Part shown: positions 1 to 64,000 of the stretch, one piece after another
Layout of the letters: each line of letters starts with the position of its first letter
How positions within the stretch are numbered: position 1 is the stretch's first letter
NCBI GenBank assembly: GCA_008632985.1
Contig: QPGO01000205.1
Span: forward strand, 1 to 64,000
Reading direction: 5' to 3'
Source: Psammoneis japonica
Lineage: Eukaryota
Length of the DNA stretch: 64,000 nucleotides
Notes under the pieces: generated by a model
Seen by the model: only the letters and a program-made list of their open reading frames with translations
Databases searched by the model: none
Told to the model about the DNA's origin: nothing
Made by a program: the position numbers and the translations under genes

Positions 1-898
1 GCAGGGGTGAAGGTCTGAACAGCCGCGCTTGCATCGTTCATCGTGCCGCACTTGGACTTCAGAATCTGAACCGAGCTCGTTCTCCCTTAGGTAAACCCCG
101 TCAACGCCCGACATGGAGGCGGAAGGTATGGCGGTTTCCTCTTCAAGAAGATTACCGAGGAAGCCTTCCGGGACGTTGTTGTAGATGATGGCAGCAACGC
201 CACCACCCTCTTCGCAGGCGTGGACCTTGTCATAAAACAAGCCACCACCCCGCTCAATGAGGCAAACTGCACCATCCACCCCTTCACAAGTGTCGAGGCC
301 CCTGCCGCAATCGGCCAAGGGTCCCGTGGCGGAGAGCGCCGGTGATCCAATCAGGCCGCTACCATCGTACGAGACGTCATTCACGGTAATGCTGCTCGTG
401 TATTCAATGAAGCAGCTGACATCGCACGACGCGGCACAATTTCGAGCGCCAGCGTCTGAGAGGCTCAGGTTAAAGCACTCGTGAGGATGATTCGTACACG
501 CTTGGCAGAAATCGCCGCCTTCAGCCTTCTCGTCTCCTTTGTTTTCTCCCTCGTCCTGAATATTGCAAAACGCGCCATCGGGACAGGGAGAGGTTTCAGA
601 GCACGGCGTCGCGGCGCATCTAGCCACACAATCTTGTGCGCCAGCCTCCGGGAGACCGTCATTAAGACAGTCGTCCGGATGGTAAAAGGAAGCGCAGCTC
701 TCGCACAAGGCTCCGACTGTCTCCAAGTTGCAAAAAAAGCCATCGGAACAGGGCGATTCCACAGAACACGGTTTCGGTGCACACGACGAGAGGGCAAGGC
801 TCTGTCGCGGAGCATTCTTCGTCTCCCCGTGTGGACAAAAAAAGGAGAAGATGAATGAAAGCAACTAAGAAACGTGGAGAGGTGACGCGCCATTTCAT
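1..898 (-). CDS. Secreted Cys-rich-repeat + PA (protease-associated) domain protein, runs off the left edge; one apparent frameshift near 785
   Basis: Manual translation of a stop-free minus frame 780->1, absent from the ORF track: repeats such as CSVESPCSDGFFCNLE..LCESC and CSETSPCPDGAFCNIQ..FCQAC, then the PA motif AVCLIERGGGLFYDKVHACEEGGGVAAIIYNN. A signal-peptide-like start MKWRVTSPRFLVAFIHLLLFLSTRG at 898 is in an adjacent frame. Confidence 0.7.
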
Positions 899-1089
899 TT
901 CTTTCAACATCAAAACGAAGCAAGCAAGATTTCTGCACAGTAGAAACTGGCGTAAAGTCGCTGTTGAGTGGCAGCTTACACCTTAATTATACCCACAATA
1001 ATGGCGGATGGCGGCCCTGCCCGCCTGCTGTGTTTGTTTTGTGTCGCGTGTCGCGTTGGCTGGAGGGAGAGGAGCGGGTCAAAATAAAG

Positions 1090-4000
1090 GTCTGCCCAGA
1101 CATCAGTTGAGTCTGACATCCCTGGTCCACCACCTTTGACCGGGGTCTCTGGATGTCAAGGCAATCGCTTCTTCTCACAAAATCAATCATTGAGATCTCT
1201 CTCAGTTTGCAGCAACACTTTCTCCATGGACAAGTTTTGACATCTGCCACATTCATGTTGCATCCTCAAGCATTCACACTCTTGTCTCTGCACAAAGCAA
1301 CCCGTGCTGCCAAGTCTTTGACGGCCGGCTGTGGGTCAAGCCCCGGCTGATCTGTCTCAGTGGCCAAGCCCACAATGTGTCATTTTTGGGCATCTTGCAC
1401 ATCCCTTGGCTTGCCCTGAACAAAGAATTGATGGGGTTGAAAAGTCTGGCATGAGCGCAGCTTGACCTCCCCACACAAATGTCTTGGCAAGACAGAGGCG
1501 AAGAGCTGGCGAGCAATGGACAGAGGCAAAGCTCACTGGGTTCTGTGGAGAAGACCAACTGTGGCAATGACTTTGCACCCAATGTGTCTTTTTGCCACAG
1601 CTGCTGCTCTCAGGTCCTGGGGCCATGCCATCAGATTGAGCAAGGAAGCTCTCCCTCCTGCCGAGCCTCTCTTTTGTGTGTGCACTGCGCAGCTCCTTTT
1701 TGTTGCCTGCTGCCACTGTTCTTTTTCACAGCTGCTGCGCCGCTGTTTTTCTTTTTTTTTTAAACAGCACATGACATTTTGGCAGAGCAGAGGGCCAGCC
1801 ATGTGATGGACCACTGCACTCTTTGATGCCCCACGGCCAGCTGTCAAGTGCTTGAGGAGCAGCCACAAGCTGCTCCAGTTGCTTGGCAATGAGAGCCTGC
1901 TGCCACCAGCTGCCATGATCAGAATGCAGAGTGCAGCTGCCCTTGGTCTCCTAGACCAAGGAAAGTGTTTTGCTGAAGTGTGCACACATCCAAGCACTCC
2001 TGCACACTTTGGCACATCTGTCATTGCTCACCTCAAGATTGAAGACCACCGTGGCTGCTGCAATCTTTTTTGCAAGGTCCTCGTCATTTGGCACCTCACC
2101 TTCCTCTGCCACCAAAGCCTTCCAATGTTTGCCCAGAGGCTCACCATTGGAGGTTGCTTCACCCAAATGCTTGTGTTCAGGGAACTGTGGTTTGACACTG
2201 AGGGTGGCGGGAACCTTCTTGACGGGCACCACATCGCTGCTTCCTCATGCGTGGCTGCCGCCCACAGTGCTCTGAGAATGATGCTGTTGCAAATCTTGGT
2301 CATGCTGCTGCTTTTGCTTGGTCATGGTGGCATCACAGCACTCCTTGCACCACTTTTCCATCTGTTCCTGCCCAAGCTCCCTCACCAGCATGGAGGGACT
2401 GGATGCTGCATGCCCTGCCCATCCCACTCCATCTTGAGATTTGTCATCTGGTTCAACCACCACGGGGTTTTTTGGCAAGTCTTGCAAAGAGGGAGGAGCC
2501 TTGGCTTTGATGACTCAATGAGACAGACTGGCCAGAGAGCTGGCTTTCACTGTCTTTGAAGATGTCATCAATGACTCAGTCAGACTGAGAAGGAACGACT
2601 GCTTGAGCGAGGGGTGCACTTGCAGCAAGGTGATGGAAATTGAAAATGCACCATTGCATCAAAGATCATCAAAGGCATGCCTTGCACCTTGCATTCTCAT
2701 CATGCCAGATGGCTGGATGTCATTCTGACAGTTGTGTCCAACAAAATGAGGCCACAAACTGTGAAAGAAGAAAAATTGTGAGATGGCTCCAGCTCTCATG
2801 GAGAGGTGCATTGGGCTGCAGCCCCGATCTGTCATCCCAGCTTTTAACAACAATTGTGCCGGCACATTTTTTCCTCCTGCAACGCATTTTTGTGCCGACC
2901 AGAACCCTTTTTGCTTTGGACCCCCCAACCATTGTGAGAAAAGCCCACACTTTGCACTTCCCAGGTCTGACATGTTCCAGGATTGGGTGGACTTTTTCGT
3001 AACATTTTTCCAGCATTTCGAATGATCACACACAATGACAAAGCATTAAAAGGACATCTCTGATTTGTTTGCTCATCAAATAAAAAATTCAAATGTGCAA
3101 GTTCCTCCACCAGAATGCGAGCCTGAAATGCCCACGATGCTTCATTTGAGGACATGAGTGAGTCCACTGCTTCCCACGTGCAATGACTGGATTTTGATGG
3201 CGGCTTTGTTGTCGTCTTGTCATGAATGAGGAGCCTGCAGTGGGCACATGTCCATTGGCCTGCATCCACTGTGAAGAAGAAGACAAGAAGATCAAGAGGC
3301 CAAGACTGAACACTGTTGGAAAGTCCTTGAGCAATGTTGGGGGTTTGGTGACATCAGCATGACATCACACGCAGAGCTTCTTGGCACAAAATCCAACACA
3401 TTCAGGATCTGGATTGAGCCAGCTGTGCCTTGAATGGAGATGCACAGAAAGTGTAAAAAAAAAGGCAAGTGTGTGTTCGTGATGCTTGGCACCATGGCGT
3501 GCTCTAAACTTGAGCACACCTTTGCACCCCCACCTCCATTCCTGCATCTCCCCACTGCCGCCCTGCCCCGGATGCTGCTTCCATCAGTGGATGCACTGCA
3601 GCCACCAAATTTCCACTGAGTGTGTGCAATTCCTTCAATGATGAAGCATGTGGTGTTCTCATCAGACCCTCCACCCTTGTCCATGGTGAATTGTTCAGGA
3701 ACCTCCAGGGGCTCACCGACGCCCTCTGTGACCATGTCTGTCCTCTCCTTCCCTCCACCATTTTCGGCCCCAAATCTCTTCACAAGATTTTGCTGCTGTG
3801 TTGGAGTCCACCGTGGGAATTTCCAAGTCTCTGCTTCACACTCTAAAGGAGTCCTGCATCACTTCCTCACCACTGTTGGCACCGGCCCCTGCCAAATCAT
3901 GCAGCAAGTCTTTGCACTGGCCCTCCCCCTTGATTCTCTTTGGCTCTGCTTCTAAACTCATTGACTTCCCCAAGCCTGGGCACACCAAAGCCCACAAAAC

Positions 4001-7000
4001 TCTGCTCACCACCCTTTGTGAGATCAGCCAAGCCATCCGCAACAACCCAGTTGACTTTGCCATGGCCGCCATCCATCCAGCTGCCACCCCCTCTTCCTTC
4101 TCAGCCATGGATGTGACTGTCCCTTCTCCTCCCAATTTGTCAGTCGTGGATGTTGGCATCCTTCCCAGTGTGGTTGATGTCTTCAAGCCACACCACGACA
4201 TGGAGCGGAGCAAGTTTTGGGGCAGCTTGTGCCACAAGTTGCTGCCCAGTGCAGCTCTAACCCAGTGATCAACCGGCAAAGGGCGATGGTGTGATGGTGG
4301 TGGCATTGCATCATTCTGCTGTTGAAGCAAGGGCCAGAGGGTGAATGTGCACAAAAATCCTTGCCTCAGCAATGACAGAGATGAGGGGCATGCTTGCCAA
4401 ACTCAGAGCATCTGAAAGAACAATGTCCCCCCCTTTTCCATGTGTTCTTCCCCAAGGGAAGAGGCACAGCCACTTGCAGCTCCTTACAGAATTTGAAATG
4501 AATCTTTTCTTGCATCACGGCCCTTCCACACACAGAAGCAAGACCATGTCATTCCTCATGCTGTTTTGAACGTGTTGGTTTGGAACATTTTGAGAAAGAG
4601 AATGAACCACAGGTGTCACCCAGTCCTCTTCTTGATGACTCTTAAAAACTTGCTGCATGTCAAACACAACAGCCTTCAATTGGCCAGATTTGTCCTGGTA
4701 GACTCCCACATTCCACCACGCTGCATCACCATGACAGAAGCCCTTTTGTTGGAAGTCCTCCTGCAGTGTTCTGCCATGGCCCACAAAGTCTTCTGTGTTC
4801 ATTCTGGACATTGAAACCAGGGCATCAGCAAGGCTGTTTGCTCAATTGTTTGCACAATTCAAATGGTCTCATTCACTGGAGGAAGGTGTGAGCACACATC
4901 TTTCCACATGCGGGGTTCATGTTCTGCTGAGCATGCGGCATCCTTGAAGAAAAACTTCAATGCACCTGCAGCTCCCTTTGTGCCACCAGAAACAAGAAAA
5001 GCTCTGCCATCAGCGCCAGTGCCAAGATCTTCCCAGACAAAAAAAACTCTTTGCAGCATTGGAGATGCACAGCTCAAAATTCAAGGTTTCCAATGGCGGG
5101 GCCTTTTTCCAAGCAAACTTTGTTTCGCTGGCCAATTGCAACACTTTGGGCGAGCCTCCTTGCCGGGCGAGCATCATCTTCTTAATCACAGACAACAATG
5201 CCGCCAGGAGACTGGAGTCATCCCATTGAAAAATTGCCATTCCACAGAATGTGCAATCAAGGTCATCGACACCCAAATCCACTTCTCTGTCCTCAACTGA
5301 TTGTGGAACATCAGGAGACTGCAAGCACCCCAGACCTTTTGTCCAACTGGGAGTTTCAGGCAGCAGAGGAGACTCCACTTCATCCATCAATTCTGCACCC
5401 CCAAATGCAGTTGCCACTTCTTGTTTCTGCTTCACTGGAGTTGTGTGTGTGTCGGGTGACAGAAGTTGAGCAAGGGCAGCACGATGGTTGCTCTCTGGTT
5501 TGTCCAGCCGCCAGAAAATTTGCCATTGATTGTAACTTGCAAGTGTCGCAAAAGGATTGTCCACCCTAAAAATGCTGACAAGGTGCAGCAATTGGTCACA
5601 CACCTCACCCAAAATGTTTGGATGTGTCATTGCCCCGTTGCCGGGTTGCTTGCCTTCAATCATTCCAGCTGGATGCCCCCTTTGCGAGTGTCGCCATGAA
5701 ATCTGGTCGATTTCTCATTGCTTCAATTTCTTCATGAATTGTTGTCTCTCCTTTGATGCCAATCGAATCAATGACATCCATCATTGCGCACTCCACAAAC
5801 TTGTTGACTCCGCTTTCATTTGCAAAACTGCCAAGGTGGCATTTTTTGGCAGTTCGATTCCATGTGCTGTCCGCAGGAAAACCAGGCTCTTGTAAATCTA
5901 AAAGAGCTGAAAAGGAGGACATTTTCACAGTGGCTGGTTTATGCTGCTCATCTGTTGGCACGGACGGGTTGGATGTGAAATGAGTGGACTCCAAGATTGG
6001 CCCCATTTCCAGCAATCCATGTGAGAAGATTGATCCTTTCTGCTGCTGCTGCTCCTGCAGCAGCACAGGAACCATGCATTCTGGCATTGTTTCCACGGCA
6101 GAGCCAGCCGGAGCAACAGGGATGTGCTTGTTGAACAAAATGTTGCAGATGGCAGAGAGAATGCCCTCAGGCTCCAACATGTTGTTGAATCTATCCGCAT
6201 CAGGTGGAGTGCCAGCAACGCTGACCAAATCCTCTTTTTTCTTTATTCCGCACTTGATGAGCCCCACTGCAGCATCAATCGTGTCCTTGTCATCTCGCTC
6301 CTTCTCGTGGAGCAACAACACAACTTCTTTTACAAAGTCCAACCATCTTCCATTCCTCCATTGATCACCCACCCTGCCTTCAACACTTTCCTTGATCTGG
6401 GCGAGCCACCAATCACGATTGATGGTGCTTTCATCATCGGCGGTCATGGTGGTTTGTCTCCTCGCGCAGGGGCTTTTCCATTTTCTTGTCTGTGTCAGTG
6501 GTGTGTGGTGCTTGCACAAACTGTGTGTGCATGCTGACATGCTTTGTGACTGTGTGATGCAGCATCCAGATGGATTCTTCAAATTTTAAATGGAGCGAGA
6601 CACCTGAAAAGCCCATTGACAGGTCTTGCCACCACGGACCAGTGGTGTGTCATCTTTGCATTGAAAATGGCCCATTTGTTGCGTTTGACCACATTGTCGC
6701 AAATTTCCAAAAATCCATGTTTTGTTCACAATTGATTGTCGTTTTCCAAAAATTTAAGATGTCTCACATCCTCAGCATCAACGTTGATGAGAAGGATGCA
6801 TTTGGGTGAGAACCACATTGCCGTGGACATAAAAAATGTCATCAATTGCACCGTTGTCGAATGGTCAGTCATGGGAAGAAAATTTTGCAGGGCGTGCAAA
6901 CGTTCATGTCCAAATGTCTCATGTGCAGGAGCTCACATGCAGCAAGGTCCTACCTGTGGCTGGAAACTTGTCAAAATCATCATGGAGTTTGTCTTGTGCA

Positions 7001-8480
7001 TTGGTTTGTTCACACATGTCCTCTCTGCTCAGAAAGAACCACACACAGGATCAAAGACAGTGCAGATGGGCACTGCTGGGGCTTTGGTTTCATGGTGCTC
7101 ATCACAAACAATGCTGCAAATGACATTTGTCCCACTGTGTTCAGTGCTGAGCTAGAGCGGAAATGCCAATTGTGGCCATCATGCATGCATGCCCTCATGT
7201 TCAGCACAAAGTGATGCTGCACATGGTTGTGCAGATGTGTGACAAAAATTCTAACCACCAAATCTAGAGCCCCCTGCTCAGGAGTGGCCAGGGACAGTTT
7301 GCAAAAGAAGCAGCTGGTCAATTTGCACAGCTCGATGGTGGGCATGCTGTCAAGGATGCAGAGGACTTGATTGAGTGTCTTTTGTGCTGGCACAACATTT
7401 GATGGCTTTGCAAGGCACTGGAGAGGGCATGAACAAGCCCCAATGTGCATTTTGAAAGTGGATCAAGCCTCTGAATTGAGCACGCAACACCCTCACAAGA
7501 AGCACACAAACAAAAGCTCTGGGCAGCAGGGAACCTTTCAGCAGCTCAGACAACTTGTTGGCACTGGCTGACCCTGCTTTTGTGCACCAAAGAGCTGAGT
7601 TGGACCCCCAACCTTTCAGCGCCAAAGGACTCAATTGTTGTCAATGTGCAATGACAGAGAGCTCAAGAGAGTTGTCTTGACAGCTGGCCTGAGTCAGCTT
7701 GTTGACATTGACATGATGCCAAACTGTTTTGCAGGAGCTGCCTGCAAGAGGTTGCAACTCTCTTGGCATGCTCACAATGTGGTTTGACTTCCCAGCTGAT
7801 GCAAGACATGGAAATGGAGCTGGGAAAATTTCTCTGTTGTCAGTTGATGCAGCAGGTGTGAGACAGCTCCTGGCAGCACTGTTTCTTCAATCTTTTTGCT
7901 GACTGGAGTGCAACACGGGTTGTTGAAAAAACACAAGAGCTCCTCACTGCTGACAAAGTGGGGGGGGCACTGCCAATCATGCCAATGGCAGTGGCTGTCA
8001 TCATTCAAAAGAGGCTTGTGTGTGGAGAGAATGCAGTGTGAAAGAGGGGCAGAGTTCTGAGCCTTGATGCTGTTGCACAGACAAAATGGTGGCCACTTGA
8101 ACATTGACAAACACCAAACATCAACATCTCTTTGATGTGAAGCATGTGCGAAAGATTGTCAACTTGCCAAATGCCAGAAACATGAAGGATTTTACATGGG
8201 CACCGAAGTTTTCAGTTGAAGGGTTCTCCCTTGATTTGATGCCACTGCTTGAAGAGCTTGAGTGGGAGCTCAAATTCCTCTGAAAATGCAAGAGAGAAAG
8301 GAAGCAAGAAACTGCGTAAAATGGGGACAAACTGTTGTGCTGCTGTGGTGATCTGCAGGTCTTGAGCAGTCTTAAAAACAAGCTCTGTGTTGGCGAAGTG
8401 CAGCACAGCCCAGAAGTGGCAAAGAAGAGTGGGTGATGCAGAGGACTAGATTCTCCAGCAAAAGAAATGCCACCAACTTT
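1090..8480. repeat. TpA/CpG-depleted degenerate repeat island A
   Basis: TA and CG nearly absent, CA/TG abundant; ORFs in all frames are Cys/His-rich and Tyr-poor. Boundaries approximate. Confidence 0.8.
4515..6447 (-). pseudogene. Degenerate PD-(D/E)xK-like nuclease + protein-kinase-like gene (Crinkler/CR-effector-like architecture)
   Basis: Consecutive minus-strand ORF fragments: RPDFM...IEGKQPG (REase-like), DLGTGADGRAFLV (Gly loop), ALKFF (VAIK-like), GFCHGDAAWWN (catalytic-loop-like), VVFDM. Frameshifted, with probable Y->C/H changes. Confidence 0.6.
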
Positions 8481-9410
8481 ACCTTTGAGTTTGCCGACGG
8501 CCGGCCGGTAGATCTTTACCATGATATGCCAGGATGGATCAAGCTTTGATTGGGAGGAGCAGGACACACGTGGACTGTGAGCGTTCAGTAAGAATGAATA
8601 TCCACCCGACCTAGTTGCCGGAGTTTTGAATCAGCCGCAACAAGTTTTTGACAAATGTGTATTTAGCCTTTACAAAAGACTACTCTACTAAACGAGAACG
8701 AACATTTCCAACATTAAAGTATCATTTCAAATCAACATGCTCCACCTCTGGACTATGGCACGCATTTCCAAAACGATATCCTTGACCTAATCACTACACT
8801 GCTCAGTGCTTGAGCCCGCGTTAGTCCACCCTTGTGCGGCGACGACTCCAAAGGACACGTTTCGTAGTAAAACGCAAAACACGGGTCGAGCTGGAAGTGC
8901 TTTGGTCTTTTCGCAACGGGCAGTCGGCCATTTCCGGGAGTGACGAGGCAAAGGTACGGAACGAAGCACACCGACAAAGTAGCCCATGTTGAGTCCAATA
9001 CCGAGGTGTTGACGCTCCACCACGACGCGGTTTGCCACGTCCTCGAGTGTCAAGTGCTCGAGATGATGATTCGCGTTCGCTTTCAACGTCATGCCGTATA
9101 AGCAAATAAGCAACAACTCCTTTATGCCTCAGACGTGCTCCATCTGGTCGGAACTGTTGCTGTCGTTGCGACGGTGACACACCATTGTCCATGCGACGCA
9201 AGATCCGATTTCTGTTCCTCGAACTATCCCGGTTCATCTGCTCGAACTTGGATTATTTTCTTGCATCATACGGATGCGTTTTGTCCCCCCTCTTCCTTAT
9301 CGCTCCCATGTCTTCTTATGCTGATGCAAGACACTCTCAGACAATGGCCAATGACGTACTAGCGTTCCACTTCTGCTTCGGCTTGGTCTCTACAGTGCAG
9401 TTGTTTTGCA

Positions 9411-10958
9411 TCAGCAAGTCTTGTGTGGTGGTGGCAGTCCTCCGTTCTCAATCAACTTAATTCCACTGGGTGTGTACTCATAGTTGGTGTTTCCTTTACC
9501 CAAATGATATCGTGTCGTCCAAATGTCGGTGCTATACGAGGATCCTCGAACGCCAACAAAAATGGTAGCCTCGGTTGCGACATGAAAATTCACCATGGAC
9601 TCCAAGAGCGAACCAAAATTGGGAGAGTCGGTATTGGAAGCATAGTAGTACCGCTCCACAGCGCCCGCGCCGCATTCAAAGACTGGAACTTGGCCGTGTC
9701 GCAACCCTTCGCCACGAGACATGGGGTCGTCCACATCCCCAGTTCCTACAATCCAATTCAACGTATCCATGTTTTCATCCAAATAGTCTTGAAATCTGGC
9801 ATAGCCAGGTCCGTTCTGGACTTGCATTCCACTACGTGATACCGCGAGAAAGACGCCCTTGGTGCTCTTGTCCACCAGACTGTCCTCCACCATGGCGAAA
9901 ATTTTGGTTAAATTCTTTTCCATGGTTTGACCACACTTGTGCTCCATCATTTCTAATTCCACACGAGCATGAAGAGCAATGTAGGGTATTGCAATTTTTC
10001 TTTTTCGGGAATTTGTTTCGGTTCCGTCTTGGACACATTGCAGGGCGACTTGGCGAAATTCTGGCTTGGGCACGAGAGCTTGCAACAGTTTGGCACTGGC
10101 ATCAAAGGGAAATTTTCCCTCGTCTTGTTCTGCTTTGGAATTCAAAAGCATGGTTTCCCACCACAATCGTCCGGCTCCCTTGCCTCCTCCGTGCACGGCC
10201 GGTCGGGTGCAGTGTGTCACATTGGGCAACAAATCAATCTTGCGAGCATTGATCACAATGTCACCGCGTACCACGGATTCGGCATATGACGCGATGGGTT
10301 TCATAAAACCACTCTGTAGTACAGCCGTCACGAGGGGATTGTCCTCCAAAGTTGTTGTTGTGGGTATCGTCGTCCAATCGGTATGAATTTGCTTGTTGTA
10401 ATGAACCAAACGAGGCAAATCTTGTCGATGTAAATTCCAATACTCAACATCAAACAACAATTCATGCGGCACCGGTACCCACTGATTTGCATTGTAATCG
10501 TCCGGCTTGGTGGTCCACAGCAGCGACTCGATGAGAATCTCGGTATACCCATTCTCCATGGCGTGCACGACAAAGGCAAGGAAACGAATCACTTGATTGC
10601 GATATCCACCCATGAGTCCCGGGGGATACAAGAGTGCCAGTGTCGTATTTTCGTCCCCCGTGCTACTGGTTTGAGCTTGAGCAACGTCGGAATCATACGC
10701 CAAGTGCGTCGCAAGCAGACCACCCACGGTCAACAACACATAGACCCACCAGTATGGTCGAAGCAGTCCTTCTGGAATAAGAGATACCATTTTATTGTAT
10801 AGAACGAGAAGTGGATTGGAAGGAACCGTGTTGGGAACGGGGTTGCTCTTGGTGGCTGCTGCTGCTGTTTCTGGCACGGGCGACAATCCAGAGGAATGCT
10901 GTGGTGTTGCCGTGGCACGGCGACGCGCCATGCCTGGAGTACCGACGTGGCCAATCAT
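9411..10958 (-). CDS. Type II membrane O-fucosyltransferase-like glycosyltransferase
   Basis: 515-aa ORF with an N-terminal TM helix (YWWVYVLLTVGGLLA) and motifs GGYRNQ, YIALHARVE and ATIFVGVRGSSYS typical of O-FucT-family proteins. Start codon uncertain. Confidence 0.7.
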   Translation of the reverse strand: MIGHVGTPGMARRRATATPQHSSGLSPVPETAAAATKSNPVPNTVPSNPLLVLYNKMVSLIPEGLLRPYWWVYVLLTVGGLLATHLAYDSDVAQAQTSSTGDENTTLALLYPPGLMGGYRNQVIRFLAFVVHAMENGYTEILIESLLWTTKPDDYNANQWVPVPHELLFDVEYWNLHRQDLPRLVHYNKQIHTDWTTIPTTTTLEDNPLVTAVLQSGFMKPIASYAESVVRGDIVINARKIDLLPNVTHCTRPAVHGGGKGAGRLWWETMLLNSKAEQDEGKFPFDASAKLLQALVPKPEFRQVALQCVQDGTETNSRKRKIAIPYIALHARVELEMMEHKCGQTMEKNLTKIFAMVEDSLVDKSTKGVFLAVSRSGMQVQNGPGYARFQDYLDENMDTLNWIVGTGDVDDPMSRGEGLRHGQVPVFECGAGAVERYYYASNTDSPNFGSLLESMVNFHVATEATIFVGVRGSSYSTDIWTTRYHLGKGNTNYEYTPSGIKLIENGGLPPPHKTC

Positions 10959-11423
10959 AATTTACTCTAAACGATAATATGATGTCACTGTCGTTGGATG
11001 ATAGCGTAGGGTAAGACAATAATTAACGGTGAAATCGGAACGCCATTGCCTCAGAAAAAATGCGTCGAGCAAGAAGGCGAGATCCTATTTTATATGTTTC
11101 TTCATAATTATATACTATATAGTCAACGGATGAGGATCGCGCGATGATCGCGCGACCGACAAGTCACTTCCCGGACGACGGACAGTTTCTTCCAGGTGGA
11201 AGTGCGCCAAATTGATGCCTACGTACTTTCATTACTGCGTTCTACGCGACCATGTTCAACTTGGCGTCTGACGTTTTTCCCGCAATTTTTTTTCTTGTGA
11301 GATCGAGGTTCCAGGCGTCGATTTTGATGGTTGCCATCCACAGAACGACAACCGACAACGACAAGGAGGAGTTTGTTGTTGTACACGTTGTCATTGTAGC
11401 TTGCTAACATTTTTACTATAAAA

Positions 11424-14428
<3,005 letters not shown>

Positions 14429-14662
14429 TTATTCGTGCACCTTGAATGTCAAGGTAAGGCGCTTCCTAACAAATAGCTCCAATTACATTTATGACAGAAA
14501 GAGATCACACGTCAATGCAATGCAATGGTTCGGTAACAACACTCTTTCACATAGTTCTACTGTATAGTGGATTAACGAAACCTTTCACCGAATATTCTAA
14601 ACCAAAGTGACGAAACGAAGCTCGCTTCTGCACGGCACCCTTTTGCTATCCAGCCCCTCGAC

Positions 14663-16687
14663 TCACTCTTCGCCCTCGGCATCTTTGCCCTCGGAAACGC
14701 TACTTTGTTTCATCTTGAGAGCTAAAGCGACCAATCCGCTTACCTTCGGTTTCTCGCCTTCGTCACTACCGCCTTCTTCAGTGATAGTATCTTGTGATCC
14801 GTTCTCTGAGCCTTCTCCAAGTTTGCGTTTCGACATCCAACTTCCCCTCCTGGACAAAGAGCTGACACAATCCACAGCAATCATGGCCGAACGTAACTTC
14901 ATCCTTGCATTGAAAGACTTCAACCTCATTGAGGTACCCTTGAGATTCCTGAGCGACAAGCGCTTCGAATCCTGACGGATCCATTTATGCTTCAAGGCAT
15001 CCATTGCCGAGATGCGCTGATCGGGATCCGTAACAAGCATTTGTTTGACCAAATCTTTGGCATCTTCAGAAACATCGCTCCAGCAATCCTCAGGAAAATC
15101 GTATTTGCCCACCACAATGGCACGAAACAGCTCCTTCTGGCTCCGGCCCAAGAACGGGAGATTGCCTCCCAAAAGCAAGTAAACGATGCAACCGACGCTC
15201 CACATGTCCGACTTTTGGTCGTAGCCATTACGCATTAGAATCTCGGGCGATACAAAAAAGGGAGTACCACACTGTTTCGTTAGGCCTTTCTCTTCGTAGA
15301 CACGAGCGGCAAACCCGAAATCGGCAAGTTTGATCAACGAGTCATTCTCCTCGCTCTGTCGCCACCAAAAGGATCAAGTTCAAACAAAGTGAGCAAGTTA
15401 CTTCCAACTGAAAATCAGGCCGTAAGCACCACTGAGTTAACTTACACACAACAACAGATTCTTAGGTTTCATATCACAGTGTGCAATGTTGCGTTCGTGG
15501 CAGTAGGCAATAGCCTGGAACATTTTGCGACAAAGATCTTGAGCATCAGCTTCGCTGTATGTCTTTTTCGTCCCAATCCTGTCAAACAGGTCCCCGCCGC
15601 TCATAAGCTCCATCTACAAGTTTAAAGGAAGAGTAAAAACGGTTTGATGAAATTGCTCCAGTGCTCACGGGGCGGAAATACAATCTTGAATAGCGCTGAG
15701 CTACAACCAATTCAGAAAACGTACCACGATAAAGTAACAATCCTTCTCGTTGAAGAAATCGATAATGGGACAAATGTAGGGATGAGTCAAGGATGCCAGA
15801 ATGGCGACCTCGTCAAAAATGGCAGCGTCGTCCGAGGGAGGAAGGTCCTTTCGCAACACGCACTTGATGGCCACCTTTTTCCCAGTCGCACGGTGTGTTC
15901 CGCGACAAACAGTTGCAAAGGAACCAGACTTGAGCTGTAACGCAAATAAAGACAACGAAAAGACAAGTGAGTTAGAACGAAGCACGAGCACAAACTTAAA
16001 ACTAAATACTAGAGAACATACCCTGGCATTCAATTGATAGATTTCACGAAAGGGCCTGCCCTTGCAGCCCTCAGGAAACTCTGGGAACTCCAAACTCACT
16101 ACCGCCTTGCGGACTTGAAGTGCCACATTTTCAAAGGTAATCTTTGCTTCCTTTTCACCGGGATCATTCGCTACGGTCGGGACGGTGGGATCCTTGACTT
16201 GCACCGAAGTTTCAACCACGTAGGTAGTTTCTTCCATATCCGTCCGGGCCGCCGAACACACAACCGCCAGCTCATACGCATCCGCACGGAGAGATGGATT
16301 GAATTCCATACGCCACTTGCATCCATTCTTCTCAAAGTCGAGCGACGATAGGTCGCGAGTTGCCTTTTCGGATTCATCTACAAAATAGTAGAGCGTCTCC
16401 GTAATGGCATCTACAATTCTCTGAAGACCCACAGTCCCATCGTGGTTGGTAAACGTACTGGTGCTATCGGACATGGTGCTATCCACATTCAAATAGCGGC
16501 TCGTTGTGCGGTAGGACTTGGAAGCAACAGCAGAACCCGAAGATGCCTGCATAGGATCGGAGGCCTTGGAGAGATCTAGCGCGGAAGGAGTGAGACCATG
16601 GCGGTCCTTGGCAGCATGCGGCGTCATAAAGGGCAAAGGTGTAGATCCTTCACCAGGAGGAGCGGGAGGAGGAGGAACGTCTGACAT
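14663..16687 (-). CDS. Ca2+/calmodulin-dependent-like Ser/Thr protein kinase (multi-exon)
   Basis: Kinase motifs LKSGSFATV, VAIKC, HCDMKPKN, IKLADFG, CGTPFFVSPE and DMWSVG across several exons; CaM-binding-like tail LKSFNARMKLR. Confidence 0.88.
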
Positions 16688-17089
16688 GGTGGAGTCTATC
16701 AACTTTTTATGCAACAATCACAACCCCGAAAAATCTGTTGGTATCTTTTCGCAGTCAATGTCTAAGTGACTGAATTAGTTGCAGGAAATTTCTTGATCCA
16801 ACTTCTATCTGCAGAGCATAGAACAATCTTCCACGAAAGCGTTATCTGATGTCCTATTCCCTGTGCTCAGCCTCACTACTTCCTTCGAGAGCGCTGTTTG
16901 TTGTTGTTGTCGACCTTGATTGGGGTGGCGAAGGCTTCTTTGCATCTCTGAATGCCTTCGTCGCGCGGAGGCACTTCTGGTATGGTCAGTGTGCATTTCT
17001 ACGAGATGGGGGATTCCTCCCTCCAAAATTTAAGAAAAGCTTCAATTACGAATAAATAGCATTCTTCTTTGTGGCTTAGATTTGACGAT

Positions 17090-19080
17090 GACTTTTTCTG
17101 ACAACGGAAAGACCTCAACGGAAAGGCCGCCGCCCATCCGCCATCCAATCAGAAACAACAAGTCAAGTCTCATGTTGTGTGCTCTCGTGTGTTGTGTGCA
17201 ACACCAGTGTCATCATCAAGGGCTGCAAGTGGGCTGGCGCTCAACCGACCAAGCTGATTGTTGGAACAGCTCAAGAGCAAAAGAGAAGGAAATCAGCCCC
17301 TCGTTGTTCCTGCTGCAGCAGCAACTTGGAAGTTTGGGCGGGTGCGCAGGCAGATGGGTGGTTCTCAAAAATGGCAAATTGGTTTGGTTTCTGGGTTGAC
17401 TGGACTTTGCAACAACATTGTGGCTGTGGTCATTTGCAGTTTGCTGGTGGTGTGCACAGAAAGTGCAGCACAGTCCAGGCAAGAGGCGCGCAATGGGCGC
17501 AGGTCCAGGGCGGGGAAGCCGTGCCCCCCCCATCTCCAATGTGTTGTCTCCAAAGCTTCTCTTTTGTTGCGGCACCAGCTTCAGAATTTGATCATTCATT
17601 CGTTCGTTCGCTCGTTCATTTGTTCCAGAGAGAGAGAGAGAGAGAGAGAGATTGGGGCAAAGACAGCAGCCGCACTTCAAAAAACTGTCTTGCCATTGTC
17701 TCAAGACAAGAGTGCATGCAAGTCTCTCAGCAGGAAGCCATGCATGCCTTGTCACCACAAAAAGCTGTGCAAAGGAGCAAGTGTTCAATGTTGTGCCAAC
17801 AGGCAAAAATGAAGGCTTGGTGTTCTGGTTTAAAAGCCTGTGCCAGCACTTCTTGATCTTGCTTGCTGTGCTCCAGGGTTGGATTGCCCACATTTTTTGC
17901 ACCCTCGTCATCCCAGGAGCATGCCATCTGGGGGAGAGAACTTGCTTGAGGTGCATGCTTTGTAGAAAGCAAAAGGGTGTGATGGAGCAAGCGGCAACGA
18001 AAGCAAAAGCAGCATGGCTTCTTGAGCACAAAAGGCAGGAGAAAATTGAGGCCCACTGTCATTTTTGTCTCTTGCACCCACACTGCCTTCCAAGCAATTT
18101 TGCATTCATTGGCACTGGGCCAATGAGTGCTGCACTCCATTTCAACAGCTCCGTTCCACTGCAGCATTGGAGCAAGCCACAAGTGGCTCAAAATGAGAGA
18201 GCAAAGGTGCCAGAATGTCAAGAGACACAGGAAAAGAGCAAGGCTCTTTGCCTCCTTTTCAGAGATTGCCACTTCAGATGACCAACAATCATGCAGACAA
18301 GAGAAGAAAGGTTGCTCTATCTGACTTTGACCTCTGCAGGCTGCAACAAGATCTGTGTCATCCATGACACTAGTTCCAGAGAAGCTCGAAGCCCCGAAGC
18401 TTTGAAAAGGTGTTGGCGCTTCTGCTGCTGGGTCGAAATTGACTGTGCACTTTTTTTAAAACTGAGCACAGAGCCAAAGAGTCATTGAGAACAGAGGGGA
18501 ACAGCAGAAGGAGGCATGGAAGCAGCTGCGGCACTGGAAGAGCAGAATGGTTGCAGATGGCAAACAAGGTTGCAGCCAAGTGTTTGGATGGCCCATTGGG
18601 AAGGAGAAGCAGAACAGTGTGGGCTGCCAGAGCAGTCACTGAAAAGGCGATTCCAGGCAAAATCAGAAGAAGAAAGAAAGGCAGGGGGGAGACGCCGGGG
18701 TGCAGAGGAAGGCAGAAAAGGAAGCATCAGAGCGGCAAAGGTCAGAAGATGAGGACCAGGGAGGCTTGGCTGGGAGCAGGTGGAGGAAAGCAAAGAGCCA
18801 AAGAAAAATTGATGGCCAAAGAAGCCGAGACCACGAGGGATCAATGGCAAGGGAAGAAGGAAGATGCCGTCATTGTTGGGCAAAGCAACAACAAGTGATC
18901 CACAAGCAGCAGAAGAGGTAGAAGGTCCAAGGAACTTCAGTCTCATGCTCAAATGGTGTGCCTCACTTAAAACAGGGGAAGAGGGATTGGGCAGACCAGG
19001 AGGAGGGCGAGAAGGTCAGGAGCTGGTTGGGGAACGGCGACGTTTGCTCCTGAGCGCGCGCATGCGCTCGGCAGGACGCT
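17090..19080. repeat. TpA/CpG-depleted degenerate repeat island B
   Basis: Abrupt loss of TA relative to the flanking genes; CA/TG-rich; no coherent protein. Boundaries approximate. Confidence 0.75.
17627..17650. repeat. (AG)12 microsatellite
   Basis: Direct reading. Confidence 0.95.
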
Positions 19081-19112
19081 GTCAGAGCTCGTAGTCTAGC
19101 TCGTTCGTTGAT

Positions 19113-19481
19113 GTGATCGCAGGTGTCAAGGAACAAAAAACGAGAACAGCATCACATGTTGAACAACAACCAACCCGCTGCAAAGACGCTGCCCTACGAC
19201 ACCATGCTTGTGCCCTCTCCCGTTCTGTTGCCCCGAGAGCTGTTCTCGTCATGGCTCCCCGCGCTCTTGCTGCATCGGGCAAAATGCTCAGCACAAGGGC
19301 TAACAAGCGTCCTTTGGAACCCGAATTTGTCACCTATGATGAAAACTGGGTTGCCCCAATCATCAACCCGATGACACCTCAGGAACTGGAGAAGGAAGCA
19401 GCGGAACTCAAAAGGCTCAAGGCTGAGAAGAAGGCAAAGAAACAGAAGGAAGCCGACACTCGTCATCACATGTGGGAGTAA
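19113..19481 (+). CDS. Small hypothetical protein, possibly mitochondrial-targeted; start uncertain
   Basis: Presequence-like ALSRSVAPRAVLVMAPRALAASGKMLSTR followed by a charged coiled-coil tail; normal base composition. Confidence 0.45.
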   Translation: MIAGVKEQKTRTASHVEQQPTRCKDAALRHHACALSRSVAPRAVLVMAPRALAASGKMLSTRANKRPLEPEFVTYDENWVAPIINPMTPQELEKEAAELKRLKAEKKAKKQKEADTRHHMWE

Positions 19482-19899
19482 GAGATATGAAGCACACTAT
19501 TCACTTTACACGAATCTACATAATCCATATGAAAGAAGAGACGAATTCACATAAACAGCATTCATAGAGGTCCCCAACCTGTTTCAAGGACGAGCGTCTG
19601 AATGGTTGGTATATACTGAATTTGTATACAACAACACGCGAGCACCAACTGAAAAGAGACAGATACCGTCGGCTCTAGGCGTGTTTTCTTCATTTCTAGT
19701 CCAGCGGAGAACCTATATTCAAGATGCAGAATCCATAGTTTATGCACATCTTGACTCGAAGTAGCAACAACAATGATCTGGATAAAAAACTTTGCTTTCG
19801 GACTGTTGCGTACCATTGAGCGAGAAGCCATCTATTCCAATTGAATTCCAGCGAGAAGTAGATCCCCTCTGCCACCCACCCACCCCAAAGTTGCGTACT

Positions 19900-21580
19900 C
19901 TAGCGGAGCTCAGCGACAGGCGATTCTTCTTGCCACAAGTCATGTAGAAAGGTGAAAAGATCGTTTGACACAGATACTTTGTAGGGACTCGGTTGATGTA
20001 GCGCAAAATGTCCGGTCGAATGTACTGCAGCTGCGTAGTGACATATTCCCTGCTCTTGACAAGCTGTGGTGGATCAACCATCACTCCCTTTTCCTTATCA
20101 TAACGAGTTCATGAAGTTCCACAACGCGAGATGCCGTGACGGCGGCCCGCTTTCGTTCGATAAAGGGGTGACGACACAAGAGTCTCTTTCCAGCCCGTGG
20201 CTCGTTTTCGTCAATCCCAATCATAACGTCCAGCAAAGGCAAGCCCGCTTCTCCATAAAGACGAAACGCGCGTTTCTGACCAGGAATCAGAACCTTGGAA
20301 ATGTCTTGACTCAACTTGATGCGTGGCGTGCCTTGTGTCTCGACTAGTTTGTAGACACAACCTAGGGCTGGCTGTGCCTGACATGTGACAAGGTTGGTTC
20401 CAATACCAAAGACAGTACGGCATGGCCCTCCTTGTTGAGTGAATGTAAACGCTTTCGTTGATATCATTGCTCGCAACGATATCCAACTCGTGAAAGAACG
20501 CTTTGTCGTGGGTGGATGCCATTTGCTTGAAGAAACGCGCGCATTCCAAAGACAGATACGCCAAGTCACCACTATCTAGCCGAATGCCGCGAGGCGTATG
20601 CCCCAAGTCATCTAGAACCATTGCCACCACGCAAAAGTTCAGTAGCCCGCTCTTTAGCGTTTCGTATGTGTCAATCAAACAGAGGAAGGCGTCCGGGAAG
20701 GCAGAAGCGTACGCAATGAAGGCTGCCAACTCTCCATCGTTGCTGGTGACAAAATCACCACCCAAAACATCTTGGCGGTACCGCAACACGTGATCGACAA
20801 TTCTTTCTTCATCTCCCGTGTTCTTGTTGACTACCGTGAGATGCTCAACTTCGTCCAAGGAAACGTAGGATTGCACGAAGGAGTGAGCATGCGTTCCAAC
20901 AATTGGCAAACCGAGCAACTTGCCCGCTTGAACGTTGGACGTCCCATCGAATCCCCCAACAAAGCTATACTTGGACGCAGAAAAGCCTCCATCAGGTCCT
21001 TGTGCACGGCGCAATCCAAACTCGATGCACTTTGGGATCTTGGCGCATTGTGCCAATGAATTCGTGTCTTCGGCATCGTCGGGTCGACTCACTTTCCTCC
21101 CAGCTGCAAGGACCATTCGCGAAGCATTTGTTGCAACCAAGGACGGGTAGTTTACAAGAGTAAGAGCGTAGTTTCCAGCAATTGCGCAATGCCCAAAGGT
21201 CCAGTCACCACAATGAGAGGCACACGAGGAAACACTACGGTTCCTTCTCGCATTGCGTGAACGGTTATATCCTTGCAATCCAGCGCCGCCAAATATTCAA
21301 AGAAACCCGCATCACAATGGCTCAACGTTGGAGTCGCCTTTAAAAAGTCAATATCGTCTTTGGAAAACTTAAAGTTATCCAAGTGTTTCAGAACCTCGTC
21401 GAGGCCACAGAAAATCGTGTATTCGCCCCCAAAGGGATTCTTTCGAAAGAAGAGTTCAAACGTCGCTTGATCGCCGTGGCGATTGTTTTTCCACTGAGCG
21501 TACGTCATTGTAAGTTGATAGACATCCGTCAAGAGCGGCGTTACCAAACTGTTGGTGGGAGGAGGCATGGAACTAGACAT
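19900..21580 (-). CDS. NAPRT: Nicotinate phosphoribosyltransferase (five apparent 1-nt deletions)
   Basis: Motifs LLTDVYQLTM, FELFFRK, EFGLRRAQG, GTHAHS, LIDTY, GIRLDSGDL, GIGTNLVTC and YKLVE. A full protein is recovered with single-base corrections near 21161, 20447, 20416, 20102 and 19991. Confidence 0.9.
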
Positions 21581-22079
21581 AATGATATCGTGGAGACAGC
21601 GCTCGGGTAATACTTGGTACTCTCCGCAAGATACGGTACAACTCACTTTCTAGCGCGATGCTACCAGCAAAACGGCAGAGAAGAAAGGAGAAAGAGCAAC
21701 AAGCTTTGTCACCTCTCGGCCAATTCGGTGTCGAAGGCATCCGTACCGGTATCCATCAACAGCGAGCAGACAAGCGCGCGCGCACGTCTCGCTCGAAGAA
21801 TCTTGGATCTTTGATTCGTTCATATTCATACCGGTAGTAGCTTTCAGTCGGCAAAACCACAGCATGCTGTAGCGCTTGGTACAAAATTACGTACGTACTT
21901 CACCGTGTTAAAAAATGGCAACCACGGCGAAAGCACGAAGGAAAGAGACAATCTATTGTCTGCCCTGTTTAACACTGGGACGTATCTTGACTATACAAAC
22001 TGATTGAATAGACATACTCGACAACATGCAATGATCTTCTACCGAAGGAATCTACTTTATAAGCCATTTAGAGTTTCAC

Positions 22080-23950
22080 AAAGTGCCACCAGTTGATTGC
22101 CAGAGAGTGGCGATTTGCGCGGCAATTTGGCGAGCGATTCACTGCACTTTGCCGTGGTAAAAAAAGGATTGTCCAAAATTTTCGATTTAACATCTCTACC
22201 AGTAGAGCGAAAGTTTTGAGTTGCACAAACTTTTCATGTGTCGAGCAACAGCTGCACAACGTCAAACCGCTTGCACTGCTCATGTGGACGTTCTCCACCC
22301 CTCAAACTTTTCACCGTGCTTTCATCACGTGATTTTGATTTACAACACGGTGAAGTGTTGACGTAGAATTCTACGTAGTTTGTGTGCGGCATGCGCTGTG
22401 GTTTGGCCTTTTTCTGAAAACTGAAAGGGTTTGTCGCGTGGTTTGCCGGCGCACTGCCATGGGCGGGGAGCTGACCCATGCGTGAACTTGAAACTGGGGT
22501 GCGAACAAAACGGTCTGCACCATCATGTGTTTTGCCCTCTGCTTTCTGGGGCCAGCAGCCAGCGAGCTGTGGTGGACAGCCTTTTCAACAAGCTGGAGCT
22601 GCCTGGGGGGTGCCGCCACCTCTGGTGCGCTGCCAGCAAGAAAGCTTGTGCTCTGGCCTGGAGCAGGTTGGGGGGAGAACAAGGTGCAGCTTTGCGCGCA
22701 CCTGCAGCAGAAGAGACTGAGCACACTGGGCCTGGCTGCACTTTGAAAATGAGACCCAAGCTGTGATGGTCTCCTGTTTGGGGCTTCCCCCCCAAGCAAC
22801 AAAACAAAAAGAGCCAACACAGGCAAGCAAGCAGCCAGAGCAAAAGATGCTGCTGGCAAAGAACAAAGAACAATCGCTGTGCCAACAGAGGGGCTGGCAA
22901 GCTCCAGCTCTGGGCACGGGGCTGCATCTGACACTGGGGGCTGCAGAATTCCATGTGTGAGCTCTGCAACAAAACAACCCAGCAATGAATGCGAAATGAC
23001 CTCCAGCAGAAAAAGAGACAACAATTTGGTGAATGGTGCATGAACTCCCCTGCATTTGAACAGGCTTGTTCCAGCTCCAGGTGACCCGCTTTTCATCATG
23101 CAAGAGGCCAGCTTTCTGTGCAGTTCAATGCACTGAACTTCTTCAATTTTGATCGTTTCGAAAATCGAAAGAGGCAAGCGTGCACCCGAAAAGAACACAT
23201 GTGAAGTGTCGCTTGCCCTTCGATTTGGCAAAAAATGGATTTTGAAAAAGTTCAATGTGACAAATGCACAAATTGCCAAACAATGGGAGCTGAACCCACG
23301 CAGATCACCTGGAGCTGGAACAGGCCAACAAGCACATCATTTCTGGTTTGCCTGGGTGTTTTCTCTTCAGACATCATTGAAAGAAATGCCCAGCAGCAGC
23401 AGCCTGTTTTTGCTCTCACAAATGTGCAAAAAAAAACAGGGGAGCCTTTGGCCTCACAAAACAGAAAGTGTGTGTGGAGCAATTTTGTTGAAGATTTTGT
23501 GCAGATGCGCACGCACAACATGCTGCACATGACAAAAAACGTGTGTGTCACAGCGCGACAGCACAAAATCTCACACAGAGCCAAAGCGTGGCTGTTGTGC
23601 TGTGTGTGCTGTGTGTGCTGTGTGCCAAACAAAGCTCCTGGGGGCAGGATGCAGAAACAAAAGTTTTTTGCCATGCACCAAGAAGTGGTTGGCTTGTTTT
23701 TGTCACATGTGTTTTTTTTTGCTGTGTTCTTTGCGGTTTGGACCCATTTTTGTTTTTTCGAGCGACGGTTCGGCCATTGAGGGCACAGAAAGCAGACCGA
23801 ACAAATGGCCGACGTGTGAAGTGGCAAAAAGGCCTCACATCAACGACGTCGAGCGAGGATGTGACACACGTACACACGCTCAGGACGACGGCAGGATGTG
23901 ACGGTCGGTCATGCCTTGTCTTTTTTCAAAGAGCGCACGAAAGTCTTGGA
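22080..23950. repeat. TpA-depleted degenerate repeat island C
   Basis: Composition shift; internal 22-bp inverted repeat at 23063-23084 / 23305-23326. Boundaries approximate. Confidence 0.7.
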
Positions 23951-24659
23951 ACATTCCGAAGGGCAATTTCTCATAGGCCCCCGTTATCGTGTTTTTTGTC
24001 TTCCCCATAAGATTGGCAAGATTCCAAATGTCAGAGACAATTATAAAAATTCAGGTCCATCGGGATCTCACTTCCTGAGAATGACCTTCGCATAAATGTT
24101 AATCAATATTTGTTCGATTACTTATTCAGACGTTAAATAAATTGGAGTCTTTCCTAACACTAATAATTATTCATCAGTGCCAGGTCGGCCTTTCGGATTG
24201 TCTTTTTAGCAAAAAAGTGGCCCTTCAGGTAGACATCCGTGAATCACAACATTGATACAAATGACCCGTGCATAAATAGTTTTGTGTTTGCGTCCGTTGG
24301 GTCATTGCGAACTCTATAATAATTTGGCCTCATCTGCTAATAGTCATTGAGGAGTCTTCGTTACGAAAGTCATAATGACCTTCTTCGATAATGCCCGTGC
24401 GAATTCTCTAAGTAAATGTCTTGCTTACTGAGTCGTGAGGTTGAATTCTTCTCCGTTGATCATCGTATGATTCTACACAAGTCAAGATGCGCGCAATTTT
24501 TTAGATGACCCTTCGAGAAGGCGCGATTTCGATTCCTGACACGAAACACAACCAACGCGTTTTTTCTCACATCACTTCACAAAAACACTGTTCCTTCTTG
24601 GTCACTCCTTCCCATTTGACGCCACTGTGCTTCTTTCAAGTCGTGGCTCACAACACCCC

Positions 24660-25421
24660 ATGAACAAACCTTCCATTTTGCAATCATTGAACACTTCAGC
24701 CATTGTCAACAACATGTGTCCATCGCTGCAAGCACTCAAGACCCTTCCTCTCGAGGCGCCGGTGATCAAGAAAAGGGTTCGATTCGCTGAGAATCTCGAG
24801 CACGTGAAGTTCGTTGATCGACTCACCGAACAGGAAAAGGCCCAAAGCTACTACACTCCAAGAGAACTCAAGATGTGTCAACTGACAAGACGTGAAAGCG
24901 TCGTCGCAGCAAGAACAGATCTCTTCGACGAAAGGTTTCACTGCTTACGGGGGATCGAGCAGTTTGCATCATGCCACATTCAATCCAGACTCCAATCAGA
25001 AAAGAAGATGCTATACGACCTAATTCTTACCGAACAGAAGCGTCAAAAGCTGGCAGGCATAAGAGACGAAGAGGCCATTCGGGAGCTCTCCAAGATGTGC
25101 TCTGTCTATGCAAGAAACAGAGCGCTTGAAGCCGGTGCACACGATGAAGCCTTTGCTGAGAAGCATTCGCGTCACTTCCACCACAAGAGAAAGCGTTGCA
25201 ACTCAATGGCCTCTCTACCGAGCTACCATCACATCATGAAACAAGCTCTTGCGGTCCTCCCTCCAGCATCCCCAATGTTGAGTAAGAATATGCTCCAAGA
25301 AGTGATACCCTTTGACGGAATACTGCAGAGACACATTGAAGATCTTTCTCGTCCGTTGAAGCGAAGCCGTTTACAATATTTGGATCCAAGAATACCACGA
25401 AGAAGAACGCTTTCTGTATAG
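24660..25421 (+). CDS. Hypothetical protein of the diatom 'RVRF...RG(L/I)E' type
   Basis: Open frame with KKRVRF (possible PP1-docking RVxF), SYYTPRE and CLRGIE; normal composition. Start uncertain. Confidence 0.7.
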   Translation: MNKPSILQSLNTSAIVNNMCPSLQALKTLPLEAPVIKKRVRFAENLEHVKFVDRLTEQEKAQSYYTPRELKMCQLTRRESVVAARTDLFDERFHCLRGIEQFASCHIQSRLQSEKKMLYDLILTEQKRQKLAGIRDEEAIRELSKMCSVYARNRALEAGAHDEAFAEKHSRHFHHKRKRCNSMASLPSYHHIMKQALAVLPPASPMLSKNMLQEVIPFDGILQRHIEDLSRPLKRSRLQYLDPRIPRRRTLSV

Positions 25422-25848
25422 TGGTACTTAATAATACATAGTTTTTGGATTGCTACAATAATCCATAGTCTTTCAATGAACTACAAACAACTAAAGATGG
25501 TCGATCATGGTGCATAGCTTTCCTCGCATCCTTCAAGAGTACGGCAGCGATTTGTGTGGTCCTTCTTGCAGATGGGCCTTGGCAAGTCATACCAAATCAC
25601 AATTCATGTGTTCATAAGACTAAGAACTAAGTTCAATATGTAACAATTCCTGTTTAGTAGAATTTCTGTGTCCTCTTTTCGCTGGATTCTCTGGTCAATT
25701 CTGTCACCTTTAGTGTTCGGAGTGCATAGTGAGTGCCTTCTCATCCGCTGTGTAAGGATTTTAAGGCCTGTAGTATATCACCTAGAGGCATTGACTACGT
25801 TACCTTGCAGCTAAGGATGCATGGGCCTTTCTCTCAAATGATTGACCT

Positions 25849-25899
25849 CTATCTAAAGAGTGAGCCTGTTTAAAGAGTGAGCCTATCTAAAGAGTGAGT
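25849..25899. repeat. 17-bp tandem repeat x3 (ctatctaaagagtgagc)
   Basis: Direct reading; units differ at 1-2 positions. Confidence 0.85.
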
Positions 25900-26124
25900 C
25901 TTTCCGTTTTGTCTTGGATTACCTACTGGGCATGGCTCTTGACTGTATGAGAAATTGTTCAATCAGGCTGCATCCTTGCTAGTGTCGGATAACGTCGGCT
26001 TACCACGCAGTGTATTTCAGTGAAAAGCAAGGTAGGTGCTACTTCGACAAAGGCAAATCTGGTCCTGTCTCTAGTCTGCTACCTAACAAATTTTGACACG
26101 TTTAGGAATCAATCTTGGGAAGAC

Positions 26125-26829
26125 TCAAGGGTAGCAAAGCTTCGGCGTACGGGACAGTCCACTTCTCGAAGGTCTAGACCGATGACTAGGATCAACAACA
26201 AAGATCTGCTTTGTGGGAGCAAGTCTTGATAGACTTTCACTAGGTTGTAGAGAAACCAACACTATGTAGCCCTCCTCTAGCAAAAGGATCTTGCATGCTT
26301 CGAAACTTCCAGCTTCCCAAAAGAAAACTATCATTCCATAGTGGTAGCTTTGTATACTGTTCGACCAAGCATGTACCAAACACAAACATAGGATGGAACA
26401 GTGCATGTCAACAACCACGAGCCATTTTTCTTTGCAATGGAATAGTAGCTGCGGAAAAGAGCCACAACCATCCAATCCTGGCGGCTTGTCCTGCATCCAC
26501 AAAGGTTGCATACAAGTACATGCTTCCAAAAAGGGTACCAACTGTTCCGTCAAATTGACAACTCCTCGTGTGGCGGCCAAGCCCACCAAGTTTTCTGTTC
26601 CGTACTTGATTGTTTCAACGGAAGATATTATCGTTTCTTCTTCGTCGGTCTTCTTGTTGTCACGATACTCTCTTGTCAATCGCTCGTGTTCTGTAAAGCC
26701 AGTATAGGACTGTACCCAAAAGAAGGCGTTGAGCAAACAAATGGCAGCGACGGAAACGAGCGCGACAGTAACGTAGTCTTGGCGAGTCGTAGGTCGTAGC
26801 TGGACCTTGATTGGGGATTTCAGTTCCAT
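26125..26829 (-). CDS. Hypothetical type II membrane protein; 3' structure uncertain
   Basis: Start MELKSPIK..., TM segment YVTVALVSVAAICLLNAFFWV; the distal part may be intronic or non-coding. Confidence 0.45.
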   Translation of the reverse strand: MELKSPIKVQLRPTTRQDYVTVALVSVAAICLLNAFFWVQSYTGFTEHERLTREYRDNKKTDEEETIISSVETIKYGTENLVGLAATRGVVNLTEQLVPFLEACTCMQPLWMQDKPPGLDGCGSFPQLLFHCKEKWLVVVDMHCSILCLCLVHAWSNSIQSYHYGMIVFFWEAGSFEACKILLLEEGYIVLVSLQPSESLSRLAPTKQIFVVDPSHRSRPSRSGLSRTPKLCYP

Positions 26830-27190
26830 GATATCACTACCATGAGTGCTAGACTGGCGATACTGAAATAGACGGCTGCAAGAGCCAAATCTTTCATTCC
26901 AATCATGATAGTGTAATGCAATCACGAGATCAAGACTATCGCCACAAAAGATACAAGCCAGCAATCAATCGGGACTGTTTCCCGCGCGTCTGATCCCTGA
27001 TCCATTGAAGGCGGCGCGAGCCTTGAGCTTTGCTTCACTATGAGTGAAAGTCCGGTAGGCGTAAGTTATGATAAGGTAGAGCGCCTTTGTACTGTGTGTA
27101 CCAATAAAAGGTCATATACTATATGACTTACAAAAGCACAATGATTTCCAGACTATCATGTTATTCTGCTACAAGCTAGATATACTGTAT

Positions 27191-27882
27191 CTAAGCCGCA
27201 AGCTCCACAGCCTTGACAGGATCATTCTTGAGAAGAATAAAGACATCCCGCATACGCTTGACATCAGCCCCCTCTTCCACAGTTTCATGCTGAAGCTCCA
27301 CCATTTTGCAAACACGCTGCCACGAGTTGTCATTCTCCAAATCGGCTTCAATCGCCTCGAGCTTTTCCTGCTCATCGGCTCGGTTCTTGGCCATTTTCTG
27401 CTCCCGCTTTTGGTCACGCTGCGCATGAAAGGTCTCCATATCGGCACGAGCCGCCTCGACGAATTCTGCCTTTTTGGCATTCTCCGCATCCTTGCGCTCC
27501 TTGAGAACCTCCTGCCACTCCTCGTTCCAAATCTGCATCGGAGACGGACCCGACGGAACGGGCGGCTCTTCCAAAACAAGCGCAGCTTCCTCTTGCGGTT
27601 CTTCTACAGGAACAGGCGGAGCTTCGCCTAGAACAATAGGAGCACCATCGTCCATGGGAGGCTCCATGCTGGGAACAGCAGCAGCTTCGGTCGTTTCATC
27701 GACATTGCCCAAAAACGCATCCTCGTCCGCCGCTGCAGCGGGTGCGGCAAAGTCTTGTGCAAAGTCATCGACCGGTGGAGCGGCAAAATCACCTGGTGGA
27801 GCTCTCCTCCAAGAATAATTGTTGGTGCTTCCGCCGGTGGAGCTTCTTCGGGTGGTGCTGCAAAGGGGTCTTCGTCCGCCAT
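27191..27882 (-). CDS. Clathrin light chain (one apparent indel near 27805)
   Basis: Acidic Pro/Ala-rich N-terminus MADEDPFAAPP, central helix WNEEWQEVLKERKDAE...KNRADE, C-terminal NSWQRVCKMV...DVKRMRDVFILLK. Confidence 0.85.
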
Positions 27883-28536
27883 GGTGGTTGGTTAGTTCGT
27901 GTGTGCTGTGTGTGGAGCGTGGAAAATGACCGGTCTTGGTACTGACGTGCGCAGAATTTTACGTGTCGGCGGTATCTTCGAAGCGCGACGAAGGCGGTGA
28001 GGACTCAACGGATCCGATATAACGGTCGAAACCGTCGAAAGCGGAGTCTCACCCAAAACAATGCGTGAAGAAAGATTCCAGATTCCATATCTCCAGTGCG
28101 GAATCTTTTTCTCATTATTTCAGTTTTTCGGAGCTAGCAGTTCTTCATTGCAAATATGCGATGAATGGTATGCTAACGGTTACGCCATGATGAATTCTGT
28201 TCATAGGTCACCCCATGTAGACGGTGTATGCCGTCTAAGCATCTGGCAAGTTGAAAGTGATTTCGGGTGAAATCAGCATGCGAACCCACCGTGCAAGGAA
28301 TGCCGCGATGCTGAGTCCGGACAACTCGTGAACGAAAACGCGAACGCCCAAAGAGGCAATCTCGATCGCGTTCTTTCTTCCCCAATCAATCCCAAACACT
28401 GAAAAAAAATGAATCTGTTAGAGATCACAATGTCTTAATCCTTGCTCGTTGGTCGAAATACTAAACAGCAACAACATCATAACAACAAGGTTCTACGGAA
28501 GAAGTGCATTTGCGCTTATCATCATCTCTGAATCCA

Positions 28537-31500
28537 ATGTCTGCGCCTTTAGACAATGTGTACATCGAAAATGTGCCTCGGCAGCATAAAAAGGCACATC
28601 GCAAGCATACGGGGCCTCATTGGCACATGGAGGATCTTGAACCGCTAGAACCACCACCCATGCCCATGATTCATGGCCGAACAGGTGCACCACGTCCGAG
28701 TCGTCCAAGCCAATCTCAGCGACAGGAAGGCTTTCCGCAAGAGGTGCCGGAAACGAAATGCTCAACATACAAAGAGGATGATCTAGTATCTGAAAAGATG
28801 AAAGGTGTCACGCAACGGGGTAAGAAGAAACCTGGTTTGAGAGAGACAGCGAAACGGCGACAGGAAAGCTTTCCTCGAGAGGTTCCGGAAACGAAATACT
28901 CACCTCGTCAAGAGGATGATTACATCTCTAAAAAGAAGAACAAGACAAATGGAGCAAACCGCAACTGGGAAAAGAAGCGTAGAGATGCACCAGTCTTTTC
29001 GTCTTCTGCTGGAGATCGTTCTCGCGAATACTTCTACGAGAGAAAGGAAAGGAGGAAATATCAAAAGTCTGACGTAGCAGGGTCTTCCGGTCCCGGCGCA
29101 ATGCCACCACCTTCTCAAAACGACTACGACGAGCAACACATGGGTCCAGGAGCCTTTCATGAAGGATTCGCGTCTTCCGAAAATGATGCGGAGGAGGGAA
29201 TCGCTGCCAATCAAGACATGACGAGCCCAGCACCACTGCCTGAACAACTCCAGTCTCATGAAGAAGAAGAAGATCTCGTCGTGGCAGCCAAGGTGGTTCG
29301 GAGCGATAGCGACGTTCTAGAAGAAGCCCGAGATCGTGTCATGAAGGAAGCCCAGGTAGCGGATATTCTTCCGCCAGACAAGTTCTTTTCCTTCAGAAAC
29401 AAAAAGCTAATGGTTGCTCTTGTCGGACTTATCCTGATCATTGTCGGGGTTGTTTTGGTAGTTACGGTTGGCCTACGCAAGAGCGGGGGAGATCCTGCGC
29501 CTGCTGTTCCTCCAGAGTTTGTTACCGTGTTGGCCCCGATATCGGGAAATGAACCGTTCGAGGACCCTTTGACTCCCCAATACCAAGCTGCCATGTGGCT
29601 TGCGAGAAATGACACTGCAGCGCTTGATCCTGGCACTGACTCGGATGCTGAGATACAGCAGCGTTACATTATTGCATTGTTGTACTATGTTACCAATGGA
29701 GATAGCTGGAACAATCAGTACGGTTTCTTGTCAGAATCCAGTGTCTGTGAGTGGAACGACGCTAATTCTGGCATCGGCGTTCACTGTGAAGACCAAGAAG
29801 CGGTTACAAAGATCAGTCTTGGTAAGAAGATTGCGTTTGTGGTGCTGGGCTTTATTGTTATCAATGTGTCTAACGCTGTACCTTATTCCATCTCGGCCCA
29901 TTGCTTCTCCGTCGATTCGTTGAAATCAGAATCGAACAATTTAGTAGGGTCGCTTCCTGATGAGATCACACATTTACCAGAGCTACAGCTTATTGCAATG
30001 AGGAATAATTCTCTTGGTGGAACGATCATGCCCTCTATTGGCGATTTGTCTCGGTTGATCCATTTCGACCTTGAAATGAACGACTTAAGTGGGACCATGC
30101 CAGAATCGCTTTACTCCTTGTCGAATCTCGAGCTCTTATGGTTGGAACAAAACAAGATAGGGGGGACAATCTCCAGCAGCATTGGAGCCATGACGAATCT
30201 CAAACACTTCAACTGTTCAGAGTGTCAGTTGAGTGGAGATATTCCTTCTGAAATATTCAGCTTGGGAAGTCTGGAAGAGTTGTTACTTGCAGACAACACA
30301 TTGACAGGGATACTGTTTCCTCTCGACCGAGCGCCCAACCTTCGCATTGTGGATTTTCACCTCAATGAACTATCCGGTTCTCTCGAGAACTTCATTCGAT
30401 CAGCTCCAGCTAGTTTGGTTCATCTGGATTTGTCCTTCAACAAATTCAAAGGACACATCCCAGCCTTTGCATCAAAATTGGACCGTTTGGAGACATTCTC
30501 AGTTGAGTCAAACGGATTGTCTGGCAATGTTATGGATTTCTTTGCCACGGCGCCCCGTTCTCTGACGACGCTTCTAATGTATGAGAACGCTTTCGATGGC
30601 AGTCTGCCGAGTTCCATTGGAGAAATCGCTTCCTTGAGGAATCTTGCTCTCCATTCGAACGACTTCACTGGTGGCATACCAAGTGAAGTTGGCAGATTGA
30701 GTCATCTCGAGGTTATATATTTGAATGATAACAATCTTGGATCGACCATCCCGACCGAACTCGCGGCTTTGTCGAACCTTACGGCTATCAATCTAGCTAC
30801 CAGCAACCTCCGGGGCACCATTCCGCAAGCAATTGGAGATCTACCTTTTCTTGAGCATTTGTTGATTACTGGAAATAACTTGAATGGCACACTCCCTGAC
30901 TTCTCTGGCAACCAGGGGCGCTTACTTTCGATTTTTGCAGGCGGAAATAAGCTTTCGGGCCGTTTAGAGAAGTTTTTTGAGTCTGTTCCGCACTCTCTTC
31001 AGACCTTAAGTTTGGACGGCAACAAGCTCTCGGGATCCATACCGCAAGATCTTGGCGATCTGTCTGACATAACGGGTTTGTGGTTATATGAGAACCATAT
31101 TACCGGCAGCATTCCAACAGAGGTTGGACTTTTGAATATACTGTTTTCTTTCGGAATCTTCGACAACCACATTACAGGAACGTTACCGACCGAGTTAGGA
31201 CTGATAAGTGCTCTGGAAGAATTCATCGCTCATACAAATTCGATTACTGGAAACGTGCCTTCGGAAATTGGGAATTGTAGCAAGCTTCTTTCGCTTGATT
31301 TGTCATACAATCGCCTGGTTGGAAGCATACCCCAGACCATAGCAGACCTCCCAATGACATATGCAATCAGTTTGGGAAATAACTTGATGACAGGGACCCT
31401 TCCTGATTTTGCTGCAAATCAAAACGCACTGAGTGCTTTTAGAGCTGAGAACAATAGCATTTCAGGCAATGTGGAGCAGTTCTTCGCATCAACGCCCTCG

Positions 31501-32008
31501 TCAGCGTTGCAGACCGTGGACTTGGGTCTCAACCAGCTCGTTGGCAGCATCCCACCATCAATCGGAAACTACGCGGAACTCGAAACTTTAGTAGTTTCAC
31601 AAAATCTCCTCACTGGAAGCCTTCCTTCGCAACTTGCCCAATTATCAAAGCTGAAGAATTTGTTTTTAGCCTTTAACTCGTTGACCGGACCCGTCCCTGA
31701 TAGCTTGGCTCTCCTCCCGCAGCTTGGTAAGCATCGTTTACGCTGCTCTCAAGTATTTCCTTCCCAACTGCAGTAGCGTACTATCTTGTCCTCAATCCCA
31801 TTTGCACCTCCTTTCTCAACTACAAACAGACGTTCTCTGGGTAAACGGGAACCGCCTTTCTGGAGATTTGGATGCGTTCTGTGCACGCGAAGAGCCCCTC
31901 GATTCGCTGATGGCAGATTGCCTGGCTCCGGAAGAAATACGTTGCAGTTGCTGCCATGTTTGCTGCAATGATACATCCTGTTGCGATAGTGGCGGCTCTT
32001 GCATATAG
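28537..32008 (+). CDS. LRR receptor-like transmembrane protein, copy 1; join(28537..29821,29930..31726,31830..32008)
   Basis: Disordered N-terminus, TM helix (LMVALVGLILIIVGVVLVVTV), QQRY..W..GFLS..CEW cap, many plant-type LRRs (LxxNxLxGxIPxEI) and a Cys-rich tail CSCCHVCC; two GT-AG introns. Confidence 0.9.
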
Positions 32009-32749
32009 TCTAGGCATCTTAGGACATTTATCAGAATACCAGTACATACCAACTTCCCTCTAACCTCTATAACATTTACATAATTCGTGTTCAAACGACG
32101 GCACTACACCCTATGCCATTTTCATTGGATTCCCTCATTTTTCTTTCCGCACGACGCATGCAGGGAGCTGCAGGAAAAAACGGCTTGTGGCACTGCGGCG
32201 CGGATGACAAGCTACCGAATCGAAAAATTTGCGACATCGCAAAATTTGCGACAAATTCCGAATCCCCGCACAATCATCGCGCGGCGAGTCGAGAAACGAC
32301 CCTTGTCACCCTCCAAGATCGTCTTTGCGACGCGGCCAACATCCTCTGGTGCAATTCAAGGTGCAGGCGTTCTTTCTACTTCGATTAAGAAAAGATATGA
32401 TGCACGAGAAATGACAAGAAATCCTTATTTTCAAAGGAAATTGCCTTCTCGTGACAGCAACTCATGCCGACGCATCGCAAGATTTCAACAAAAAATGACC
32501 TTTTTGGATGATTACACCGCCTTTCCTCACAAACAAAACGTCATATAGCTCTTCATAATGATAATAATCTGATTGGTTTGTTATTTCATGTCACTTACAG
32601 ACCTTCGGTTGTCGAAACAGCATCATTTGCTCATTTGAAGCGAAAAATGAAGCACTCAGAGACCTCGCACGTGCTTTCATCGTGAAAAAATTCGAGCTAT
32701 TTGTTTTTATAAATTAATTTGCGATTCGCAAATTTTGCGTTTCAGTAGC

Positions 32750-34740
32750 AAGATGACAGTGTCCTGTGCGCGAAAAGCGCAGCCATGTTGTGGTCCTGCA
32801 CGCTGGGCACAGACAGACGCAACCCTCAGCAGCACATGCACCGCCCCGCATCTTTCACCAGACACCGACTTCGACAACGAGCAGAGCTGTTCTCAGGTGG
32901 CCTTGGCAGTGCTCATTGGATGAGCACACCAGCTCCAACTCCTGCCAACAATGATGATGCCACCGGCATTGTGAATGGAGCCGGTGTTGCTCTTGCAGTG
33001 GAGGGACGTGGTGGCAGGGTGCAAGGAAGTTGGGAGAGACTTCAAGCCCGCGGTGTCTTGCAAGCCACTTGCAAGGGCTCTGTCATCAAAGCCAGCCATG
33101 TCATGTTGGTTGTTGTGGCTCAATCTGGCGCTTGTGCTGCCGTGGACCTTTCTGGCACCTGGCTGTCTGTCGCGGGCAATGGGCCAATGCTCGGTTGCAC
33201 CCCCCAACGGCCGCAGCACTCCGCGGACGTGGGGATGCTCTCGACGCAGCTCTCATCTTCAAAGCTTCTGCTGAAGCAAGGGGGCAGCCATGGGGGCCAT
33301 GGTGACAATGAACTGCACAGCATGTGCAAGTGCCCCGAAGCTCTTTCAGACTCTGGGAAAGTCAACAAGGTCCGTTTTTTGGGTGGGCGCGATGTGTCCA
33401 GGGCCACTCACGCGGACCTCAAGTCAGAAGATTCAACACACTGTGCCATGGAGAATCCAAAAGTCAAGTTGATTGATGCTGCAGGCAATGGTGTTGGACT
33501 CATCAGTGGCGGCTGGGAGCCTTCACAAAGGCAGGTGTGTGGTGGGGTGCACGCGTGCTTGAGTCGTCAATGCACAGGTTGGGATTTGGGGTCATTGGCA
33601 ACTGACCGGCATGACAAAATGCTGCTTTTGACAACAGCCTTGGCACAACCAGTTGTTTGTGATGGAGTGCACAACTTGGCAGTGCTCAATCTTGGGCTTG
33701 CGCTTCGTCCTCATCACCTGCTGCTCGTGTCTGAGAGAGAGTCTCACGTCCAAGAGAGAGTCTGATGTCTGTCTTCAGTCTTTCTAAAAAAATGTGCAAA
33801 ACCATGCAAGACATTTTTTCTTGCAGCTCCCAGTTCACAGCACTTGCCTTGCAGTGCTGGCCTCCCAGCGGGAGTGAGCTCACAGTGGGTCACTCCGGAA
33901 AACACAAAAAAACACAAATTTGTGTCGTCCACAAGACACAAAATTGTTGGGTCATGAGCACCAGGATTTGTGTCTTTTTTACATAAATCTGGAAGACGTG
34001 AGGGTGCTGCATGTCTGCCAGATTTTGTGTCTCATGACACAAACAGGAGGGGATCTCAACAACAAAAATGGGCATCACATGCAACGGCACTTTGGAGCCC
34101 CTTTTATGGCAACTTCTGTTGATCAATCATCACGACACTCAATGCAGTTGATGACATTGATTGATTGTGATCTGTGGCTTGAAAGACAAGATGAATTGTG
34201 GCAGCCAATGTGCAGAGTGCGGTGCATTGTTCGCAATGCAAAAAACTGCACTTTTGTCGTTTCGCCACAAACGCAAGAGCCGCAATGAGTGAGGCATCTA
34301 GAGTGAAGGCCAATGCAATGACAGAACCGTACACGACTAAAAGAAATGTGACAGATTCAATGGAAAAGTTCATTTTCCCCTTTTCCCACGATGAGGGGGG
34401 TGCCATTGCCACAGTTTGCAATGATCTGCTGCGTGGTTTTGCTGTGTCTAAAATCAATCACAAGTTGACCACAAGCACTTCATAATGCCAAGACAACACT
34501 TATGATCACACACATTACTCCCGTTTCACAAACGTTTTTCTCATTGCCACAAGGTGATGACAATTGAGCCGTCTGGGGCGCTGTTTGTCATGGTGGCATC
34601 GAATGAAAAAATGCAGGATTTCAATTTGCCCTTTCGAGCTCTGACAAAGATCGAGATTGGCGGCCCAGGTGGACAGCTAAAAAATTTGGGTATGCGTTTG
34701 TGTTTTCCGGAGCGGCCCAGTGCTGCTTCGTGCTCCCGTG
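32750..34740. repeat. TpA-depleted degenerate insertion (island D) between the LRR paralogs
   Basis: Not part of the duplicated unit; TA nearly absent; preceded by TTTGCGA/TCGCAAA palindromic motifs. Confidence 0.7.
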
Positions 34741-35091
34741 CTCAGTGCAAATGCGATGAATGGTATGCCATCGGTTGCACCATGAAAAAGCCTGTTCATA
34801 AGTCAACCAATGTCGAACATATGCCATCTAAGCATCTGGCAACTGGCAAGTCGAAAGTGATTTCTGGTTAAATCAGTATGCGAACCCACCGTGCAAGGAA
34901 TGCCGCGATGCTGAGTCCGGAAAACTCGTGAACGAAAACGCGAACGCCCAAAGAGGCAATGTCGATCGCGTTCTTTCTTCCCCAATCTATCACGAACACT
35001 GGAAAAGAAATAAATCGCAACTCCTCTAGAGAGACAATGTCTTCATCCTTGCCCATTGATTGAAATTCTAAGCAAGAACAACTCTGAATCC

Positions 35092-38000
35092 ATGTCTGCG
35101 CCTCAAGACAACGTGTATAACGAAAACGTGCCTCAGCAGCATGAAAAGACCGGTCAGAGGCATACGGTGCCTCACCGGCACATGGAGGACCTTGAACCGC
35201 TAGAGCCAACACCCATGCCCACGATTCATGGCCGTAGGACAGGTGCACCACCTCAGCGACAGGAAGGCTTTCCGCAAGAGTTGTTGGAAATGAAACGCTC
35301 CCCACACCAAGAAGATGATCTTGTATCCGAAAAGAGGAAAGGAGCCAATCGACGTGGTAAGAAGAAACCTAAGAAACGGCGACAGCAAAGCTTTCCTCAA
35401 GAGGTTCCGGAAACGAAATGCTCACCTCGTCAAGAGGATGATCACGTCTCTAAAACGATGAACAAGACGAATGGAGCAAACCGCAACTGGGAAAGGAAGC
35501 GTGTTTCTAGAGAGGTTCCAGTCTATTCGTCTTCACAACAGGCTGGAGATCGTTCTCGCGCTTACTACGAGAGAAAGGAAAGGAAGAAATATCAAGAGTC
35601 TGATGTACCAGGGTCTTCCGGTCCAGGCGCAATGCCACCACCGTCTCAAAACGAAGCCGCTACAGGCAACTACGACGAGCAACACATGTCTCCAGGAGCC
35701 TTTCATGAAGGATTCGCATCTTCCGAAAATGATGCGGAGGAGGGAATCGCTGCCAATCAAGACATGACGAGCCCAGCACTACTGCCTGAACAACTCCAAC
35801 TCCAGTCTCATGAACATGAAGAAGAAGATCTCGTCGTGGCAGCCAAGGTGGTTCGGAGCGATAGCGACGTATTAGAAGAAGCTCGAGATCGCGTCATGAA
35901 GGAAGCCCAGGTAGCGGATATTCTTCCACCGGACAAGTTCTTTTCCTTCCGAAACAAAAAGCTAATGGTTGCTCTTGTCGGAATTATCCTGATCATTGTC
36001 GGGGTTGTTTTGGTTGTTACGGTTGGCCTACGCAAGAATGGAGGAGATCCTATGCTTTCTGTTCCTCGAGAGTTTGTTACCGTGTTGGCCCCGATATCGG
36101 GAAATGATCCGTTCGAGGACCCTTTGACTCCCCAGTACCAAGTTGCCATGTGGCTTGCATGGAATGACACTGCAGCTCTTGATCCTGGCACTGATTCTGA
36201 TGCCGAGATACAGCAGCGTTATATTATTGCATTGCTGTACTATGTTACCAAAGGAGAGAGCTGGAACAATCAGTACGGCTTCTTGTCAGAATCTAATGTC
36301 TGTGAGTGGAACGACGCTAATTCTGGCTTCGGCGTTCACTGCGAAAACCAAGAAGCGGTCACAAAGATCAGTCTTGGTAAGAAGTCAATGCATTTGTGGT
36401 GCTGTGCTTTGTTGTTATCACCGTGTCTAACACAGTACCTTATTCCGTCTCGGCCCATTGCTTCTCCGTCAATTCGTTGAAAACAGCATCGAACAATTTA
36501 GTAGGGTCGCTTCCCGACGAGATCACACATTTACCAGAGCTACAGCTTATTGCTATGTTTAATAATTCTCTTGGTGGAACGATCATGCCCTCCATTGGCG
36601 ATTTGTCTCGGTTGATTCATTTTGACCTTGAAATGAACGAGTTAAGTGGGACCATGCCAGAATCGATTTACTCCTTGTCGAATCTCGAGCTCTTATGGTT
36701 GCAACAAAACAAGATATGGGGGCCAATCTCAAGCCATATTGGAGCCATGAAGAATCTCAAACACTTCAGCTGTTCAGAGTGCCAGTTGTGTGGAGAAATT
36801 CCTTCTGAATTATTCGGCTTGGAAAGTCTGGAAGTGTTGTTACTTGCAGACAACACATTGGGCGGAATTCTCTTCCCTCTTGACCGAGCGCCCAACCTTC
36901 GCATTGTGGATTTTCACCTCAATGGACTCAGAGGTTCTCTTGAGGATTTCATTCTATCAGCTCCAGCTAGTTTGGTTCATCTCGATTTGTCCTTTAACAG
37001 ATTCAGAGGACACATCCCCGCCTTTGCATCAAAATTGGACCGTTTGGAGACATTCGCAGTTGAGTCAAACGAGTTGTCCGGCAAGGTTGTGGAATTCTTT
37101 GCCACGGCGCCCCGTTCTCTGACGACACTATTAATGTATGAGAACGCTTTCGATGGCAGTCTGCCCAGTTCCATTGGAAAAATCGCTTCTTTGAGGAATC
37201 TTGCTCTCCATTCGAATGACTTCACTGGTGGCATACCAAGTGAAGTTGGCAGATTGAGTCATCTCGAGGTTATATATTTGAATGATAACAATCTTGGATC
37301 GACCATCCCGACCGAACTCGCGGCTTTGTCGAATCTAACGGCCATCAATCTAGTTGCCAGCAACCTCTGGGGCACCATTCCACCAGCCATTGGAGATCTA
37401 CCTTTGCTTGAGCATTTGTTGATCGATGGAAATAACTTGAATGGCACACTCCCTGACTTCTCTGGCAACCAGGGCCGCTTACTTTCGATTTTTGCAGGCG
37501 GGAATAAGCTTTCGGGCCGTTTAGAGAAGTTTTTCGAGTCTGTTCCGCACTCTCTTCAGACCTTAAGTTTGGGCGGCAACAAGCTCTCGGGATCCCTTCC
37601 GCGATATCTTGGCGATCTGTCTGACATAACGGGTTTGTGGTTGTATGAGAACCATATTACCGGCAGCCTTCCAACAGAGGTCGGACGTTTGACTAACCTA
37701 TTGTCATTTGCAATCTACGACAACCATGTTACAGGAACGTTACCGACCGAATTAGGACTGATAAGTGCTCTGGAAGAATTCATCGCTCATACAAATTCAA
37801 TTACTGGAAACGTGCCTTCGGAAATTGGTAATTGTAGCAGGCTTCTGTCGCTTGATTTATCAGAAAATCGCCTGGTTGGAAGCATACCCCAGACCGTAGC
37901 AGAGCTCCCAATGACATATGCAATCAGTTTGGGAAACAACCTGATGACCGGGACCCTTCCTGATTTTGCCGCAAATCAAAACGCACTGAGTGCTTTTAGA

Positions 38001-38565
38001 GCTGAGAACAACAGCATTTCAGGCAATGTGGAGCAGTTCTTCGCGTCAACTCCCTCGTCAGCGTTGCAGACCGTGGACTTGGGTCTCAACCAGCTCGTTG
38101 GGAGCATACCACCATCAATCGGAAACTACGCGGAACTCGAAACTTTAGTAGTTTCCCAAAATCTCCTCACTGGAGGCCTTCCTTCGCAACTTGGTCAGCT
38201 ATCAAACCTGCAGAAATTGCTTTTAGACTTTAACTCCTTGACAGGACCCGTCCCTGATAGCTTGGCTCTCCTGCCGCAGCTTGGTAAGCATCATTTACGC
38301 TGCTCTCAAGTGTTTCCTTTCCAACTGTAGTAGCGCACTATCTTGTCCTCAATCCCATTTGCACTTCCTTTCTCAACTACGAACAGACGTTCTCTGGGTG
38401 AACGGGAACCGGCTTTCTGGAGATTTGAATGCGTTCTGTGTACGCGATGAGCTCCTCGATTCGCTGATGGCAGATTGCCTGGCTCCGGAAGAAATACGTT
38501 GCAGTTGCTGCCATTTTTGCTGCAATGATACATCCTGTTGCGATAGTGGCGGCTCTTGCATATAG
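35092..38565 (+). CDS. LRR receptor-like transmembrane protein, copy 2; join(35092..36376,36487..38283,38387..38565)
   Basis: Collinear paralog of copy 1 with the same intron positions and an intact frame after splicing. Confidence 0.9.
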
Positions 38566-38780
38566 ACATCTTAAGACATTTATCAGAATACCGGTACTTA
38601 CCAACTTCGCTCTAACCTCTATAATCTTTACATGATTCGTGTTCAAACGACGGCACTACACCCTATGCCATTTATTGGATTCCCTCATTTTTCTTTCCGC
38701 ACGATGAACCAAGTCGGAGCAGTCGTAACTTCTTCTAAAGTATTGTACAAAAAGACTGTCCTTTCCCATGCCCATGCATT

Positions 38781-39812
38781 TTAACTTTCGGCTTTTACTT
38801 TTTTCAGATTGGCGTAAAAGTATCTGGCTTGTTTTTCTTCTGGAAATGTCTTTGCTTCTGCTTTGATATTTTTACTTGCATACTTTTTATGAAGCATCGA
38901 TTCCATGGTTTTTGACATTTTCTTTTGAATCATGGCCGGAAGATACTCGCTTTCAATGTGACTGCGAACACGTACGCCCATGAGCGAAAGATCCAATCCA
39001 CGAAACTGGAAAGGCCGCTGCGATCGACCGTGGTGGCTGTGTCACTAGTTTCGGCACTCACGTCGCCCACGCTACTTTCACCGTCACTTAAAGCACTATC
39101 ATCGTCGTCTTCCTCCTCCTCCTCCTTTTCCTTTTGACTTTCCTCAAGAAGTTTGGCCATGTCGACATGCTTCACTTGAACTTGAAGAACAAAGTATGGA
39201 CCTAGAGTGCATTCACAGGTACAACATCGAGATTAGAAGAGTTGAGGCGACATTAAAAGCCGCAAAAAAATGAAAACAATACCTTCACGAAACAATTCAT
39301 CTACAGCGACAGTTAACCCCTTTTGTTTCATTTTCATGGGAAGCTGATGCGGCATTTTCTCTGCCATTTTCTCCGCGATCTTGGACGGCGGAACGTTTGC
39401 GGCAGCACGGTTTGCTACGGATTTGGCCACTCTGTCTTTGAATTTCTGTGGTGCTGGCAGCGATTCTTGCTTTGCGCTTATTTTCTGGGTAACCTTTTCA
39501 CGAATTGCTTCAGAGGCGTCGTGTACTGCGAGGATGTACGATTCCAGAAGTGTGAGAACGGGATCGACAAGAAACAAGGCGATGTGTCAATCATTGTTCA
39601 GACATACCAGTGACATTTATGTAAAAAACTTTTCGATCATCATCCACCAAAGCAACGGCGTCGTTCGCTGGTGACTTTTCGGTGGTGTTTGTCTTAATTG
39701 GCGATATCTTTGCATCGGCAGCTTTGGCATTTTGAGAAGTATCTAATTGCTTGTTTCCATTTTCGTCATTCTGTTTTCTCAGCGGAAGCTTTGGCTTTGG
39801 AAATTGTGGCAT
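38781..39812 (-). CDS. Hypothetical protein, three exons
   Basis: ORF pieces MPQFPKPK...YINVT / VHDASEAIREK...LFRE / GPYFVLQVQVKHVD...KAES are joined by GT-AG introns. Confidence 0.7.
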
Positions 39813-40039
39813 GGTGGTACTTTGTCGATCACTTTAACCTCCCCAACACCCTTATATTCTCAAGAGAAGTGAACCTGACTCTACAGTGCGGTGCTCCCGT
39901 TGTCAAAGTCAACAACAACATCGACTCTTCAACTTCAAACCTGGTCGCCGGTCCCGGCACTGCGCGTCGCGCAACAGCGATGGTCATACTGTTGTAACAA
40001 GCGCGCATCTATTGCCCTTCGATCCTCACACCAAGGCGC

Positions 40040-42092
40040 GCGCGCCCACAAGAGACATGATGCACAGTTTTTTGGTCATCGCCTGGCAATTCCAACACCA
40101 TAGACCATGGACACTCCAATCATTTAATCAAACCTCGTGCAGCCACATTTCTTGTGCTGCAGGAACCTGTGGCGCTGAACAGTTGTCAAATGTAAAGTTT
40201 TCTCTGCCCCAGGCATGAATTCCTCAGATGAGGGTGGCAAACAAAACGACACGAGGGCTCTGGCGCTGCCGTCGAGGCGCTCGAGAGCAGGCTGACAAGG
40301 GCACACCCAAACCCCTGCAGCAGCAATCAAAAGGCTAAGGCTTGAGATGCCACAGCAGTCAACACTGTCAAATTTGCACCTGAGTTGTGGTGCATCTCTG
40401 TGTGCACCCTCTCGCGAGCTGGCTCTTCTTCTCTTTTTCTGCTCCCCCTCTTCTTTTGATGATCCTCGCCGATTTTTTGTGCCATCACAAAGTCAAAGGA
40501 AGGCTGCTTTTTCTCAGGAAGTGTTGGTTCAATGTCCACAAAGGGCAGCCAAATCCCTTGGAATGCACACAAGAGGAGTTGCAGCAGCAGCAGCAGCAGC
40601 TCTGTGAGTTTTTGTTTTGCTGCTGCTGTGAGAAAGCTCGCGCCTGCTGCTCTCCCCCCCTCCCACCAGCATCACAACTGGCAAACACCCAACAAATGTT
40701 CCTGTTTGCCTCAAAAAATGGCTTTCACTTCCTCAAGTTCTCATGCATGTGAAAAGAGCAGCTGTGTGTGCAGTGCCATGCACCACCCCCAAAAAATGTC
40801 TGACACCACACTGACACCTGCCTTGCTCCTCGTCACAATCACCATGAGTGACAGCTGCCAGAACATTGTGGACAGAAAGGTTGCATGCAGAGATGGACAA
40901 TGTGGTTGAGACAGTGCAGCACAGGACAGCAGCATTTGCTTTGTGTCACAGCCTGAAACAATGACGATGGGATGAGAGTGCTTGCCTGCAAGTTGCTCAG
41001 AGAGGTGAAGAGGAGTGTCAAAATCAGTCTCCAGTGAAGCACCATCTTCACCCCCTGCTCTCTTGACACATGAAAGCACGGAATCAAGAAGGGGGCTCAG
41101 GCACAACCAAACTCACTTGCAGCTGCCATGAACAGGATCTTGCGACGCTCTTGAGAGCAAAGCTCTTTTAAGATTTTTCGATGTTTGAGGTCTCCACATG
41201 AGTGCAGGTGGCCCTGTGGTGGCTGATGAAAAGCACTCAGATTTCCTTCTTGGGGATCTGGCAGCAAAATTTCCTTGAGCTGCCAAAGTCATTTTGCATC
41301 ATGCAGATGATCTTGAGCAGGAAAGACGAGCTTCATCATGGTGTCTGGCTGCATTGCTTCCCACAAAAATGATGGACATGCCCATTGAGCAAAGGACAGC
41401 AGGAGCTTGTCTTGCAACTGTGTGGCAGGGGAGCACTCAAGTCATTGTCATCAAACAAACAGTCAAGCTTGACAGCACTGGTGGCAAGCTGGGGGAGGTG
41501 TCAGCACCCTCTGAAAACAACGAGATCTTTTTCATGAGGTTTGATGCCCCCTCCATGACAAAGTGCAAAGAGGGTCTTTGTGAGCAAAACCTGGCAGCAA
41601 CTGCTGCACCTGTGCAAACTTGGCGATGAGATTGAGCACAGGGAACCACAACAGCAAGTGGGGCTTTGGCAGCAGTGTGCCCTCCTCTTGCAGAAACAGC
41701 AAACAGTGCTGTGGCTCACAACTTGTGCTGACCCCAGGATCTGCGCCAACAGCAGCTGCACTGCCCTTGGAGCCCTTCTTGTTGGGGCCACTGCTCTTGG
41801 CATTGTTTGCCTTCTGCCTGTCTGCCAGCTCTCTTTTGTTCTTTTTGGGTTGAAGAGCTTTGGGGGGGCAGGTTCTTTCCCAGCACCTGCGCAGCAGCAG
41901 CTCTGTGTGTGGCACTTGGACCACCAGCACCATGGCTCCTCTCTCGATGAAGTTGTCAGTGACAATGAACCTTCCTCACGACACAAGGCCCTGCGGATGC
42001 ATGAGTCACACTCTTCGTTGTTGTTGCAGACACATGATGATCTGCACATGACGTTGTGCGAATGTTCTTGGTGGCGTTTCATCTCGTCATCC
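40040..42092 (-). repeat. Degenerate copy of an unidentified multi-copy repeat (homologous to 51770-54480)
   Basis: Shared blocks cagttgtcaaatgYaaagtt, gcatgaattcctcaga, aaggcttgagatgYcacagcag and gagcact..gtcattgtcat; TA-depleted. Confidence 0.75.
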
Positions 42093-42284
42093 CGAGTGAA
42101 TTTGGATGGAGAAGTGAGAGAGGACAATGTTGCGATTGGTGACTGGTTGACATGTGTGAATCAAGTGGTGTTCTAACAACACTCTCACAATCTAATCAGG
42201 TTTGGGTTCGCATCAACAGTGTTGCGACTTTCCATCAGACGCAAGGTGTCGTGCTTGTTCTTTCATCACATTGAGATTCATTTG
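42093..42284 (+). repeat. 5' LTR
   Basis: Gap-free alignment with 48753-48944, 15 substitutions. Confidence 0.93.
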
Positions 42285-45200
42285 CTTCATCAGAGCCATG
42301 ACGAAAAAGACAGAACGAAATGGTTTCAAATGCAATCCGTCATGGACGATTGTTTGTTGTGTTGTTTGCATGGAACGTGCAGCTGTAGAAACGGTGCTGG
42401 ACTGCACGCGATGCATCAGAATTCGGACAGATGTGCACGAAGATGTGTCTCGTGTCACTTGTTGTGACATCCACAAAAACAGCTTGCAATGACAATGCTC
42501 GCAAAGACAGTCACTGTCCTCACACATGTGATGGGTGTGAGGGGACTGCGGTGTTGGGTGACATGCCCGAGCGTGTGCTCAACAATGTCAGTTGACATGA
42601 ACGACACAGGACTGATCACCCTGACGTCGGGTGGCCATGTGAACCCGTCATCACAACACAGAGAAAGTGTGGCCTCCATGACCATGCAGACTCACAGCCA
42701 TGTGTTCCCGGTGTGGGACCTTTGCACCCTTTCTTTATTGTGGGATGGCAGCAGCGGCAGCACCAGCAGCAGCACTTGCGGCATCAGCTGCGGCAGCTGA
42801 CGTTGACGCAGTTTTACAAGTTTGTGGTGTTGCTGACCAGAACGCAAGGGCGAGGTTGGTTTTCTGTGAAGGGTTCACGACTTTGGAAAACATCGCAGTG
42901 ATGGAGAGTGACCATGATGTGGAAGATGTGGCGCAAAGGGCATCTCATCGCATGGCGGCTGACGGACGTGTGACTCTCGGGACTGTCCAAATCAAGAACT
43001 TACAGGCATTGGTGTGGTGGTGCCAGGATTTGCTCAAACGGAATCAGGCATTGGTTGCGGCAAACTTTAATGTGGCAGCTGTGGCTGCAGCCCGAGATGG
43101 CAGACGTTGAAAAGGAGCGCACGGACTCGGACGCGTTGGTGAGCGGTCTTGTAAAGTTTGAGTCTGATGACTTTGATGTGTGCAAAGACGCTTTCTTGAA
43201 TCTCCTGGCACAGAAGTTTGGCATGTTGAAGGAGCCCCTTCGTCATGTTGCAAGGACGATGCCAGCTCCGGCTGCATTCACAGATGCTCAACAGCGGCGC
43301 ATGCGCCAGATGCCACTGAATGGTGCCGCATTTGATGAGGACAACCGCAACGTTTGTCGCATGTTGAAGGAATGCTTGGTCGCTGCAGCAGGTGGGCATG
43401 GATCGAACCGTGACACGACAGAAAATGGACGTGGAGCATTCAACGCATGGGTCGACCATTGCAACGGACAGGGCGAGTTGAGCAAGTGCATTCATCTGGC
43501 TATGGCCACTGTTGACACCTTGTTTTACAAGAAGGAAGGATCGCTCCCGTTTGAAAAGTTCAATGAGAAACTCACCAGTGCCTTTGCCACTTTGAACAAA
43601 TCACCGGATGACCGCAAATCTGAATGACAGAAAGTTGACATTCTTCTAAAAGGGATCAAAACAGATGACCCTCGTCTCATTGCAGCAACAGCTGTCATTG
43701 GCAGTCAGCACCCTCGTGACTTCGCGGGGGCATGTGCTCATTTCTCATCCGAAGTCTCTTGTTTGCATGCAGGTGCTCAGTTGGAAGCCCGGCGTCCTCG
43801 AAGCGCAAGATTTCTGAAATGAGCCGTGGTGGCGGTGGTGGCCGTGGCTTCTGTCGAGGTCATGGTCGCGGAGGAAGATTTGGACGTTGGGGTGGACGTG
43901 GACGTGGTGGTGGTCGCCAAGGTGGGGGTGGCAACTACACCACAATGATCAATGGAGTTGATGCATCCGATCCCACAAGAGCTCAGTCCTCAAGAATGGG
44001 AAAAGTTGCAGTTTGATGGAGGGATCAGCTGTGTTTTCCAAGCCCGCGAACGAATGGGACATGGACACGGTGGAGGCCGTGGGCCTCCCGCAGGTCGACA
44101 AGGACGTGATGGGGGCGGCAGGCATGCAGCCGAAACCCAAGTTTGTCAAGATGGCCAAGGCCAAACCCAACAACAGGATCAGGAGCAAAGAGCAGTGGGC
44201 GTGGTTGCGGCACTGACCATGATCGCGGTGGACGAAATGGATGCGCCTTTGGTCGGGGAGCCTGTGATGGTTCCACCTGACTTCTTGGGGTGGCAACAGC
44301 TGCTGGAGCATTGGCGCATTTGGCACACTTGTCGTTTTTGCTTGTGTTGCTCTTCTTGCTGTTGACCAAACCCCACCCAACATCTCGTTTCAAAGAAAAG
44401 GCGACAAAGAGGCGCATTGCTGTGACATCAAAACGTGTGATCCGATCAACGAGTTCCGCACAGATGACAAATTTGACGACACCCGGGTTCATTGCTCGAA
44501 ATGAATGTGATGCTCACGCGGACACTTGTTGCGCTGGAGCGAACTGGAAGCTATGGAGATGACAAATGAAGTGTGCAAAGTGCATCCATTTTTGGACTCT
44601 TGTGAGCCGATCAAACAGATTCCTGTGGCACGTTGTTGCACGGCATGGACAGATCCAGAAACGACTCGTGAATGTTTGCTGGTTGGTGACCAAATGCTCT
44701 GGTTTGGAACCAACATGGAACATTCGCTTTTGAACCCTAACCAACTTCGTGCAACAACACACCCGTACACGACAACCCTTGCGACACTCGAAACGGATTT
44801 GGCATTGAAGCTGATGAAGCTTTCATCCCTTTCAACACCACGGGGACAATTGTGTCTTTCAAGTCTCGTGTTCCGAACGGATTGGGAAGTGCAGAACTTG
44901 CCGGTTGTGCCATTGACAGGTGACGCATGGGATCCAGCACAGACAGATGTGGGCTTGCCGGAGCGCACTAGAGAGCAGGCGGAGATGCGTGCTGTTCGAT
45001 CATTGACCTCTGGCATGTGACAAGAACAGGTCTCGGAATTAAGGAGCGAGAAGGCGAAGTCCCAAGCAGCACGCTGGGGCGAGGTCGAAATGCAACTGTC
45101 ATCCATGTCCCCTGTCTGTCAACTTCAATCGTTTTGTGACCGGCTTGTCAGCTCAGTCAATGTGGCTTGCACGTGTCGTGACGATGTGGATGAAAAGCAG

Positions 45201-46420
45201 AGGGCAATCAAAGAGCTGCACAGCAAGGATCGGCACTCGAAAGTTGATGCTGAAGAGTTGGCTCGAAAATGGAGTGTCAGTTTAGAAACGGCAAAAGACA
45301 CCCTAAATGTGACCACTCAGTGCGGTGCACGAACGGCGACCCAGCCGATGTCACGAAGAGTGAGGGTGGATCACCTCGACTTGCATCAGAAGCGTCTGAA
45401 AGGAACATGGTTTGTGGACACTCTGATGTCAAAGGTGAAGTCCTTGCTTGGCAACACGTGTGCCAATGTTCATGCTCAGGGCAAATTCGTGAAGGTTGTG
45501 CCGATGACCGCAAGGTCGGAGGCAGGTTTGTCTCTCGTTGAATTCACAGACAACGAGGGTGCACCAGAATGTCTCATGTCGGATGGGGCAGGAGAGTTCA
45601 CTGGAAAGAGCACCGAGTTTGCAAGGCACGCACGACGCACGAGAATGCAGTTAAGAACATCGGAGCAGGGTCGGAAGAACCAGAATCAGGCGGCGGAACG
45701 CGAAATTGGTTTCTTGGCCAAGCATGGCGGCTGCAAATGACAAAGAAGAAGGTGCCAAGACGATCTGGGATTTGGTCTCGTTCATGAGTCGGATAGTGTT
45801 GCGCATGGCAAGAGGCAGAGACAGAGGACCGGACATGAAGAGGTCACCGGACAGACACCAGAAAGGCGAGCATTTGGACTTTGGTTTCTGGACATGTGTG
45901 GTGGTGGGACAGGCCCAACAAGCCGAGCCCTCGAAGGCTTGGACGGTGGCTTGGTGTCTCACACAAAGTTGGCTCCGATGTGTGCTGTTGGGTTGTCAAT
46001 GAAAGCGGCAAGATTGTCTCCAAAACATCTGTCGAGCACGTGACACAGGCTGACATGGTGCAACCAGACATTCGCGTTGAGATTGACAACTTTAATGAGC
46101 AGCTGGAAAAGCGATTGGATGACACTGACTTTGTCTCACAGGGCGATGAAGCAGCACCTGCATTCGTGTTGGACGATTTTGCAATTGACGGCAACCCTGG
46201 TGTTGAACATGAGGGCGGCGTCATGCCTGAGGACGAGGAACATGGCGACATGCTGCTGCCCGACGAACGACTGGACGATGATGACGAGCAGGCAATTGAT
46301 CAATGCCTGGGAATGGAACTCATGTTTGACATTGGAACCGACGGTGAATGACGCGGTGTTGTAACGAAACGTGCAAGAGGACAGGATGGGCATCCAATTG
46401 GGACTGGGCATCAAAACCCA

Positions 46421-48560
46421 TTGTTTGACACTGGCGAATGCGAAGTGGAACATGCCGACGGCACCACAGATGAGCACACAGCCAATGTAATTGCCAAGAA
46501 CATGTTCGCTCAGGTCGACAGCAAAGGCAACCAGCACTCCATCTTACACGAAATGCAGGACCACGAGAGGAGTGACGATGCAGTGTTGGTTGCTGACGGC
46601 ACCGTACGAACCACTGACGGGAAGGAGTTGAAGAAAATCACGACAAAAGGATGGAAACTGTTGGTCGGATGGAAGGATGGCAGCTCATCTTGGGTCAAAC
46701 TCAAAGATCTGAAGGACTCTAACCCAATTGAAGTTGCTGAGCATGCTGTTGTGAACAGGTTGACTGAGGAACCTGCCTTTGCTTGGTGGGTCACGCATGT
46801 CCTGCGCAAACGGAATCACATCATGTCCAAGGTTAAGAAGAAGTGCTGGCGCACGACTCACAAGTTTGGCACCCGATTGCCCAAGTCAACGGAGGACGCT
46901 TTGCAGACAGACCAGGAAATGGGGACAGACCGTTGGGCTCGTGCAATCAACAAGGAGATGACAAAAGCAAAGGTGGCATGGCGCGAGCATGAGGCTGAAA
47001 CCCCTCAAGTTGTCCAGGAAGGCAAGAGCACAACTTTGTGTGGTTGTCAGGAGATCAGGTGCCACATGGCATTTGACGTTAAAATGGATTTCACCAGAAA
47101 GGCAAGGTTTGTAGCTGGCGGCCACATGACAGAGGCTCCAGCATCAATCACTTGTTCTGGCATGGTTTCTAGAGACAGTGTGCGACTTGGATTCTTGCTG
47201 GCAGCTTTGAATGGAATCAACATTGCAGCGATTGATCTGGAGAATGCTCATCTCAACGCACCGTGCGCAGAGAAGATGTGGTTCGAAGGCGGAAAGGAAT
47301 GCGGCGAGCATGAAGGGAAGGTGCTTGTTGTCACTCGGGCATCACATGGCTTGAAGAGCTCGGGACACTCTTGGAGGTCCGCACTGTCATCGGTCCTACG
47401 TGACTCAGGCTTTGAATCGACGAGAGCGGATCCAGACGTTCACTTGCGTGTGGCGACTCGTGAAGATGGGCACGAGCATTGTGAAATGCTTTTGGTCTGT
47501 GTTGATGACACACTGATCATTTCCCATCAAGGGAAGTCCATTGTCACTGCAACGGGTGAACACTGTGCCATGAAGCCCGGCAGCAAAGGAGAGCCAGAGG
47601 TTCATCTTGGAGCTAACGTCGAGAAGGTTCAGACTCAAGATGGGTGCACAATCTGGGCGAGTTCACCGAGGTCACATGTCAAATCGGCAATTAAGACTGT
47701 GGAAGGTCTGTTGGATGAAGATGGCAATGGAGAGGTTCTGAAGAACAGCGCAAAGGATCCACTGCCCCCGAAGCACAAACCGGAGCTGGACGTGACAGAC
47801 GAGTTAGGCCCCGACTTGGTGGACAGGCACTTGCAGCTGACAGGGATTTGTCACTGGGCGATCGAGTTGGGTCCTGTCGACATCTTGCATGAGGTTTCAA
47901 TCCTGTCTCAATGTCAAGCTAATCCGAGGAAAGGACACCTTGAAGCATTGTGTCATGTGTTTGCGCATGTGAAGAAACACCAGAACGTTGGACGCATTGG
48001 ATTCGATCCGAAGGAACCGGTGGTTGATGAGTCTGTTTTCAATTCGAACGCGGACTGGACCGAGTTTTACGGGGACGTTGAGGAGGAACTGCCACCACGG
48101 GCACCAAAGCCTTGTGGCAACCCAGCAAACATCCATGCATTTGTTGACGCTAACCATGCAGGGAACGTCGTTGCTCGCAGGTCGCACAGTGGAGTTCTGA
48201 TGTTTGTCAATGACGCGCCAGTGACATGGTTCAGCAAGCGGCAGAACACGGTGGAATCGGCAACGTTTGGAAGTGAATTGGTTGCGATGCAGATTTGCAA
48301 GGAGTTGATTGTTGCTTTGCGTTGCAAGCTTCGTATGTTTGGAGTTCCTCTTGAAGGACCGGCAAGCATCTTTTGTGACAACCGCAGTGTTGTGAAGAAT
48401 GTGAGTGTGCCTGAGTCGGTTTTGCACAAGAAGCACAATGCCATCAACTGCCATGTTGTGTGAGAAGTGGTCGCAGCGGGAATCATTCATGTTGGCAAGG
48501 AGGACACGGAAACAAACTTGGCAGATCTGCTTGCGAAAATGGTTGCAGGAGAGCGACGAT
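46421..48560 (+). pseudogene. Copia pol RT-RNase H region, inactivated
   Basis: 680-aa ORF with RT and RNase H motifs and essentially no Tyr; stop at 48461 (probable CGA->TGA). Confidence 0.92.
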
Positions 48561-48752
48561 GGAAGCTTTGCTCCTGTGTCTTTTGGCAATGTCCCGACAC
48601 CAAGGCCAGACACCTGTGGCTTGCGCCCACGTGCCTCGGCCTCCCAAGCCAGCATGTCTGGTGGTTTAATTTGGGTTTTGTGGTTTACCTCTCTGTGAGA
48701 GGACGTTGCATGTTTGGATGAATCGGCACCGTCATTGCCGTTTCGCGGGGAC

Positions 48753-48944
48753 CGAGTGAATTTGGATGGAGAAGCAAGAGAGGACAATGTTGCGATGGGT
48801 GACTGGTTGACATATATGAATCGAGTGGTGTTCTAACAACACTCTCACAATCTAATCAGGTTTAGGTTCGCATTAACAGTGTTACGACTTTCCATTAGAC
48901 GTAAGGTGTCGTGCTTGTTCTTTCGTTACATTGAGATTTATTCG
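48753..48944 (+). repeat. 3' LTR
   Basis: Follows the PPT and is followed by the TSD atcc (48945-48948); distal part retains TA. Confidence 0.93.
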
Positions 48945-49086
48945 ATCCAATCAGTCACGAATGGAGAGCAAGCGCGAACTCGTAAACTCGAGTCGTGCGG
49001 ACGGATGAGGAGTCGTCGTTCATCGTCGTTGGTCGCGTTCACATAATGTTGGTTGACTGCTGTGAAGCACTGCACGGCAAATCAAC

Positions 49087-50469
49087 ATGGCCCAAGAAAC
49101 AGCAGCGTTTGAAAGCTTCATCGTTGAAGCACCACCAGTGGTGTATTGGAATTGCAATGTCTATTCCTTGGATTTTTCACCGGATGGTCAACTCCTTGCG
49201 ATTGGCTGCGGTGGCTGGTACGGGGAGGGTGGGATTGCACTCGTCGATTTGGCAACACGCGCACGAGCCAGTTGCCTCCGTTTTGTTACGGAAGCCTTTC
49301 AAAGAGACTACGGTTTCGAGGCTGGAGAAACAAGAATTCTACCTGGTGAGACGAATGGAGTACCATCCGACATTCCCGGCAGTTTGACAATCTCCGGTGT
49401 TATGTTTGATGCATCCGGAGAGTACATTGCAGCGTCTTCTTGGCGCTCTCGCCACAACGAAGGCCCAGCTTTTCTCTTTCGCGTGAGACCAGACAACTCA
49501 ATGCCGCTTGCTCTTGAGGTCTCGCAAGCGTTTCCTGTTGACCTTGAAAGTCGTCGTCGATTCATAAGTCGAACAACCAATGGCATTTTTATTTCGAATC
49601 ATGGTTTGATTGCAAGGGCCCTTGTCCACGACGCAAATGATTCGCGCAGTGTATTCAAGGTACATTCTCTGCAGACGACATTGACCGCACCGGCTCATAG
49701 CTATCAGTCTCACTCAAGATTTGCCGTGGTCGACAATGAATTCGTTACTGGTTTCATGGACGGTCTGGTTTCGCTGGACTGCCAAACTGGAGTGCATTCG
49801 TGCTATGGCGTACGAACTGGAAACGATGATTCTTCGAGAAGCGCGGTATCGGCAATAACGACGCTCCCTGGAAGAGAGGCAGAAATCTTGACGGGTCATG
49901 ATGATGGAACGATTCAAATATGGAAGCGGACACCATACATGACTTGGATCCGTCTACAAGAAGTTTATTCTCCAACAAGACGAGACGATGGTCATAATAT
50001 TGTGGCTCTATGTGCGCTCGATGACGGACGATTTTTCTCGGCTACTGCCTCTGGAGAGATTTTGGAATGGCAATACCATCAAAATTCATGTAGCGACACA
50101 GCCTTGTCGGCGAGGATCTTGAAACCTCGTTCACTATCACGTGACGGAACCGTCCGATCTCTTGCTGTGCATCCTTCCACACCATCCCAGAACGGAAGAC
50201 GCGTGGGCCTTCTGGCCGTAGGTGTCAAGTCAACGGATAGAAGCAGGCGCGGCTTTGTTGAATGCTTTGAAATTGAAATGGGATGGCACATCTTTGGTCA
50301 TTTTATCTTGCTGCGGGAACTTGTCAGACAAGGTCGAGCAATTGCAGCAAAAACAGATGGCACACATGACGGTAGAACGATGGAGGCATTAGCAACAAGG
50401 GTCCTTTGCCACCTCATGTCACCCGATTTTGACGACGATCTCTTTCGTAAGATACTCTCATTCTTGTGA
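49087..50469 (+). CDS. WD40/beta-propeller-like protein
   Basis: 460-aa ORF with VYSLDFSPDGQLLAIG, ILTGHDDGTIQIW and FFSATASGEILEW; normal composition. Confidence 0.75.
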   Translation: MAQETAAFESFIVEAPPVVYWNCNVYSLDFSPDGQLLAIGCGGWYGEGGIALVDLATRARASCLRFVTEAFQRDYGFEAGETRILPGETNGVPSDIPGSLTISGVMFDASGEYIAASSWRSRHNEGPAFLFRVRPDNSMPLALEVSQAFPVDLESRRRFISRTTNGIFISNHGLIARALVHDANDSRSVFKVHSLQTTLTAPAHSYQSHSRFAVVDNEFVTGFMDGLVSLDCQTGVHSCYGVRTGNDDSSRSAVSAITTLPGREAEILTGHDDGTIQIWKRTPYMTWIRLQEVYSPTRRDDGHNIVALCALDDGRFFSATASGEILEWQYHQNSCSDTALSARILKPRSLSRDGTVRSLAVHPSTPSQNGRRVGLLAVGVKSTDRSRRGFVECFEIEMGWHIFGHFILLRELVRQGRAIAAKTDGTHDGRTMEALATRVLCHLMSPDFDDDLFRKILSFL

Positions 50470-50599
50470 CACGAATGCTGCGAATAGGAAGGTAAAATGT
50501 GTAAAACTATTCGTGCTATCCGTTTTGATAGTCACGCTCTAGGTCCATTCATAGTCAATGAGAGACTTCAAACTACTACTCTAAGTGCGAGCCGTAAAG

Positions 50600-53500
50600 A
50601 CCTGAACGATCACAGCAGTTCTGTGCCGCAGTTGGCACGCCCGCTGTGCAGCAGCAGGCTGTCCTCCTCCTTTGCGTTTGTGCCCTCCGTCCAATCTTCT
50701 GGTTGCGCTGAAGAACTTTGGGACAGCAGTTGCCAGGAGAGCAAAGCTGGGTTCGCTGTGCTGTGCCAAAGCAGGGGGGGGGGGCACACTTGCAAGGTGG
50801 GGGGCAAGCTTCCTCCAGAGAGTTTCTTCTTCTGTTGTTGTTGTTCCAAGTGCCTCCATGGTGATTTTCTCCTGGTGGGTGGTGGGTCTCAATGGTCTCG
50901 TTTCGTGGCTCTCATTGTTTGTTATTTTGGGCCACACAACAATCTCTGATCAAAGTTGGGGGCTTTTGCCCCAGTGGCTCAATGGCCTGCCTTGGCTCTT
51001 TGTGGTGGCTTGCACTTTTCTGCACCAGATGGTGCTGAGTTCACCTGCATGCTTTCAAATCCAGGCTTGATGCAGAATCTCCCAACCCACCATGGCACCT
51101 TTTTCCATCAATGACATTGATCTGTTCCCACCACAGTGTCACCATGGCTGACAATGTGCGCTTGAAAAAATGAAAGTGCCAAGAACAGAGTGGGCTTTTC
51201 TGGGCTTGAAGCAGTCAGGAAGTGCAAACAGGAAGTTGTTGGCAGCAACACGCCATGTGCGTTGGCACAAAAATCACACATGCAGAAAATTCATAAAGAA
51301 AAATGTTGAAATGCAGGGTTCAAGCCAATTTTTTTCTTTCCCGTGCTCCTCCTCTTGGTGACAAAGCCTCAAGGAATTTTCTCTAAAAAAAAATTGGCAC
51401 TTTGCATTGTTGCTTTTATGTGAGCAACATGATTTGGCACATCTCATGTCCAAAGGTCTGTTTTCAAAGTTTCGTTGACACTTCCGCAGTGATGCCACAG
51501 CATGATGAAAAATTTTCAAACATGGAGTTAAGGTGTGCGCAAAGGACATTGTTGTGTTTGTCATCAAAAAGCAAGCTCACAAAGTGTCAACTGCTGTGAC
51601 CCAAATTGACTCCTTGAGGTCATGGCTCATCATTTGCAAAGCATGTGAAAAGCACAATGAATTGATTTTCTGCACATGAGTTTGCACCAGAAATTGGCCC
51701 AAACCAAAAATTTCAAGCTTGTGTCCCCTGCACATGGCTTGTGGGTGTGGGAGAAAAATGGTTGAACAATTCAGTTGTCAAATGCAAAGTTCCCCCCAAG
51801 CATGAATTCCTCAGAGATGCAGATCAGGTGTTGAACAAAAAGACAGGGCTGGTGTCATCACACATCACACACCTCTGAGCAATCCAGTGTGGGTGGGCAC
51901 AAAGTTGCCAGCTTCTTGCTGCTCACAAAAAATGCTGCTCTTTTGCTGCCACAGTGCAGTGCACCTGAAACCACATGACCAGCAGCAACCATGAGGCCAA
52001 GGCTTGAGATGTCACAGCAGCCACAAACACACAGCCGCTCAGTCTGTGCCTTTTGCTGCTTCATGATGCAAGTGGAGATAAACAAGTTGTCTTTGCTGCA
52101 CACTTTCATCCCCTTGCCTTTCTTTTTTTCTCCTCATGACAAGCCACTTTTGTGCTGCTGCCACAAAGCTAAAAGATTTTTTTCTTGGAGAAGAGTTGGC
52201 TGGCTGGGTGTCTTGTGTGGAGCAGTTTTTGAGAAAACAGGAGAAGCACCAGCAGCTCCAAATCCCTGAGCTGGAAAGTGCACAATGAGGGAGAGTTGTG
52301 GAACAAGCCAAGTCTTTTTGCTGTCTGCCAAGAAAGCTCCCCCACACCCCAGCACAACTTTTGCAAAAACCCTGCTGGCACTCCCCCTGCATCAAGAATG
52401 GCTGCAGCACATCTAAAAATGGCTGCAGGCTTGCCGAGGGAGTGCAGAAGTCCATTTCCCATGGAACAGAGCACACTGAGCCCATGTGGACTGACGGATC
52501 TTCTTGTTCATCCGATGGACACACAGTTGTCAGCCATGGGGCTGCATCACCTTTTTTGCTTGCTCTGATGTTGGCTGGGACACACGTCACCAAAAAGACA
52601 GCAGGCCACTCAAGTGGCTCCACTCATTTTGAAGGCAATGCTGAGTTCTCCAAACCAAGTGCCGCTGTCTTGGCCACAATTTATTGTGCAGGATGCAGTG
52701 CAAACTCCATGTGCATGTCTCTGTTTTTCTGGAAGGCTTGCTCAATGATCTTGAGGTCATAAATTTTGAGCATTTTTGTTGCCACTTTTCTGCTGATTGT
52801 CACAAGTGCATTGTGCACCAACCTTTGACATGCTTGCATGATCAACCAGCTCTTGCATCACTCCTCCATTGATGCAAAGCCACCAACATCAACAGTGTCA
52901 CAGCACAGGCAGGATTTGAGGCTGCAGCATCAGCAAAACAATGCTGGCCTCCTTTGGGCACCACACACTGAGAGTCATTTTGATGTGATGCACCCAGCTT
53001 CTTTTTGCATGTGTGTGGCTGTGTGCGACAGCCAAGTGGTGTGTGGCTGTGCACTGACACTGCTGACATGCTGGAGTTTGACACTTGTTTCAGACTGGCT
53101 TTGAGAGTTTTGATGTTCCACTCAGCTTCTTTTTGCATTTGTGGCTCTGTGCCACAGCCAATTGGTGTGCAGCCATGCACTGATGCTGCTGACATGCTGG
53201 AGTTTGGCAATTGTTTCAGACCAACTTTGATGTGGGCAAAAGCAGCAGCAGCCAGCACTGAGGGAAGACACTTGCGTGCAAGTTGCTCAAGGTGAGGAGA
53301 TCCATCAAAATCAGTCCCCGGCAAAGATGCCACCTTGTTTGCCTTCTTGCTTGCTCTCCCACAACACATGGAAGCACAGCAAACCAAGAGACCTCCTGAG
53401 CAGGTGGCCAAACTTGCAACCACTCCATGAAAAGCAACTGGCACTGCTTGGCAAAGCTCTCAAGAATTTTTCAATGCTCGAGGATGTGCAAGTGGCCCCA

Positions 53501-54480
53501 TGATGGCTGCAAAAAAGGCAGCACACAGGACCACTCATTGAACCCAGCAAAAAAAGTTTCCTTTGACTGCCAAGCTTCTTTTGCCCACAGATGATCTTGA
53601 GATGGAAGGAGGAGCTGCACTGCAGATTGTTTTGCCTTGTGCAAATGATGCACATCATGCCCCTGCTGAACAAACCAGGAGCCTGTCTTGAGCTGTGAGG
53701 AGAGCACTTGGGTCATTGTCATTGCACAAATGGTTGAGTTTGGCAGCACCAGCAAACTGGGGGAAGTGTTGGCACCCCAAACAATGAGAGCTTGTCAAAA
53801 CCAAAACTGCCTCATGAGAGGATTGACAACACCCACCAACAAGAGTGTGCTCTCTGGAGATGAGGTGCAAAGTGGTTCTTCTCAAGCAAAGCCTGGTGGT
53901 GACTTTTGCACCTGTGCAAATTTGGAAATGTGCACGTGCAGGAAAAAACAACAAGCAGGACTTTGGAGCATCAGCCACCCTTGCAGAGAGAATGCACAGC
54001 AAACAGTGCCAAAGCTCACCTCTGGCACTTGCCAGGATCTGTGCCCACAATGGCTGCAGCACTGTCCTTGGAGCACTTGTTGGGGCAGCTGTCCTCAGCA
54101 TTGTGTGCCTCTGCACCACACTTGGTGTGCCCGCTGCCCTCTGTCCAACCCTCTTGTTGTGCTGAAGAGCTGTGGGACAACAGCTGCTGGGAGCACAAGT
54201 TGTGTTCACTGGGCTGTGCCAAAGTGTGGGGTGCCTCCGTGCCCATGCTTCAGTGGATCCCAATGATGCTGTTTTATGTCCCTCAGTGTCTTGCCTCTTT
54301 TTTTTTTTGCCACACAGCAACATCTGATCAAAAGCAGGGGCTTTTGCCGCAGCGGCTCAAAATGGCCGGCACCTTTGTTCTTGAGCTTTGGCAGCTTTTG
54401 TGTCTGGTTCCTGATGAGGTCTCCTCTTTCCTGTTGCACCAAGCGCGGAACCCGAAGCTCTTGCTGAAGCGGTCGGGAAG
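50600..54480 (-). repeat. TpA/CpG-depleted island F containing two copies of the unidentified repeat (50600-51070 resembles 54100-54480)
   Basis: Example: gctgaagaactttgggacagcag...ctgtgccaaag versus gctgaagagctgtgggacaacag...ctgtgccaaag. Confidence 0.78.
52969..53230. repeat. Approximately 130-bp tandem duplication
   Basis: cagcttctttttgcat...ctgctgacatgctggagtttg...tgtttcagac occurs twice. Confidence 0.85.
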
Positions 54481-54682
54481 AGAATAACGGAAAGTTGTAG
54501 GCAGGGACGGGTGCAAGAGAGAAAAGTTCTAAGAGTACCTGTAGCTACTTGTTACCGGGGGTATTATATGATATGCAATATGCAGTACTAGCTAGCTTCT
54601 TAGAGAAAATCATTTGGCTGTTACCTGCTGGCTAGCTGATTCTCAGAGCTCGACAATGAAACAGCAATCCACGGTGAAGTTA

Positions 54683-55546
54683 CTATTTGTCATCTCCCTT
54701 GTCTTTCTTACCGCCGAAGATTTTGCCGGCAACCTTTTTCGTCACGTCTCCAAATTTATAATCGTCCTTTCCTGTAAAGCTCTTTACCGCCTTTTTGGCG
54801 ACATCACCGACACGATAATTCGAGTACTCTTCGTCGCCCAAGTAGTCCTTCATCCATTTCTTTCTGCGTTCGTTGATCTCGCGAGTAACATCACCAACCT
54901 CGTAGGTATCCTTGTTGGCGAACTTTGCAAGTCGATTCTTGACTCGGCCCTTGAACTCTCTAGCCAAGTCTCCCACCTCGTATTCTTCCTTTCCACAAAA
55001 GTTCGCAACCGTTTTTTTGACTCGAGCGTCAATCTCAACACTCAAGTCGCCGAGTTCGTACTCATCCTTTCCGGTAACTTCAAGCGCCATTTCCTTGCTC
55101 GTCTCTTTGACCAACTTGGCAATGTCACCCAGCTCGTACTCTTCCTTTCCACGCAAATTAGCAACCTTCTTCTTCATCCGAGCATCCATGTCCTTTGTAA
55201 TGCCAGCCACTTTGCCAGAAACGTCAACTCCTTTGGATTTGATATCCTGTACGAGTTGGCTACTCGCAAGCTTGGAGAGCTGAATTCGCAATTCATCCCA
55301 TTCATCATCTTCCACAAGGTCTTCAATGACATCTTCCTCCTCCTCCTGTTCCGTCGATGATGTGGTGTCGCTCGATTCCTCGACCTTTGCATCCTCTTCA
55401 GCCGACGATGAAGTGTCGCTGTATAAGCGCGACGAACAATGAGGAGCGACACTACAAGTCAAAGACGGTCGATGGAACGTAGGGACTACTCCAAAGGCAG
55501 CAGTAGATGCCACCAAGCAGGCAAGCAGTAGGCCGAGATTCTTCAT
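54683..55546 (-). CDS. Plastid-targeted protein with repeated GK(D/E)EY(E/K)(L/V/F)GD motifs
   Basis: Signal peptide plus ASAFAP-like STAAF motif and Ser-rich transit peptide; six repeats of about 22-24 aa. Confidence 0.8.
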   Translation of the reverse strand: MKNLGLLLACLVASTAAFGVVPTFHRPSLTCSVAPHCSSRLYSDTSSSAEEDAKVEESSDTTSSTEQEEEEDVIEDLVEDDEWDELRIQLSKLASSQLVQDIKSKGVDVSGKVAGITKDMDARMKKKVANLRGKEEYELGDIAKLVKETSKEMALEVTGKDEYELGDLSVEIDARVKKTVANFCGKEEYEVGDLAREFKGRVKNRLAKFANKDTYEVGDVTREINERRKKWMKDYLGDEEYSNYRVGDVAKKAVKSFTGKDDYKFGDVTKKVAGKIFGGKKDKGDDK

Positions 55547-55869
55547 GGCGAAAACGACTTTTTGTTAAGAGAAGGAACGCACCATGCACTTCAAATGTGT
55601 CAAAACAGCCTGGTCGTACCTTGCTTTCTTGAACCAAAACTTGACGCCAAAGATATATCGAATGTTCATTTTCCCGCTTCCTGCGCGCCATCCGCGCCGT
55701 CACGTGTTCCGCCAATCCCGTTTCTGCAGCTATGGGGCCCAACGTCATGCTTCCACGAGTAATCACAACCCCCCATTTTTTACCAAAATGCAACTCCAGC
55801 CGACTAATGTTTGTCTAACAAGAAGTTCCCAACAAGTTTTGGGGTCGCAAGTGTTAGGTTTGGTTGGCA

Positions 55870-58800
55870 ATAGAGACGTCACCAAAAATCGTCCCGCCCC
55901 GGTGCTTTCACGTGCAACAAAGGCACCCCACAAAAAGTTGGCTCCATTTCCAAATGCCCAACACCATGAACAATGCATGCCTGGTGCATTCTTGCAAGAC
56001 ACCAGTTCAAGGCATTCACACAACGAGCTGATGGATGGCAAGACGATTGGAGTTTCTGAATTTTTTTGTGCTGGAAACTTCGTGCGCACTGCACGCATCA
56101 TCGCTGAAAAACGGCGACATGACGGTGGTGCATTGTCACAATGACAGCAATGACAGCAACGTGTCCCAGAGTCTTTTGTCATCACAGACATTTGGTTCAT
56201 CAAGTTCAAGAATGCATCCAGTCATGACAGTCCCAGGGAGCAATCTCCGCTCGAAAGCAAAACATTGTCGCACCAATGCCGAGCTCTGTTTCCGACCTGC
56301 CGCTGTTGTGCATTCATCATTGAACAGTTGAGACTTCGTCAGGGGGACTTTCTTTGCATGTTCATGTTCTAAACAGTGTGATCTGTCATCATGACAAGTG
56401 CCCATTGCAAAGTCGTCCTGCATGAGCTTGAGAAAAATGTCGTCATCATCGTTGGCGTCGACAGCAATTTGTCGCGCAAATCACAAAAAATGCACGACTG
56501 TTGTCTGTCTGACATTGTGCATTGCACCACTGTGTGCTCATTGTGCGCATGCCTTAAAGAGCAGGAGACCAACAATGCTTGCACCTCAGGCATTTTGTGG
56601 CTCTAGCCGGGGTCAAAGTCCAGCCAGTTCTTCCAAAAAATTCGAGTGGAGCGGGTCATGCGGGATTCAAGACACATGACTCGGGGTGCAATGGACCCTT
56701 TCTCAACAAAGAGATGGCCAATGACATCAACACAAAGCACATTTTATGGCAACAGTCTTCTTTGAAAGTCATCATTGACATTGTGACAACTGTGTTTGAC
56801 CTGTTTCATGTTTCAAATGGACGAAGCAATCCATGAAAACACATTTGCAAGCCACACTTTTCCATTTTCAGAATTGACAATTGCGTCTCTGCCAACAATC
56901 TAGCAAACACACAAGCAAGGGGGCACTTCCATCACCTGACTTTGTTCTTCCACAGGAGAGTGTCATCAATGGGTGACTTTTTCAACGTTGTTTGACTGCT
57001 TCTTTTGAACAGTGCGCCAACTTCACTCTGCATTTTCACTCCAAAATCCACCCCATGCCTCACCCTCTCCCACTCAAAAACACTGGCTGATCGCATTGCA
57101 GTTGCTTCATCAAAGTCTTGAAAAATGGTCCTCTTGTCATTGGCGCTGCTGAAACGGGTTTGACGATGGGAGTGCAACATTGGATTCGTCGATGAGCTCA
57201 CACGACAATTGACGCTGTGAAAATTGGCTGCATCTGCATGACAGTTGGGTGAGACAACAAGTGGCAAGACTTTGGCACAACAAGAGCTCCGCTTCAATTG
57301 TGCGTCACTTGCCTTTGCATGTCCGCTGGCTTTTGCTCTCAGTGGGTGTCAAAAATCCGGCAAATGAGTGGTTGATGAAGACTCGGTGCGTGACATGGCG
57401 TCATGAATGACTGAATTGTCATGTTTGTCAATGGCTCCCCACAAAATCAAAATCATGGAGAACACACTTAGATTCCTGTCCAACAGATGCCAATTGATTG
57501 CATGCCAAATGCGTTTTTGCAGAGTCAAAGGTTTGGACAACTTTCTTGGCATTGCAATCATCACCATCATTGGCACGAGTTCTGATCAAATTCCCTGCAA
57601 CAGCACCGCGGTGACAGTCTGCATGCTCATCAGGAGTGCGGGTTGGGACCCAAAGCAGCACGGGCTTGGTTTGAAACAACACACTTTTGGCTGGCTTTGC
57701 TTTTCTCAGACTGCTTTGACGCAACAACCCTGACACCACGCAAGCCTCACAGCAGACCCACAATGAGCATCTCAGACCTTGCTTGTGAGCACCAGTTGTG
57801 CAACAGCATCAAAGAAGTGCAGGCTGTGCAGAGCTTGATCTTGCGCCGGCAGGTTCTGTGAGCACCCCACCCCACAACAAAAGAAAGAGGAGCACACAGC
57901 AGCCCTGACAAAAACCACTTCAACATGCACTTGTGTTTGAACAACCATGGTCATGTTCTGGCCAGCCATCAAGAGTCGACAAGCAACACACACAACACAG
58001 AGCATCAACAACAAAAGGGCAACACACGCAAGATTTGAGCTTGCATCAATGAAGACAATGACCTTGAAAGAAGACTTGTGATTTGGAGCAAGACAACATG
58101 CCTGGCTGAGTGGCAAAAACACCAGCTGCACACACCACAGCTGCCAGTGTCGGAGAGCACTGTGTGGTGGCAAGCAGTGGCAGCAGCATCTGCTGTCTGC
58201 TGTCTCTGTGCACTGAGGAGTGCATCTGCTGTCAGGGTGTGTTGTGGCAAGCAGCAAGAGCAGTGCATTGATCTGAGGCTGGCAAAAGTGGCTCTGGCTC
58301 CTGATCCATGCTTGCATCATGGGAGCACATTTTGATGCCAGATCCCAAAGGCAAGGACACATGAGCTGGATTGCTGGCAATGGCAGCACTTCCACCCTGC
58401 TTTGCCTGTGCAAAAGCTCCAAAAAAGGAGCCCCAAGTGGCCAAGGTTGCAAACACCACATGTGGGAGATCCCAAAAATTGGGCAAGTCACTCAAGAAGT
58501 GTGTCAGCTTTTAAGAAGTGTGTCGACTTTTAAGCTCTCTCTGCTTTTGCACAAGCAGCCTTGTGCAGTGCCTTGCAAGCAAGTCATCGAGCTTCTCTTT
58601 GTTTGATCTTGAAGAGTTGGTTTCCACTGTGGTGTTGTGTCAATGGTCTTGAGCAAGCAAGAATTTCATGCCAGACTGCAGTGCTTCTTGAAATCCTCGG
58701 TGCACTTGTGTTTCTCAAATGAAGTGCAGCCCCCTTCATTGTGCAGCCACACTTCTGGCTGCTTTGCATGATGCGTTTGCTCTGCTCCTGCAGCTGCTCT

Positions 58801-61800
58801 TTGGATGGTGCACAAGCAGGATTTTTTCCAAAGATGCTTGGAAACAACTTTCACGCCTGCACACATTTCACAACAAAAAGCATGGAGTGCAACATGCAAG
58901 TCCCAAGAAAAACAACAAACTCCTTCAACTTTGATCATTTTGACAATCAAAAGGCAAGTGCACACAAAAAAACAAAAGTTTTGGGTGCATTTGCCTTTCA
59001 ATTTGGGGAAAAAATCATTTTGAAGGAGTTCATTGTGCCAAATGAAAAAATGGCCCAATGATGGATCGCGCACATCTGTGCATCACCCAGAGCTGGAACA
59101 GGCCCAGGAGACTTGTGCACATGCAAAAACCTTTTTTTATGAGATTTTTGATGTTCGTTTCCATTGAACACAAAAAACACATTTGGGAGGAAACTGCACA
59201 TGCCCAATCAAATTGTTTGACTCTCACACTTCACTGTGGTGAAATTTTAGTCACAGACACTGGGGCAGGTTGAGTCCTCTGGTGGTTTGCAGTGACCAAA
59301 GACTTGCTCCAGACTCAGGTGCACACATGCACACAAAAAATGCTCGTTTTTGCATGAAATGCATGGTCCCAACTTGTGGCGCCATTCTCGTTGAACGTTG
59401 CAAGATGATGATTTTCAAATGTGTGATGGCATGGGCACATGCAGAACGGTCTTGTGCGTGTGCCCATGTCAATTTTTTTTTAGGGCGCATTCAATTTTTG
59501 GATGTTGAATGGCACCGTAAGATGTGGGCTTGATTTTTCACCAGCTTCAATGAAATTTTTATTTGCCTGTGTTGAGCTTTTGTTGCAATTGAGTGACAAG
59601 CTTCAATGGCTGCATGGGGGTCAACACTGGTGGAGTGTCTGCTGACACAAGGCACCAAAATGGAGGATGAAAGAAAGCCACGACACTTGTGCGGCAAGCA
59701 GCTCCCATTCTGATGGCAACCCATTTCATTTCTTGCACCTCCATTCACTGGGCAAGGACTGCATCTCTGAAAGCAGAAAAGGTGGTGAGTCACAATCCTC
59801 TTCTTCCTTTCTCACCCCTCATTTCTCTTGCAATGTCACATGCTCTCTGGTGCTGCCACCCCATGCGCAGCAGATGAAGTGTCCAGAGTGCAGCAAGAGC
59901 AGCCTTCAATTGGTGCTCTTTGTCATTGTTGGCATCCAGAGGGAGTGCTTGTGTCATTTGGCCATCAACTGGAGCTTTGTTTTTGACTTGGCAATGCCAT
60001 TGCCACACCATTCAAAGTGGCAACATCTCTGCTGGAGCCAGCAGCCAAAGTGGGTGCATTCCCCAAAGACAAAACAGGAGCAGCGTCTTGCCTTGAGGTC
60101 TGTTTGTTCTGCCCAGTGCTGGATTTGTGCCTGTGCGGCCAATGCCTTTGCAGCAAGGCATGTGTTTGTTCATTGCTTTGACACTCTTTTGTGTCAGCGT
60201 CTGCAGGTCAGCACAAGCCATTGGACTGATTCAACAAATTGCAAAAAAAAGTTGTGCAGCTGCTTTGTGAGTCAAGGAGCAAACATCAAGAATTTGATTC
60301 AATCCCCCCCTGCGTGTTTTCCCAAAGAAATGCATTTGTCAATTTCAACCTTTAAGACTGAATTAAATCACAAAAAAATTTTGATGGCAAATTTGGCATC
60401 ATTTTTTATGAAATTGGATGGTGCACAAAAATTCTTGTTGTCAGATGCAAAAAAGGGGCAAGTGTGTGCCACCCAAGTCAGGAACAAGTTCAAACATGCT
60501 GACAGCAGAATCCTTTTCTGTGGCAACATCATGGCCAGGTGGTCCAAGGCACATGTGCAGCCCATTTGACCATGGTGGCAGTTGCTGCCAGGAAAAGGAA
60601 AAAACACATGTGCACAACACATCTGGAGCTTCATCTGTCCTGCATTTTGCATGGCATCAGCACAGTTGCGAGAGCAGCTGGATCTAATCCAGAACAATGG
60701 GAGCAGCTTGGCTCAGCCAGCTTGAGAGTGCAGCATGCCACAGAGAAAGCCAAGGTGGCACATTTTGTGCAGGGCACCAGCACAGCTGTGAGAGTGTTCC
60801 CACAAATGAGGACCCATCAGCTGGGTCTGATCAAGAACAATGGGGGGCAGCTTGGCTCAAACAGTGTGGGTGCACAGCATGGAGAAAGCCAAGGTGATCA
60901 AAGTTGAAAGGAACCATGTGCAGGATGGCAGAGTGGAGCCATGGACCTCTCCAGTTCATCAGTGTTCAACTGTTTAAGCTGCTTCTCCACAGCCTCTTTG
61001 AAGCTGGCATGCAGGGTGCAGAACGCTTTGCTGCTTCGGCAAGAATCTCCCTTGCCAGTCATTTTGCAGTGATGTTCTGAAGCAATCCTGAAGACAACTT
61101 CTCCTGAGAAAATTTCCTTGAATGCATGATCCCTCATTTTGATCACACAGGAGAGGTGCTGCAGCAACCTGCAGTCTTGCAGCAGTTGTGAGAGGAAACT
61201 CTGGATCAATGTTGTTGCTTTTGTCCGGCAACTGCAACAACAGAATCTTGTGCAACAAGTGCTTTTTGAATTGCCAAGATGGCCTCATCAGCCTCGTCCA
61301 TTTTGTGGTCACTGGCTGGATGATGCAAGAAGAAAATCTTTTCTCGAGGCAATGCATGTGTGACAGGTCTCACACCTGCCATGTGACAAAACATTTTTGC
61401 AAAGAGACCAAAACAAAGAAAGCGCAACAACAAGTGGCAAACATCAACAGGAGCTTGCCCTTGCACTGCACTCATCTCTTCAGAGGTGAGAACCATTGTG
61501 CAAGTTCTGCAGAGATGCACACTCACAACTGGAAGAGTGCTTTGCGCCTTGCTCTCAATCATCAACTGTCGGTTGCCGCTGGAGTGCTTGTGGACAATGC
61601 CTTTCAGGAATGCATGACAGCTTTTTGGCATCATGCCAAAAAGGATCAATGTAGATTGGCTTGCTGTCAGGAAGAGGGTGCCATTTGTGATTGTTCGTGC
61701 GCCCGCTTTTCCAGCTCTTGCCACGCTTCTCATGAAAACAATGAAGGCAGCTCCTCTTGGCTGGCAGACGGGCTCTGCCTCTCATCCCACTTTTGGACTT

Positions 61801-61950
61801 CCTTTTTTGGCTTGAGAATGGCAACACGCTGCTCATCCATCACCTTGTTTTCATTCCATCGCTTCTGCTTCTCTTTCGGCATGGTTGCGACTTGCTCAAC
61901 GCGAAGATGAAATGTGCTTCTACATGCATGACATTGTGGCATGTAACACA
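55870..61950. repeat. TpA/CpG-depleted degenerate repeat island G
   Basis: Composition; fragmented coding-like remnants not assignable by eye. Boundaries approximate. Confidence 0.75.
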
Positions 61951-62783
61951 CACACGCAAACACTTCGTAGATTCGCACCAGTGCGCCACAATCGTTTCTC
62001 AAATGTGACATCTGTAAAAATCTACATGCAAGCAGACACGTGTGTTTCTCACTGGATTGTTCTTTCTCGGGAAAGGCGCGTCATGCCATTTCGCACACTT
62101 GCACATCTGATCCGCACTGTAGCTTCTGCTGTACGCAGTCTAGTGAAGAGACTGGTGTGTTCCCTGCTGAATGTCACAGAGCGCTCAAGAAGCACGAAGC
62201 GCAACAGAAGACAACACAAAACCGACCGCATCTTCTTTCACGACGACGCTATCGATATAAACCATGTTGTTTGCCAAAGAGGTTTTACCTTCCTTTGACT
62301 CTTGGAAACGTGATTTTGCACGCTCAGAGCATGTGAGCAAGACAACGTCTTATCATGCTGCGGTGATTATTTCGCACGATGTCTTCCAGTCACGACTCAA
62401 CGTCATTCTGGTTGCATCTCACGACTGCAACCCAGACTCAGATTTTCTCTTCGAAATAATTGGCTCATCACAAAATCGATTCAAACAGAAGCAACGACAT
62501 TCGTCATAATTTCTAGACAACGACTTTCAACAAGCGTCTGTTTACCTCTGTCGCTGTTCACATTGCTGCCAACCTCCGAGGTCTTGTCCATCCTACTCAG
62601 CTGTGGGACTGTATCTCGACTGGTTGTAGAGACCAATTTACGCGTTGACGAGAGCTCCTGACCGAGTCATCGTCACGGACGCTTTCGGTTTTTGATTTTG
62701 AAGCAAACCCGGGAAATGGCTGAGTCTCTCTTGCTTCTCTCATCTTCACTCTAACAAGAACCTCCCATGCTGCACTCTCCATC

Positions 62784-64000
62784 ATGGCTGCCATCGATCC
62801 AGATGTTCTGGCGAAGGCGTTTGCCGATGCAATGGCCGCCAACGCCGCGGCGACCACTCCTCCGGCTCCAACCAAGCCGTTGCGTGGTGGAATTCACCCA
62901 ACCCACGGGGTTTACATTGGTGGTTCCAAACTCAACAACAACTGCGAACAATCCAACGATAGAACCTGCCGATTCGCCTCTCAGCGCCGTCATCCCAAGG
63001 CTCTCGACTCGATAGAACGATCTCTCCGCGATCAACAAGCTTCCGCAATGACTTCCAAGTTCAACGGTCGACTTGAGATTTCGGACGGTCCCATCAACGA
63101 GCTTGACAAGGACCATTTCGTCAAGACTGTTCGAGATCTAGTAGAAGCCCACGGTCAGCAGACGTTCTACCATGTCAAGGACAGCGACGACAAGGTTCAA
63201 CATATCTTCGACCATCTTCACGAGTTCACTGTGACCGATCTCGTGAACGAGTACACGGTTGGGAAAACAGCTGCCGATGACACCAAGTACGACGAGATCG
63301 AGCTCGACGACATCGGGCTCTCTCAACTTCTCGTTCACTCAAGAATCACTAATGCCTTTCGCGAGAAAATCGAGACCAAGTTCAACCATCTTTCGGACTG
63401 CCAAGACTACCCTGGATCTGTTCTCTTCATGATGGCTCTCGACACTTGCAATGCTAGCGCTCTAACGGACATTGAGACGGCTAAGAAGCAGCTAGAAGAC
63501 CTTAGTTTGGTCAACTGTCCCGGCGAGGATTGCACGGACTTTGCTGCCGAAGCTCTTTGCATCGTGAAAATTGTGCAGACCGACTGCGCGCTTCCGGCAA
63601 ACACAAGCTCCAAGCTGCTCCACAAGATCTCCTCCACGTCCTCTGAATGCTTCAATCGCCGAGTCTACAACAAGCTCGACGACGTCAAGGCTATGGAACG
63701 CAAGTGCCGCCTCAAGAATCCTGCTGACATCGTGTCCGATAGCGATTGCAGAACGCTCGGACCAGTCGGCATCATTGCGTGGATTCAAGAGCAACACAAC
63801 GAACTCGTGAAGGATGGGGAATGGCCTGCATTAGTCGCCAAGCTACCCGAGAGCAATCTTTCGACTACGGATGACCCTGGGAAGACGAAGCACTGTTATG
63901 GTTGCGGTCTCGAGGGGTGCACCAAGAAGACGTGTCCGAAGTGCAACGCCAAACCGCCGCGCGACGATCCTCCTCCCAATCCGCCGCCTGCAGCCGACCC
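62784..64000 (+). mobile_element. Gag ORF of a second diatom Copia-like retrotransposon (5' part, runs off the right edge)
   Basis: Stop-free frame from ATG 62784 to the window end, absent from the ORF track: MAAIDPDVLAK...PGSVLFMMALD..CPGED..GEWPAL..CYGCGLEGCTKKTCP (zinc-knuckle-like). Confidence 0.8.

Follow-up and report, generated by a model that had tools for sequence, protein, structure and literature searches.

Seven islands in a 64,000-nucleotide stretch of the genome of the diatom Psammoneis japonica (GCA_008632985.1, QPGO01000205.1:1-64000; hereafter the window) have lost nearly all of their TA dinucleotides: about 90-95% of the TpA steps in them have been turned into TpG or CpA after the elements were in place. 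The change has been far faster than other substitutions and also faster than CpG decay, it occupies sharply bounded domains whose ends need not coincide with element borders, and it has ruined the proteins of dead elements (Tyr to Cys or His, Ile to Met or Thr). No stop codon arises from it and existing TAA and TAG are erased, which leaves dead elements open in six frames; ORFs of at least 100 aa number 3.65 per kb in the islands versus 2.52 outside. We consider it highly probable that the phenomenon is TpA-specific DNA hypermutation of silent foreign or repeat DNA. We suggest further that in kind it may match a process observed in real time in Bigelowiella natans, whose silent integrated viruses acquire A>G/T>C hypermutation at TpA only (bioRxiv 10.64898/2026.01.13.699255), that it would be the work of a host system directed at silenced foreign or repeated DNA, and that its chemistry may be adenine deamination; taken together as one statement, this falls just short of an even chance.

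A sequence-only reading of the window had described seven islands nearly without TA, separated by genes of normal TA content, and had proposed following TpA and CpG in sliding windows. Within the window both the description and the check hold: the observed/expected ratio (o/e) of TA in 500-nt windows is bimodal across the 64 kb (0.00-0.16 or about 0.3-0.9, with intermediates nearly absent), CpG is partly lost in the islands, and the coordinates first given proved accurate to about 300 nt. With bounds set from TA positions, the islands sum to 30,684 nt and contain 114 TA, where about 1080 are predicted arithmetically from the outside density (o/e TA 0.06, CG 0.41, CA 1.71, TG 1.68; GC 50%); the 33,316 nt outside hold 1173 TA (o/e TA 0.53, CG 0.99, CA 1.17, TG 1.14; GC 48%). 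TA-free gaps of at least 150 nt occur 62 times within islands, and the asymmetry between TG and CA is at most 0.08 in each. The edges are fuzzy at four places (8193-8509, 22070-22376, 34299-34764 and 40010-40336) and abrupt elsewhere; for example, the spacing of TA is about 12 nt as far as 50595, and the following TA lies at 50923.

Island 1 (1086-8192, 7.1 kb) retains 30 TA and 112 CG, has TG and CA in almost identical number (768 and 767) and fades on the right to about 8509. Island 2 (17078-19091) has 7 TA and 50 CG, and island 3 (22377-23973) a single TA, with a left flank (22070-22376) of intermediate TA density. Island 4 (32747-34298, right edge fuzzy to about 34764) is the spacer separating two tandem LRR-gene copies. 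Island 5 (40337-48812) includes most of a Copia element and, adjoining it upstream, a TA-poor repeat relic (40337-42091). Island 6 (50596-54484; 11 TA, 38 CG, CG o/e 0.03-0.3) fills the gap between an ORF ending at 50469 and one starting at 54596; it has a roughly 130-nt tandem repeat in its interior (52861-53230) and weak repeats at its termini (50681-50771 and 54135-54224, 80%). Island 7 (55872-61920) has 19 TA and 112 CG. The claim that all seven islands are transposable elements was not confirmed: outside Copia, none of the 127 island ORFs of at least 90 aa gave a credible Pfam match, an atlas search with the ORFs at 5659-6585 (minus strand, island 1) and 32749-33762 (plus strand, island 4) returned no match, and the only recognisable element in the window is that at 42092-48942. 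Beyond it, three islands share old repeats among themselves. The relic segment 40962-41848 is related to 53253-54148 of island 6 (65% nucleotide identity over 607 columns, 79% over 949 columns in purine/pyrimidine code), and 23130-23326 in island 3 shares a repeat with 58912-59104 in island 7 (72% nucleotide identity, 85% in purine/pyrimidine code).

The element at 42092-48942 is a Ty1/Copia LTR retrotransposon on the plus strand, as its paired LTRs flank a gag-pol region with a reverse transcriptase domain. The 5' LTR (42092-42282, 191 nt) lies wholly within the mutated domain and keeps two TA, both in CTAA. The degenerate gag-pol (42799-48586), traced by tblastn with four unmutated relatives, is collinear with 1400-aa Copia polyproteins; it has frame breaks near 44553 and at 45710-45863, and its longest open stretch (46352-48463, 703 codons free of frameshift) carries the reverse transcriptase (Pfam RVT_2, E 2e-12), in which the YVDD motif has become CVDD. 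Frame breaks and CVDD mark the element as dead. The 3' LTR (48752-48942) has no TA in its first 61 nt and keeps 11, the ancestral state, in its outer 130 nt; the island edge thus falls inside the LTR, between 48812 and 48813. A WD40-repeat ORF begins at 49066, past the 3' LTR.

The codons of Copia pol record what was lost. Compared with 30 relatives, 18 of 19 conserved Tyr columns are altered, 9 of them now reading Cys and the other 9 His; of the Ile columns 10 of 19 are altered (to Met in 4, Thr in 4 and Val in 2), and conversion is plain at conserved Leu and Val codons too. Altogether 70 residues are altered among 411 conserved columns: 16 by a single TA>TG, 16 by a single TA>CA, 12 by CpG transitions, 12 by other single changes and 14 by multi-nucleotide changes. 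The replacement of TA by TG or CA proposed from the sequence is therefore borne out in the codons (32 of 70 altered residues) and, as described below, in the LTR pair. In principle the islands could simply be TA-poor by nature, or be products of classical RIP or CpG decay, and it is true that TA is under-represented generally (0.53 even outside the islands) and that CpG has decayed within them. RIP and 5mC decay are C>T processes that create or spare TpA, so neither produces TA>TG or TA>CA, as the sequence-only reading had argued; here TA is removed, GC is unaltered at about 50% (48% outside), Tyr codons are lost and stops are not created, all of which led us to reject fungal RIP. Native composition is contradicted by the Tyr, Ile, Leu and Val conversions and by related native Copia elements (80 metagenome loci), whose TA o/e is typically 0.5-0.9 with a median of 0.69. 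We conclude that TA loss in Copia is mutation, and we regard this group of explanations as scarcely credible.

The two LTRs (191 nt each, 92.7% identity) show when and where the mutation acted. They differ by 13 events, nine of which are TA in the 3' LTR against TG (four) or CA (five) in the 5' LTR; the other four are two CG versus CA, one TG versus CA and one transversion. In the outer 130 nt, 9 of 11 TA and 2 of 6 CG are altered but none of 96 other positions (Fisher p 1.5e-11), which is a scar-based estimate of mutation excess rather than a per-generation rate. In pol, TG and CA outcomes are equal (16:16) and follow one another in 17 runs where 17.0 are expected, so the choice of strand is random and uncoordinated. 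TA loss is a DNA-level transition process acting after insertion, on both strands, with TA>TG and TA>CA equally frequent. Of the A>G change at 5'-TA first proposed for both strands, the transitions and the equality of strands stand; A>G is indistinguishable from T>C, because TA is its own reverse complement.

These observations bear directly on RNA-level A-to-I editing, in which transcripts modified by an ADAR- or ADAT-like enzyme would be fixed through reverse transcription and insertion. The single identified target is a retrotransposon, and RNA adenosine deaminases typically produce A>G where U precedes the A, a preference also raised in the Discussion of the B. natans preprint (bioRxiv 10.64898/2026.01.13.699255). 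ADAR editing, however, affects the transcribed strand only, precedes integration, also strikes AA and favours a 3' G. Sense-strand T>C is as frequent as A>G and runs are absent, AA is not depleted, the 3' order is different (see below), and nine TA sites differ between LTRs of one insertion, which editing before insertion could not achieve; moreover, the island edge runs through the 3' LTR, islands without detectable retroelement coding are also mutated, and the targets described in the accessible text on B. natans are DNA virus inserts. We have rejected ADAR-type editing captured by retrotransposition and rate any RNA-level origin as extremely unlikely.

The few TA that survive obey a rule of context. 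Relative to the outside, survival runs from TTAA 0.54 and CTAA 0.25 through CTAG 0.15, ATAA 0.11 and GTAA 0.10 down to CTAC 0.05, GTAC and ATAG 0.04 each, ATAC 0.006 and ATAT 0, and these values are fitted by a per-strand multiplicative model. The base 3' of A is the base 5' of T on the other strand. Copia and the remaining islands, taken separately, both show the rule: among surviving half-sites TAA accounts for 45% and 53%, respectively (baseline 22-24%), and TAT for 6% and 13% (baseline 27-31%). Sensitivity therefore descends in the order TAT > TAC > TAG >> TAA, with TAA largely spared.

CpG decay accompanies TA loss but is separable from it, since Copia combines a TA o/e of about 0.1 with a CG o/e of 0.6-0.9 (500-nt windows), and two metagenome loci (L051 and L052) combine a CG of 0.03-0.06 with a retained TA of 0.38-0.47. 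The point matters for the suggestion that no dedicated system exists and that the islands are the long-run equilibrium of heterochromatin replication or repair, either through error-prone patch synthesis (Pol eta, WA>WG) or through over-eager T:G-to-C:G repair accompanying 5mC. Such a by-product would explain why the islands overlap CpG decay and why the changes are all transitions, and the VSP repair/CTAG scarcity of enterobacteria shows that a repair bias can erase a TA-containing word, turning it into CA and TG words. The Pol eta version, also a candidate in the sequence-only reading, would deplete AA as well, yet AA has an o/e of 1.24 in islands versus 1.17 outside, so this version fails. 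The repair version meets the difficulty that T:G glycosylases guarding CpG act on T before G, not before A. Against both stand the saturation of a young element (9/11 TA, 2/6 CpG, 0/96 other), the bimodal TA o/e with hardly any intermediate windows, the CpG decay without TA loss at L051 and L052, and a B. natans rate that, in the accessible text, is 1000-fold and episodic. We therefore judge a by-product to be improbable.

The assembly itself was checked with a public read run (X1), which is possibly from the same sample as the assembly and is not an independent individual. Contigs assembled from its reads reproduce the islands, with word depth of 55.6-61.2 across islands and neighbouring genes. 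Two of them (48968-51718 and 52041-55755) bridge both edges of island 6 over an unbroken 2.7-3.7 kb, the latter differing from the window at three letters. Differences between copies in X1 comprise 291 transitions and 42 transversions, with paired TG/CA differences among them. These contigs exclude an assembler or long-read artefact. A broader artefact, in which modified bases are miscalled or repeats left unpolished so that true TA is read as TG or CA, might draw on the overlap of islands with repeats, where polishing is weakest, and on the fact that the platform of X1 is not recorded. A strand-dependent miscall would give two half-depth versions, but the X1 contigs give one and the same sequence as the window across islands and genes at equal depth; every site is fixed as TG or CA, the 703-codon stretch is unbroken, and the scar recurs in other sequences. 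We regard an artefact as very improbable. On repeat dependence the run gives a mixed picture: Copia sequence is present many times in X1, as are parts of island 7 (56008-57341 has a summed word depth of 900-1290 versus about 60 for neighbouring contigs), while island 6 is covered by single contigs at flanking-gene depth, and one edge lies inside an LTR. We suggest that recruitment may be via chromatin state and not via sequence duplication.

The same scar is found in unrelated Copia elements, namely two metagenome contigs and one database protein. In contig L005, 10 of 12 conserved Tyr are altered (6 His and 4 Cys), and in L070 all 5 of 5, compared with 0 of 5 in each of two controls (L059 and L061). 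These are the only 2 of 80 metagenome Copia loci with TA-poor windows and have 67-70% nucleotide identity to the window's Copia; both are short contigs in which a chimera at the junction of TA-poor and TA-normal sequence is possible. The database protein (P0141) has 15 of 17 Tyr altered, and its choice of Cys or His equals that of the window's Copia at 7 of 13 sites, so it was mutated independently.

As to chemistry, both adenine deamination and thymine oxidation are compatible with the data, and Pol eta, RIP and RNA editing are not. Our best guess is an enzyme that would deaminate the adenine of 5'-TA on either strand, the product hypoxanthine then being copied as G. tRNA adenosine deaminases act on A34, right after the invariant U33, which counts in favour, and the preprint on B. 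natans proposes an ADAT2 homologue (bioRxiv 10.64898/2026.01.13.699255, accessible text). Deamination of DNA adenine is reported for just one natural ADAT2, that of amphioxus, which prefers GAA, and hairpin or single-stranded DNA, and not duplex TA, according to the part of that study available (PMC10354150). Among 24 long ORFs and 127 island ORFs of the window, none has a Pfam match to a deaminase family. Single-strand deaminases such as APOBECs leave strand-coordinated clusters, unlike the random strand choice in the window; ADAR favours 3' G and the natural TadA site is UACG, and the 3' order T>C>G>A fits neither. Deamination specifically is thus a tentative choice, with the balance tilting somewhat against it.

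Alternatively, a TET/JBP-type dioxygenase might mark the T of TpA on both strands of silent DNA (as 5-hydroxymethyluracil or a more oxidised or a glycosylated derivative), and the modified T would sometimes be copied or repaired as C, giving TA>CA and TA>TG; the mark would then be an epigenetic parallel of CpG methylation. A symmetric duplex mark on the palindromic TA explains equal and independent strand changes and sharp domains, CpG decay is expected in a marked heterochromatin domain, and mispairing with G is a property of oxidised thymines, 5-formyluracil among them. On the other side, we know of no thymine modification in diatoms or chlorarachniophytes, and TC is not clearly depleted (o/e 0.98 in islands, 1.16 outside, a shift for which coding/non-coding composition could account). 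There is a precedent in dinoflagellates: TET/JBP homologues there produce 5hmU, which takes the place of T preferentially in TA and TC, is concentrated on repeats and contributes to the silencing of transposable elements (PMC11572971, accessible part). Activity in B. natans came in episodes (11 of 15 lines active, with 2-45 mutations each; bioRxiv 10.64898/2026.01.13.699255, accessible text), which resembles an induced mutator more than a constitutive mark. We rate thymine marking as doubtful.

An adenine deaminase of duplex DNA, if that is the writer, would be the first A:T>G:C editor of DNA from nature with a defined TAB motif (B being any base but A) and would be of interest to base editing; it could be sought by comparative genomics of species with and without the scar. 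A bolder and rather unlikely proposal is that SAR protists use TpA as a second 'epigenetic dinucleotide', with a conserved writer acting on palindromic TpA on both strands of silent foreign DNA. If so, the diatom islands, the Bigelowiella virus inserts and perhaps dinoflagellate 5hmU at TpA on repeats would be its footprints, and the TA>TG/CA scar would relate to a TpA mark as CpG decay relates to 5mC. More immediately, the six-frame openness of islands invites spurious gene models, Pfam detection of TA-erased elements collapses, and dating by LTR divergence is inflated (the pair is 92.7% identical, but 12 of its 13 differences are TA or CG events).

Among known systems, VSP repair with CTAG scarcity is bacterial, word-specific, genome-wide and mild, unlike the loss seen here, which affects all TA contexts but TAA and only in domains. 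Decay of methylated CpG is similar in converting a palindromic YR dinucleotide to TG/CA in silent DNA, and it has also occurred in the islands (CG o/e 0.41), but its target is CG, which is slower here than TA (2/6 versus 9/11 in the LTR). APOBEC3 (G>A) and ADAR (A>G) in animals likewise riddle retroelements with one class of transition at a preferred dinucleotide; they act on single-stranded cDNA or RNA before integration, with coordinated changes on one strand, whereas the changes in the window are post-integration and random over both strands. Ascomycete RIP shares the wholesale transitions on both strands of a bounded segment of repeated or foreign DNA, the dead elements and detection by dinucleotide indices. 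Its direction differs: through C>T changes (in Neurospora, CpA>TpA) RIP leaves more TpA, less GC and new stops, and here TA is removed, GC kept and stops are absent. RIP also depends on duplication, takes place before meiosis and uses a RID-type enzyme. Diatom DNMT4 is related to RID (PMC9998398, accessible part). Dinoflagellate 5hmU is also a TpA-preferring, base-level system on repeats in a SAR lineage and is tied to silencing of transposable elements (PMC11572971, accessible part); it is a modification and the window shows a mutation pattern, and the link is our conjecture.

The closest match is the hypermutation, specific to TpA, that integrated NCLDV and virophage DNA undergoes in B. natans, as described in the preprint of Mettrop et al. 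(bioRxiv 10.64898/2026.01.13.699255), of which we refer to the accessible text. Of the 231 new mutations recorded there in two inserts of viral origin, 230 are A>G or T>C; every GC-biased one lies at TpA, and the rate is roughly 1000 times that of the background. Both systems turn TpA into TpG or CpA according to strand, in discrete regions (foreign DNA in B. natans; in the window, islands of which one is largely Copia, with the genes between them spared) and at a rate far above background (here the scar-based 9/11 TA versus 0/96 other), and both leave a long-run footprint of low TpA and high CpA plus TpG. Reverse transcriptase and DDE domains are over-represented in the TpA-poor coding sequences of B. 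natans, and most genes in the clusters are unannotated, comparable to the window. The differences are that the host here is a diatom (a stramenopile) and not a chlorarachniophyte (a rhizarian), that the window shows the finished scar only and not new mutations, that the depletion is far deeper (TA o/e 0.06 versus a Rho of 0.45 for the B. natans NCLDV region), and that the identified target is an LTR retrotransposon with CpG decay alongside rather than a viral insert. The novelty supposed in the sequence-only reading was overstated: no description of TpA hypermutation in diatoms was found in the literature searched, but the same TpA-only signature is that of the preprint. The words 'trinucleotide', 'context', 'diatom' and 'stramenopile' never occur in its main text (term search), and its accessible Results and Discussion report neither edge anatomy nor a strand-run test. 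Random strand choice, the 3'-base rule and an island edge inside an LTR are new here and, with independence from CpG decay, add a testable anatomy. The diatom islands appear to be a newly found instance of the process just described in B. natans, and they may reflect a host defence guided by chromatin. Diatoms, a major and genetically tractable algal group with the scar also present in environmental diatom contigs, would thus join one chlorarachniophyte as hosts of the signature; as the same pattern occurs in an unrelated alga, a little-known genome defence may be widespread, and the system may be old or recurrent across SAR lineages.

The observed/expected ratio (o/e) of TA in sliding windows falls into two states with hardly any intermediates, about 0.3-0.9 in genic stretches and 0.00-0.16 in seven islands which, numbered from left to right and refined from TA positions, lie at 1086-8192, 17078-19091, 22377-23973, 32747-34298, 40337-48812, 50596-54484, and 55872-61920. 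Pooled, the islands (30,684 nt, GC 50%) hold 114 TA, with o/e ratios of 0.06 for TA, 0.41 for CG, 1.71 for CA, and 1.68 for TG; outside them (33,316 nt, GC 48%), there are 1173 TA and the same ratios are 0.53, 0.99, 1.17, and 1.14. Several edges are abrupt: at the left of island 6, TA recurs about every 12 nt until 50595 and then not before 50923, and at its right the final island TA is at 54275 and TA is dense again from 54485. Within the islands, 62 TA-free gaps reach at least 150 nt. From the bimodal windows, the counts, the edges, and the gaps, we conclude that the depletion proposed in a sequence-only reading of this DNA is genuine and far exceeds chance. TAA and TAG together number 173 in the islands versus 1075 outside and TGA holds its level (1396 versus 1229), and therefore ORFs of at least 100 aa are denser in the islands (3.65 versus 2.52 per kb); the mutation process yields the abundant long six-frame ORFs as a by-product. 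Outside the islands, we note 347 nt without TA at 24502-24849, where CpG is normal (o/e about 1.0); from the TA density outside the islands, one would expect about 0.03 gaps of at least 300 nt. This stretch may be a mini-island or an odd coding stretch, and the ORF at 24540-25421 has no match in Pfam.

The Ty1/Copia element at 42092-48942 (forward strand), which spans part of island 5, has LTRs of 191 nt (42092-42282 and 48752-48942) and a gag-pol region (42799-48586) that is collinear with Copia polyproteins of 1400 aa, is interrupted by two frame breaks, and carries an RVT_2 domain in Pfam. An extension of the LTR match to 42419/49085 in a purine/pyrimidine self-BLAST was distrusted, as nucleotide similarity stops at 42282/48942, and no target-site duplication could be clearly made out around the element. 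Protein searches returned no relative above 66% identity and no unmutated master copy of the same family; the polarity of change therefore rests on conserved residues and on the LTR pair. The longest open stretch (46352-48463, 703 codons) was compared codon by codon with 30 relatives of 58-65% identity. Conserved tyrosine columns are altered in 18 of 19 cases, nine to Cys (TAY>TGY) and nine to His (TAY>CAY), conserved isoleucines in 10 of 19 (four Met, four Thr, two Val), and conserved arginines in 9 of 29, with the CpG decay products His, Gln, and Cys among the replacements; the catalytic YVDD of the reverse transcriptase has become CVDD. When codons are read with their neighbours, 14 of the 70 residues changed within 411 conserved columns need two or three changes; the single changes are 16 TA>TG, 16 TA>CA, 12 CpG transitions, and 12 of other kinds. 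The related metagenome Copia loci (n = 80) have CG o/e of about 1 and TA o/e of 0.26-0.92, with a median of 0.69; had the 6.7-kb element their TA density, it would contain about 310 TA, and it contains 41. The converted Tyr and Ile codons and the TA-normal relatives contradict the possibility that Copia was TA-poor from the start.

The two LTRs of a single insertion are identical at the time of making. Those of Copia now differ at 14 positions, which resolve into 13 events: nine in which the 3' LTR has TA and the 5' LTR has TG (four) or CA (five), two of CG versus CA, one of TG versus CA in which both copies are derived, and one transversion. The TA changes therefore postdate insertion. The island edge cuts the 3' LTR at 48812/48813, such that its first 61 nt are without TA and its outer 130 nt hold 11. 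Over this outer part, 9 of 11 TA and 2 of 6 CG are gone from the 5' LTR, with changes at 0 of 96 other positions (Fisher p 1.5e-11), and the two TA that the 5' LTR retains are each in CTAA. TA loss has outpaced CpG decay and, by far, ordinary substitution. Because a WD40 ORF begins about 250 nt downstream of the edge within the 3' LTR, we suggest that the proximity of a gene, rather than the border of the repeat, sets the limit of the domain.

The choice of strand is random. Along Copia pol, the 16 TG and 16 CA changes form 17 runs (17.0 expected), and TG/CA asymmetry is at most 0.08 in every island. Together with the codons and the LTR pair, this bears out the proposal that, in selfish DNA, TA is converted to TG or CA on both strands. 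It also excludes editing of the sense RNA ahead of reverse transcription, so that RNA editing coupled to retrotransposition is contradicted by the tests run, and it argues against a processive single-strand mechanism.

The TA sites that survive in the islands are not random in sequence context. Expressed as island counts over outside counts, survival is highest for TTAA (0.54), followed by CTAA (0.25), CTAG (0.15), ATAA (0.11), GTAA (0.10), CTAC (0.05), GTAC (0.04), ATAG (0.04), ATAC (0.006), and ATAT (0). A model of independent hits on the two strands fits these ratios, with per-strand survival of about 0.73 for TAA, 0.38 for TAG, about 0.2 for TAC, and less than 0.1 for TAT; read on the opposite strand, the rule becomes T>C at ATA > GTA > CTA >> TTA. 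Copia and the remaining islands, taken separately, show the same bias: of their surviving half-sites, 45% and 53%, respectively, are TAA, versus 22-24% in controls, and 6% and 13% are TAT, versus 27-31%.

In X1, a public sequencing run, 70% of sampled words from 45000-54900 are present, and the islands reappear in contigs assembled from its reads. The contig over 52041-55755 differs from the window in 3 letters and that over 48968-51718 in 7; both cross an island/gene edge, with word depth of 55.6-61.2 on either side. Had a modified base been miscalled in a strand-dependent way, the contigs would be broken and each sequence would come in two versions of half the depth. This contradicts a basecalling error, which the sequence-only reading had itself raised, and the X1 contigs rule out an assembler or long-read artefact. 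X1 is possibly the source sample of the assembly and is not counted as a second individual. Copia is represented in it by 1825 contig pieces (summed depth 850-1680), which differ by 291 transitions and 42 transversions and include paired TG/CA differences, as would result if one ancestral TA (or CG) had been hit independently in different copies. Among the 40 of 333 differing places listed, there are CG/TG, CG/CA, and paired TG/CA differences, and no clear TA-bearing copy. Run X2, from the same sample, gave long contigs solely over the genes at 49057-50484 and 54546-55580 (depths 270 and 2009), and two short pieces of about 70-80 nt within island 7.

The nature of the other islands is less easily read. 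Over 24 long ORFs and the islands' 127 ORFs of at least 90 aa, RVT_2 in Copia is the sole credible Pfam match; matches to Adeno_100, Frizzled, DUF6807, and DUF5435 fell under the curated cut-offs and were discarded. An atlas search with two long island ORFs gave no usable match, and no similarity to Copia was detected in the remaining islands. Old dispersed repeats link islands (40962-41848 with 53253-54148, and 23130-23326 with 58912-59104), and parts of island 7 are repeated in X1. The non-Copia islands are best called repeat relics; they may be of viral origin. Island 6 also holds a tandem array (52861-53230) in which a unit of about 130 nt is present in two to three copies (82-85% identity), and island 4 lies in the spacer of a tandem duplication of about 4 kb with leucine-rich-repeat protein genes (28145-32154 and 34742-38704; identity 88% in nucleotides, 94% in purine/pyrimidine code). 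To judge by sequence, the window is diatom nuclear DNA: the CDC48-type AAA ATPase ORF at 11647-13299 has 76-89% identity to proteins that come from diatoms wherever a source is named (Fistulifera, Cylindrotheca, Amphora, Epithemia, Cyclotella, Nitzschia, Chaetoceros, and others).

The scar has other carriers. Of the 80 metagenome loci, L005 and L070 alone have TA-poor windows; in both contigs, the pol portion is TA-poor and TA is normal beyond. Their DNA is just 67-70% identical to the Copia of the window, and conserved tyrosines have become Cys or His in 10 of 12 cases in L005 and 5 of 5 in L070, versus 0 of 5 in each of two control loci. We note that their TA-poor domains (L005:1-1100 and L070:1-700) stop near the 3' end of pol, with normal TA downstream, much as in the window, whose outer 3' LTR is spared; such an ending may belong to the process as a rule, or it may come from chimeric assembly. 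In the database Copia protein P0141, 15 of 17 conserved tyrosines are changed, and tyrosine makes up 0.3% of residues versus a mean of 3.6% (SD 0.5) in 240 retrieved proteins, P0141 included. It shares the Cys/His choice of the window's Copia at 7 of 13 sites, the level of agreement that independent mutation predicts. A second database protein, P0026 (1405 aa, a Copia polyprotein of intact length), has 1.7% tyrosine and 9 of 25 conserved tyrosines changed, to Cys or His mainly in the N-terminal half; partial mutation of the copy or chimeric assembly may account for this. Two further metagenome loci, the Copia copies L051 and L052, have CpG o/e of 0.03-0.06 and TA o/e of 0.38-0.47 over their whole length. 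Heavy CpG decay is therefore possible without the TA-erasing process, and we suggest that the latter is absent from some diatoms.

The process is TpA-specific, acts on both strands after insertion, is bounded in domains, and is sensitive to flanking bases. We suggest that a host system would target silent foreign or repeated DNA, steered by chromatin state. RIP is contradicted by the direction of change, in agreement with the sequence-only reading; the Pol-eta-style WA>WG synthesis which that reading named as one candidate fails, since AA is undepleted in the islands. To our knowledge, U always precedes the target A of tRNA adenosine deaminases, and because of this we lean, tentatively, towards adenine deamination as the chemistry. 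Against it count the random strand choice, which single-strand deaminases do not resemble, and the preference for GAA and hairpins of the sole natural ADAT2 known to edit DNA, as described in the available part of PMC10354150. Oxidation of the thymine of TpA is a serious rival, even if we consider it rather unlikely: in dinoflagellates, the accessible text of PMC11572971 places 5hmU preferentially at TA/TC on repeats and attributes it to TET/JBP enzymes that help to silence transposable elements.

In full-text literature that covers few subscription journals, we found no description of the pattern for diatoms, and the portions available of Maumus 2009 (PMC2806351) and Hoguin 2023 (PMC9998398) do not mention it. 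Within that literature, ours is the first diatom case that we found; the kind itself has already been described, in a 2026 preprint on Bigelowiella natans (10.64898/2026.01.13.699255, as far as its available text goes), and ours is not its first description. In mutation-accumulation lines of that alga, two viral regions integrated in the genome took 231 of 302 nuclear mutations, a rate of about 6e-7 per site per generation (about 1000x background), and did so in just 11 of 15 lines; 230 of these 231 mutations were A>G or T>C, the GC-biased ones all at TpA. Its genome has 324 TpA-poor CDS, enriched in reverse transcriptase and DDE domains, and 124 clusters that are TpA-poor and rich in CpA and TpG; an ADAT2 homologue is put forward there as a candidate. 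By a term search, the main text of that report is without the words 'diatom', 'stramenopile', 'trinucleotide', and 'context'. The sequence rule and the domain anatomy added here make the mechanism testable. Given this match, the diatom islands look like the saturated end state of seemingly the same process in another SAR lineage: in B. natans, it is seen as new mutations in the viral inserts of a chlorarachniophyte, whereas in the diatom it is seen as an end-state scar.

Follow-up and report, generated by a model that had tools for sequence, protein, structure and literature searches.

The two long terminal repeats (LTRs) of a retrotransposon in a diatom chromosome differ at most of their TA dinucleotides, which raises the question of when, in which direction and on which strands these sites were changed. 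The pair amounts to a natural experiment, as the LTRs were identical at insertion and lie 6.6 kb apart with one in the affected domain and the other outside. In the window, which is the whole 64-kb stretch of DNA that was analysed, this is the single intact pair of such LTRs. The direct-repeat search returned one pair (42092-42289 and 48752-48949, offset 6660), and the LTR limits given in Table 1 are these repeats with the target-site copies trimmed. With an LTR pair, a target-site duplication and an RVT_2 domain in pol, the element is a Ty1/copia (CoDi-like) LTR retrotransposon.

Table 1. The element, its component parts and its immediate surroundings, by position in the window (o/e, observed over expected)
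Feature	Position	Strand	Remarks
TA-poor, TG/CA-rich domain	40201..48750		Contains upstream repeat, 5' LTR and entire element interior
Upstream flank: older repeat, outside element, more depleted still	40201..42088		TA o/e 0.02, CG o/e 0.25
Target-site duplication ATCC, left copy	42089..42092	+	Same 4 bases after 3' LTR
5' LTR, hypermutated, 192 bp	42093..42284	+	15 differences from 3' LTR
Primer-binding-site-like stretch, immediately 3' of 5' LTR	42285..42300	+	By eye from sequence
Upstream coding remnant, resembles N-terminal part of related polyproteins (possibly gag)	42799..43786	+	tblastn
pol region, Ty1/copia (CoDi-like), split over three frames	43933..48592	+	333 tblastn HSPs, 120 relatives
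Reverse transcriptase domain	47081..47542	+	Pfam RVT_2, E=2.2e-12, residues 244-397 of P0001
Purine-rich stretch preceding 3' LTR, polypurine-tract-like	48740..48752	+	By eye from sequence
3' LTR, spared, 192 bp	48753..48944	+	TA o/e 0.67, CG o/e 1.18
Target-site duplication ATCC, right copy	48945..48948	+	Flanks 3' LTR
Host WD40-repeat gene, normal composition	49066..50466	+	Pfam WD40; Tyr content of translation normal

The stretch following the 5' LTR is one that we take to resemble the usual copia tRNA-iMet primer site. The upstream coding remnant is covered by tblastn HSPs from the 120 relatives (two at 42799-43044 and four at 43097-43786), and a Pfam search of this remnant returned no family. 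The pol region is colinear with residues 1-1418 of P0002 in frames 1, 0 and 2. Relatives of the element are 1300-1470 aa long and colinear, the best being 65% identical, and those that are named come from the diatom Fragilaria crotonensis. The catalytic YVDD motif of the reverse transcriptase reads CVDD in the element (47498-47509). No Pfam match to an integrase was obtained on the degraded frames of the element, and the domain order is taken solely from colinearity with the full-length relatives. The element also carries frameshifts and ordinary substitutions. The first ATG of the WD40 gene is located about 143 bp downstream of the 3' LTR, in a flank with a TA o/e of 0.48 and a CG o/e of 1.14.

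The initial annotation had listed 15 differences between the LTRs over 192 bp at an offset of 6660, and this count is exact, with 14 transitions and one transversion (seven C/T, seven A/G and one G/T in an ungapped alignment). As it had also stated, nine of the 11 TA sites of the 3' LTR are altered in the 5' LTR (five to CA, four to TG), as are three of its nine CG sites (two to CA, one to TG); one site at 42115-6 reads TG in the 5' LTR and CA in the 3' LTR, accounting for two of the 15 differences, and the transversion is at 42137. In the reverse direction, the two TA sites and six CG sites present in the 5' LTR are all intact in the 3' LTR. The palindromic dinucleotide is found in the 3' LTR at 12 of the 12 TA- or CG-linked differences (two-sided binomial P=0.0005). 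Chance is excluded as the source of the concentration at TA, where at least nine of 15 differences would hit the 22 TA positions among the 192 with a probability of 2e-6 (hypergeometric). The 3' LTR escaped wholly, at CG as well as TA sites, and this one-sidedness of the damage had gone unremarked. The 5' LTR contains two TA against 14.9 expected (o/e 0.13) and has a CG o/e of 0.69, and the 3' LTR contains 11 against 16.4 expected (o/e 0.67) with a CG o/e of 1.18.

The LTRs differ at 82% of TA sites, compared to a single difference among the roughly 150 positions that belong to neither TA nor CG. About 82% of the TA sites of the 5' LTR and about 85-97% of those of the interior have been converted, with very little change at sites other than TA and CG, and arithmetic on the site counts places TA loss within the element at roughly 4-11 times quicker per site than CG loss. 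A control pair of LRR genes (28145-32154 and 34742-38704), 4 kb in length, 88% identical and located in DNA of normal composition, exhibits 175 transitions and 143 transversions, with 19-23% of TA sites changed versus 14-20% of other dinucleotides. The spectrum of this gene duplicate is ordinary and its TA content normal, and duplication is therefore not the trigger.

The direction of change had been left open by the initial annotation and is now settled, with TA as the ancestral state, by the Tyr codons, the polarised codon changes and the TA content of the relatives. The codon comparison covers 623 codons conserved across 120 copia relatives. Only one of the 29 conserved Tyr sites is kept; 13 have become His and 12 Cys, with codons CAY or TGY at 25 of the 29. 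Other conserved residues are mostly retained (Cys 5/5, His 18/19, Trp 21/22), and Ile, whose codons include the TA-containing ATA, is retained at 10 of 25 sites. Unambiguous single-step changes at conserved codons number 77, of which 38 are at TA (20 A>G and 18 T>C), 15 are G>A at CG and three are C>T at CG; each other class holds three or fewer, and A>G outside the TA context was seen only twice. Median Tyr retention in the relatives is 0.93 (77 loci with at least eight conserved Tyr columns). The median TA o/e of 78 related elements is 0.72, alongside 0.67 in the 3' LTR, 0.13 in the 5' LTR and 0.11 in the interior. Contigs of the family agree at position 48173, which is TG in the window and TA in the family majority, and they polarise 14 private changes of CG to CA or TG in this copy of the element. 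By rough arithmetic, the depth of family contigs on the 3' LTR is about 8-10 times that on the 5' LTR.

The changes arose after integration, as had been proposed: the LTRs of one insertion differ, a target-site duplication is present and an empty-site allele exists. The TA-poor state moreover extends into the non-element flank (40201-42088) and halts just short of the 3' LTR. The proposal that both strands were affected is likewise borne out by the TG:CA ratios, 4:5 for the LTR and 12:13 for the Tyr codons. The interior is equally enriched in TG (o/e 1.57) and CA (o/e 1.56), with o/e values of 0.11 for TA and 0.78 for CG. Editing of an RNA genome would give identical LTRs and single-strand changes, and therefore does not fit; the argument of the initial annotation against ADAR-type editing of the RNA intermediate holds on both points, and its interpretation is supported.

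The element forms part of a mosaic. HMM segmentation on TA counts divides the window into normal DNA and seven sharply edged TA-poor blocks, which make up 30.9 of the 64 kb, with a TA o/e of 0.01-0.09 and an excess of TG and CA. Across the affected DNA, o/e lies at 0.01-0.13 for TA and at 1.45-1.85 for TG/CA; in the blocks CG o/e is 0.14-0.66, and AT o/e shows no depletion. The limits of TA loss and CG loss are exactly identical, and the surviving TAs are biased toward YTAR contexts. The domain holding the element (TA o/e 0.09, CG 0.66, TG 1.59, CA 1.60) ends about 100 bp or less before the 3' LTR, the last internal TAs being at 48334, 48667 and 48686, and its edges are visible in a 250-bp profile. 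Its upstream repeat has 81-84% similarity at the purine/pyrimidine level to 53264-54112, which belongs to another TA-poor block. An unrelated ORF in the TA-poor block 1001-8300 keeps none of three Tyr, with three changes of Val to Ala and two of Ile to Thr. Every Pfam-recognised host gene is located in a block of normal composition. No recognisable transposon domain was found in the remaining six TA-poor blocks, and with a single block assigned to a transposable element, targeting can be stated for this element and not for such elements in general.

The basis of the analysis is one assembled sequence and one contig-level public run (X1). A contig of X1 joins the flanks over a single ATCC (joint 42086 to 48945, depth 28.5), which shows that there is also an allele lacking the insertion. 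The private letter of the window is read at 14 of 35 listed places at X1 depths of 26-66, including CA at 47545-6 and TG at 48173. At the other 21 the letter of the window is in no X1 contig, and X1 contains 0.32 of the sampled 31-mers of the element, which is thus not fully re-found in independent data. In a metagenome locus (L069), Tyr is kept at two of 13 conserved sites, with His at six and Cys at five. Locus L044 has an open frame of 1423 aa, a TA o/e of 0.14 and Phe in place of Tyr at six conserved sites.

These data bear on the very unlikely reading that the cell still has unaltered TA and CG sites, whose modified bases were misread as TG or CA by a long-read base-caller. Near-total conversion, sharp block edges and a young-looking insertion would fit a modification map, and the low representation of the element in X1 also favours this reading, yet X1 contigs give the private letters of the window at depths that bracket that of the empty site, and contigs of up to 315 kb at such depths would imply accurate reads. 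The change of Tyr to His or Cys recurs in the independent metagenome contig, the element bears frameshifts and ordinary substitutions as well, and the comparable process in Bigelowiella natans was, according to its preprint, measured with Illumina data. [quoted passage not shown] Polarity is unobtainable from two LTRs alone, and position 48875 is TG in 18 of 18 family contigs and TA in the 3' LTR; at 42214-5 and 42279-80 the family contigs have TG rather than TA. At these last two sites, however, the 5' LTR is two steps from the family TG and the 3' LTR one, so that parsimony points to ancestral TA. Such a direction is also contradicted by the conversion to His or Cys of Tyr codons in the interior, a region that runs on directly from the 5' LTR, by mutated regions that are depleted of TA rather than enriched, by a 3' LTR that matches the relatives in TA and keeps more CG than the 5' LTR, and by the unaffected duplicated genes.

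Editing before integration, by an ADAR/ADAT-type enzyme on the RNA genome or by an APOBEC-like deaminase on single-stranded cDNA, is highly improbable. Editing of retroelement cDNA is well known in vertebrates, and RNA adenosine deaminases are described as favouring a U before the edited A (bioRxiv 10.64898/2026.01.13.699255). Changes in RNA would nevertheless be copied to both LTRs, which differ at nine of 11 TA sites; the outcomes are strand-symmetric, the same signature is borne by the non-element flank and six other blocks, and CG decay is likewise absent from the 3' LTR. To our knowledge, ADAR is furthermore restricted to animals. Unlikely, too, is the same chromosomal hypermutation without adenine deamination, in which TpA within silenced chromatin carries a modified base, for example N6-methyladenine or a thymine derivative such as 5-hydroxymethyluracil, that mispairs at replication or is mis-repaired, so that A:T becomes G:C. 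TpA is palindromic like CpG and could bear a symmetric heritable mark, the shared limits of TA and CG loss suit a chromatin or methylation domain, and a YTAR bias among surviving TAs is what a sequence-specific modifier would leave. The literature search, however, gave no documented TpA mark in diatoms, AT is undepleted in the blocks, and the eukaryotic 6mA sites known to us are ApT and not TpA.

The best explanation as a whole, which we regard as probable, is a copia insertion followed by locally confined TpA hypermutation of chromosomal DNA. On this account the element inserted beside a repeat that had decayed earlier, with the WD40 gene about 140 bp downstream. The chromosomal DNA then underwent confined hypermutation of TpA to TpG or CpA (A:T to G:C) on both strands equally, and CpG in the same domain decayed to TpG or CpA at a slower pace, with deamination of 5-methylcytosine as the simplest cause. 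The sequence data themselves show which changes occurred and in which direction, that they are strand-symmetric and confined to domains, and that they postdate integration. The process appears to track a chromatin-like domain rather than the limits of the element, with the upstream repeat included and the gene-proximal 3' LTR left out. The 3' LTR may have been spared because the neighbouring gene has its active promoter region there; alternatively, later gene conversion from an unmutated copy could account for its state. The process is presumably enzymatic, most plausibly involving a candidate TadA/ADAT2-like deaminase that would convert adenine to hypoxanthine in the 5'-TA context, and it may serve as a genome defence. 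By analogy, it would be the same process as the TpA hypermutation of the B. natans mutation-accumulation lines.

A broader reading is offered tentatively, as it falls somewhat short of being probable. Diatoms would possess an active, chromatin-domain-directed defence that edits DNA adenines and erases TpA in still-polymorphic insertions faster than methylated CpG decays. Its limits would be set by chromatin state and not by sequence homology, given that the process would halt where the promoter of the adjacent gene begins to act. The defence would be shared with chlorarachniophytes, being either ancient in the SAR supergroup or spread among marine algae, and some elements may evolve TA-free coding, of which locus L044 is a possible example.

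So far the sole documented TpA-specific hypermutation of integrated DNA is that of the 2026 preprint in one chlorarachniophyte, and no report of TpA-to-TpG/CpA hypermutation in diatoms was found in the literature search. The signature in a diatom suggests that the process is not peculiar to a single lineage, and it moves the question to a group for which genetic tools and numerous genome sequences exist and in which a comparative screen becomes possible for a responsible gene that is present with the signature and absent without it. From the LTR pair one can read the spectrum and direction of change, the relative rates (TA >> CG >> other sites) and where the domain edge lies. There are also consequences for annotation: TA-poor regions are nearly devoid of TAA and TAG stops and show long spurious open frames in both orientations, and proteins translated from them are low in Tyr and rich in His and Cys.

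Among known systems, the decay of methylated CpG in silenced transposable elements matches the change of CG to TG or CA in the same blocks and accounts for the CG losses only. RIP in fungi resembles the diatom case in its very dense, dinucleotide-specific transitions on both chromosomal strands, which destroy transposable elements and leave adjoining genes intact. RIP, however, deaminates C (CpA to TpA) and so raises TA and lowers CA and TG, the opposite of the diatom element, and it is triggered by duplication, whereas the 4-kb gene duplicate is unaffected. The DNMT4 enzymes of diatoms, described as related to fungal RID (PMC9998398), are a lead only. APOBEC3 likewise inactivates LTR elements by deaminase-type hypermutation, but it acts on cytosine before integration and on minus-strand cDNA only (plus-strand G-to-A), while the changes here are at adenine/thymine, symmetric and post-integration. 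ADAR hyper-editing and ADAT2/3-TadA share the conversion of A to I (read as G) and, in the accounts available to us, the preference for U/T before the edited A; their known natural substrates are RNA, whereas the diatom changes are fixed in the DNA, affect both strands and are not shared by the two LTRs.

The closest likeness is with B. natans, in which almost exclusively A:T to G:C transitions on TpA, giving TpG or CpA by strand, occur in chromosomal DNA within confined regions of foreign origin. The preprint (Mettrop et al., bioRxiv 10.64898/2026.01.13.699255, dated 2026-04-14) reports 231 de novo mutations from two integrated viral regions, of which 230 were A>G or T>C and lay without exception on TpA, at a rate about 1000 times background. 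It further describes 124 clusters in the genome that are depleted of TpA and enriched in CpA and TpG, with RT and DDE domains over-represented, and proposes an ADAT2-like enzyme as the candidate. The corresponding features in the window are TpA-centred A:T>G:C changes accompanied mainly by CpG transitions, both products, and discrete blocks that spare all Pfam-recognised host genes. The B. natans mutations were seen arising in mutation-accumulation lines, whereas the diatom case is read from sequence. The hosts are a diatom (Stramenopiles) and a chlorarachniophyte (Rhizaria), and the targets are an LTR retrotransposon and repeats here versus a giant virus and a virophage there. Conversion is near saturation in the diatom, with a TA o/e of 0.01-0.13 compared to 0.45 for the B. 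natans viral region, and CpG decay accompanies TA loss here, a component that the B. natans study did not see. A block edge inside the element is a feature of the diatom case and not of B. natans.

The element exhibits a Pfam RVT_2 domain within a 703-aa open frame, and the closest relatives of this frame are polyproteins of 1300–1470 aa with at most 65% identity, the named ones belonging to the diatom Fragilaria crotonensis. The element aligns colinearly with these polyproteins along its pol region, which is broken over three frames, and on these grounds the element is assigned by homology to the CoDi type of Ty1/copia. A CDC48 gene fragment in the window shows 76–89% identity to diatom proteins, and all of its named matches are from diatoms. 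A tblastn search of the window with 120 copia relatives gave no copia match beyond this element.

A repeat search of the 41–50 kb region returned one direct-repeat pair only (42092–42289 and 48752–48949, offset 6660) which, with the reading of both ends, agrees exactly with the LTR limits of the initial annotation (see table). The ungapped alignment of 192 bp contains 15 differences, composed of seven C/T, seven A/G and a single transversion (G/T). In the 5' LTR, changes are found at nine of the 11 positions that are TA in the 3' LTR (five to CA and four to TG) and at three of the nine that are CG there (two to CA and one to TG); one site reads TG in the 5' LTR and CA in the 3' LTR. All of the difference counts in that annotation were thereby reproduced. 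The placement of at least nine of 15 differences on 22 TA positions has a hypergeometric probability of 2e-6, and the TA- and CG-linked differences run in one direction in 12 cases of 12 (binomial P=0.0005), so chance is excluded as the source of the TA bias.

Features of the window, with observed/expected (o/e) dinucleotide ratios
Feature	Position	TA o/e	CG o/e	TG/CA o/e	Remarks
5' LTR	42093–42284	0.13			ATCC flank; both ends inspected
Interior	42285–48752	0.11			
3' LTR	48753–48944	0.67			ATCC flank; both ends inspected
pol region	43933–48592				
703-aa open frame	46352–48460				RVT_2
Catalytic motif	47498–47509				YVDD to CVDD
Repeat upstream of 5' LTR	40201–42088	0.02	0.25		Distinct from element
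LRR gene copies	28145–32154; 34742–38704				Tandem
Open frame, minus strand	5659–6585				In block 1001–8300
TA-poor block	1001–8300				
TA-poor block	17101–19300				
TA-poor block	22401–23900				
TA-poor block	32801–34300				
TA-poor block	40201–48800				Holds the element
TA-poor block	50601–54400				
TA-poor block	55901–61900				
TA-poor blocks, range		0.01–0.09	0.14–0.66	1.45–1.85	
Between blocks		~0.5	~1.0		
Host genes in normal DNA					Pfam: PA-domain protein, CDC48, protein kinase, NAPRTase, clathrin light chain, LRR (two), WD40

Since the LTR pair alone gives no ancestral state, polarity was taken from protein conservation, using 623 codons with at least 70% agreement among 120 relatives aligned to the element. 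The element keeps 499 of these codons and only one of 29 Tyr, the others being replaced by His (CAY, 13), Cys (TGY, 12), Gln, Trp and Val (one each); retention is complete for Cys (5/5) and nearly so for His (18/19) and Trp (21/22). Of 25 Ile, 10 remain, with Met, Val and Thr as replacements, a pattern predicted by ATA and T|AT codons, and the catalytic YVDD motif has become CVDD. Among 77 unambiguous single-nucleotide steps there are 20 A>G and 18 T>C at TA, and 15 G>A and three C>T in CG context, with every other class at three or fewer. The Tyr losses and this spectrum indicate that TA was converted to TG and CA in the interior, and the 5' LTR lies within the same TA-poor stretch; they oppose the converse case raised in the initial annotation, in which TG/CA would be ancestral and TA derived. 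For comparison, 78 related metagenome loci have a median TA o/e of 0.72, and the 77 with enough conserved Tyr columns retain a median of 0.93 of their Tyr. Counted over all frames, the interior contains 18 TAA, seven TAG and 164 TGA, and this scarcity of TAA and TAG leads to long spurious frames on both strands (31 frames of at least 100 aa overlap 41.5–49.5 kb), which makes TA-lost DNA a trap for gene callers.

The two LTRs of one insertion differ, so the changes arose after integration, and both strands were affected, as had been claimed: the ratio of TG to CA outcomes is 4:5 in the LTR and 12:13 at Tyr codons. RNA-level editing, which predicts that both LTRs are alike and only one strand is altered, is rejected on these two observations, in line with the argument of the initial annotation against editing of the RNA intermediate. 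APOBEC-type editing of cDNA is likewise one-stranded and precedes integration. RIP would have raised TA and would target duplicated sequence of any kind; the TA content is lowered here, and a 4-kb gene duplicate has been left untouched. The latter is the tandem pair of LRR gene copies (88% identical), which served as a control: it differs by 175 transitions and 143 transversions, has normal TA content and shows no TA excess among its differences. Duplication per se is therefore not a trigger of the hypermutation.

The mean TA o/e of the window (0.31, with TG/CA o/e of 1.4) is the mean of two states, and two-state segmentation identified seven TA-poor blocks totaling 30.9 of the 64 kb. All host genes recognized by Pfam lie in normal DNA, and the sole Pfam family within any block is the RVT_2 of the element; the TA loss is thus confined to domains. 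The block that holds the element starts in a distinct and more decayed repeat, 1.9 kb before the 5' LTR, and on the other side it stops short of the 3' LTR by no more than about 100 bp. No TA or CG has been lost from the 3' LTR, and the WD40 gene, with its first ATG approximately 143 bp past this LTR, is of normal composition. Because the block stops before both, the LTR asymmetry is a domain edge. Later gene conversion is an alternative account of the spared 3' LTR.

The six other blocks did not contain a transposon domain in a Pfam search of 37 open frames, in which nothing rose above noise at E up to 1. They are sharp-edged, CG-poor and TG/CA-rich, and are set between normal host genes. Self-comparison of the window as purine/pyrimidine gave many short chance matches and five pairs long enough to trust. 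Degraded repeats are common to different blocks (40974–41814 with 53264–54112, and 23134–23326 with 58916–59104), and direct repeats at 50673–50778 and 54126–54231 bracket the block at 50601–54400. The latter are 92.5% alike as purine/pyrimidine and approximately 80% by base, and they exhibit five TG-versus-CA double differences, as independent loss of shared TA (or CG) sites predicts. The minus-strand frame in the first block has 103 homologous protein clusters in a full HMMER search (best E=2.8e-34), and DUF5898, a domain of unknown function, was identified in four of the 15 longer matches scanned. Compared with these homologs, the frame keeps none of three conserved Tyr (now Cys, His and Phe) and has changed Val to Ala three times and Ile to Thr twice. 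TA loss like that of the element is therefore seen in non-copia sequence as well.

Contigs of the public sequencing run X1 contain 0.32 of the sampled words of the element, and 1937 of them are placed on it at 80% likeness or more, so the element belongs to a family with many copies; two other runs, X2 and X3, provided 4 and 0 contigs. The X1 contigs differ from the element by 735 transitions and 120 transversions. In one X1 contig (depth 28.5), positions 42086 and 48945 are separated by six letters, with a single ATCC, and this contig is the allele without the insertion; it carries a 4-bp indel in the flank (an extra CTCG), and its depth is about half that of the single-copy flanking contig listed in X1 (55.6). 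The individual places considered are 40 of the 858 that differ, 35 of them inside the element. At 14 of these 35 the private letter of the window is read in X1 at a depth of 26–66, a range within which the empty allele also falls, and at the remaining 21 it occurs in no X1 contig. The mutated element thus seems to be hemizygous or polymorphic, and its assembled letters are backed in part, at those 14 listed places, by accurate-read data.

Sorted by kind, 14 of the same 35 rows are CG in all other copies and CA or TG in the window, which is private CpG decay with its polarity given by the family. Three sites (six rows) are CA in the window and TG elsewhere, two of them being LTR sites; one row (48173) is TG in the window and TA elsewhere, one (48875) is TA in the 3' LTR and TG elsewhere, three are CG in the window and TG elsewhere, and the remaining 10 are changes of other kinds. 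For the two LTR sites at which TG is the family reading, an ancestral TA is suggested by parsimony alone, with one step to CA and one to TG. Contig depth in X1 on the 3' LTR is estimated to be roughly 8–10 times that on the 5' LTR, and the usual LTRs of the family therefore resemble the TA-retaining copy.

By our own arithmetic, the LTR pair gives a rate of -ln(2/11), or about 1.7 per site, for TA and -ln(6/9), or about 0.41 per site, for CG, with one change in approximately 150 other positions. TA would thus have changed at about four times the rate of CG and at a few hundred times that of the background; in the interior, with baselines of 0.72 and 0.93, TA loss would be about 11 times CG loss. 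The 121 TAs that survive in TA-poor blocks favor Y-TA-R, and R-TA-Y is nearly absent: TTAA is over-represented 5.5-fold, CTAA/TTAG 2.5-fold and CTAG 1.8-fold, with ATAC/GTAT at 0.06 and ATAT at 0. Approximate survival is 4% for ATA, 6% for GTA, 13% for CTA and 24% for TTA, and both TAs surviving in the 5' LTR are CTAA. This context bias suggests a sequence preference wider than TA itself.

The process is probably enzymatic: adenine preceded by T (5'-TA), on one strand or the other, would be deaminated to hypoxanthine. A candidate enzyme is TadA/ADAT-like, the natural substrate of which likewise has U before the target A; it may be directed to silenced chromatin that also bears CpG methylation, and an active promoter could shield the gene-proximal 3' LTR. 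Mutagenic modification at the palindromic TpA is a chemical alternative to deamination. The TG and CA outcomes along the element, which would cluster under a processive single-strand enzyme, form 15 runs over 38 sites against 19.9 expected (z of about -1.6, not significant). A test of strand choice by the base before T gave P=0.06, with a trend contrary to that expected, and was dropped, as several site classes reveal one outcome only.

Base-calling error at modified bases could also write TG and CA in place of TA, and conversion near saturation in a seemingly young insertion speaks for it. This reading is argued against by the X1 depths at which the letters of the window are read, by the same signature in an independent metagenome contig, and by direct measurement in another alga, Bigelowiella natans. 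The metagenome contig is a related copia fragment of an environmental assembly (L069:1–1590), with a TA o/e of 0.26 and Tyr kept at two of 13 conserved positions (His at six, Cys at five), and it was found despite a search pattern biased against mutated copies. The signature of the element thus occurs in another organism too. A second related locus (L044:1574–5842, on a contig of 6400 bp) has a TA o/e of 0.14, a CG o/e of 0.27 and an open frame of 1423 aa, and keeps Tyr at 11 of 26 conserved sites, with Phe at six. It may be a TA-avoiding yet functional element, or its frame may be open merely because TAA and TAG are gone.

No report of the TpA to TpG/CpA signature in a diatom was found in the literature. 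Mutation accumulation in P. tricornutum gave an ordinary GC-to-AT bias, and TpA is nowhere mentioned in the accessible text of that study (PMC6604790); a survey of diatom DNA methyltransferases describes a RID-related DNMT4 of unknown function, and RIP-like mutation is absent from its accessible text (PMC9998398). According to a preprint on B. natans (bioRxiv 10.64898/2026.01.13.699255), two integrated viral regions have a mutation rate approximately 1000 times that of the remaining genome in mutation-accumulation lines. A>G and T>C make up 230 of 231 changes there; all of these fall on TpA and give TpG/CpA, and the hypermutation occurs in some lines only. The genome contains 124 clusters depleted of TpA and enriched in CpA and TpG, RT and DDE domains are enriched in the TpA-depleted coding sequences, and the authors' candidate enzyme is an ADAT2-like DNA adenine deaminase. 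The figures of the preprint (211 changes, 6169 TpA sites, 3132 line-generations) would amount to a per-generation rate of about 1e-5 for each TpA, so that 90% conversion would take approximately 2e5 generations, which would be compatible with a still-polymorphic insertion. The window shares the TpA to TpG/CpA signature with B. natans, but its host is a diatom, on a different supergroup branch, and the conversion here is near saturation, with CpG decay alongside and one block edge inside the element. The B. natans preprint appears to be the one close precedent in the literature, and a phenomenon described only in 2026 is now encountered in a new lineage and on a new kind of target.

What the first reader, a model, noticed from the sequence alone, without database searches (positions are those of the whole stretch)
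46421..48463. Systematic Tyr->His/Cys recoding of conserved RT/RNase H motifs fixes the direction of mutation
Seen versus canonical Copia motifs: SITCS (TYS), ENAHLNA (NAYLNA), ASHGLK (ALYGLK), HCEMLLVCVDD (YYE..LxYVDD, catalytic, 47498-47509), EVHLG (YLG), LCHVFAHVKKH, LRCKLRMFG (RYKL), AINCH (YH). TAY->CAY gives His and TAY->TGY gives Cys. Inference: TA is ancestral and the process inactivates TEs by stripping Tyr (and altering TTA/ATA/GTA codons) rather than by creating stops.
Basis: partly seen in the sequence, partly recalled or inferred. Interest (0 to 1): 0.8.

Follow-up and report, generated by a model that had tools for sequence, protein, structure and literature searches.

The report
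TA-erasing hypermutation of diatom retrotransposon
A dead copia-type jumping gene in a diatom genome has had nearly every TA dinucleotide turned into CA or TG after it inserted, which replaced almost all its tyrosines by histidine or cysteine; this mutation pattern has so far been described only in one 2026 preprint on an unrelated alga.

Summary
ORF 46352-48463 encodes the RT/RNase H part of a Ty1/copia-type pol. It has 1 Tyr in 703 residues; 120 relatives average 3.89%. Of 22 Tyr-majority columns the window has Cys in 10, His in 10, Phe in 1, Tyr in 1.

DNA of 23 relatives gives the same direction. Of 17 conserved TA sites, 9 are CA, 6 TG, 1 TT and 1 TA in the window; every other dinucleotide is kept at 62-100% apart from a single CG site.

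The LTR pair shows the change happened in the genome after insertion. The 5' LTR keeps 2 TA, the 3' LTR 11, and the mutated tract ends inside the 3' LTR. Both strands are hit equally.

Seven TA-poor segments cover 31.6 of 64 kb. Host genes, including a 4-kb duplicated pair, are untouched. Surviving TAs are mostly YTAR; RTAY is almost gone.

The host is a diatom. The same TpA>CpA/TpG hypermutation was measured directly in Bigelowiella natans (bioRxiv 10.64898/2026.01.13.699255). This is therefore a new member of a very recently described kind, in a second lineage. The enzyme is unknown.

The parts
42092..42289 (+). 5' LTR, hypermutated (2 TA left)
   Evidence: Direct repeat of 48752-48949, 91% identical; alignment; TA count.
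42290..44370 (+). Leader and presumed gag region of the element, TA-poor, no recognisable domain
   Evidence: Lies between the 5' LTR and the start of the pol match. ORFs here gave no Pfam hit above cut-off.
44371..48586 (+). Degenerate pol polyprotein (protease/integrase region, RT, RNase H), read in three frames
   Evidence: tblastn of intact relative P0002 (1418 aa) covers residues 5-1418 in frames 1, 3 and 2, with frame changes near 44553 and 45710-45863. In-frame TGA at 46349 and 48461.
46352..48463 (+). The ORF of the finding: RT/RNase H part, 703 codons, 1 Tyr
   Evidence: Pfam RVT_2 scores 47.5 bits here against 63.8 and 63.3 in intact relatives.
47498..47509 (+). Catalytic YVDD box now reading CVDD (TGT GTT GAT GAC)
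   Evidence: Column 383: Tyr in 115 of 120 relatives, Cys in the window.
48068..48070 (+). The only Tyr codon left (TAC)
   Evidence: Column 573: Tyr in 120 of 120 relatives and in the window.
48752..48949 (+). 3' LTR, largely unmutated (11 TA). The hypermutated tract ends inside it, between about 48776 and 48813
   Evidence: There are 9 sites with TA here where the 5' LTR has TG (4) or CA (5), and none the other way. TA positions become dense from 48813 on.
40101..42091 (.). TA-poor DNA directly upstream, continuous with the element; unidentified, shares a diverged repeat with 53553-54114
   Evidence: Segmentation. Only 1 TA lies between 40336 and 42174. blastn 41266-41817 against 53553-54114 gives 65% identity.
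1001..8400 (.). TA-poor segment (TA o/e 0.07, CG 0.27)
   Evidence: no Pfam hit above cut-off.
17101..19100 (.). TA-poor segment (TA o/e 0.08, CG 0.38)
22301..24000 (.). TA-poor segment (TA o/e 0.07, CG 0.57)
   Evidence: 23136-23326 resembles 58918-59104 at 72%.
32701..34400 (.). TA-poor segment (TA o/e 0.11, CG 0.53)
50601..54500 (.). TA-poor segment (TA o/e 0.05, CG 0.16)
55801..62000 (.). TA-poor segment (TA o/e 0.06, CG 0.34)

Best explanation
The element is a multi-copy Ty1/copia-type (diatom CoDi-like) LTR retrotransposon. After it integrated, it underwent a DNA-level hypermutation that is restricted to a region of the chromosome. The process converts TpA to TpG or CpA (A:T>G:C) on either strand with equal probability. 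It runs several hundred times faster than background and goes nearly to saturation.

It acts on silenced repeat or foreign DNA domains, which make up about half of this window. It does not act on neighbouring host genes. Its edges are set by the domain, not by the element.

It prefers R-T-A-Y. Read per strand, that is an A preceded by T and followed by a pyrimidine. This makes the Tyr codon TAY an ideal target. It kills proteins by missense (Tyr>His/Cys, including YVDD>CVDD) and erases TAA/TAG stops.

Shown here: the signature, its direction, its timing after insertion, its strand symmetry, its regional limits and its flank bias.

Inferred: that it is enzymatic, that it serves genome defence, and that it is the same process as the TpA hypermutation measured in Bigelowiella natans.

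The chemistry is not shown. I rate deamination of adenine to hypoxanthine in double-stranded DNA as the most likely (about 0.4). Oxidation or modification of the thymine of TpA, which then mispairs with G, is the main alternative (about 0.25). A slower, separate CpG>TpG/CpA decay, of the kind usually ascribed to cytosine methylation, acts on the same domains.
For: Direction and specificity. Of 329 columns conserved at >=80%, the window differs at 54. These sort as TA>TG 14, TA>CA 13, CG>CA 9, other transition 1, transversion 8, multi-step 9. A>G changes have T before them in 14 of 15 cases; T>C changes have A after them in 13 of 13. In the DNA fate table, conserved TA is kept at 1 of 17 sites, while other dinucleotides are kept at 62-100%, apart from the single CG site.

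After insertion, on DNA. The two LTRs (200 aligned columns) hold 2 against 11 TA. At 9 sites the 3' LTR has TA and the 5' LTR has TG or CA, with 0 the reverse. One site is TG against CA, three are CpG-type, and only 1 clear other difference lies outside the frayed last 7 columns.

Both strands. The split is 14:13, 301:289 and 4:5 in the LTR. CA and TG o/e are alike in all seven segments. There are no long one-strand runs: 13 runs against 15.5 expected, z -0.94.

Regional limits. There are seven segments with TA o/e 0.05-0.11, against about 0.5 elsewhere. The tract ends inside the 3' LTR, about 130-300 bp from the WD40 gene. A 4-kb host gene pair, 88% identical, keeps TA o/e 0.52-0.54 and a ts:tv of 172:141.

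Not a family trait. The 80 related loci from metagenomes have TA o/e 0.45-0.88, with none under 0.4; the element has 0.11.

The reads agree. Contigs of a public run hold the TA-less sequence (243 pieces >=99% alike, and a 233-nt piece with 0 differences). They show a multi-copy family: summed depth about 800-2380 against 55.6 in the flank. Copies differ by 463 transitions of 522 variant places, including paired CA<>TG differences.

Flank bias. TA survival relative to the relatives' elements is 0.26 for YTAR, 0.088 with one favourable flank and 0.01 for RTAY (chi-square 100.6, p 1.4e-22).

Independent cases. P0261 has His or Cys at 14 of 17 Tyr columns, with different outcomes from the window at several shared columns. 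P0026 has lost only the first six.

Precedent. In B. natans mutation-accumulation lines sequenced by Illumina, 230 of 231 mutations in two integrated viral regions were A>G or T>C, and all of these fell on TpA. TpA-poor CDS there were enriched for RT and DDE domains (bioRxiv 10.64898/2026.01.13.699255, Results and Discussion read).
Against: No enzyme, base modification or chromatin mark could be examined, because no genome is held for this window.

The sequencing run that agrees with the window is probably the sample it was assembled from. Its platform is not on record, and it holds only 0.46 of the sampled words of the stretch. Only 40 of 522 variant places were shown, so copies that still carry TA could not be excluded or demonstrated.

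The other six TA-poor segments gave 0 Pfam hits above cut-off among 128 ORFs. That they are transposons is inferred from two weak repeat matches and from composition.

The flank preference rests on which TAs survive. It could be partly shaped by new TAs arising from the abundant CA/TG.

The direct test of strand choice is only suggestive: YTAY gives TG:CA 10:3 and RTAR gives 1:3, Fisher p 0.10. In the LTR pair it went 2 for and 2 against by my reading.

CG>CA 9 against CG>TG 0 at conserved columns is unexplained. It may be ascertainment: C>T at third positions is silent, and the two TGA stops lie outside the ORF that was scored.
Confidence: 0.8

Rival explanations
1. Homology-triggered process, a true RIP analogue. 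Repeated copies are recognised by pairing and mutated, with the opposite chemistry to fungal RIP.
For: The family is multi-copy. At least two other TA-poor segments share diverged repeats. Fungal RIP is the classical repeat-directed hypermutation (general knowledge; RIPCAL paper PMC2621366 seen only in the listing).
Against: The 3' LTR is a repeat of the 5' LTR and of every other copy, yet keeps 11 of about 12 TA. A 4-kb host duplication at 88% identity is untouched. In B. natans the main target is single-copy. P0026 is mutated only in its first part.
Confidence: 0.12
2. Editing before integration: ADAR-like A>I editing of the element's RNA, or deamination of its cDNA, fixed by reverse transcription.
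For: ADAR prefers U before the edited A, as the B. natans authors note. Edited retroelements are known in animals (PMC4866542, listing only).
Against: The two LTRs of one insertion differ at 10 TA-type sites. Both strands are hit equally. The TA-poor tract continues into non-element DNA upstream and stops inside the 3' LTR. Copies differ by CA against TG at the same site.
Confidence: 0.03
3. Base-calling or assembly artefact. A modified base at TpA (and 5mC at CpG) in silenced DNA is misread, so the real sequence still has TA.
For: Strand-specific miscalls at a palindromic site would also give about 50:50 CA and TG. The window differs from the run's contig by 6 letters and 6 gaps in 2 kb of single-copy flank, so the assembly is not letter-perfect against that run.
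Against: None of the 34 variant places within 42214-48875 that I checked, of the 40 shown, is a lone change back to TA. Variant kinds are balanced (C>T 123, G>A 109, A>G 111, T>C 120), not dominated by C>T and G>A. Contig pieces at word depth 31-66 reproduce the TA-less sequence. Two unnamed public proteins show the same Tyr loss. The B. natans mutations were called from Illumina reads.
Confidence: 0.04
4. Selected TA avoidance in a living element lineage, for example to escape a TA-directed nuclease or TA-targeting transposons.
For: TA deserts kept by selection are known in phages. An earlier scan note (e1-5856506) describes one, in an unrelated genome.
Against: The catalytic YVDD reads CVDD, and 20 of 22 conserved Tyr are replaced. 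There are two frame changes and two in-frame stops. The LTRs differ. The 80 related loci have normal TA.
Confidence: 0.01

Closest known systems
TpA hypermutation of integrated viral DNA in Bigelowiella natans (Mettrop et al., bioRxiv 10.64898/2026.01.13.699255)
   Same: Same signature: TpA>TpG and TpA>CpA only, on both strands, confined to foreign or silent regions, orders of magnitude above background. TpA-poor, CpA+TpG-rich clusters occur across the genome, and TpA-poor CDS are enriched in RT and DDE domains.
   Different: The host here is a diatom (stramenopile), not a chlorarachniophyte (Rhizaria). Here only the end state is seen, and it is nearly saturated (TA o/e 0.05-0.11, against 0.45 for their NCLDV region). 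The target is an LTR retrotransposon with datable LTRs. A flank preference (RTAY) and a boundary inside an LTR are seen here; the preprint's text has no passage on flanks. Its tables could not be read. The preprint does not mention diatoms, copia or tyrosine.
Repeat-induced point mutation (RIP) of Neurospora and other fungi
   Same: Dinucleotide-specific transition hypermutation that riddles transposons with missense changes and leaves sharply bounded blocks of skewed composition.
   Different: RIP is C>T, mainly at CpA, so it creates TpA and stop codons and lowers GC. This process destroys TpA and stops and raises GC. RIP is triggered by duplication, whereas here a repeated LTR and a duplicated host gene are spared. 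What I state about RIP is general knowledge plus the abstract lines.
ADAR, ADAT and APOBEC editing of retroelements and viruses in animals
   Same: Deaminase-type transitions with a neighbour preference, used against selfish nucleic acids. ADAR favours U before the edited A (as cited).
   Different: Those act on RNA or single-stranded cDNA before integration and leave a one-strand bias. Here the change comes after integration and is strand-symmetric.
5-hydroxymethyluracil in dinoflagellate DNA and its role in transposon silencing (PMC11572971; PMC11071213)
   Same: A thymine modification tied to transposon silencing in another SAR lineage. It offers a chemical route to T>C at TpA if the modified base mispairs.
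   Different: No mutation signature is claimed in what I saw (titles and first lines of abstracts only). That 5hmU favours TpA in dinoflagellates is recalled, not checked. No modification data exist for this window.
Diatom Ty1/copia elements (CoDi groups, Maumus et al. 2009, PMC2806351)
   Same: Copia-type RT, short LTRs and a diatom host. The closest named relatives are from Fragilaria crotonensis and Cyclotella cryptica.
   Different: That paper has no occurrence of 'RIP', 'dinucleotide' or 'point mutation' (find). Which CoDi group this element belongs to was not tested.

Membership tests
Ty1/copia LTR retrotransposon | Copia-type reverse transcriptase (Pfam RVT_2) | tested here: met
   PF07727 scores 47.5 bits against a cut-off of 31.6. 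There are 858 long relatives at E<=0.001.
Ty1/copia LTR retrotransposon | Flanking long terminal repeats | tested here: met
   42092-42289 and 48752-48949, 91% identical, 6660 bp apart. The target-site duplication and TG..CA ends were not resolved.
Ty1/copia LTR retrotransposon | Integrase upstream of RT (order PR-INT-RT-RH) | tested here: inconclusive
   About 700 residues of the relatives' polyprotein align upstream of the RT. Pfam finds no rve domain in the window or in intact relatives P0002 and P0117 at E<=1.
CoDi groups of diatoms | RT clusters with a named CoDi group | not tested
   No CoDi reference sequences were at hand. Only a diatom host and diatom relatives are shown.
TpA hypermutation as in B. 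natans | Changes are A>G/T>C confined to TpA | tested here: met
   27 of 28 single-step A>G or T>C changes at conserved columns are at TpA. Conserved TA becomes CA or TG at 15 of 17 sites. The LTR pair agrees.
TpA hypermutation as in B. natans | Confined to foreign or silent regions, rate far above background | tested here: met
   Seven bounded segments and normal host DNA. In the 5' LTR, 10 of about 12 TA sites changed, against about 1 of about 170 other sites across both LTRs (the ratio of several hundred is my arithmetic).
TpA hypermutation as in B. natans | Ongoing de novo mutation seen across generations | not testable with these tools
   This needs mutation-accumulation or pedigree sequencing of this diatom.
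TpA hypermutation as in B. natans | Same enzyme or pathway (proposed ADAT2-like deaminase) | not testable with these tools
   No genome is held for the window. The enzyme is unproven in B. natans too.
Fungal RIP | C>T at CpA, producing TpA excess | tested here: not met
   The direction is opposite: TA is lost and CA/TG gained.
Fungal RIP | Triggered by sequence duplication | tested here: not met
   The 3' LTR and the 4-kb duplicated LRR genes are spared. The 88% identity of the gene pair may lie under a threshold, so this is not a strict test.

The most novel reading that the evidence does not exclude
Diatoms and chlorarachniophytes share an old SAR-wide genome-defence system. A chromatin-domain-guided enzyme edits the palindromic site R-T-A-Y in double-stranded DNA, by adenine deamination or thymine modification, on either strand. 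It works as a mirror image of fungal RIP: it drives silenced transposons and viral insertions from AT to GC, erases tyrosines and stop codons, and stops sharply at the borders of active genes.
Probability: 0.35. Interest if true: 0.88.

Novelty: new member of a known kind. Interest (0 to 1): 0.74.

Why it matters
Directed A:T>G:C hypermutation of genomic DNA at TpA was unknown until a 2026 preprint on one rhizarian alga, and its enzyme is still unidentified.

Finding the same signature in a diatom, saturated over about half of a 64-kb window, has three consequences:
- The process is not a curiosity of one species.
- It gives a second genome for comparative searches for the enzyme, meaning genes shared by carriers and absent from diatoms without the signature.
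- It adds features a mechanism must explain: action after integration, equal use of both strands, an RTAY preference, a boundary less than 40 bp wide inside an LTR next to a gene, and independence from CpG decay.

There are practical consequences too. Such regions are full of long false ORFs in all six frames, because TAA and TAG are erased. Their proteins escape domain searches: 0 of 128 ORFs were recognised, and P0261 falls below the Pfam cut-off. LTR-divergence dating will overestimate ages unless TA and CG sites are masked.

Tried and rejected
- Whole-genome access: none is held. Other copies of the family, candidate deaminases and TET/JBP genes could not be searched.

- Earlier scan notes: nothing on this genome or this phenomenon.

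- Pfam on 128 ORFs from the other TA-poor segments: no hit above cut-off, so their nature stays open. Pfam finds no integrase even in intact relatives.

- Sequencing runs: no RNA holder is listed, so nothing can be said on expression. X2's 1428-nt contig matches the WD40 gene 49057-50484 almost exactly and X2 has next to nothing on the element, but X2 is not on record as RNA, so I draw no conclusion. X3 laid nothing.

- Read laying showed 40 of 522 variant places. Whether TA-bearing (intact) copies exist in the run is undecided.

- Origin of P0261 and P0026: unnamed ENA singletons. They may come from the same organism as the window, so they are independent elements but not proven independent hosts.

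- Strand-coordinated tracts: the runs test is not significant.

- Strand choice by flank: a trend only.

- Target-site duplication and exact LTR ends: not resolved.

- GC-biased gene conversion, UV damage and a genome-wide mutation bias were considered and rejected. The change is limited to one dinucleotide, is sharply bounded, and is absent from intergenic host DNA.

- Literature searches found no description in diatoms or other stramenopiles. Subscription journals are not covered, and the preprint's supplementary tables are closed. Its Table S2, which lists the mutations, could have tested the RTAY preference.
Full report
WHAT IS THERE

The finding lies in a 703-codon open frame (46352-48463, + strand). 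Its only Pfam match is the copia-type reverse transcriptase RVT_2, at 47.5 bits. A search of long proteins gave 858 relatives at E<=0.001. The best 120 are 50-65% identical over the whole ORF, 1241-1924 residues long, and some are named as reverse transcriptases of the diatom Fragilaria crotonensis.

An intact relative (P0002, 1418 aa) aligns over 44371-48586 in three frames, with frame changes near 44553 and 45710-45863. The same frame as the ORF continues on both sides across two TGA codons, at 46349 and 48461.

Direct repeats of about 200 bp, 91% identical, lie at 42092-42289 and 48752-48949. The object is therefore one complete but dead LTR retrotransposon of the Ty1/copia kind, about 6.9 kb long.

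A host gene in the window is a Cdc48-type AAA ATPase (11647-13299). It is 76-89% identical to proteins whose named members are all diatoms, among them Fistulifera, Cylindrotheca, Amphora, Seminavis, Cyclotella, Nitzschia and Epithemia. The genome is therefore a diatom's.

THE OBSERVATION

It is correct. The ORF has one Tyr in 703 residues, against 3.89% in the aligned parts of 120 relatives. His is 2.15-fold and Cys 2.58-fold enriched, Ile 0.62-fold.

Of 22 columns where Tyr is the majority residue, the window has TGY Cys in 10, CAY His in 10, Phe in 1 and Tyr in 1. In 20 of these columns at most 2 of about 120 relatives carry His or Cys.

The YVDD box reads CVDD at 47498-47509.

The effect is not limited to the given coordinates. 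Over the whole pol, the Tyr of the 20 closest relatives aligns to Cys 301, His 289, Phe 85 and Tyr 27 of 892 pairs.

DIRECTION AND SPECIFICITY

At 329 columns conserved in at least 80% of relatives, the window differs at 54:
- TA>TG explains 14.
- TA>CA explains 13.
- CG>CA explains 9.
- Any other single transition explains 1.
- A transversion explains 8.
- More than one step is needed at 9.

Beyond Tyr, the TA-type changes include ATA>ATG, ATA>ACA, GTA>GCA and TTA>TCA. They also include first-position A>G changes (S>G, T>A, N>D), each preceded by a codon ending in T.

I then fetched DNA of relatives from metagenomes (80 loci) and threaded 23 stop-free ones onto a codon alignment. Of 17 TA dinucleotides conserved in at least 70% of them, the window has CA at 9, TG at 6, TT at 1 and TA at 1. 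Every other conserved dinucleotide is kept at 62-100%, apart from the single CG site, which is CA. The lowest value, AT, loses sites only where it overlaps a TA.

The 80 loci have TA observed/expected 0.45-0.88 (median 0.64, none below 0.4). The element has 0.11. TA is thus ancestral, and its loss is not a trait of the family.

I ran it as a scoring exercise only. Against a profile of 119 relatives, the ORF scores 1094.8 bits, below all 119 (1154.2-1304.8, median 1249.7). Setting residues to the consensus gave:
- the 20 Tyr sites: 1167.4 bits;
- all 29 TA-type sites: 1192.0 bits;
- those plus 9 CpG-type sites: 1211.0 bits;
- 18 other differing sites, as a control: 1130.9 bits.

TA-type changes account for about 97 of the 155-bit deficit to the median. 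Two cautions apply. Any move to consensus raises such a score, and the relatives were the training set.

In Pfam, RVT_2 scores 63.8 and 63.3 bits in two intact relatives against 47.5 here.

WHEN AND WHERE IT HAPPENED

The two LTRs of one insertion are identical when it integrates; this is established knowledge of LTR retrotransposition. Here the 5' LTR has 2 TA and the 3' LTR 11.

At 9 sites the 3' LTR has TA where the 5' LTR has TG (4) or CA (5), and never the reverse. One site is TG against CA, three are CpG against TG/CA, and one is a transversion. Four more differences lie in the frayed last 7 columns.

So the changes arose in the chromosome after insertion. About 10 of 12 TA sites changed in the 5' LTR, against about 1 of 170 other sites in both LTRs together. 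By my arithmetic that is a several-hundred-fold excess.

TA positions show that the stripped tract runs some 25-60 bp into the 3' LTR and then stops. The last TA-derived difference is near 48775, and TAs are dense from 48813. This is about 130-300 bp from the start of a WD40-repeat host gene (49066-50469). Upstream, the tract continues past the 5' LTR to about 40100.

The borders are therefore those of a chromosomal domain, not of the element.

STRANDS

Outcomes are even: 14 TG to 13 CA, 301 Cys to 289 His, and 4 to 5 in the LTR. CA and TG are equally enriched in all segments.

Along the ORF the two outcomes are interleaved, with 13 runs against 15.5 expected and z -0.94. There is no sign of long one-strand tracts.

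Together with the LTR result, this rules out editing of the RNA or of minus-strand cDNA as the main source.

EXTENT

The same composition holds in seven segments that sum to 31.6 of the 64 kb. TA o/e is 0.05-0.11 and CA and TG are 1.4-1.8. The rest of the window has TA o/e about 0.4-0.7.

CpG depletion varies between segments (o/e 0.16-0.66) while TA loss is uniform. The copia element itself has CG o/e 0.78. TA loss thus saturates long before CpG decay, and the two are separable.

Some metagenomic relatives are CpG-poor (o/e 0.34-0.46) with normal TA.

A 4-kb pair of leucine-rich-repeat host genes, 88% identical, has TA o/e 0.52-0.54 and an ordinary spectrum of 172 transitions to 141 transversions.

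The other six segments could not be identified. None of 128 ORFs of 90 or more codons from the TA-poor patches outside the pol reaches a Pfam cut-off. Only two weak repeat matches link them.

READS

One public sample holds the stretch. Its contigs give word depth 55.6 on the single-copy flank and a summed 800-2380 on the element.

Of 1815 pieces laid, 243 were at least 99% alike, 430 were 95-99%, 704 were 90-95% and 438 were lower. Among 522 variant places, 463 were transitions.

Of the 34 shown places that I checked, many are window CA or TG against CG in other copies. Two are paired CA against TG. None is a lone reversion to TA.

This fits a family that amplified and was then mutated copy by copy. 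It speaks against a base-calling artefact. But the sample is probably the window's own source, its platform is not on record, and most variant places were not displayed.

FLANK PREFERENCE (NEW HERE)

The TA-poor patches keep 124 TAs in 29.2 kb, which is 4.2 per kb against 33.8 per kb elsewhere. These are mostly TTAA and CTAA/TTAG. ATAT is absent and ATAC/GTAT nearly so.

Against the 17,515 TA sites of the 80 related loci as baseline, survival is 0.26 for Y-TA-R, 0.088 with one purine-before or pyrimidine-after flank, and 0.01 for R-TA-Y (chi-square 100.6, p 1.4e-22). The three values are roughly multiplicative. That is what two independent half-sites would give, one per strand, each reading T-A-pyrimidine.

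A direct test of which strand is hit goes the predicted way but is weak. Y-TA-Y sites gave TG:CA 10:3, R-TA-R 1:3 and R-TA-Y 5:10, with Fisher p 0.10.

If this is real, the Tyr codon TAY is the preferred target itself, which explains why Tyr is stripped so completely.

OTHER CASES

Among 240 relatives from two searches, Tyr content is 2.7-4.8% except in two unnamed ENA proteins.

P0261 (684 aa, 0.29% Tyr, 59% identical to the ORF) has His or Cys at 14 of 17 Tyr columns. Its outcomes differ from the window's at several shared columns.

P0026 (1405 aa, 1.71% Tyr) has lost the first six Tyr columns and kept nearly all the rest. That is a partial tract.

WHAT IS KNOWN

Six full-text searches found one description of this signature: a 2026 preprint on the chlorarachniophyte Bigelowiella natans (10.64898/2026.01.13.699255). 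I read its abstract, Results, Discussion and some passages.

In mutation-accumulation lines, 231 of 302 nuclear mutations fell in two integrated viral regions. Of these, 230 were A>G or T>C, and all of those were on TpA. The rate was about 6e-7, three orders of magnitude above background, and the effect appeared in only some lines.

A set of 324 CDS almost free of TpA was enriched for RT and DDE domains. The authors propose an ADAT2-like DNA adenine deaminase, without proof.

The preprint does not mention diatoms, copia or tyrosine. Its text has no passage on flanking bases. The founding paper on diatom copia elements contains no mention of such mutation (find only).

VERDICT

The best explanation is post-integration, domain-limited, strand-symmetric TpA>CpA/TpG hypermutation of silenced repeat DNA. 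It is the same kind of process as in B. natans, now seen in a diatom and in a nearly saturated state.

It works like a mirror image of fungal RIP, but it fails RIP's defining features: chemistry, direction and, as far as tested, the duplication trigger.

The enzyme and the targeting signal are unknown. Adenine deamination in TpA is my first guess and thymine modification my second.

Noticed in passing
window 1001-8400, 17101-19100, 22301-24000, 32701-34400, 40101-48800, 50601-54500, 55801-62000: Because TAA and TAG are erased (6.7 against 32.1 per kb, both strands), TA-poor segments carry many long ORFs in all six frames: 5.13 ORFs of >=90 codons per kb against 3.15 outside. This is a trap for gene callers, and none of the 128 scanned (TA-poor patches outside the pol) hits Pfam above cut-off.
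   Followed up: partly
window 28145-32154 and 34742-38704: A roughly 4-kb tandem-like duplication of leucine-rich-repeat genes, 88% identical, with normal TA content and an ordinary substitution spectrum. A TA-poor segment (32701-34400) lies between the two copies.
   Followed up: partly
window 46349-46351 and 48461-48463: Both in-frame stops of the pol are TGA at columns where relatives have Arg (43 of 119 and 118 of 119). This fits CGA>TGA by CpG decay rather than the TA process.
   Followed up: yes
window 46352-48463: At conserved columns, CpG-type changes are all CG>CA (9) and none CG>TG. This may be an ascertainment effect of codon position, or a strand bias of the CpG process. It is unexplained.
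   Followed up: no
window 41266-41817 vs 53553-54114; 23136-23326 vs 58918-59104: Weak similarities (65% and 72%) link separate TA-poor segments. This suggests old copies of unidentified repeat families.
   Followed up: no
window 49057-50484: One contig of run X2 (1428 nt, 1 difference) matches the WD40-repeat gene end to end, while X2 has almost nothing on the element. It looks transcript-like, but the run is not on record as RNA.
   Followed up: no
window 48968-51000: The single-copy flank differs from the run's contig by 6 substitutions and 6 gaps in about 2 kb. The cause could be allelic variation, a different isolate, or residual assembly errors.
   Followed up: no
proteins P0261 and P0026 (unnamed ENA records): Two further copia-type polyproteins with the same Tyr>His/Cys pattern, one complete and one confined to the N-terminal part. 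P0261 falls below the Pfam RVT_2 cut-off (22.6 bits).
   Followed up: partly
loci L058, L062, L063, L067, L069, L076 (metagenome contigs): Related copia elements with strong CpG depletion (o/e 0.34-0.46) and CA/TG excess but normal TA. This is CpG decay without TA loss, in other organisms.
   Followed up: no
window 11647-13299: A Cdc48-type AAA ATPase gene (CDC48_N plus AAA domains), 89% identical to its best diatom transcript match. It was used only to place the host among diatoms.
   Followed up: partly

What the first reader, a model, noticed from the sequence alone, without database searches (positions are those of the whole stretch)
62000..64000. Young Copia apparently caught part-way: TpA loss precedes CpG loss
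Seen: the gag frame is fully open, CpG-rich and still has several Tyr codons, yet shows probable Y->C sites (VNCPGED, TDCALP, SECFNRR, ERKCRLK, SDCRTLGP). The 42-49 kb element has lost nearly all TA but keeps many CG. Old islands have lost both. Inference: a three-stage series in which TA conversion is fast, cumulative and not a by-product of completed CpG decay.
Basis: partly seen in the sequence, partly recalled or inferred. Interest (0 to 1): 0.75.

Follow-up and report, generated by a model that had tools for sequence, protein, structure and literature searches.

The report
TA erasure outpaces CG decay
In this diatom, each copy of a jumping gene has its TA letter pairs rewritten to TG or CA after it lands, far faster than its CG pairs decay but at the same time, which looks like a mutation-based defence against mobile DNA for which I found only one published parallel, in another alga.

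Summary
Observation confirmed; interpretation partly. 62388 onward is a full-length Copia element (234-bp LTRs, 5-bp target duplication, one 2247-codon frame) in a diatom. The five Cys are TA losses: His is the alternative codon in sister copies; outside homologues have Tyr at four sites and never Cys. Across 32 copies, 61-97% of TA sites are lost against 3-75% of CG sites; the window copy is the least converted (131 of 335 TA kept, 488 of 515 CG kept). Losses are independent per copy, post-insertion, on both strands, cumulative, context-dependent (TAY fast, YTAR slow) and not linked to nearby CpGs. The 'stages' are mostly two concurrent decays at very different rates: CpG decay has already begun in the youngest copies, slow TA sites fall along with it, and new TAs are under-represented in old copies. 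Some slowing and copy-specific exposure remain. Likely mechanism (inferred): chromatin-guided adenine deamination of DNA; no enzyme identified. The same signature is published for viral DNA in Bigelowiella natans (bioRxiv 10.64898/2026.01.13.699255), and this scan noted it many times elsewhere in this genome.

The parts
62383..62387 (+). 5-bp target-site duplication CTTCC (left copy; right copy lies beyond the window, after contig position 69629)
   Evidence: single copy in the empty paralogous site L107
62388..62621 (+). 5' LTR, 234 bp, ends AGT...ACT; 96.6% identical to the 3' LTR (contig 69396-69629); 6 of 8 differing letters lie at 5 TA sites, 1 at a CpG, 1 other
62724..64000 (+). gag part of a single 2247-aa gag-pol frame (first ATG 62784); integrase-associated domains (weak) precede RVT_2, the Copia order
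63516..63518 (+). VNCPGED Cys codon: TA>TG loss
   Evidence: TGT 17, CAT 7, TAT 2 of 26 copies; Tyr in 11 of 13 homologues
63585..63587 (+). TDCALP Cys codon: TA>TG loss
   Evidence: TGY 23, CAC 3; Tyr in 12 of 12 homologues
63648..63650 (+). SECFNRR Cys codon: TA>TG loss
   Evidence: TGC 17, CAC 9; homologues Tyr 2, Phe 6, other 4, Cys 0 of 12
63705..63707 (+). ERKCRLK Cys codon: TA>TG loss
   Evidence: TGC 18, CAC 8; Tyr in 12 of 12 homologues
63747..63749 (+). SDCRTLGP Cys codon: TA>TG loss
   Evidence: TGC 23, CAC 3; Tyr in 12 of 12 homologues
63558..63560 (+). EALCIVK Cys codon: CpG decay, not TA loss (internal control)
   Evidence: CGC in 24 of 26 copies
61897..62387 (+). 5' flank, homologous to an empty paralogous site at contig 85.5-85.9 kb; over both flanks 26 TA losses beside the element against 2 in the paralogue
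42092..48945 (+). second, older Copia family member (LTRs about 42092-42282 and 48752-48942; RVT_2 in frame 46352-48463); TA mostly gone, CG largely kept, TA-rich 3' end beside a gene
51001..54000 (.). old island, TA o/e 0.04, CG o/e 0.11
56001..61500 (.). old island, TA o/e 0.04-0.05, CG o/e 0.54 (56-58 kb) and 0.17 (58-61.5 kb)

Best explanation
After a Copia copy integrates and is silenced, two mutation processes run on it side by side. (1) Ordinary 5-methylcytosine deamination turns CG into TG/CA slowly. (2) A second, adenine-directed process turns the A of 5'-TA-3' into G on either strand, giving TG or CA. The median TA site is lost about 58 times faster than a CpG, the slowest tenth only 2-5 times faster, and 43% are too fast to measure. 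Different ages therefore look like stages. Shown (about 0.9): direction, post-insertion timing, independence between copies, both strands, cumulative course, context, sparing of LTRs beside genes, loss in the flank. Inferred (about 0.55): the chemistry is deamination of adenine to hypoxanthine in chromosomal DNA by a TadA/ADAT2- or ADAR-like enzyme guided to silent chromatin, fixed by replication, in many small hits. Inferred: the transposing source lineage escapes the process, and converted copies rarely or never transpose, so the effect is defensive.
For: Direction: outgroup Tyr and TA/TG/CA three-state columns. Post-insertion: in 23 LTR pairs, of 296 TA site pairs 127 lost one side and 45 lost both to different states; of 112 both-lost pairs 67 share a state against 70.8 expected under independence; 9 of 17 TA steps created by the insertion joints are lost (read by eye). 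Independence: spread of pairwise state sharing z 1.09 against 0.92-1.14 in permutations. Context: TA kept in the youngest class YTAR 0.57, RTAY 0.11; A>G hazard is 3-4 times higher before C/T than before A/G; non-TA adenines show the same 3' pyrimidine bias, NAY 125 of 1290 sites against NAR 60 of 1481, ratio 2.4, P 9e-9, which points to one adenine-reading agent. Domain guidance: LTR TA retention follows the TA content of the adjoining flank (rho 0.76, 42 ends); flank of the window copy lost 26 TA against 2 in the empty paralogue; an 88%-identical tandem gene pair keeps 113 shared TA. Continuing: C>T giving TA is seen at 26 of 3832 against 488 of 8477 in CC/CT contexts in old copies, and 0 of 36 new private TAs lie in the fastest context (P 0.0007). 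Source exempt: implied pre-loss TA o/e 0.79, and 1.0 at codon position 3|1. Candidates exist: ADAT2-like, TadA-like and two A_deamin-domain genes; no alkyladenine glycosylase match.
Against: No enzyme is tied to the process; the deaminase genes found are not expanded and the A_deamin family tested has homologues across diatoms, while the outside gag homologues keep their Tyr. Endonuclease V is present and the glycosylase blank is not proof of absence. No strand-coordinated tracts were found, which a processive single-strand deaminase might leave. TA exposure is sub-proportional to CG exposure (exponent 0.70; 0.44 with old copies) and one old copy (L059) has lost 46% of CG yet keeps 21% of TA, so a constant-rate model is not exact. 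Interior TA loss does not follow flank state (rho -0.09). Methylation and chromatin state were not measured. Ages are sequence proxies.
Confidence: 0.6

Rival explanations
1. True staging: TA conversion acts mainly in an early window after insertion (for example while silencing is being set up) and then fades, while CpG decay runs on.
For: Exponent 0.70 (0.64-0.78) in 26 close copies, below all 12 simulations (0.74-1.08); an intercept model fits slightly better. Slope 0.50 with old copies; L058, L059 and L061 have TA exposures like much younger copies. YTAR retention goes 0.57, 0.41, 0.30, 0.25 while CG kept goes 0.96, 0.90, 0.77, 0.52.
Against: Slow sites keep falling with CG loss over a tenfold range; free-exposure slope 0.81 is only just below simulation. 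New TAs are depleted in old copies and absent from the fast context. CpG decay is already present in the youngest copies. Old copies come from other subfamilies, which blurs their site lists.
Confidence: 0.2
2. Error-prone repair synthesis (a Y-family polymerase such as Pol eta or iota, recalled to put G opposite T) triggered by repair of methylated or deaminated CpG; TA loss is a by-product of methylation.
For: TA and CG exposure correlate across copies (r 0.85); both are confined to mobile DNA; weak A>G excess at AA, CA, GA.
Against: No relation of TA retention to CpG distance (P 0.09) or density (P 0.95) or to a lost CpG within 30 bp in the same copy (P 0.27); no strand tracts; TA is hit hundreds of times more than AA, whereas Pol eta is recalled to hit both. 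LTR-end sparing is clear for TA but not significant for CG. Y-family genes were not searched.
Confidence: 0.15
3. The changes arise before integration, by A-to-I editing of element RNA or reverse-transcriptase error, and are inherited from mutated parents.
For: An ADAR-like A_deamin gene family is present; ADARs favour a 5' U (stated in the Mettrop preprint).
Against: TG and CA outcomes on both strands; the two LTRs of one copy mutate independently; joint-made TAs and flanking host DNA are hit; no shared states between copies.
Confidence: 0.03
4. Cys is ancestral, or the pattern is composition or assembly error.
For: Cys is the majority residue at all five sites among the copies; 128 of 337 TA-class sites show no TA in any of 26 copies.
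Against: His alternatives at all five, Tyr in homologues; the no-TA sites are enriched for RTAY-type flanks and vary independently; no CG-class site exceeds 42% loss (partly by definition, CG in at least half); public contigs of run X1 cover the region at 95-100% identity (possibly the source sample).
Confidence: 0.02

Closest known systems
TpA hypermutation of integrated viral DNA in Bigelowiella natans (Mettrop et al., bioRxiv 10.64898/2026.01.13.699255; read: abstract, introduction, results, discussion, conclusion = parts 1-3 of 5, plus passages; methods and supplements not seen)
   Same: A:T>G:C transitions at TpA giving TpG or CpA by strand, confined to foreign DNA, uneven between units, deaminase proposed but not shown.
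   Different: There: a chlorarachniophyte, two viral regions, rates measured in MA lines, TpA only partly depleted; the text has no occurrence of 'diatom', 'CpG' or 'flanking'. Here: a diatom, LTR retrotransposons, near-saturation, a TAY/YTAR context rule, weak NAY off-target, edge sparing, and a time course against CpG decay.
Repeat-induced point mutation (RIP) of ascomycete fungi (search listings and abstracts only; details recalled)
   Same: Targeted, cumulative transition mutation of repeats with dinucleotide preference and leakage into flanks.
   Different: Opposite chemistry: RIP makes TpA from CpA by C>T; here TpA is destroyed. A tandem gene duplicate is spared and one of two paralogues is hit, which argues against plain homology recognition; no strand tracts.
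CpG methylation of diatom transposons by DNMT5 (Hoguin et al. 2023, PMC9998398; passages)
   Same: Explains the slower CG>TG/CA component confined to mobile DNA; cytosine methyltransferase genes are present.
   Different: Does not act on TA; methylation was not measured here and the DNMT classes were not assigned.
Diatom Ty1/copia (CoDi) elements (Maumus et al. 2009, PMC2806351; passages)
   Same: LTR element with RVT_2 after integrase-associated domains, short LTRs, 5-bp target duplication.
   Different: Ends are AGT...ACT, not TG...CA (the paper lacks TG/CA in 3 of 26 families); CoDi group not assigned.

Membership tests
Ty1/copia LTR retrotransposon | Two LTRs with a short target-site duplication | tested here: met
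   234-bp LTRs 96.6% alike; 5-bp duplication identical in 18 of 30 copies, 6 more differ by TA-type changes; empty paralogue
Ty1/copia LTR retrotransposon | Copia-type RT (RVT_2) downstream of integrase | tested here: met
   RVT_2 E 3.7e-34 at aa 1694-1939; gag_pre-integrase and SH3_retrovirus upstream but weak (E 2e-4, below cut-off); no rve hit
Ty1/copia LTR retrotransposon | TG...CA LTR ends (usual, not universal) | tested here: not met
   AGT...ACT; exceptions known in 3 of 26 diatom families
Ty1/copia LTR retrotransposon | Placement in a CoDi clade by RT tree | not tested
   no reference RT set fetched
B. natans-type TpA hypermutation | A>G / T>C almost only at TpA, both strands | tested here: met
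   non-TA A>G about 2-3 per 1000 site-copies
B. natans-type TpA hypermutation | Confined to integrated foreign DNA | tested here: met
   genic TA o/e 0.53-0.55 against 0.04-0.13 in islands and element 2; some loss in flanks
B. natans-type TpA hypermutation | De novo rate about 1000-fold above background, on in some lines only | not testable with these tools
   needs MA lines; copy-to-copy scatter (sd 0.40 against 0.19-0.36 simulated) is only suggestive
B. natans-type TpA hypermutation | Same enzyme | not testable with these tools
   unknown in both; an ADAT2-like gene is present here but does not discriminate
RIP | C:G>T:A transitions, mostly CpA>TpA | tested here: not met
   TA is lost; CA>TA is depleted
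RIP | Triggered by duplication as such | tested here: not met
   4-kb, 88% tandem gene pair keeps 113 shared TA; 26 against 2 losses between paralogues
RIP | Premeiotic timing and RID/DNMT4 dependence | not testable with these tools
   no life-cycle or mutant data
5mC-driven CpG decay (CG component only) | Symmetric CG>TG/CA far above other C>T, in mobile DNA | tested here: met
   mean CG loss 0.093 per site against 0.9-1.4 private non-CpG C>T per 1000 site-copies; TG and CA outcomes about equal
5mC-driven CpG decay (CG component only) | 5mC present at these CpGs | not testable with these tools
   no methylation data

The most novel reading that the evidence does not exclude
Diatoms of this lineage run a chromatin-guided natural adenine base editor on chromosomal DNA. 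It reads 5'-TAY best and other NAY weakly, hits every silenced retrotransposon copy within a small fraction of its CpG-decay time, keeps working in old copies, stops at gene borders, and leaves the transposing source lineage untouched: an A>G mirror image of RIP, shared with a distant alga and perhaps old in the SAR group.
Probability: 0.4. Interest if true: 0.85.

Novelty: new variant of a known kind. Interest (0 to 1): 0.6.

Why it matters
A targeted A>G DNA mutator against mobile DNA has, in my searches, been described once (viral regions of B. natans). A diatom family of 30-odd near-identical copies turns it into a measurable time series: per-context rates relative to CpG decay, independence between copies, edge sparing and an exempt source lineage. 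That gives a motif to match against candidate enzymes and a cheap read-out for knockouts. It also means LTR-pair dating and consensus proteins in this genome are badly biased (Cys becomes the majority where Tyr was ancestral). The increment of this particular finding over what the scan already noted in this genome is the kinetics, not the phenomenon.

Tried and rejected
Literature: six searches for this pattern in diatoms or transposons found only the B. natans preprint; most subscription journals are not in the library, and the preprint's supplements were closed and may hold context data. Reads: one holder, X1, as contigs only; no RNA holder listed. Laying X1 and X2 could not test mosaic or heterozygous TA/TG inside the multi-copy element. 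In single-copy DNA at 51.5-61.7 kb, 17 sites differ from the assembly: 7 CpG-type, 2 TA/CA, 2 TG/CA, 6 other (contexts); X1 may be the source sample, so this is not evidence. No allelic contig for the insertion was found, only a paralogue. A first exposure fit (slope 0.35 against 0.75-0.81 simulated) was distorted by its prior at saturated sites and was replaced. Strand-coordinated tracts and patchy retention: autocorrelation at most 0.02. Interior TA loss against flank state: none. I suspected the RT motif HVDD was a Tyr>His loss; it is His in all 30 copies that cover it, so this was dropped. An exact 24-base pattern search gave 12 places, all already known. Deaminase survey showed no expansion or chromatin-domain fusion in the stretches read; the N6-adenine methyltransferase and Y-family polymerase families were not searched. 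Family 2 gave only a weak TA-CG correlation (rho 0.46, P 0.056, n=18), and its window copy belongs to a divergent subfamily, which inflates its CG loss.

Full report
Setting. The window is G000:C206:1-64000 of a 91-Mb eukaryotic assembly. Many full-length silicon-transporter matches (24 matches, best E 2e-208) make it a diatom. The window alternates genic DNA (TA o/e 0.53-0.55, CG 0.93-1.0) with islands nearly free of TA.

The element. It spans contig 62388-69629: 234-bp LTRs 96.6% alike, ends AGT...ACT, a CTTCC target duplication, and one 2247-aa frame with RVT_2 behind weak integrase-associated hits. A paralogous empty site on the same contig holds CTTCC once.

Copies used. The gag search gave 42 matches from 40 of 79 candidates scored. 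I fetched 34 stretches of up to 10 kb, dropped one without LTRs (L065), aligned 33, defined sites on 26 close copies (window copy plus L033-L057), treated six as old (L058-L063) and left L064 out of rate fits. Eight partial matches were not fetched. Sites were classed by column tallies: 337 TA-class, 517 CG-class, 26 ambiguous, 5383 other columns.

Observation. At the five named codons Cys is the majority state, but His is always the second state and Tyr survives at one; homologues from elsewhere have Tyr at four sites, Tyr/Phe at the fifth and never Cys. So the Cys are parallel TA>TG changes. In 62388-64000 the window copy has lost 44 of 76 TA sites and 8 of 128 CG sites; over the whole element it keeps 131 of 335 TA and 488 of 515 CG, and 46 of 70 codon-position-1 TA sites are changed. 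It is the least converted copy. Its open frame is not proof of function: single TA losses cannot make stops, and at codon 2217 it reads Gln where 13 of 24 copies have a stop. The 42-49 kb element and the old islands are as described.

Timing and place. TA losses are independent between copies (pairwise z spread 1.09, permutations 0.92-1.14; the 128 sites with no TA left behave the same). The two LTRs of a copy mutate independently (67 of 112 both-lost pairs share a state, 70.8 expected). TA steps made only by the insertion joints are lost in 9 of 17 cases (by eye). Outcomes fall on both strands with no tracts. An LTR beside TA-normal DNA keeps 70% of its TA, one beside depleted DNA 23% (17 and 25 ends, rho 0.76; four ends with odd joints and the partial copies left out); the CG effect is smaller and not significant. 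The flanks of the window copy have lost 26 TA against 2 in the empty paralogue (P 3e-6); neighbouring depleted DNA may contribute to this. A tandem LRR gene pair is not purged. This is a DNA-level process bounded by domain, not triggered by duplication alone.

Order of events. As raw fractions TA loss (0.61-0.97) and CG loss (0.03-0.75) are far from proportional. But TA sites differ hugely: relative to CpG the 5th, 10th, 25th and 50th percentiles are 1.9, 4.6, 15 and 58-fold, and 43% are saturated. TAY is fast, YTAR slow. With free site rates, TA exposure rises with CG exposure at slope 0.81 in the 26 close copies, against 0.83-1.13 in simulations of strict proportionality; a power fit gives 0.70 (0.64-0.78) against 0.74-1.08 simulated. 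CpG decay is under way in the youngest copies (3-5% lost, tens of times the non-CpG C>T level). In old copies C>T changes that would make TA are 8-fold under-represented and none of 36 new private TAs lies in the fastest context; subfamily divergence is mixed into these counts. So the three 'stages' are mainly snapshots of two concurrent decays. Against a pure clock: slope 0.50 over all 32 copies, L059 with 46% CG lost but 21% TA kept, and copy scatter beyond chance, with the window copy the low outlier (log residual -1.1, simulated minimum -0.74).

Not a CpG by-product. TA retention is unrelated to CpG distance or density, or to a lost CpG within 30 bp. Adenines outside TA show a weak A>G excess with the same 3' pyrimidine bias (ratio 2.4, P 9e-9), which fits one adenine-reading agent.

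The source. Counting implies TA o/e 0.79 before loss, 1.0 at codon position 3|1 where loss is mostly silent, above the host genes' 0.53. None of the 33 aligned copies keeps more than 39% of the TA sites, and converted states are not passed on. I infer that the transposing lineage is exempt and that conversion follows silencing; unscored candidates could hold less converted copies.

Mechanism. Adenine deamination in DNA is my best reading (inferred). The genome has an ADAT2-like and a TadA-like gene, two A_deamin-domain genes, endonuclease V, many cytosine methyltransferases, and no match to the alkyladenine glycosylase family. One A_deamin family is widespread in diatoms; ADAR-like proteins without dsRNA-binding domains are reported in protists including Phaeodactylum (PMC11946409, passages); Tad1 is pan-eukaryotic (PMC3239186, passages). 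None of this singles out an enzyme. The 5' T preference of TadA-type editors and the behaviour of Pol eta/iota are recalled, not tested.

Comparison and verdict. It works like the TpA hypermutation of B. natans and is not RIP. Searches found no report for diatoms. Earlier notes of this scan describe the same phenomenon at many places in this genome and led me to the preprint. New variant of a known kind; interest 0.6.

Noticed in passing
window 62388-62621 and sister copies L033-L064: LTR ends are AGT...ACT rather than TG...CA, fixed by 5-bp target duplications; the 42-kb element's LTR also appears to start with AGT or close to it.
   Followed up: partly
L081, L082, L083 (G000 C301 and C297): Cytosine methyltransferase genes lying in TA-depleted DNA (TA o/e 0.07-0.10), two with stops in the match; they may be carried by mobile elements.
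   Followed up: no
L043, L047, L054: Three copies with different 5' flanks share the same sequence right after a 3' LTR that ends three bases short; a shared extension or recombination product.
   Followed up: no
L037:1025-1562: Two 5' LTRs in tandem about 300 bp apart.
   Followed up: no
window 28145-32154 and 34742-38704: Tandem pair of LRR-protein genes, 88% identical, with normal TA content.
   Followed up: partly
L066:9423-9718 (contig about 70480-70780): A 295-bp repeat with many copies genome-wide in the 3' flank, followed by a second repeat family.
   Followed up: no
contig C206 68286-68288 (beyond the window): The RT catalytic motif reads HVDD in all 30 copies that cover it, where YVDD is recalled as usual for Copia; family trait or an old fixed loss.
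   Followed up: partly
L071:313-1785: A guanine-deaminase-like domain in one open frame with a 2OG-Fe(II) oxygenase.
   Followed up: no
G000:C38:226311-230342: Three silicon-transporter domains in one 1511-aa open frame.
   Followed up: no
L084:2348-3508: A DNA-methyltransferase match with a weak chromodomain hit, as described for some diatom DNMT4 proteins.
   Followed up: no
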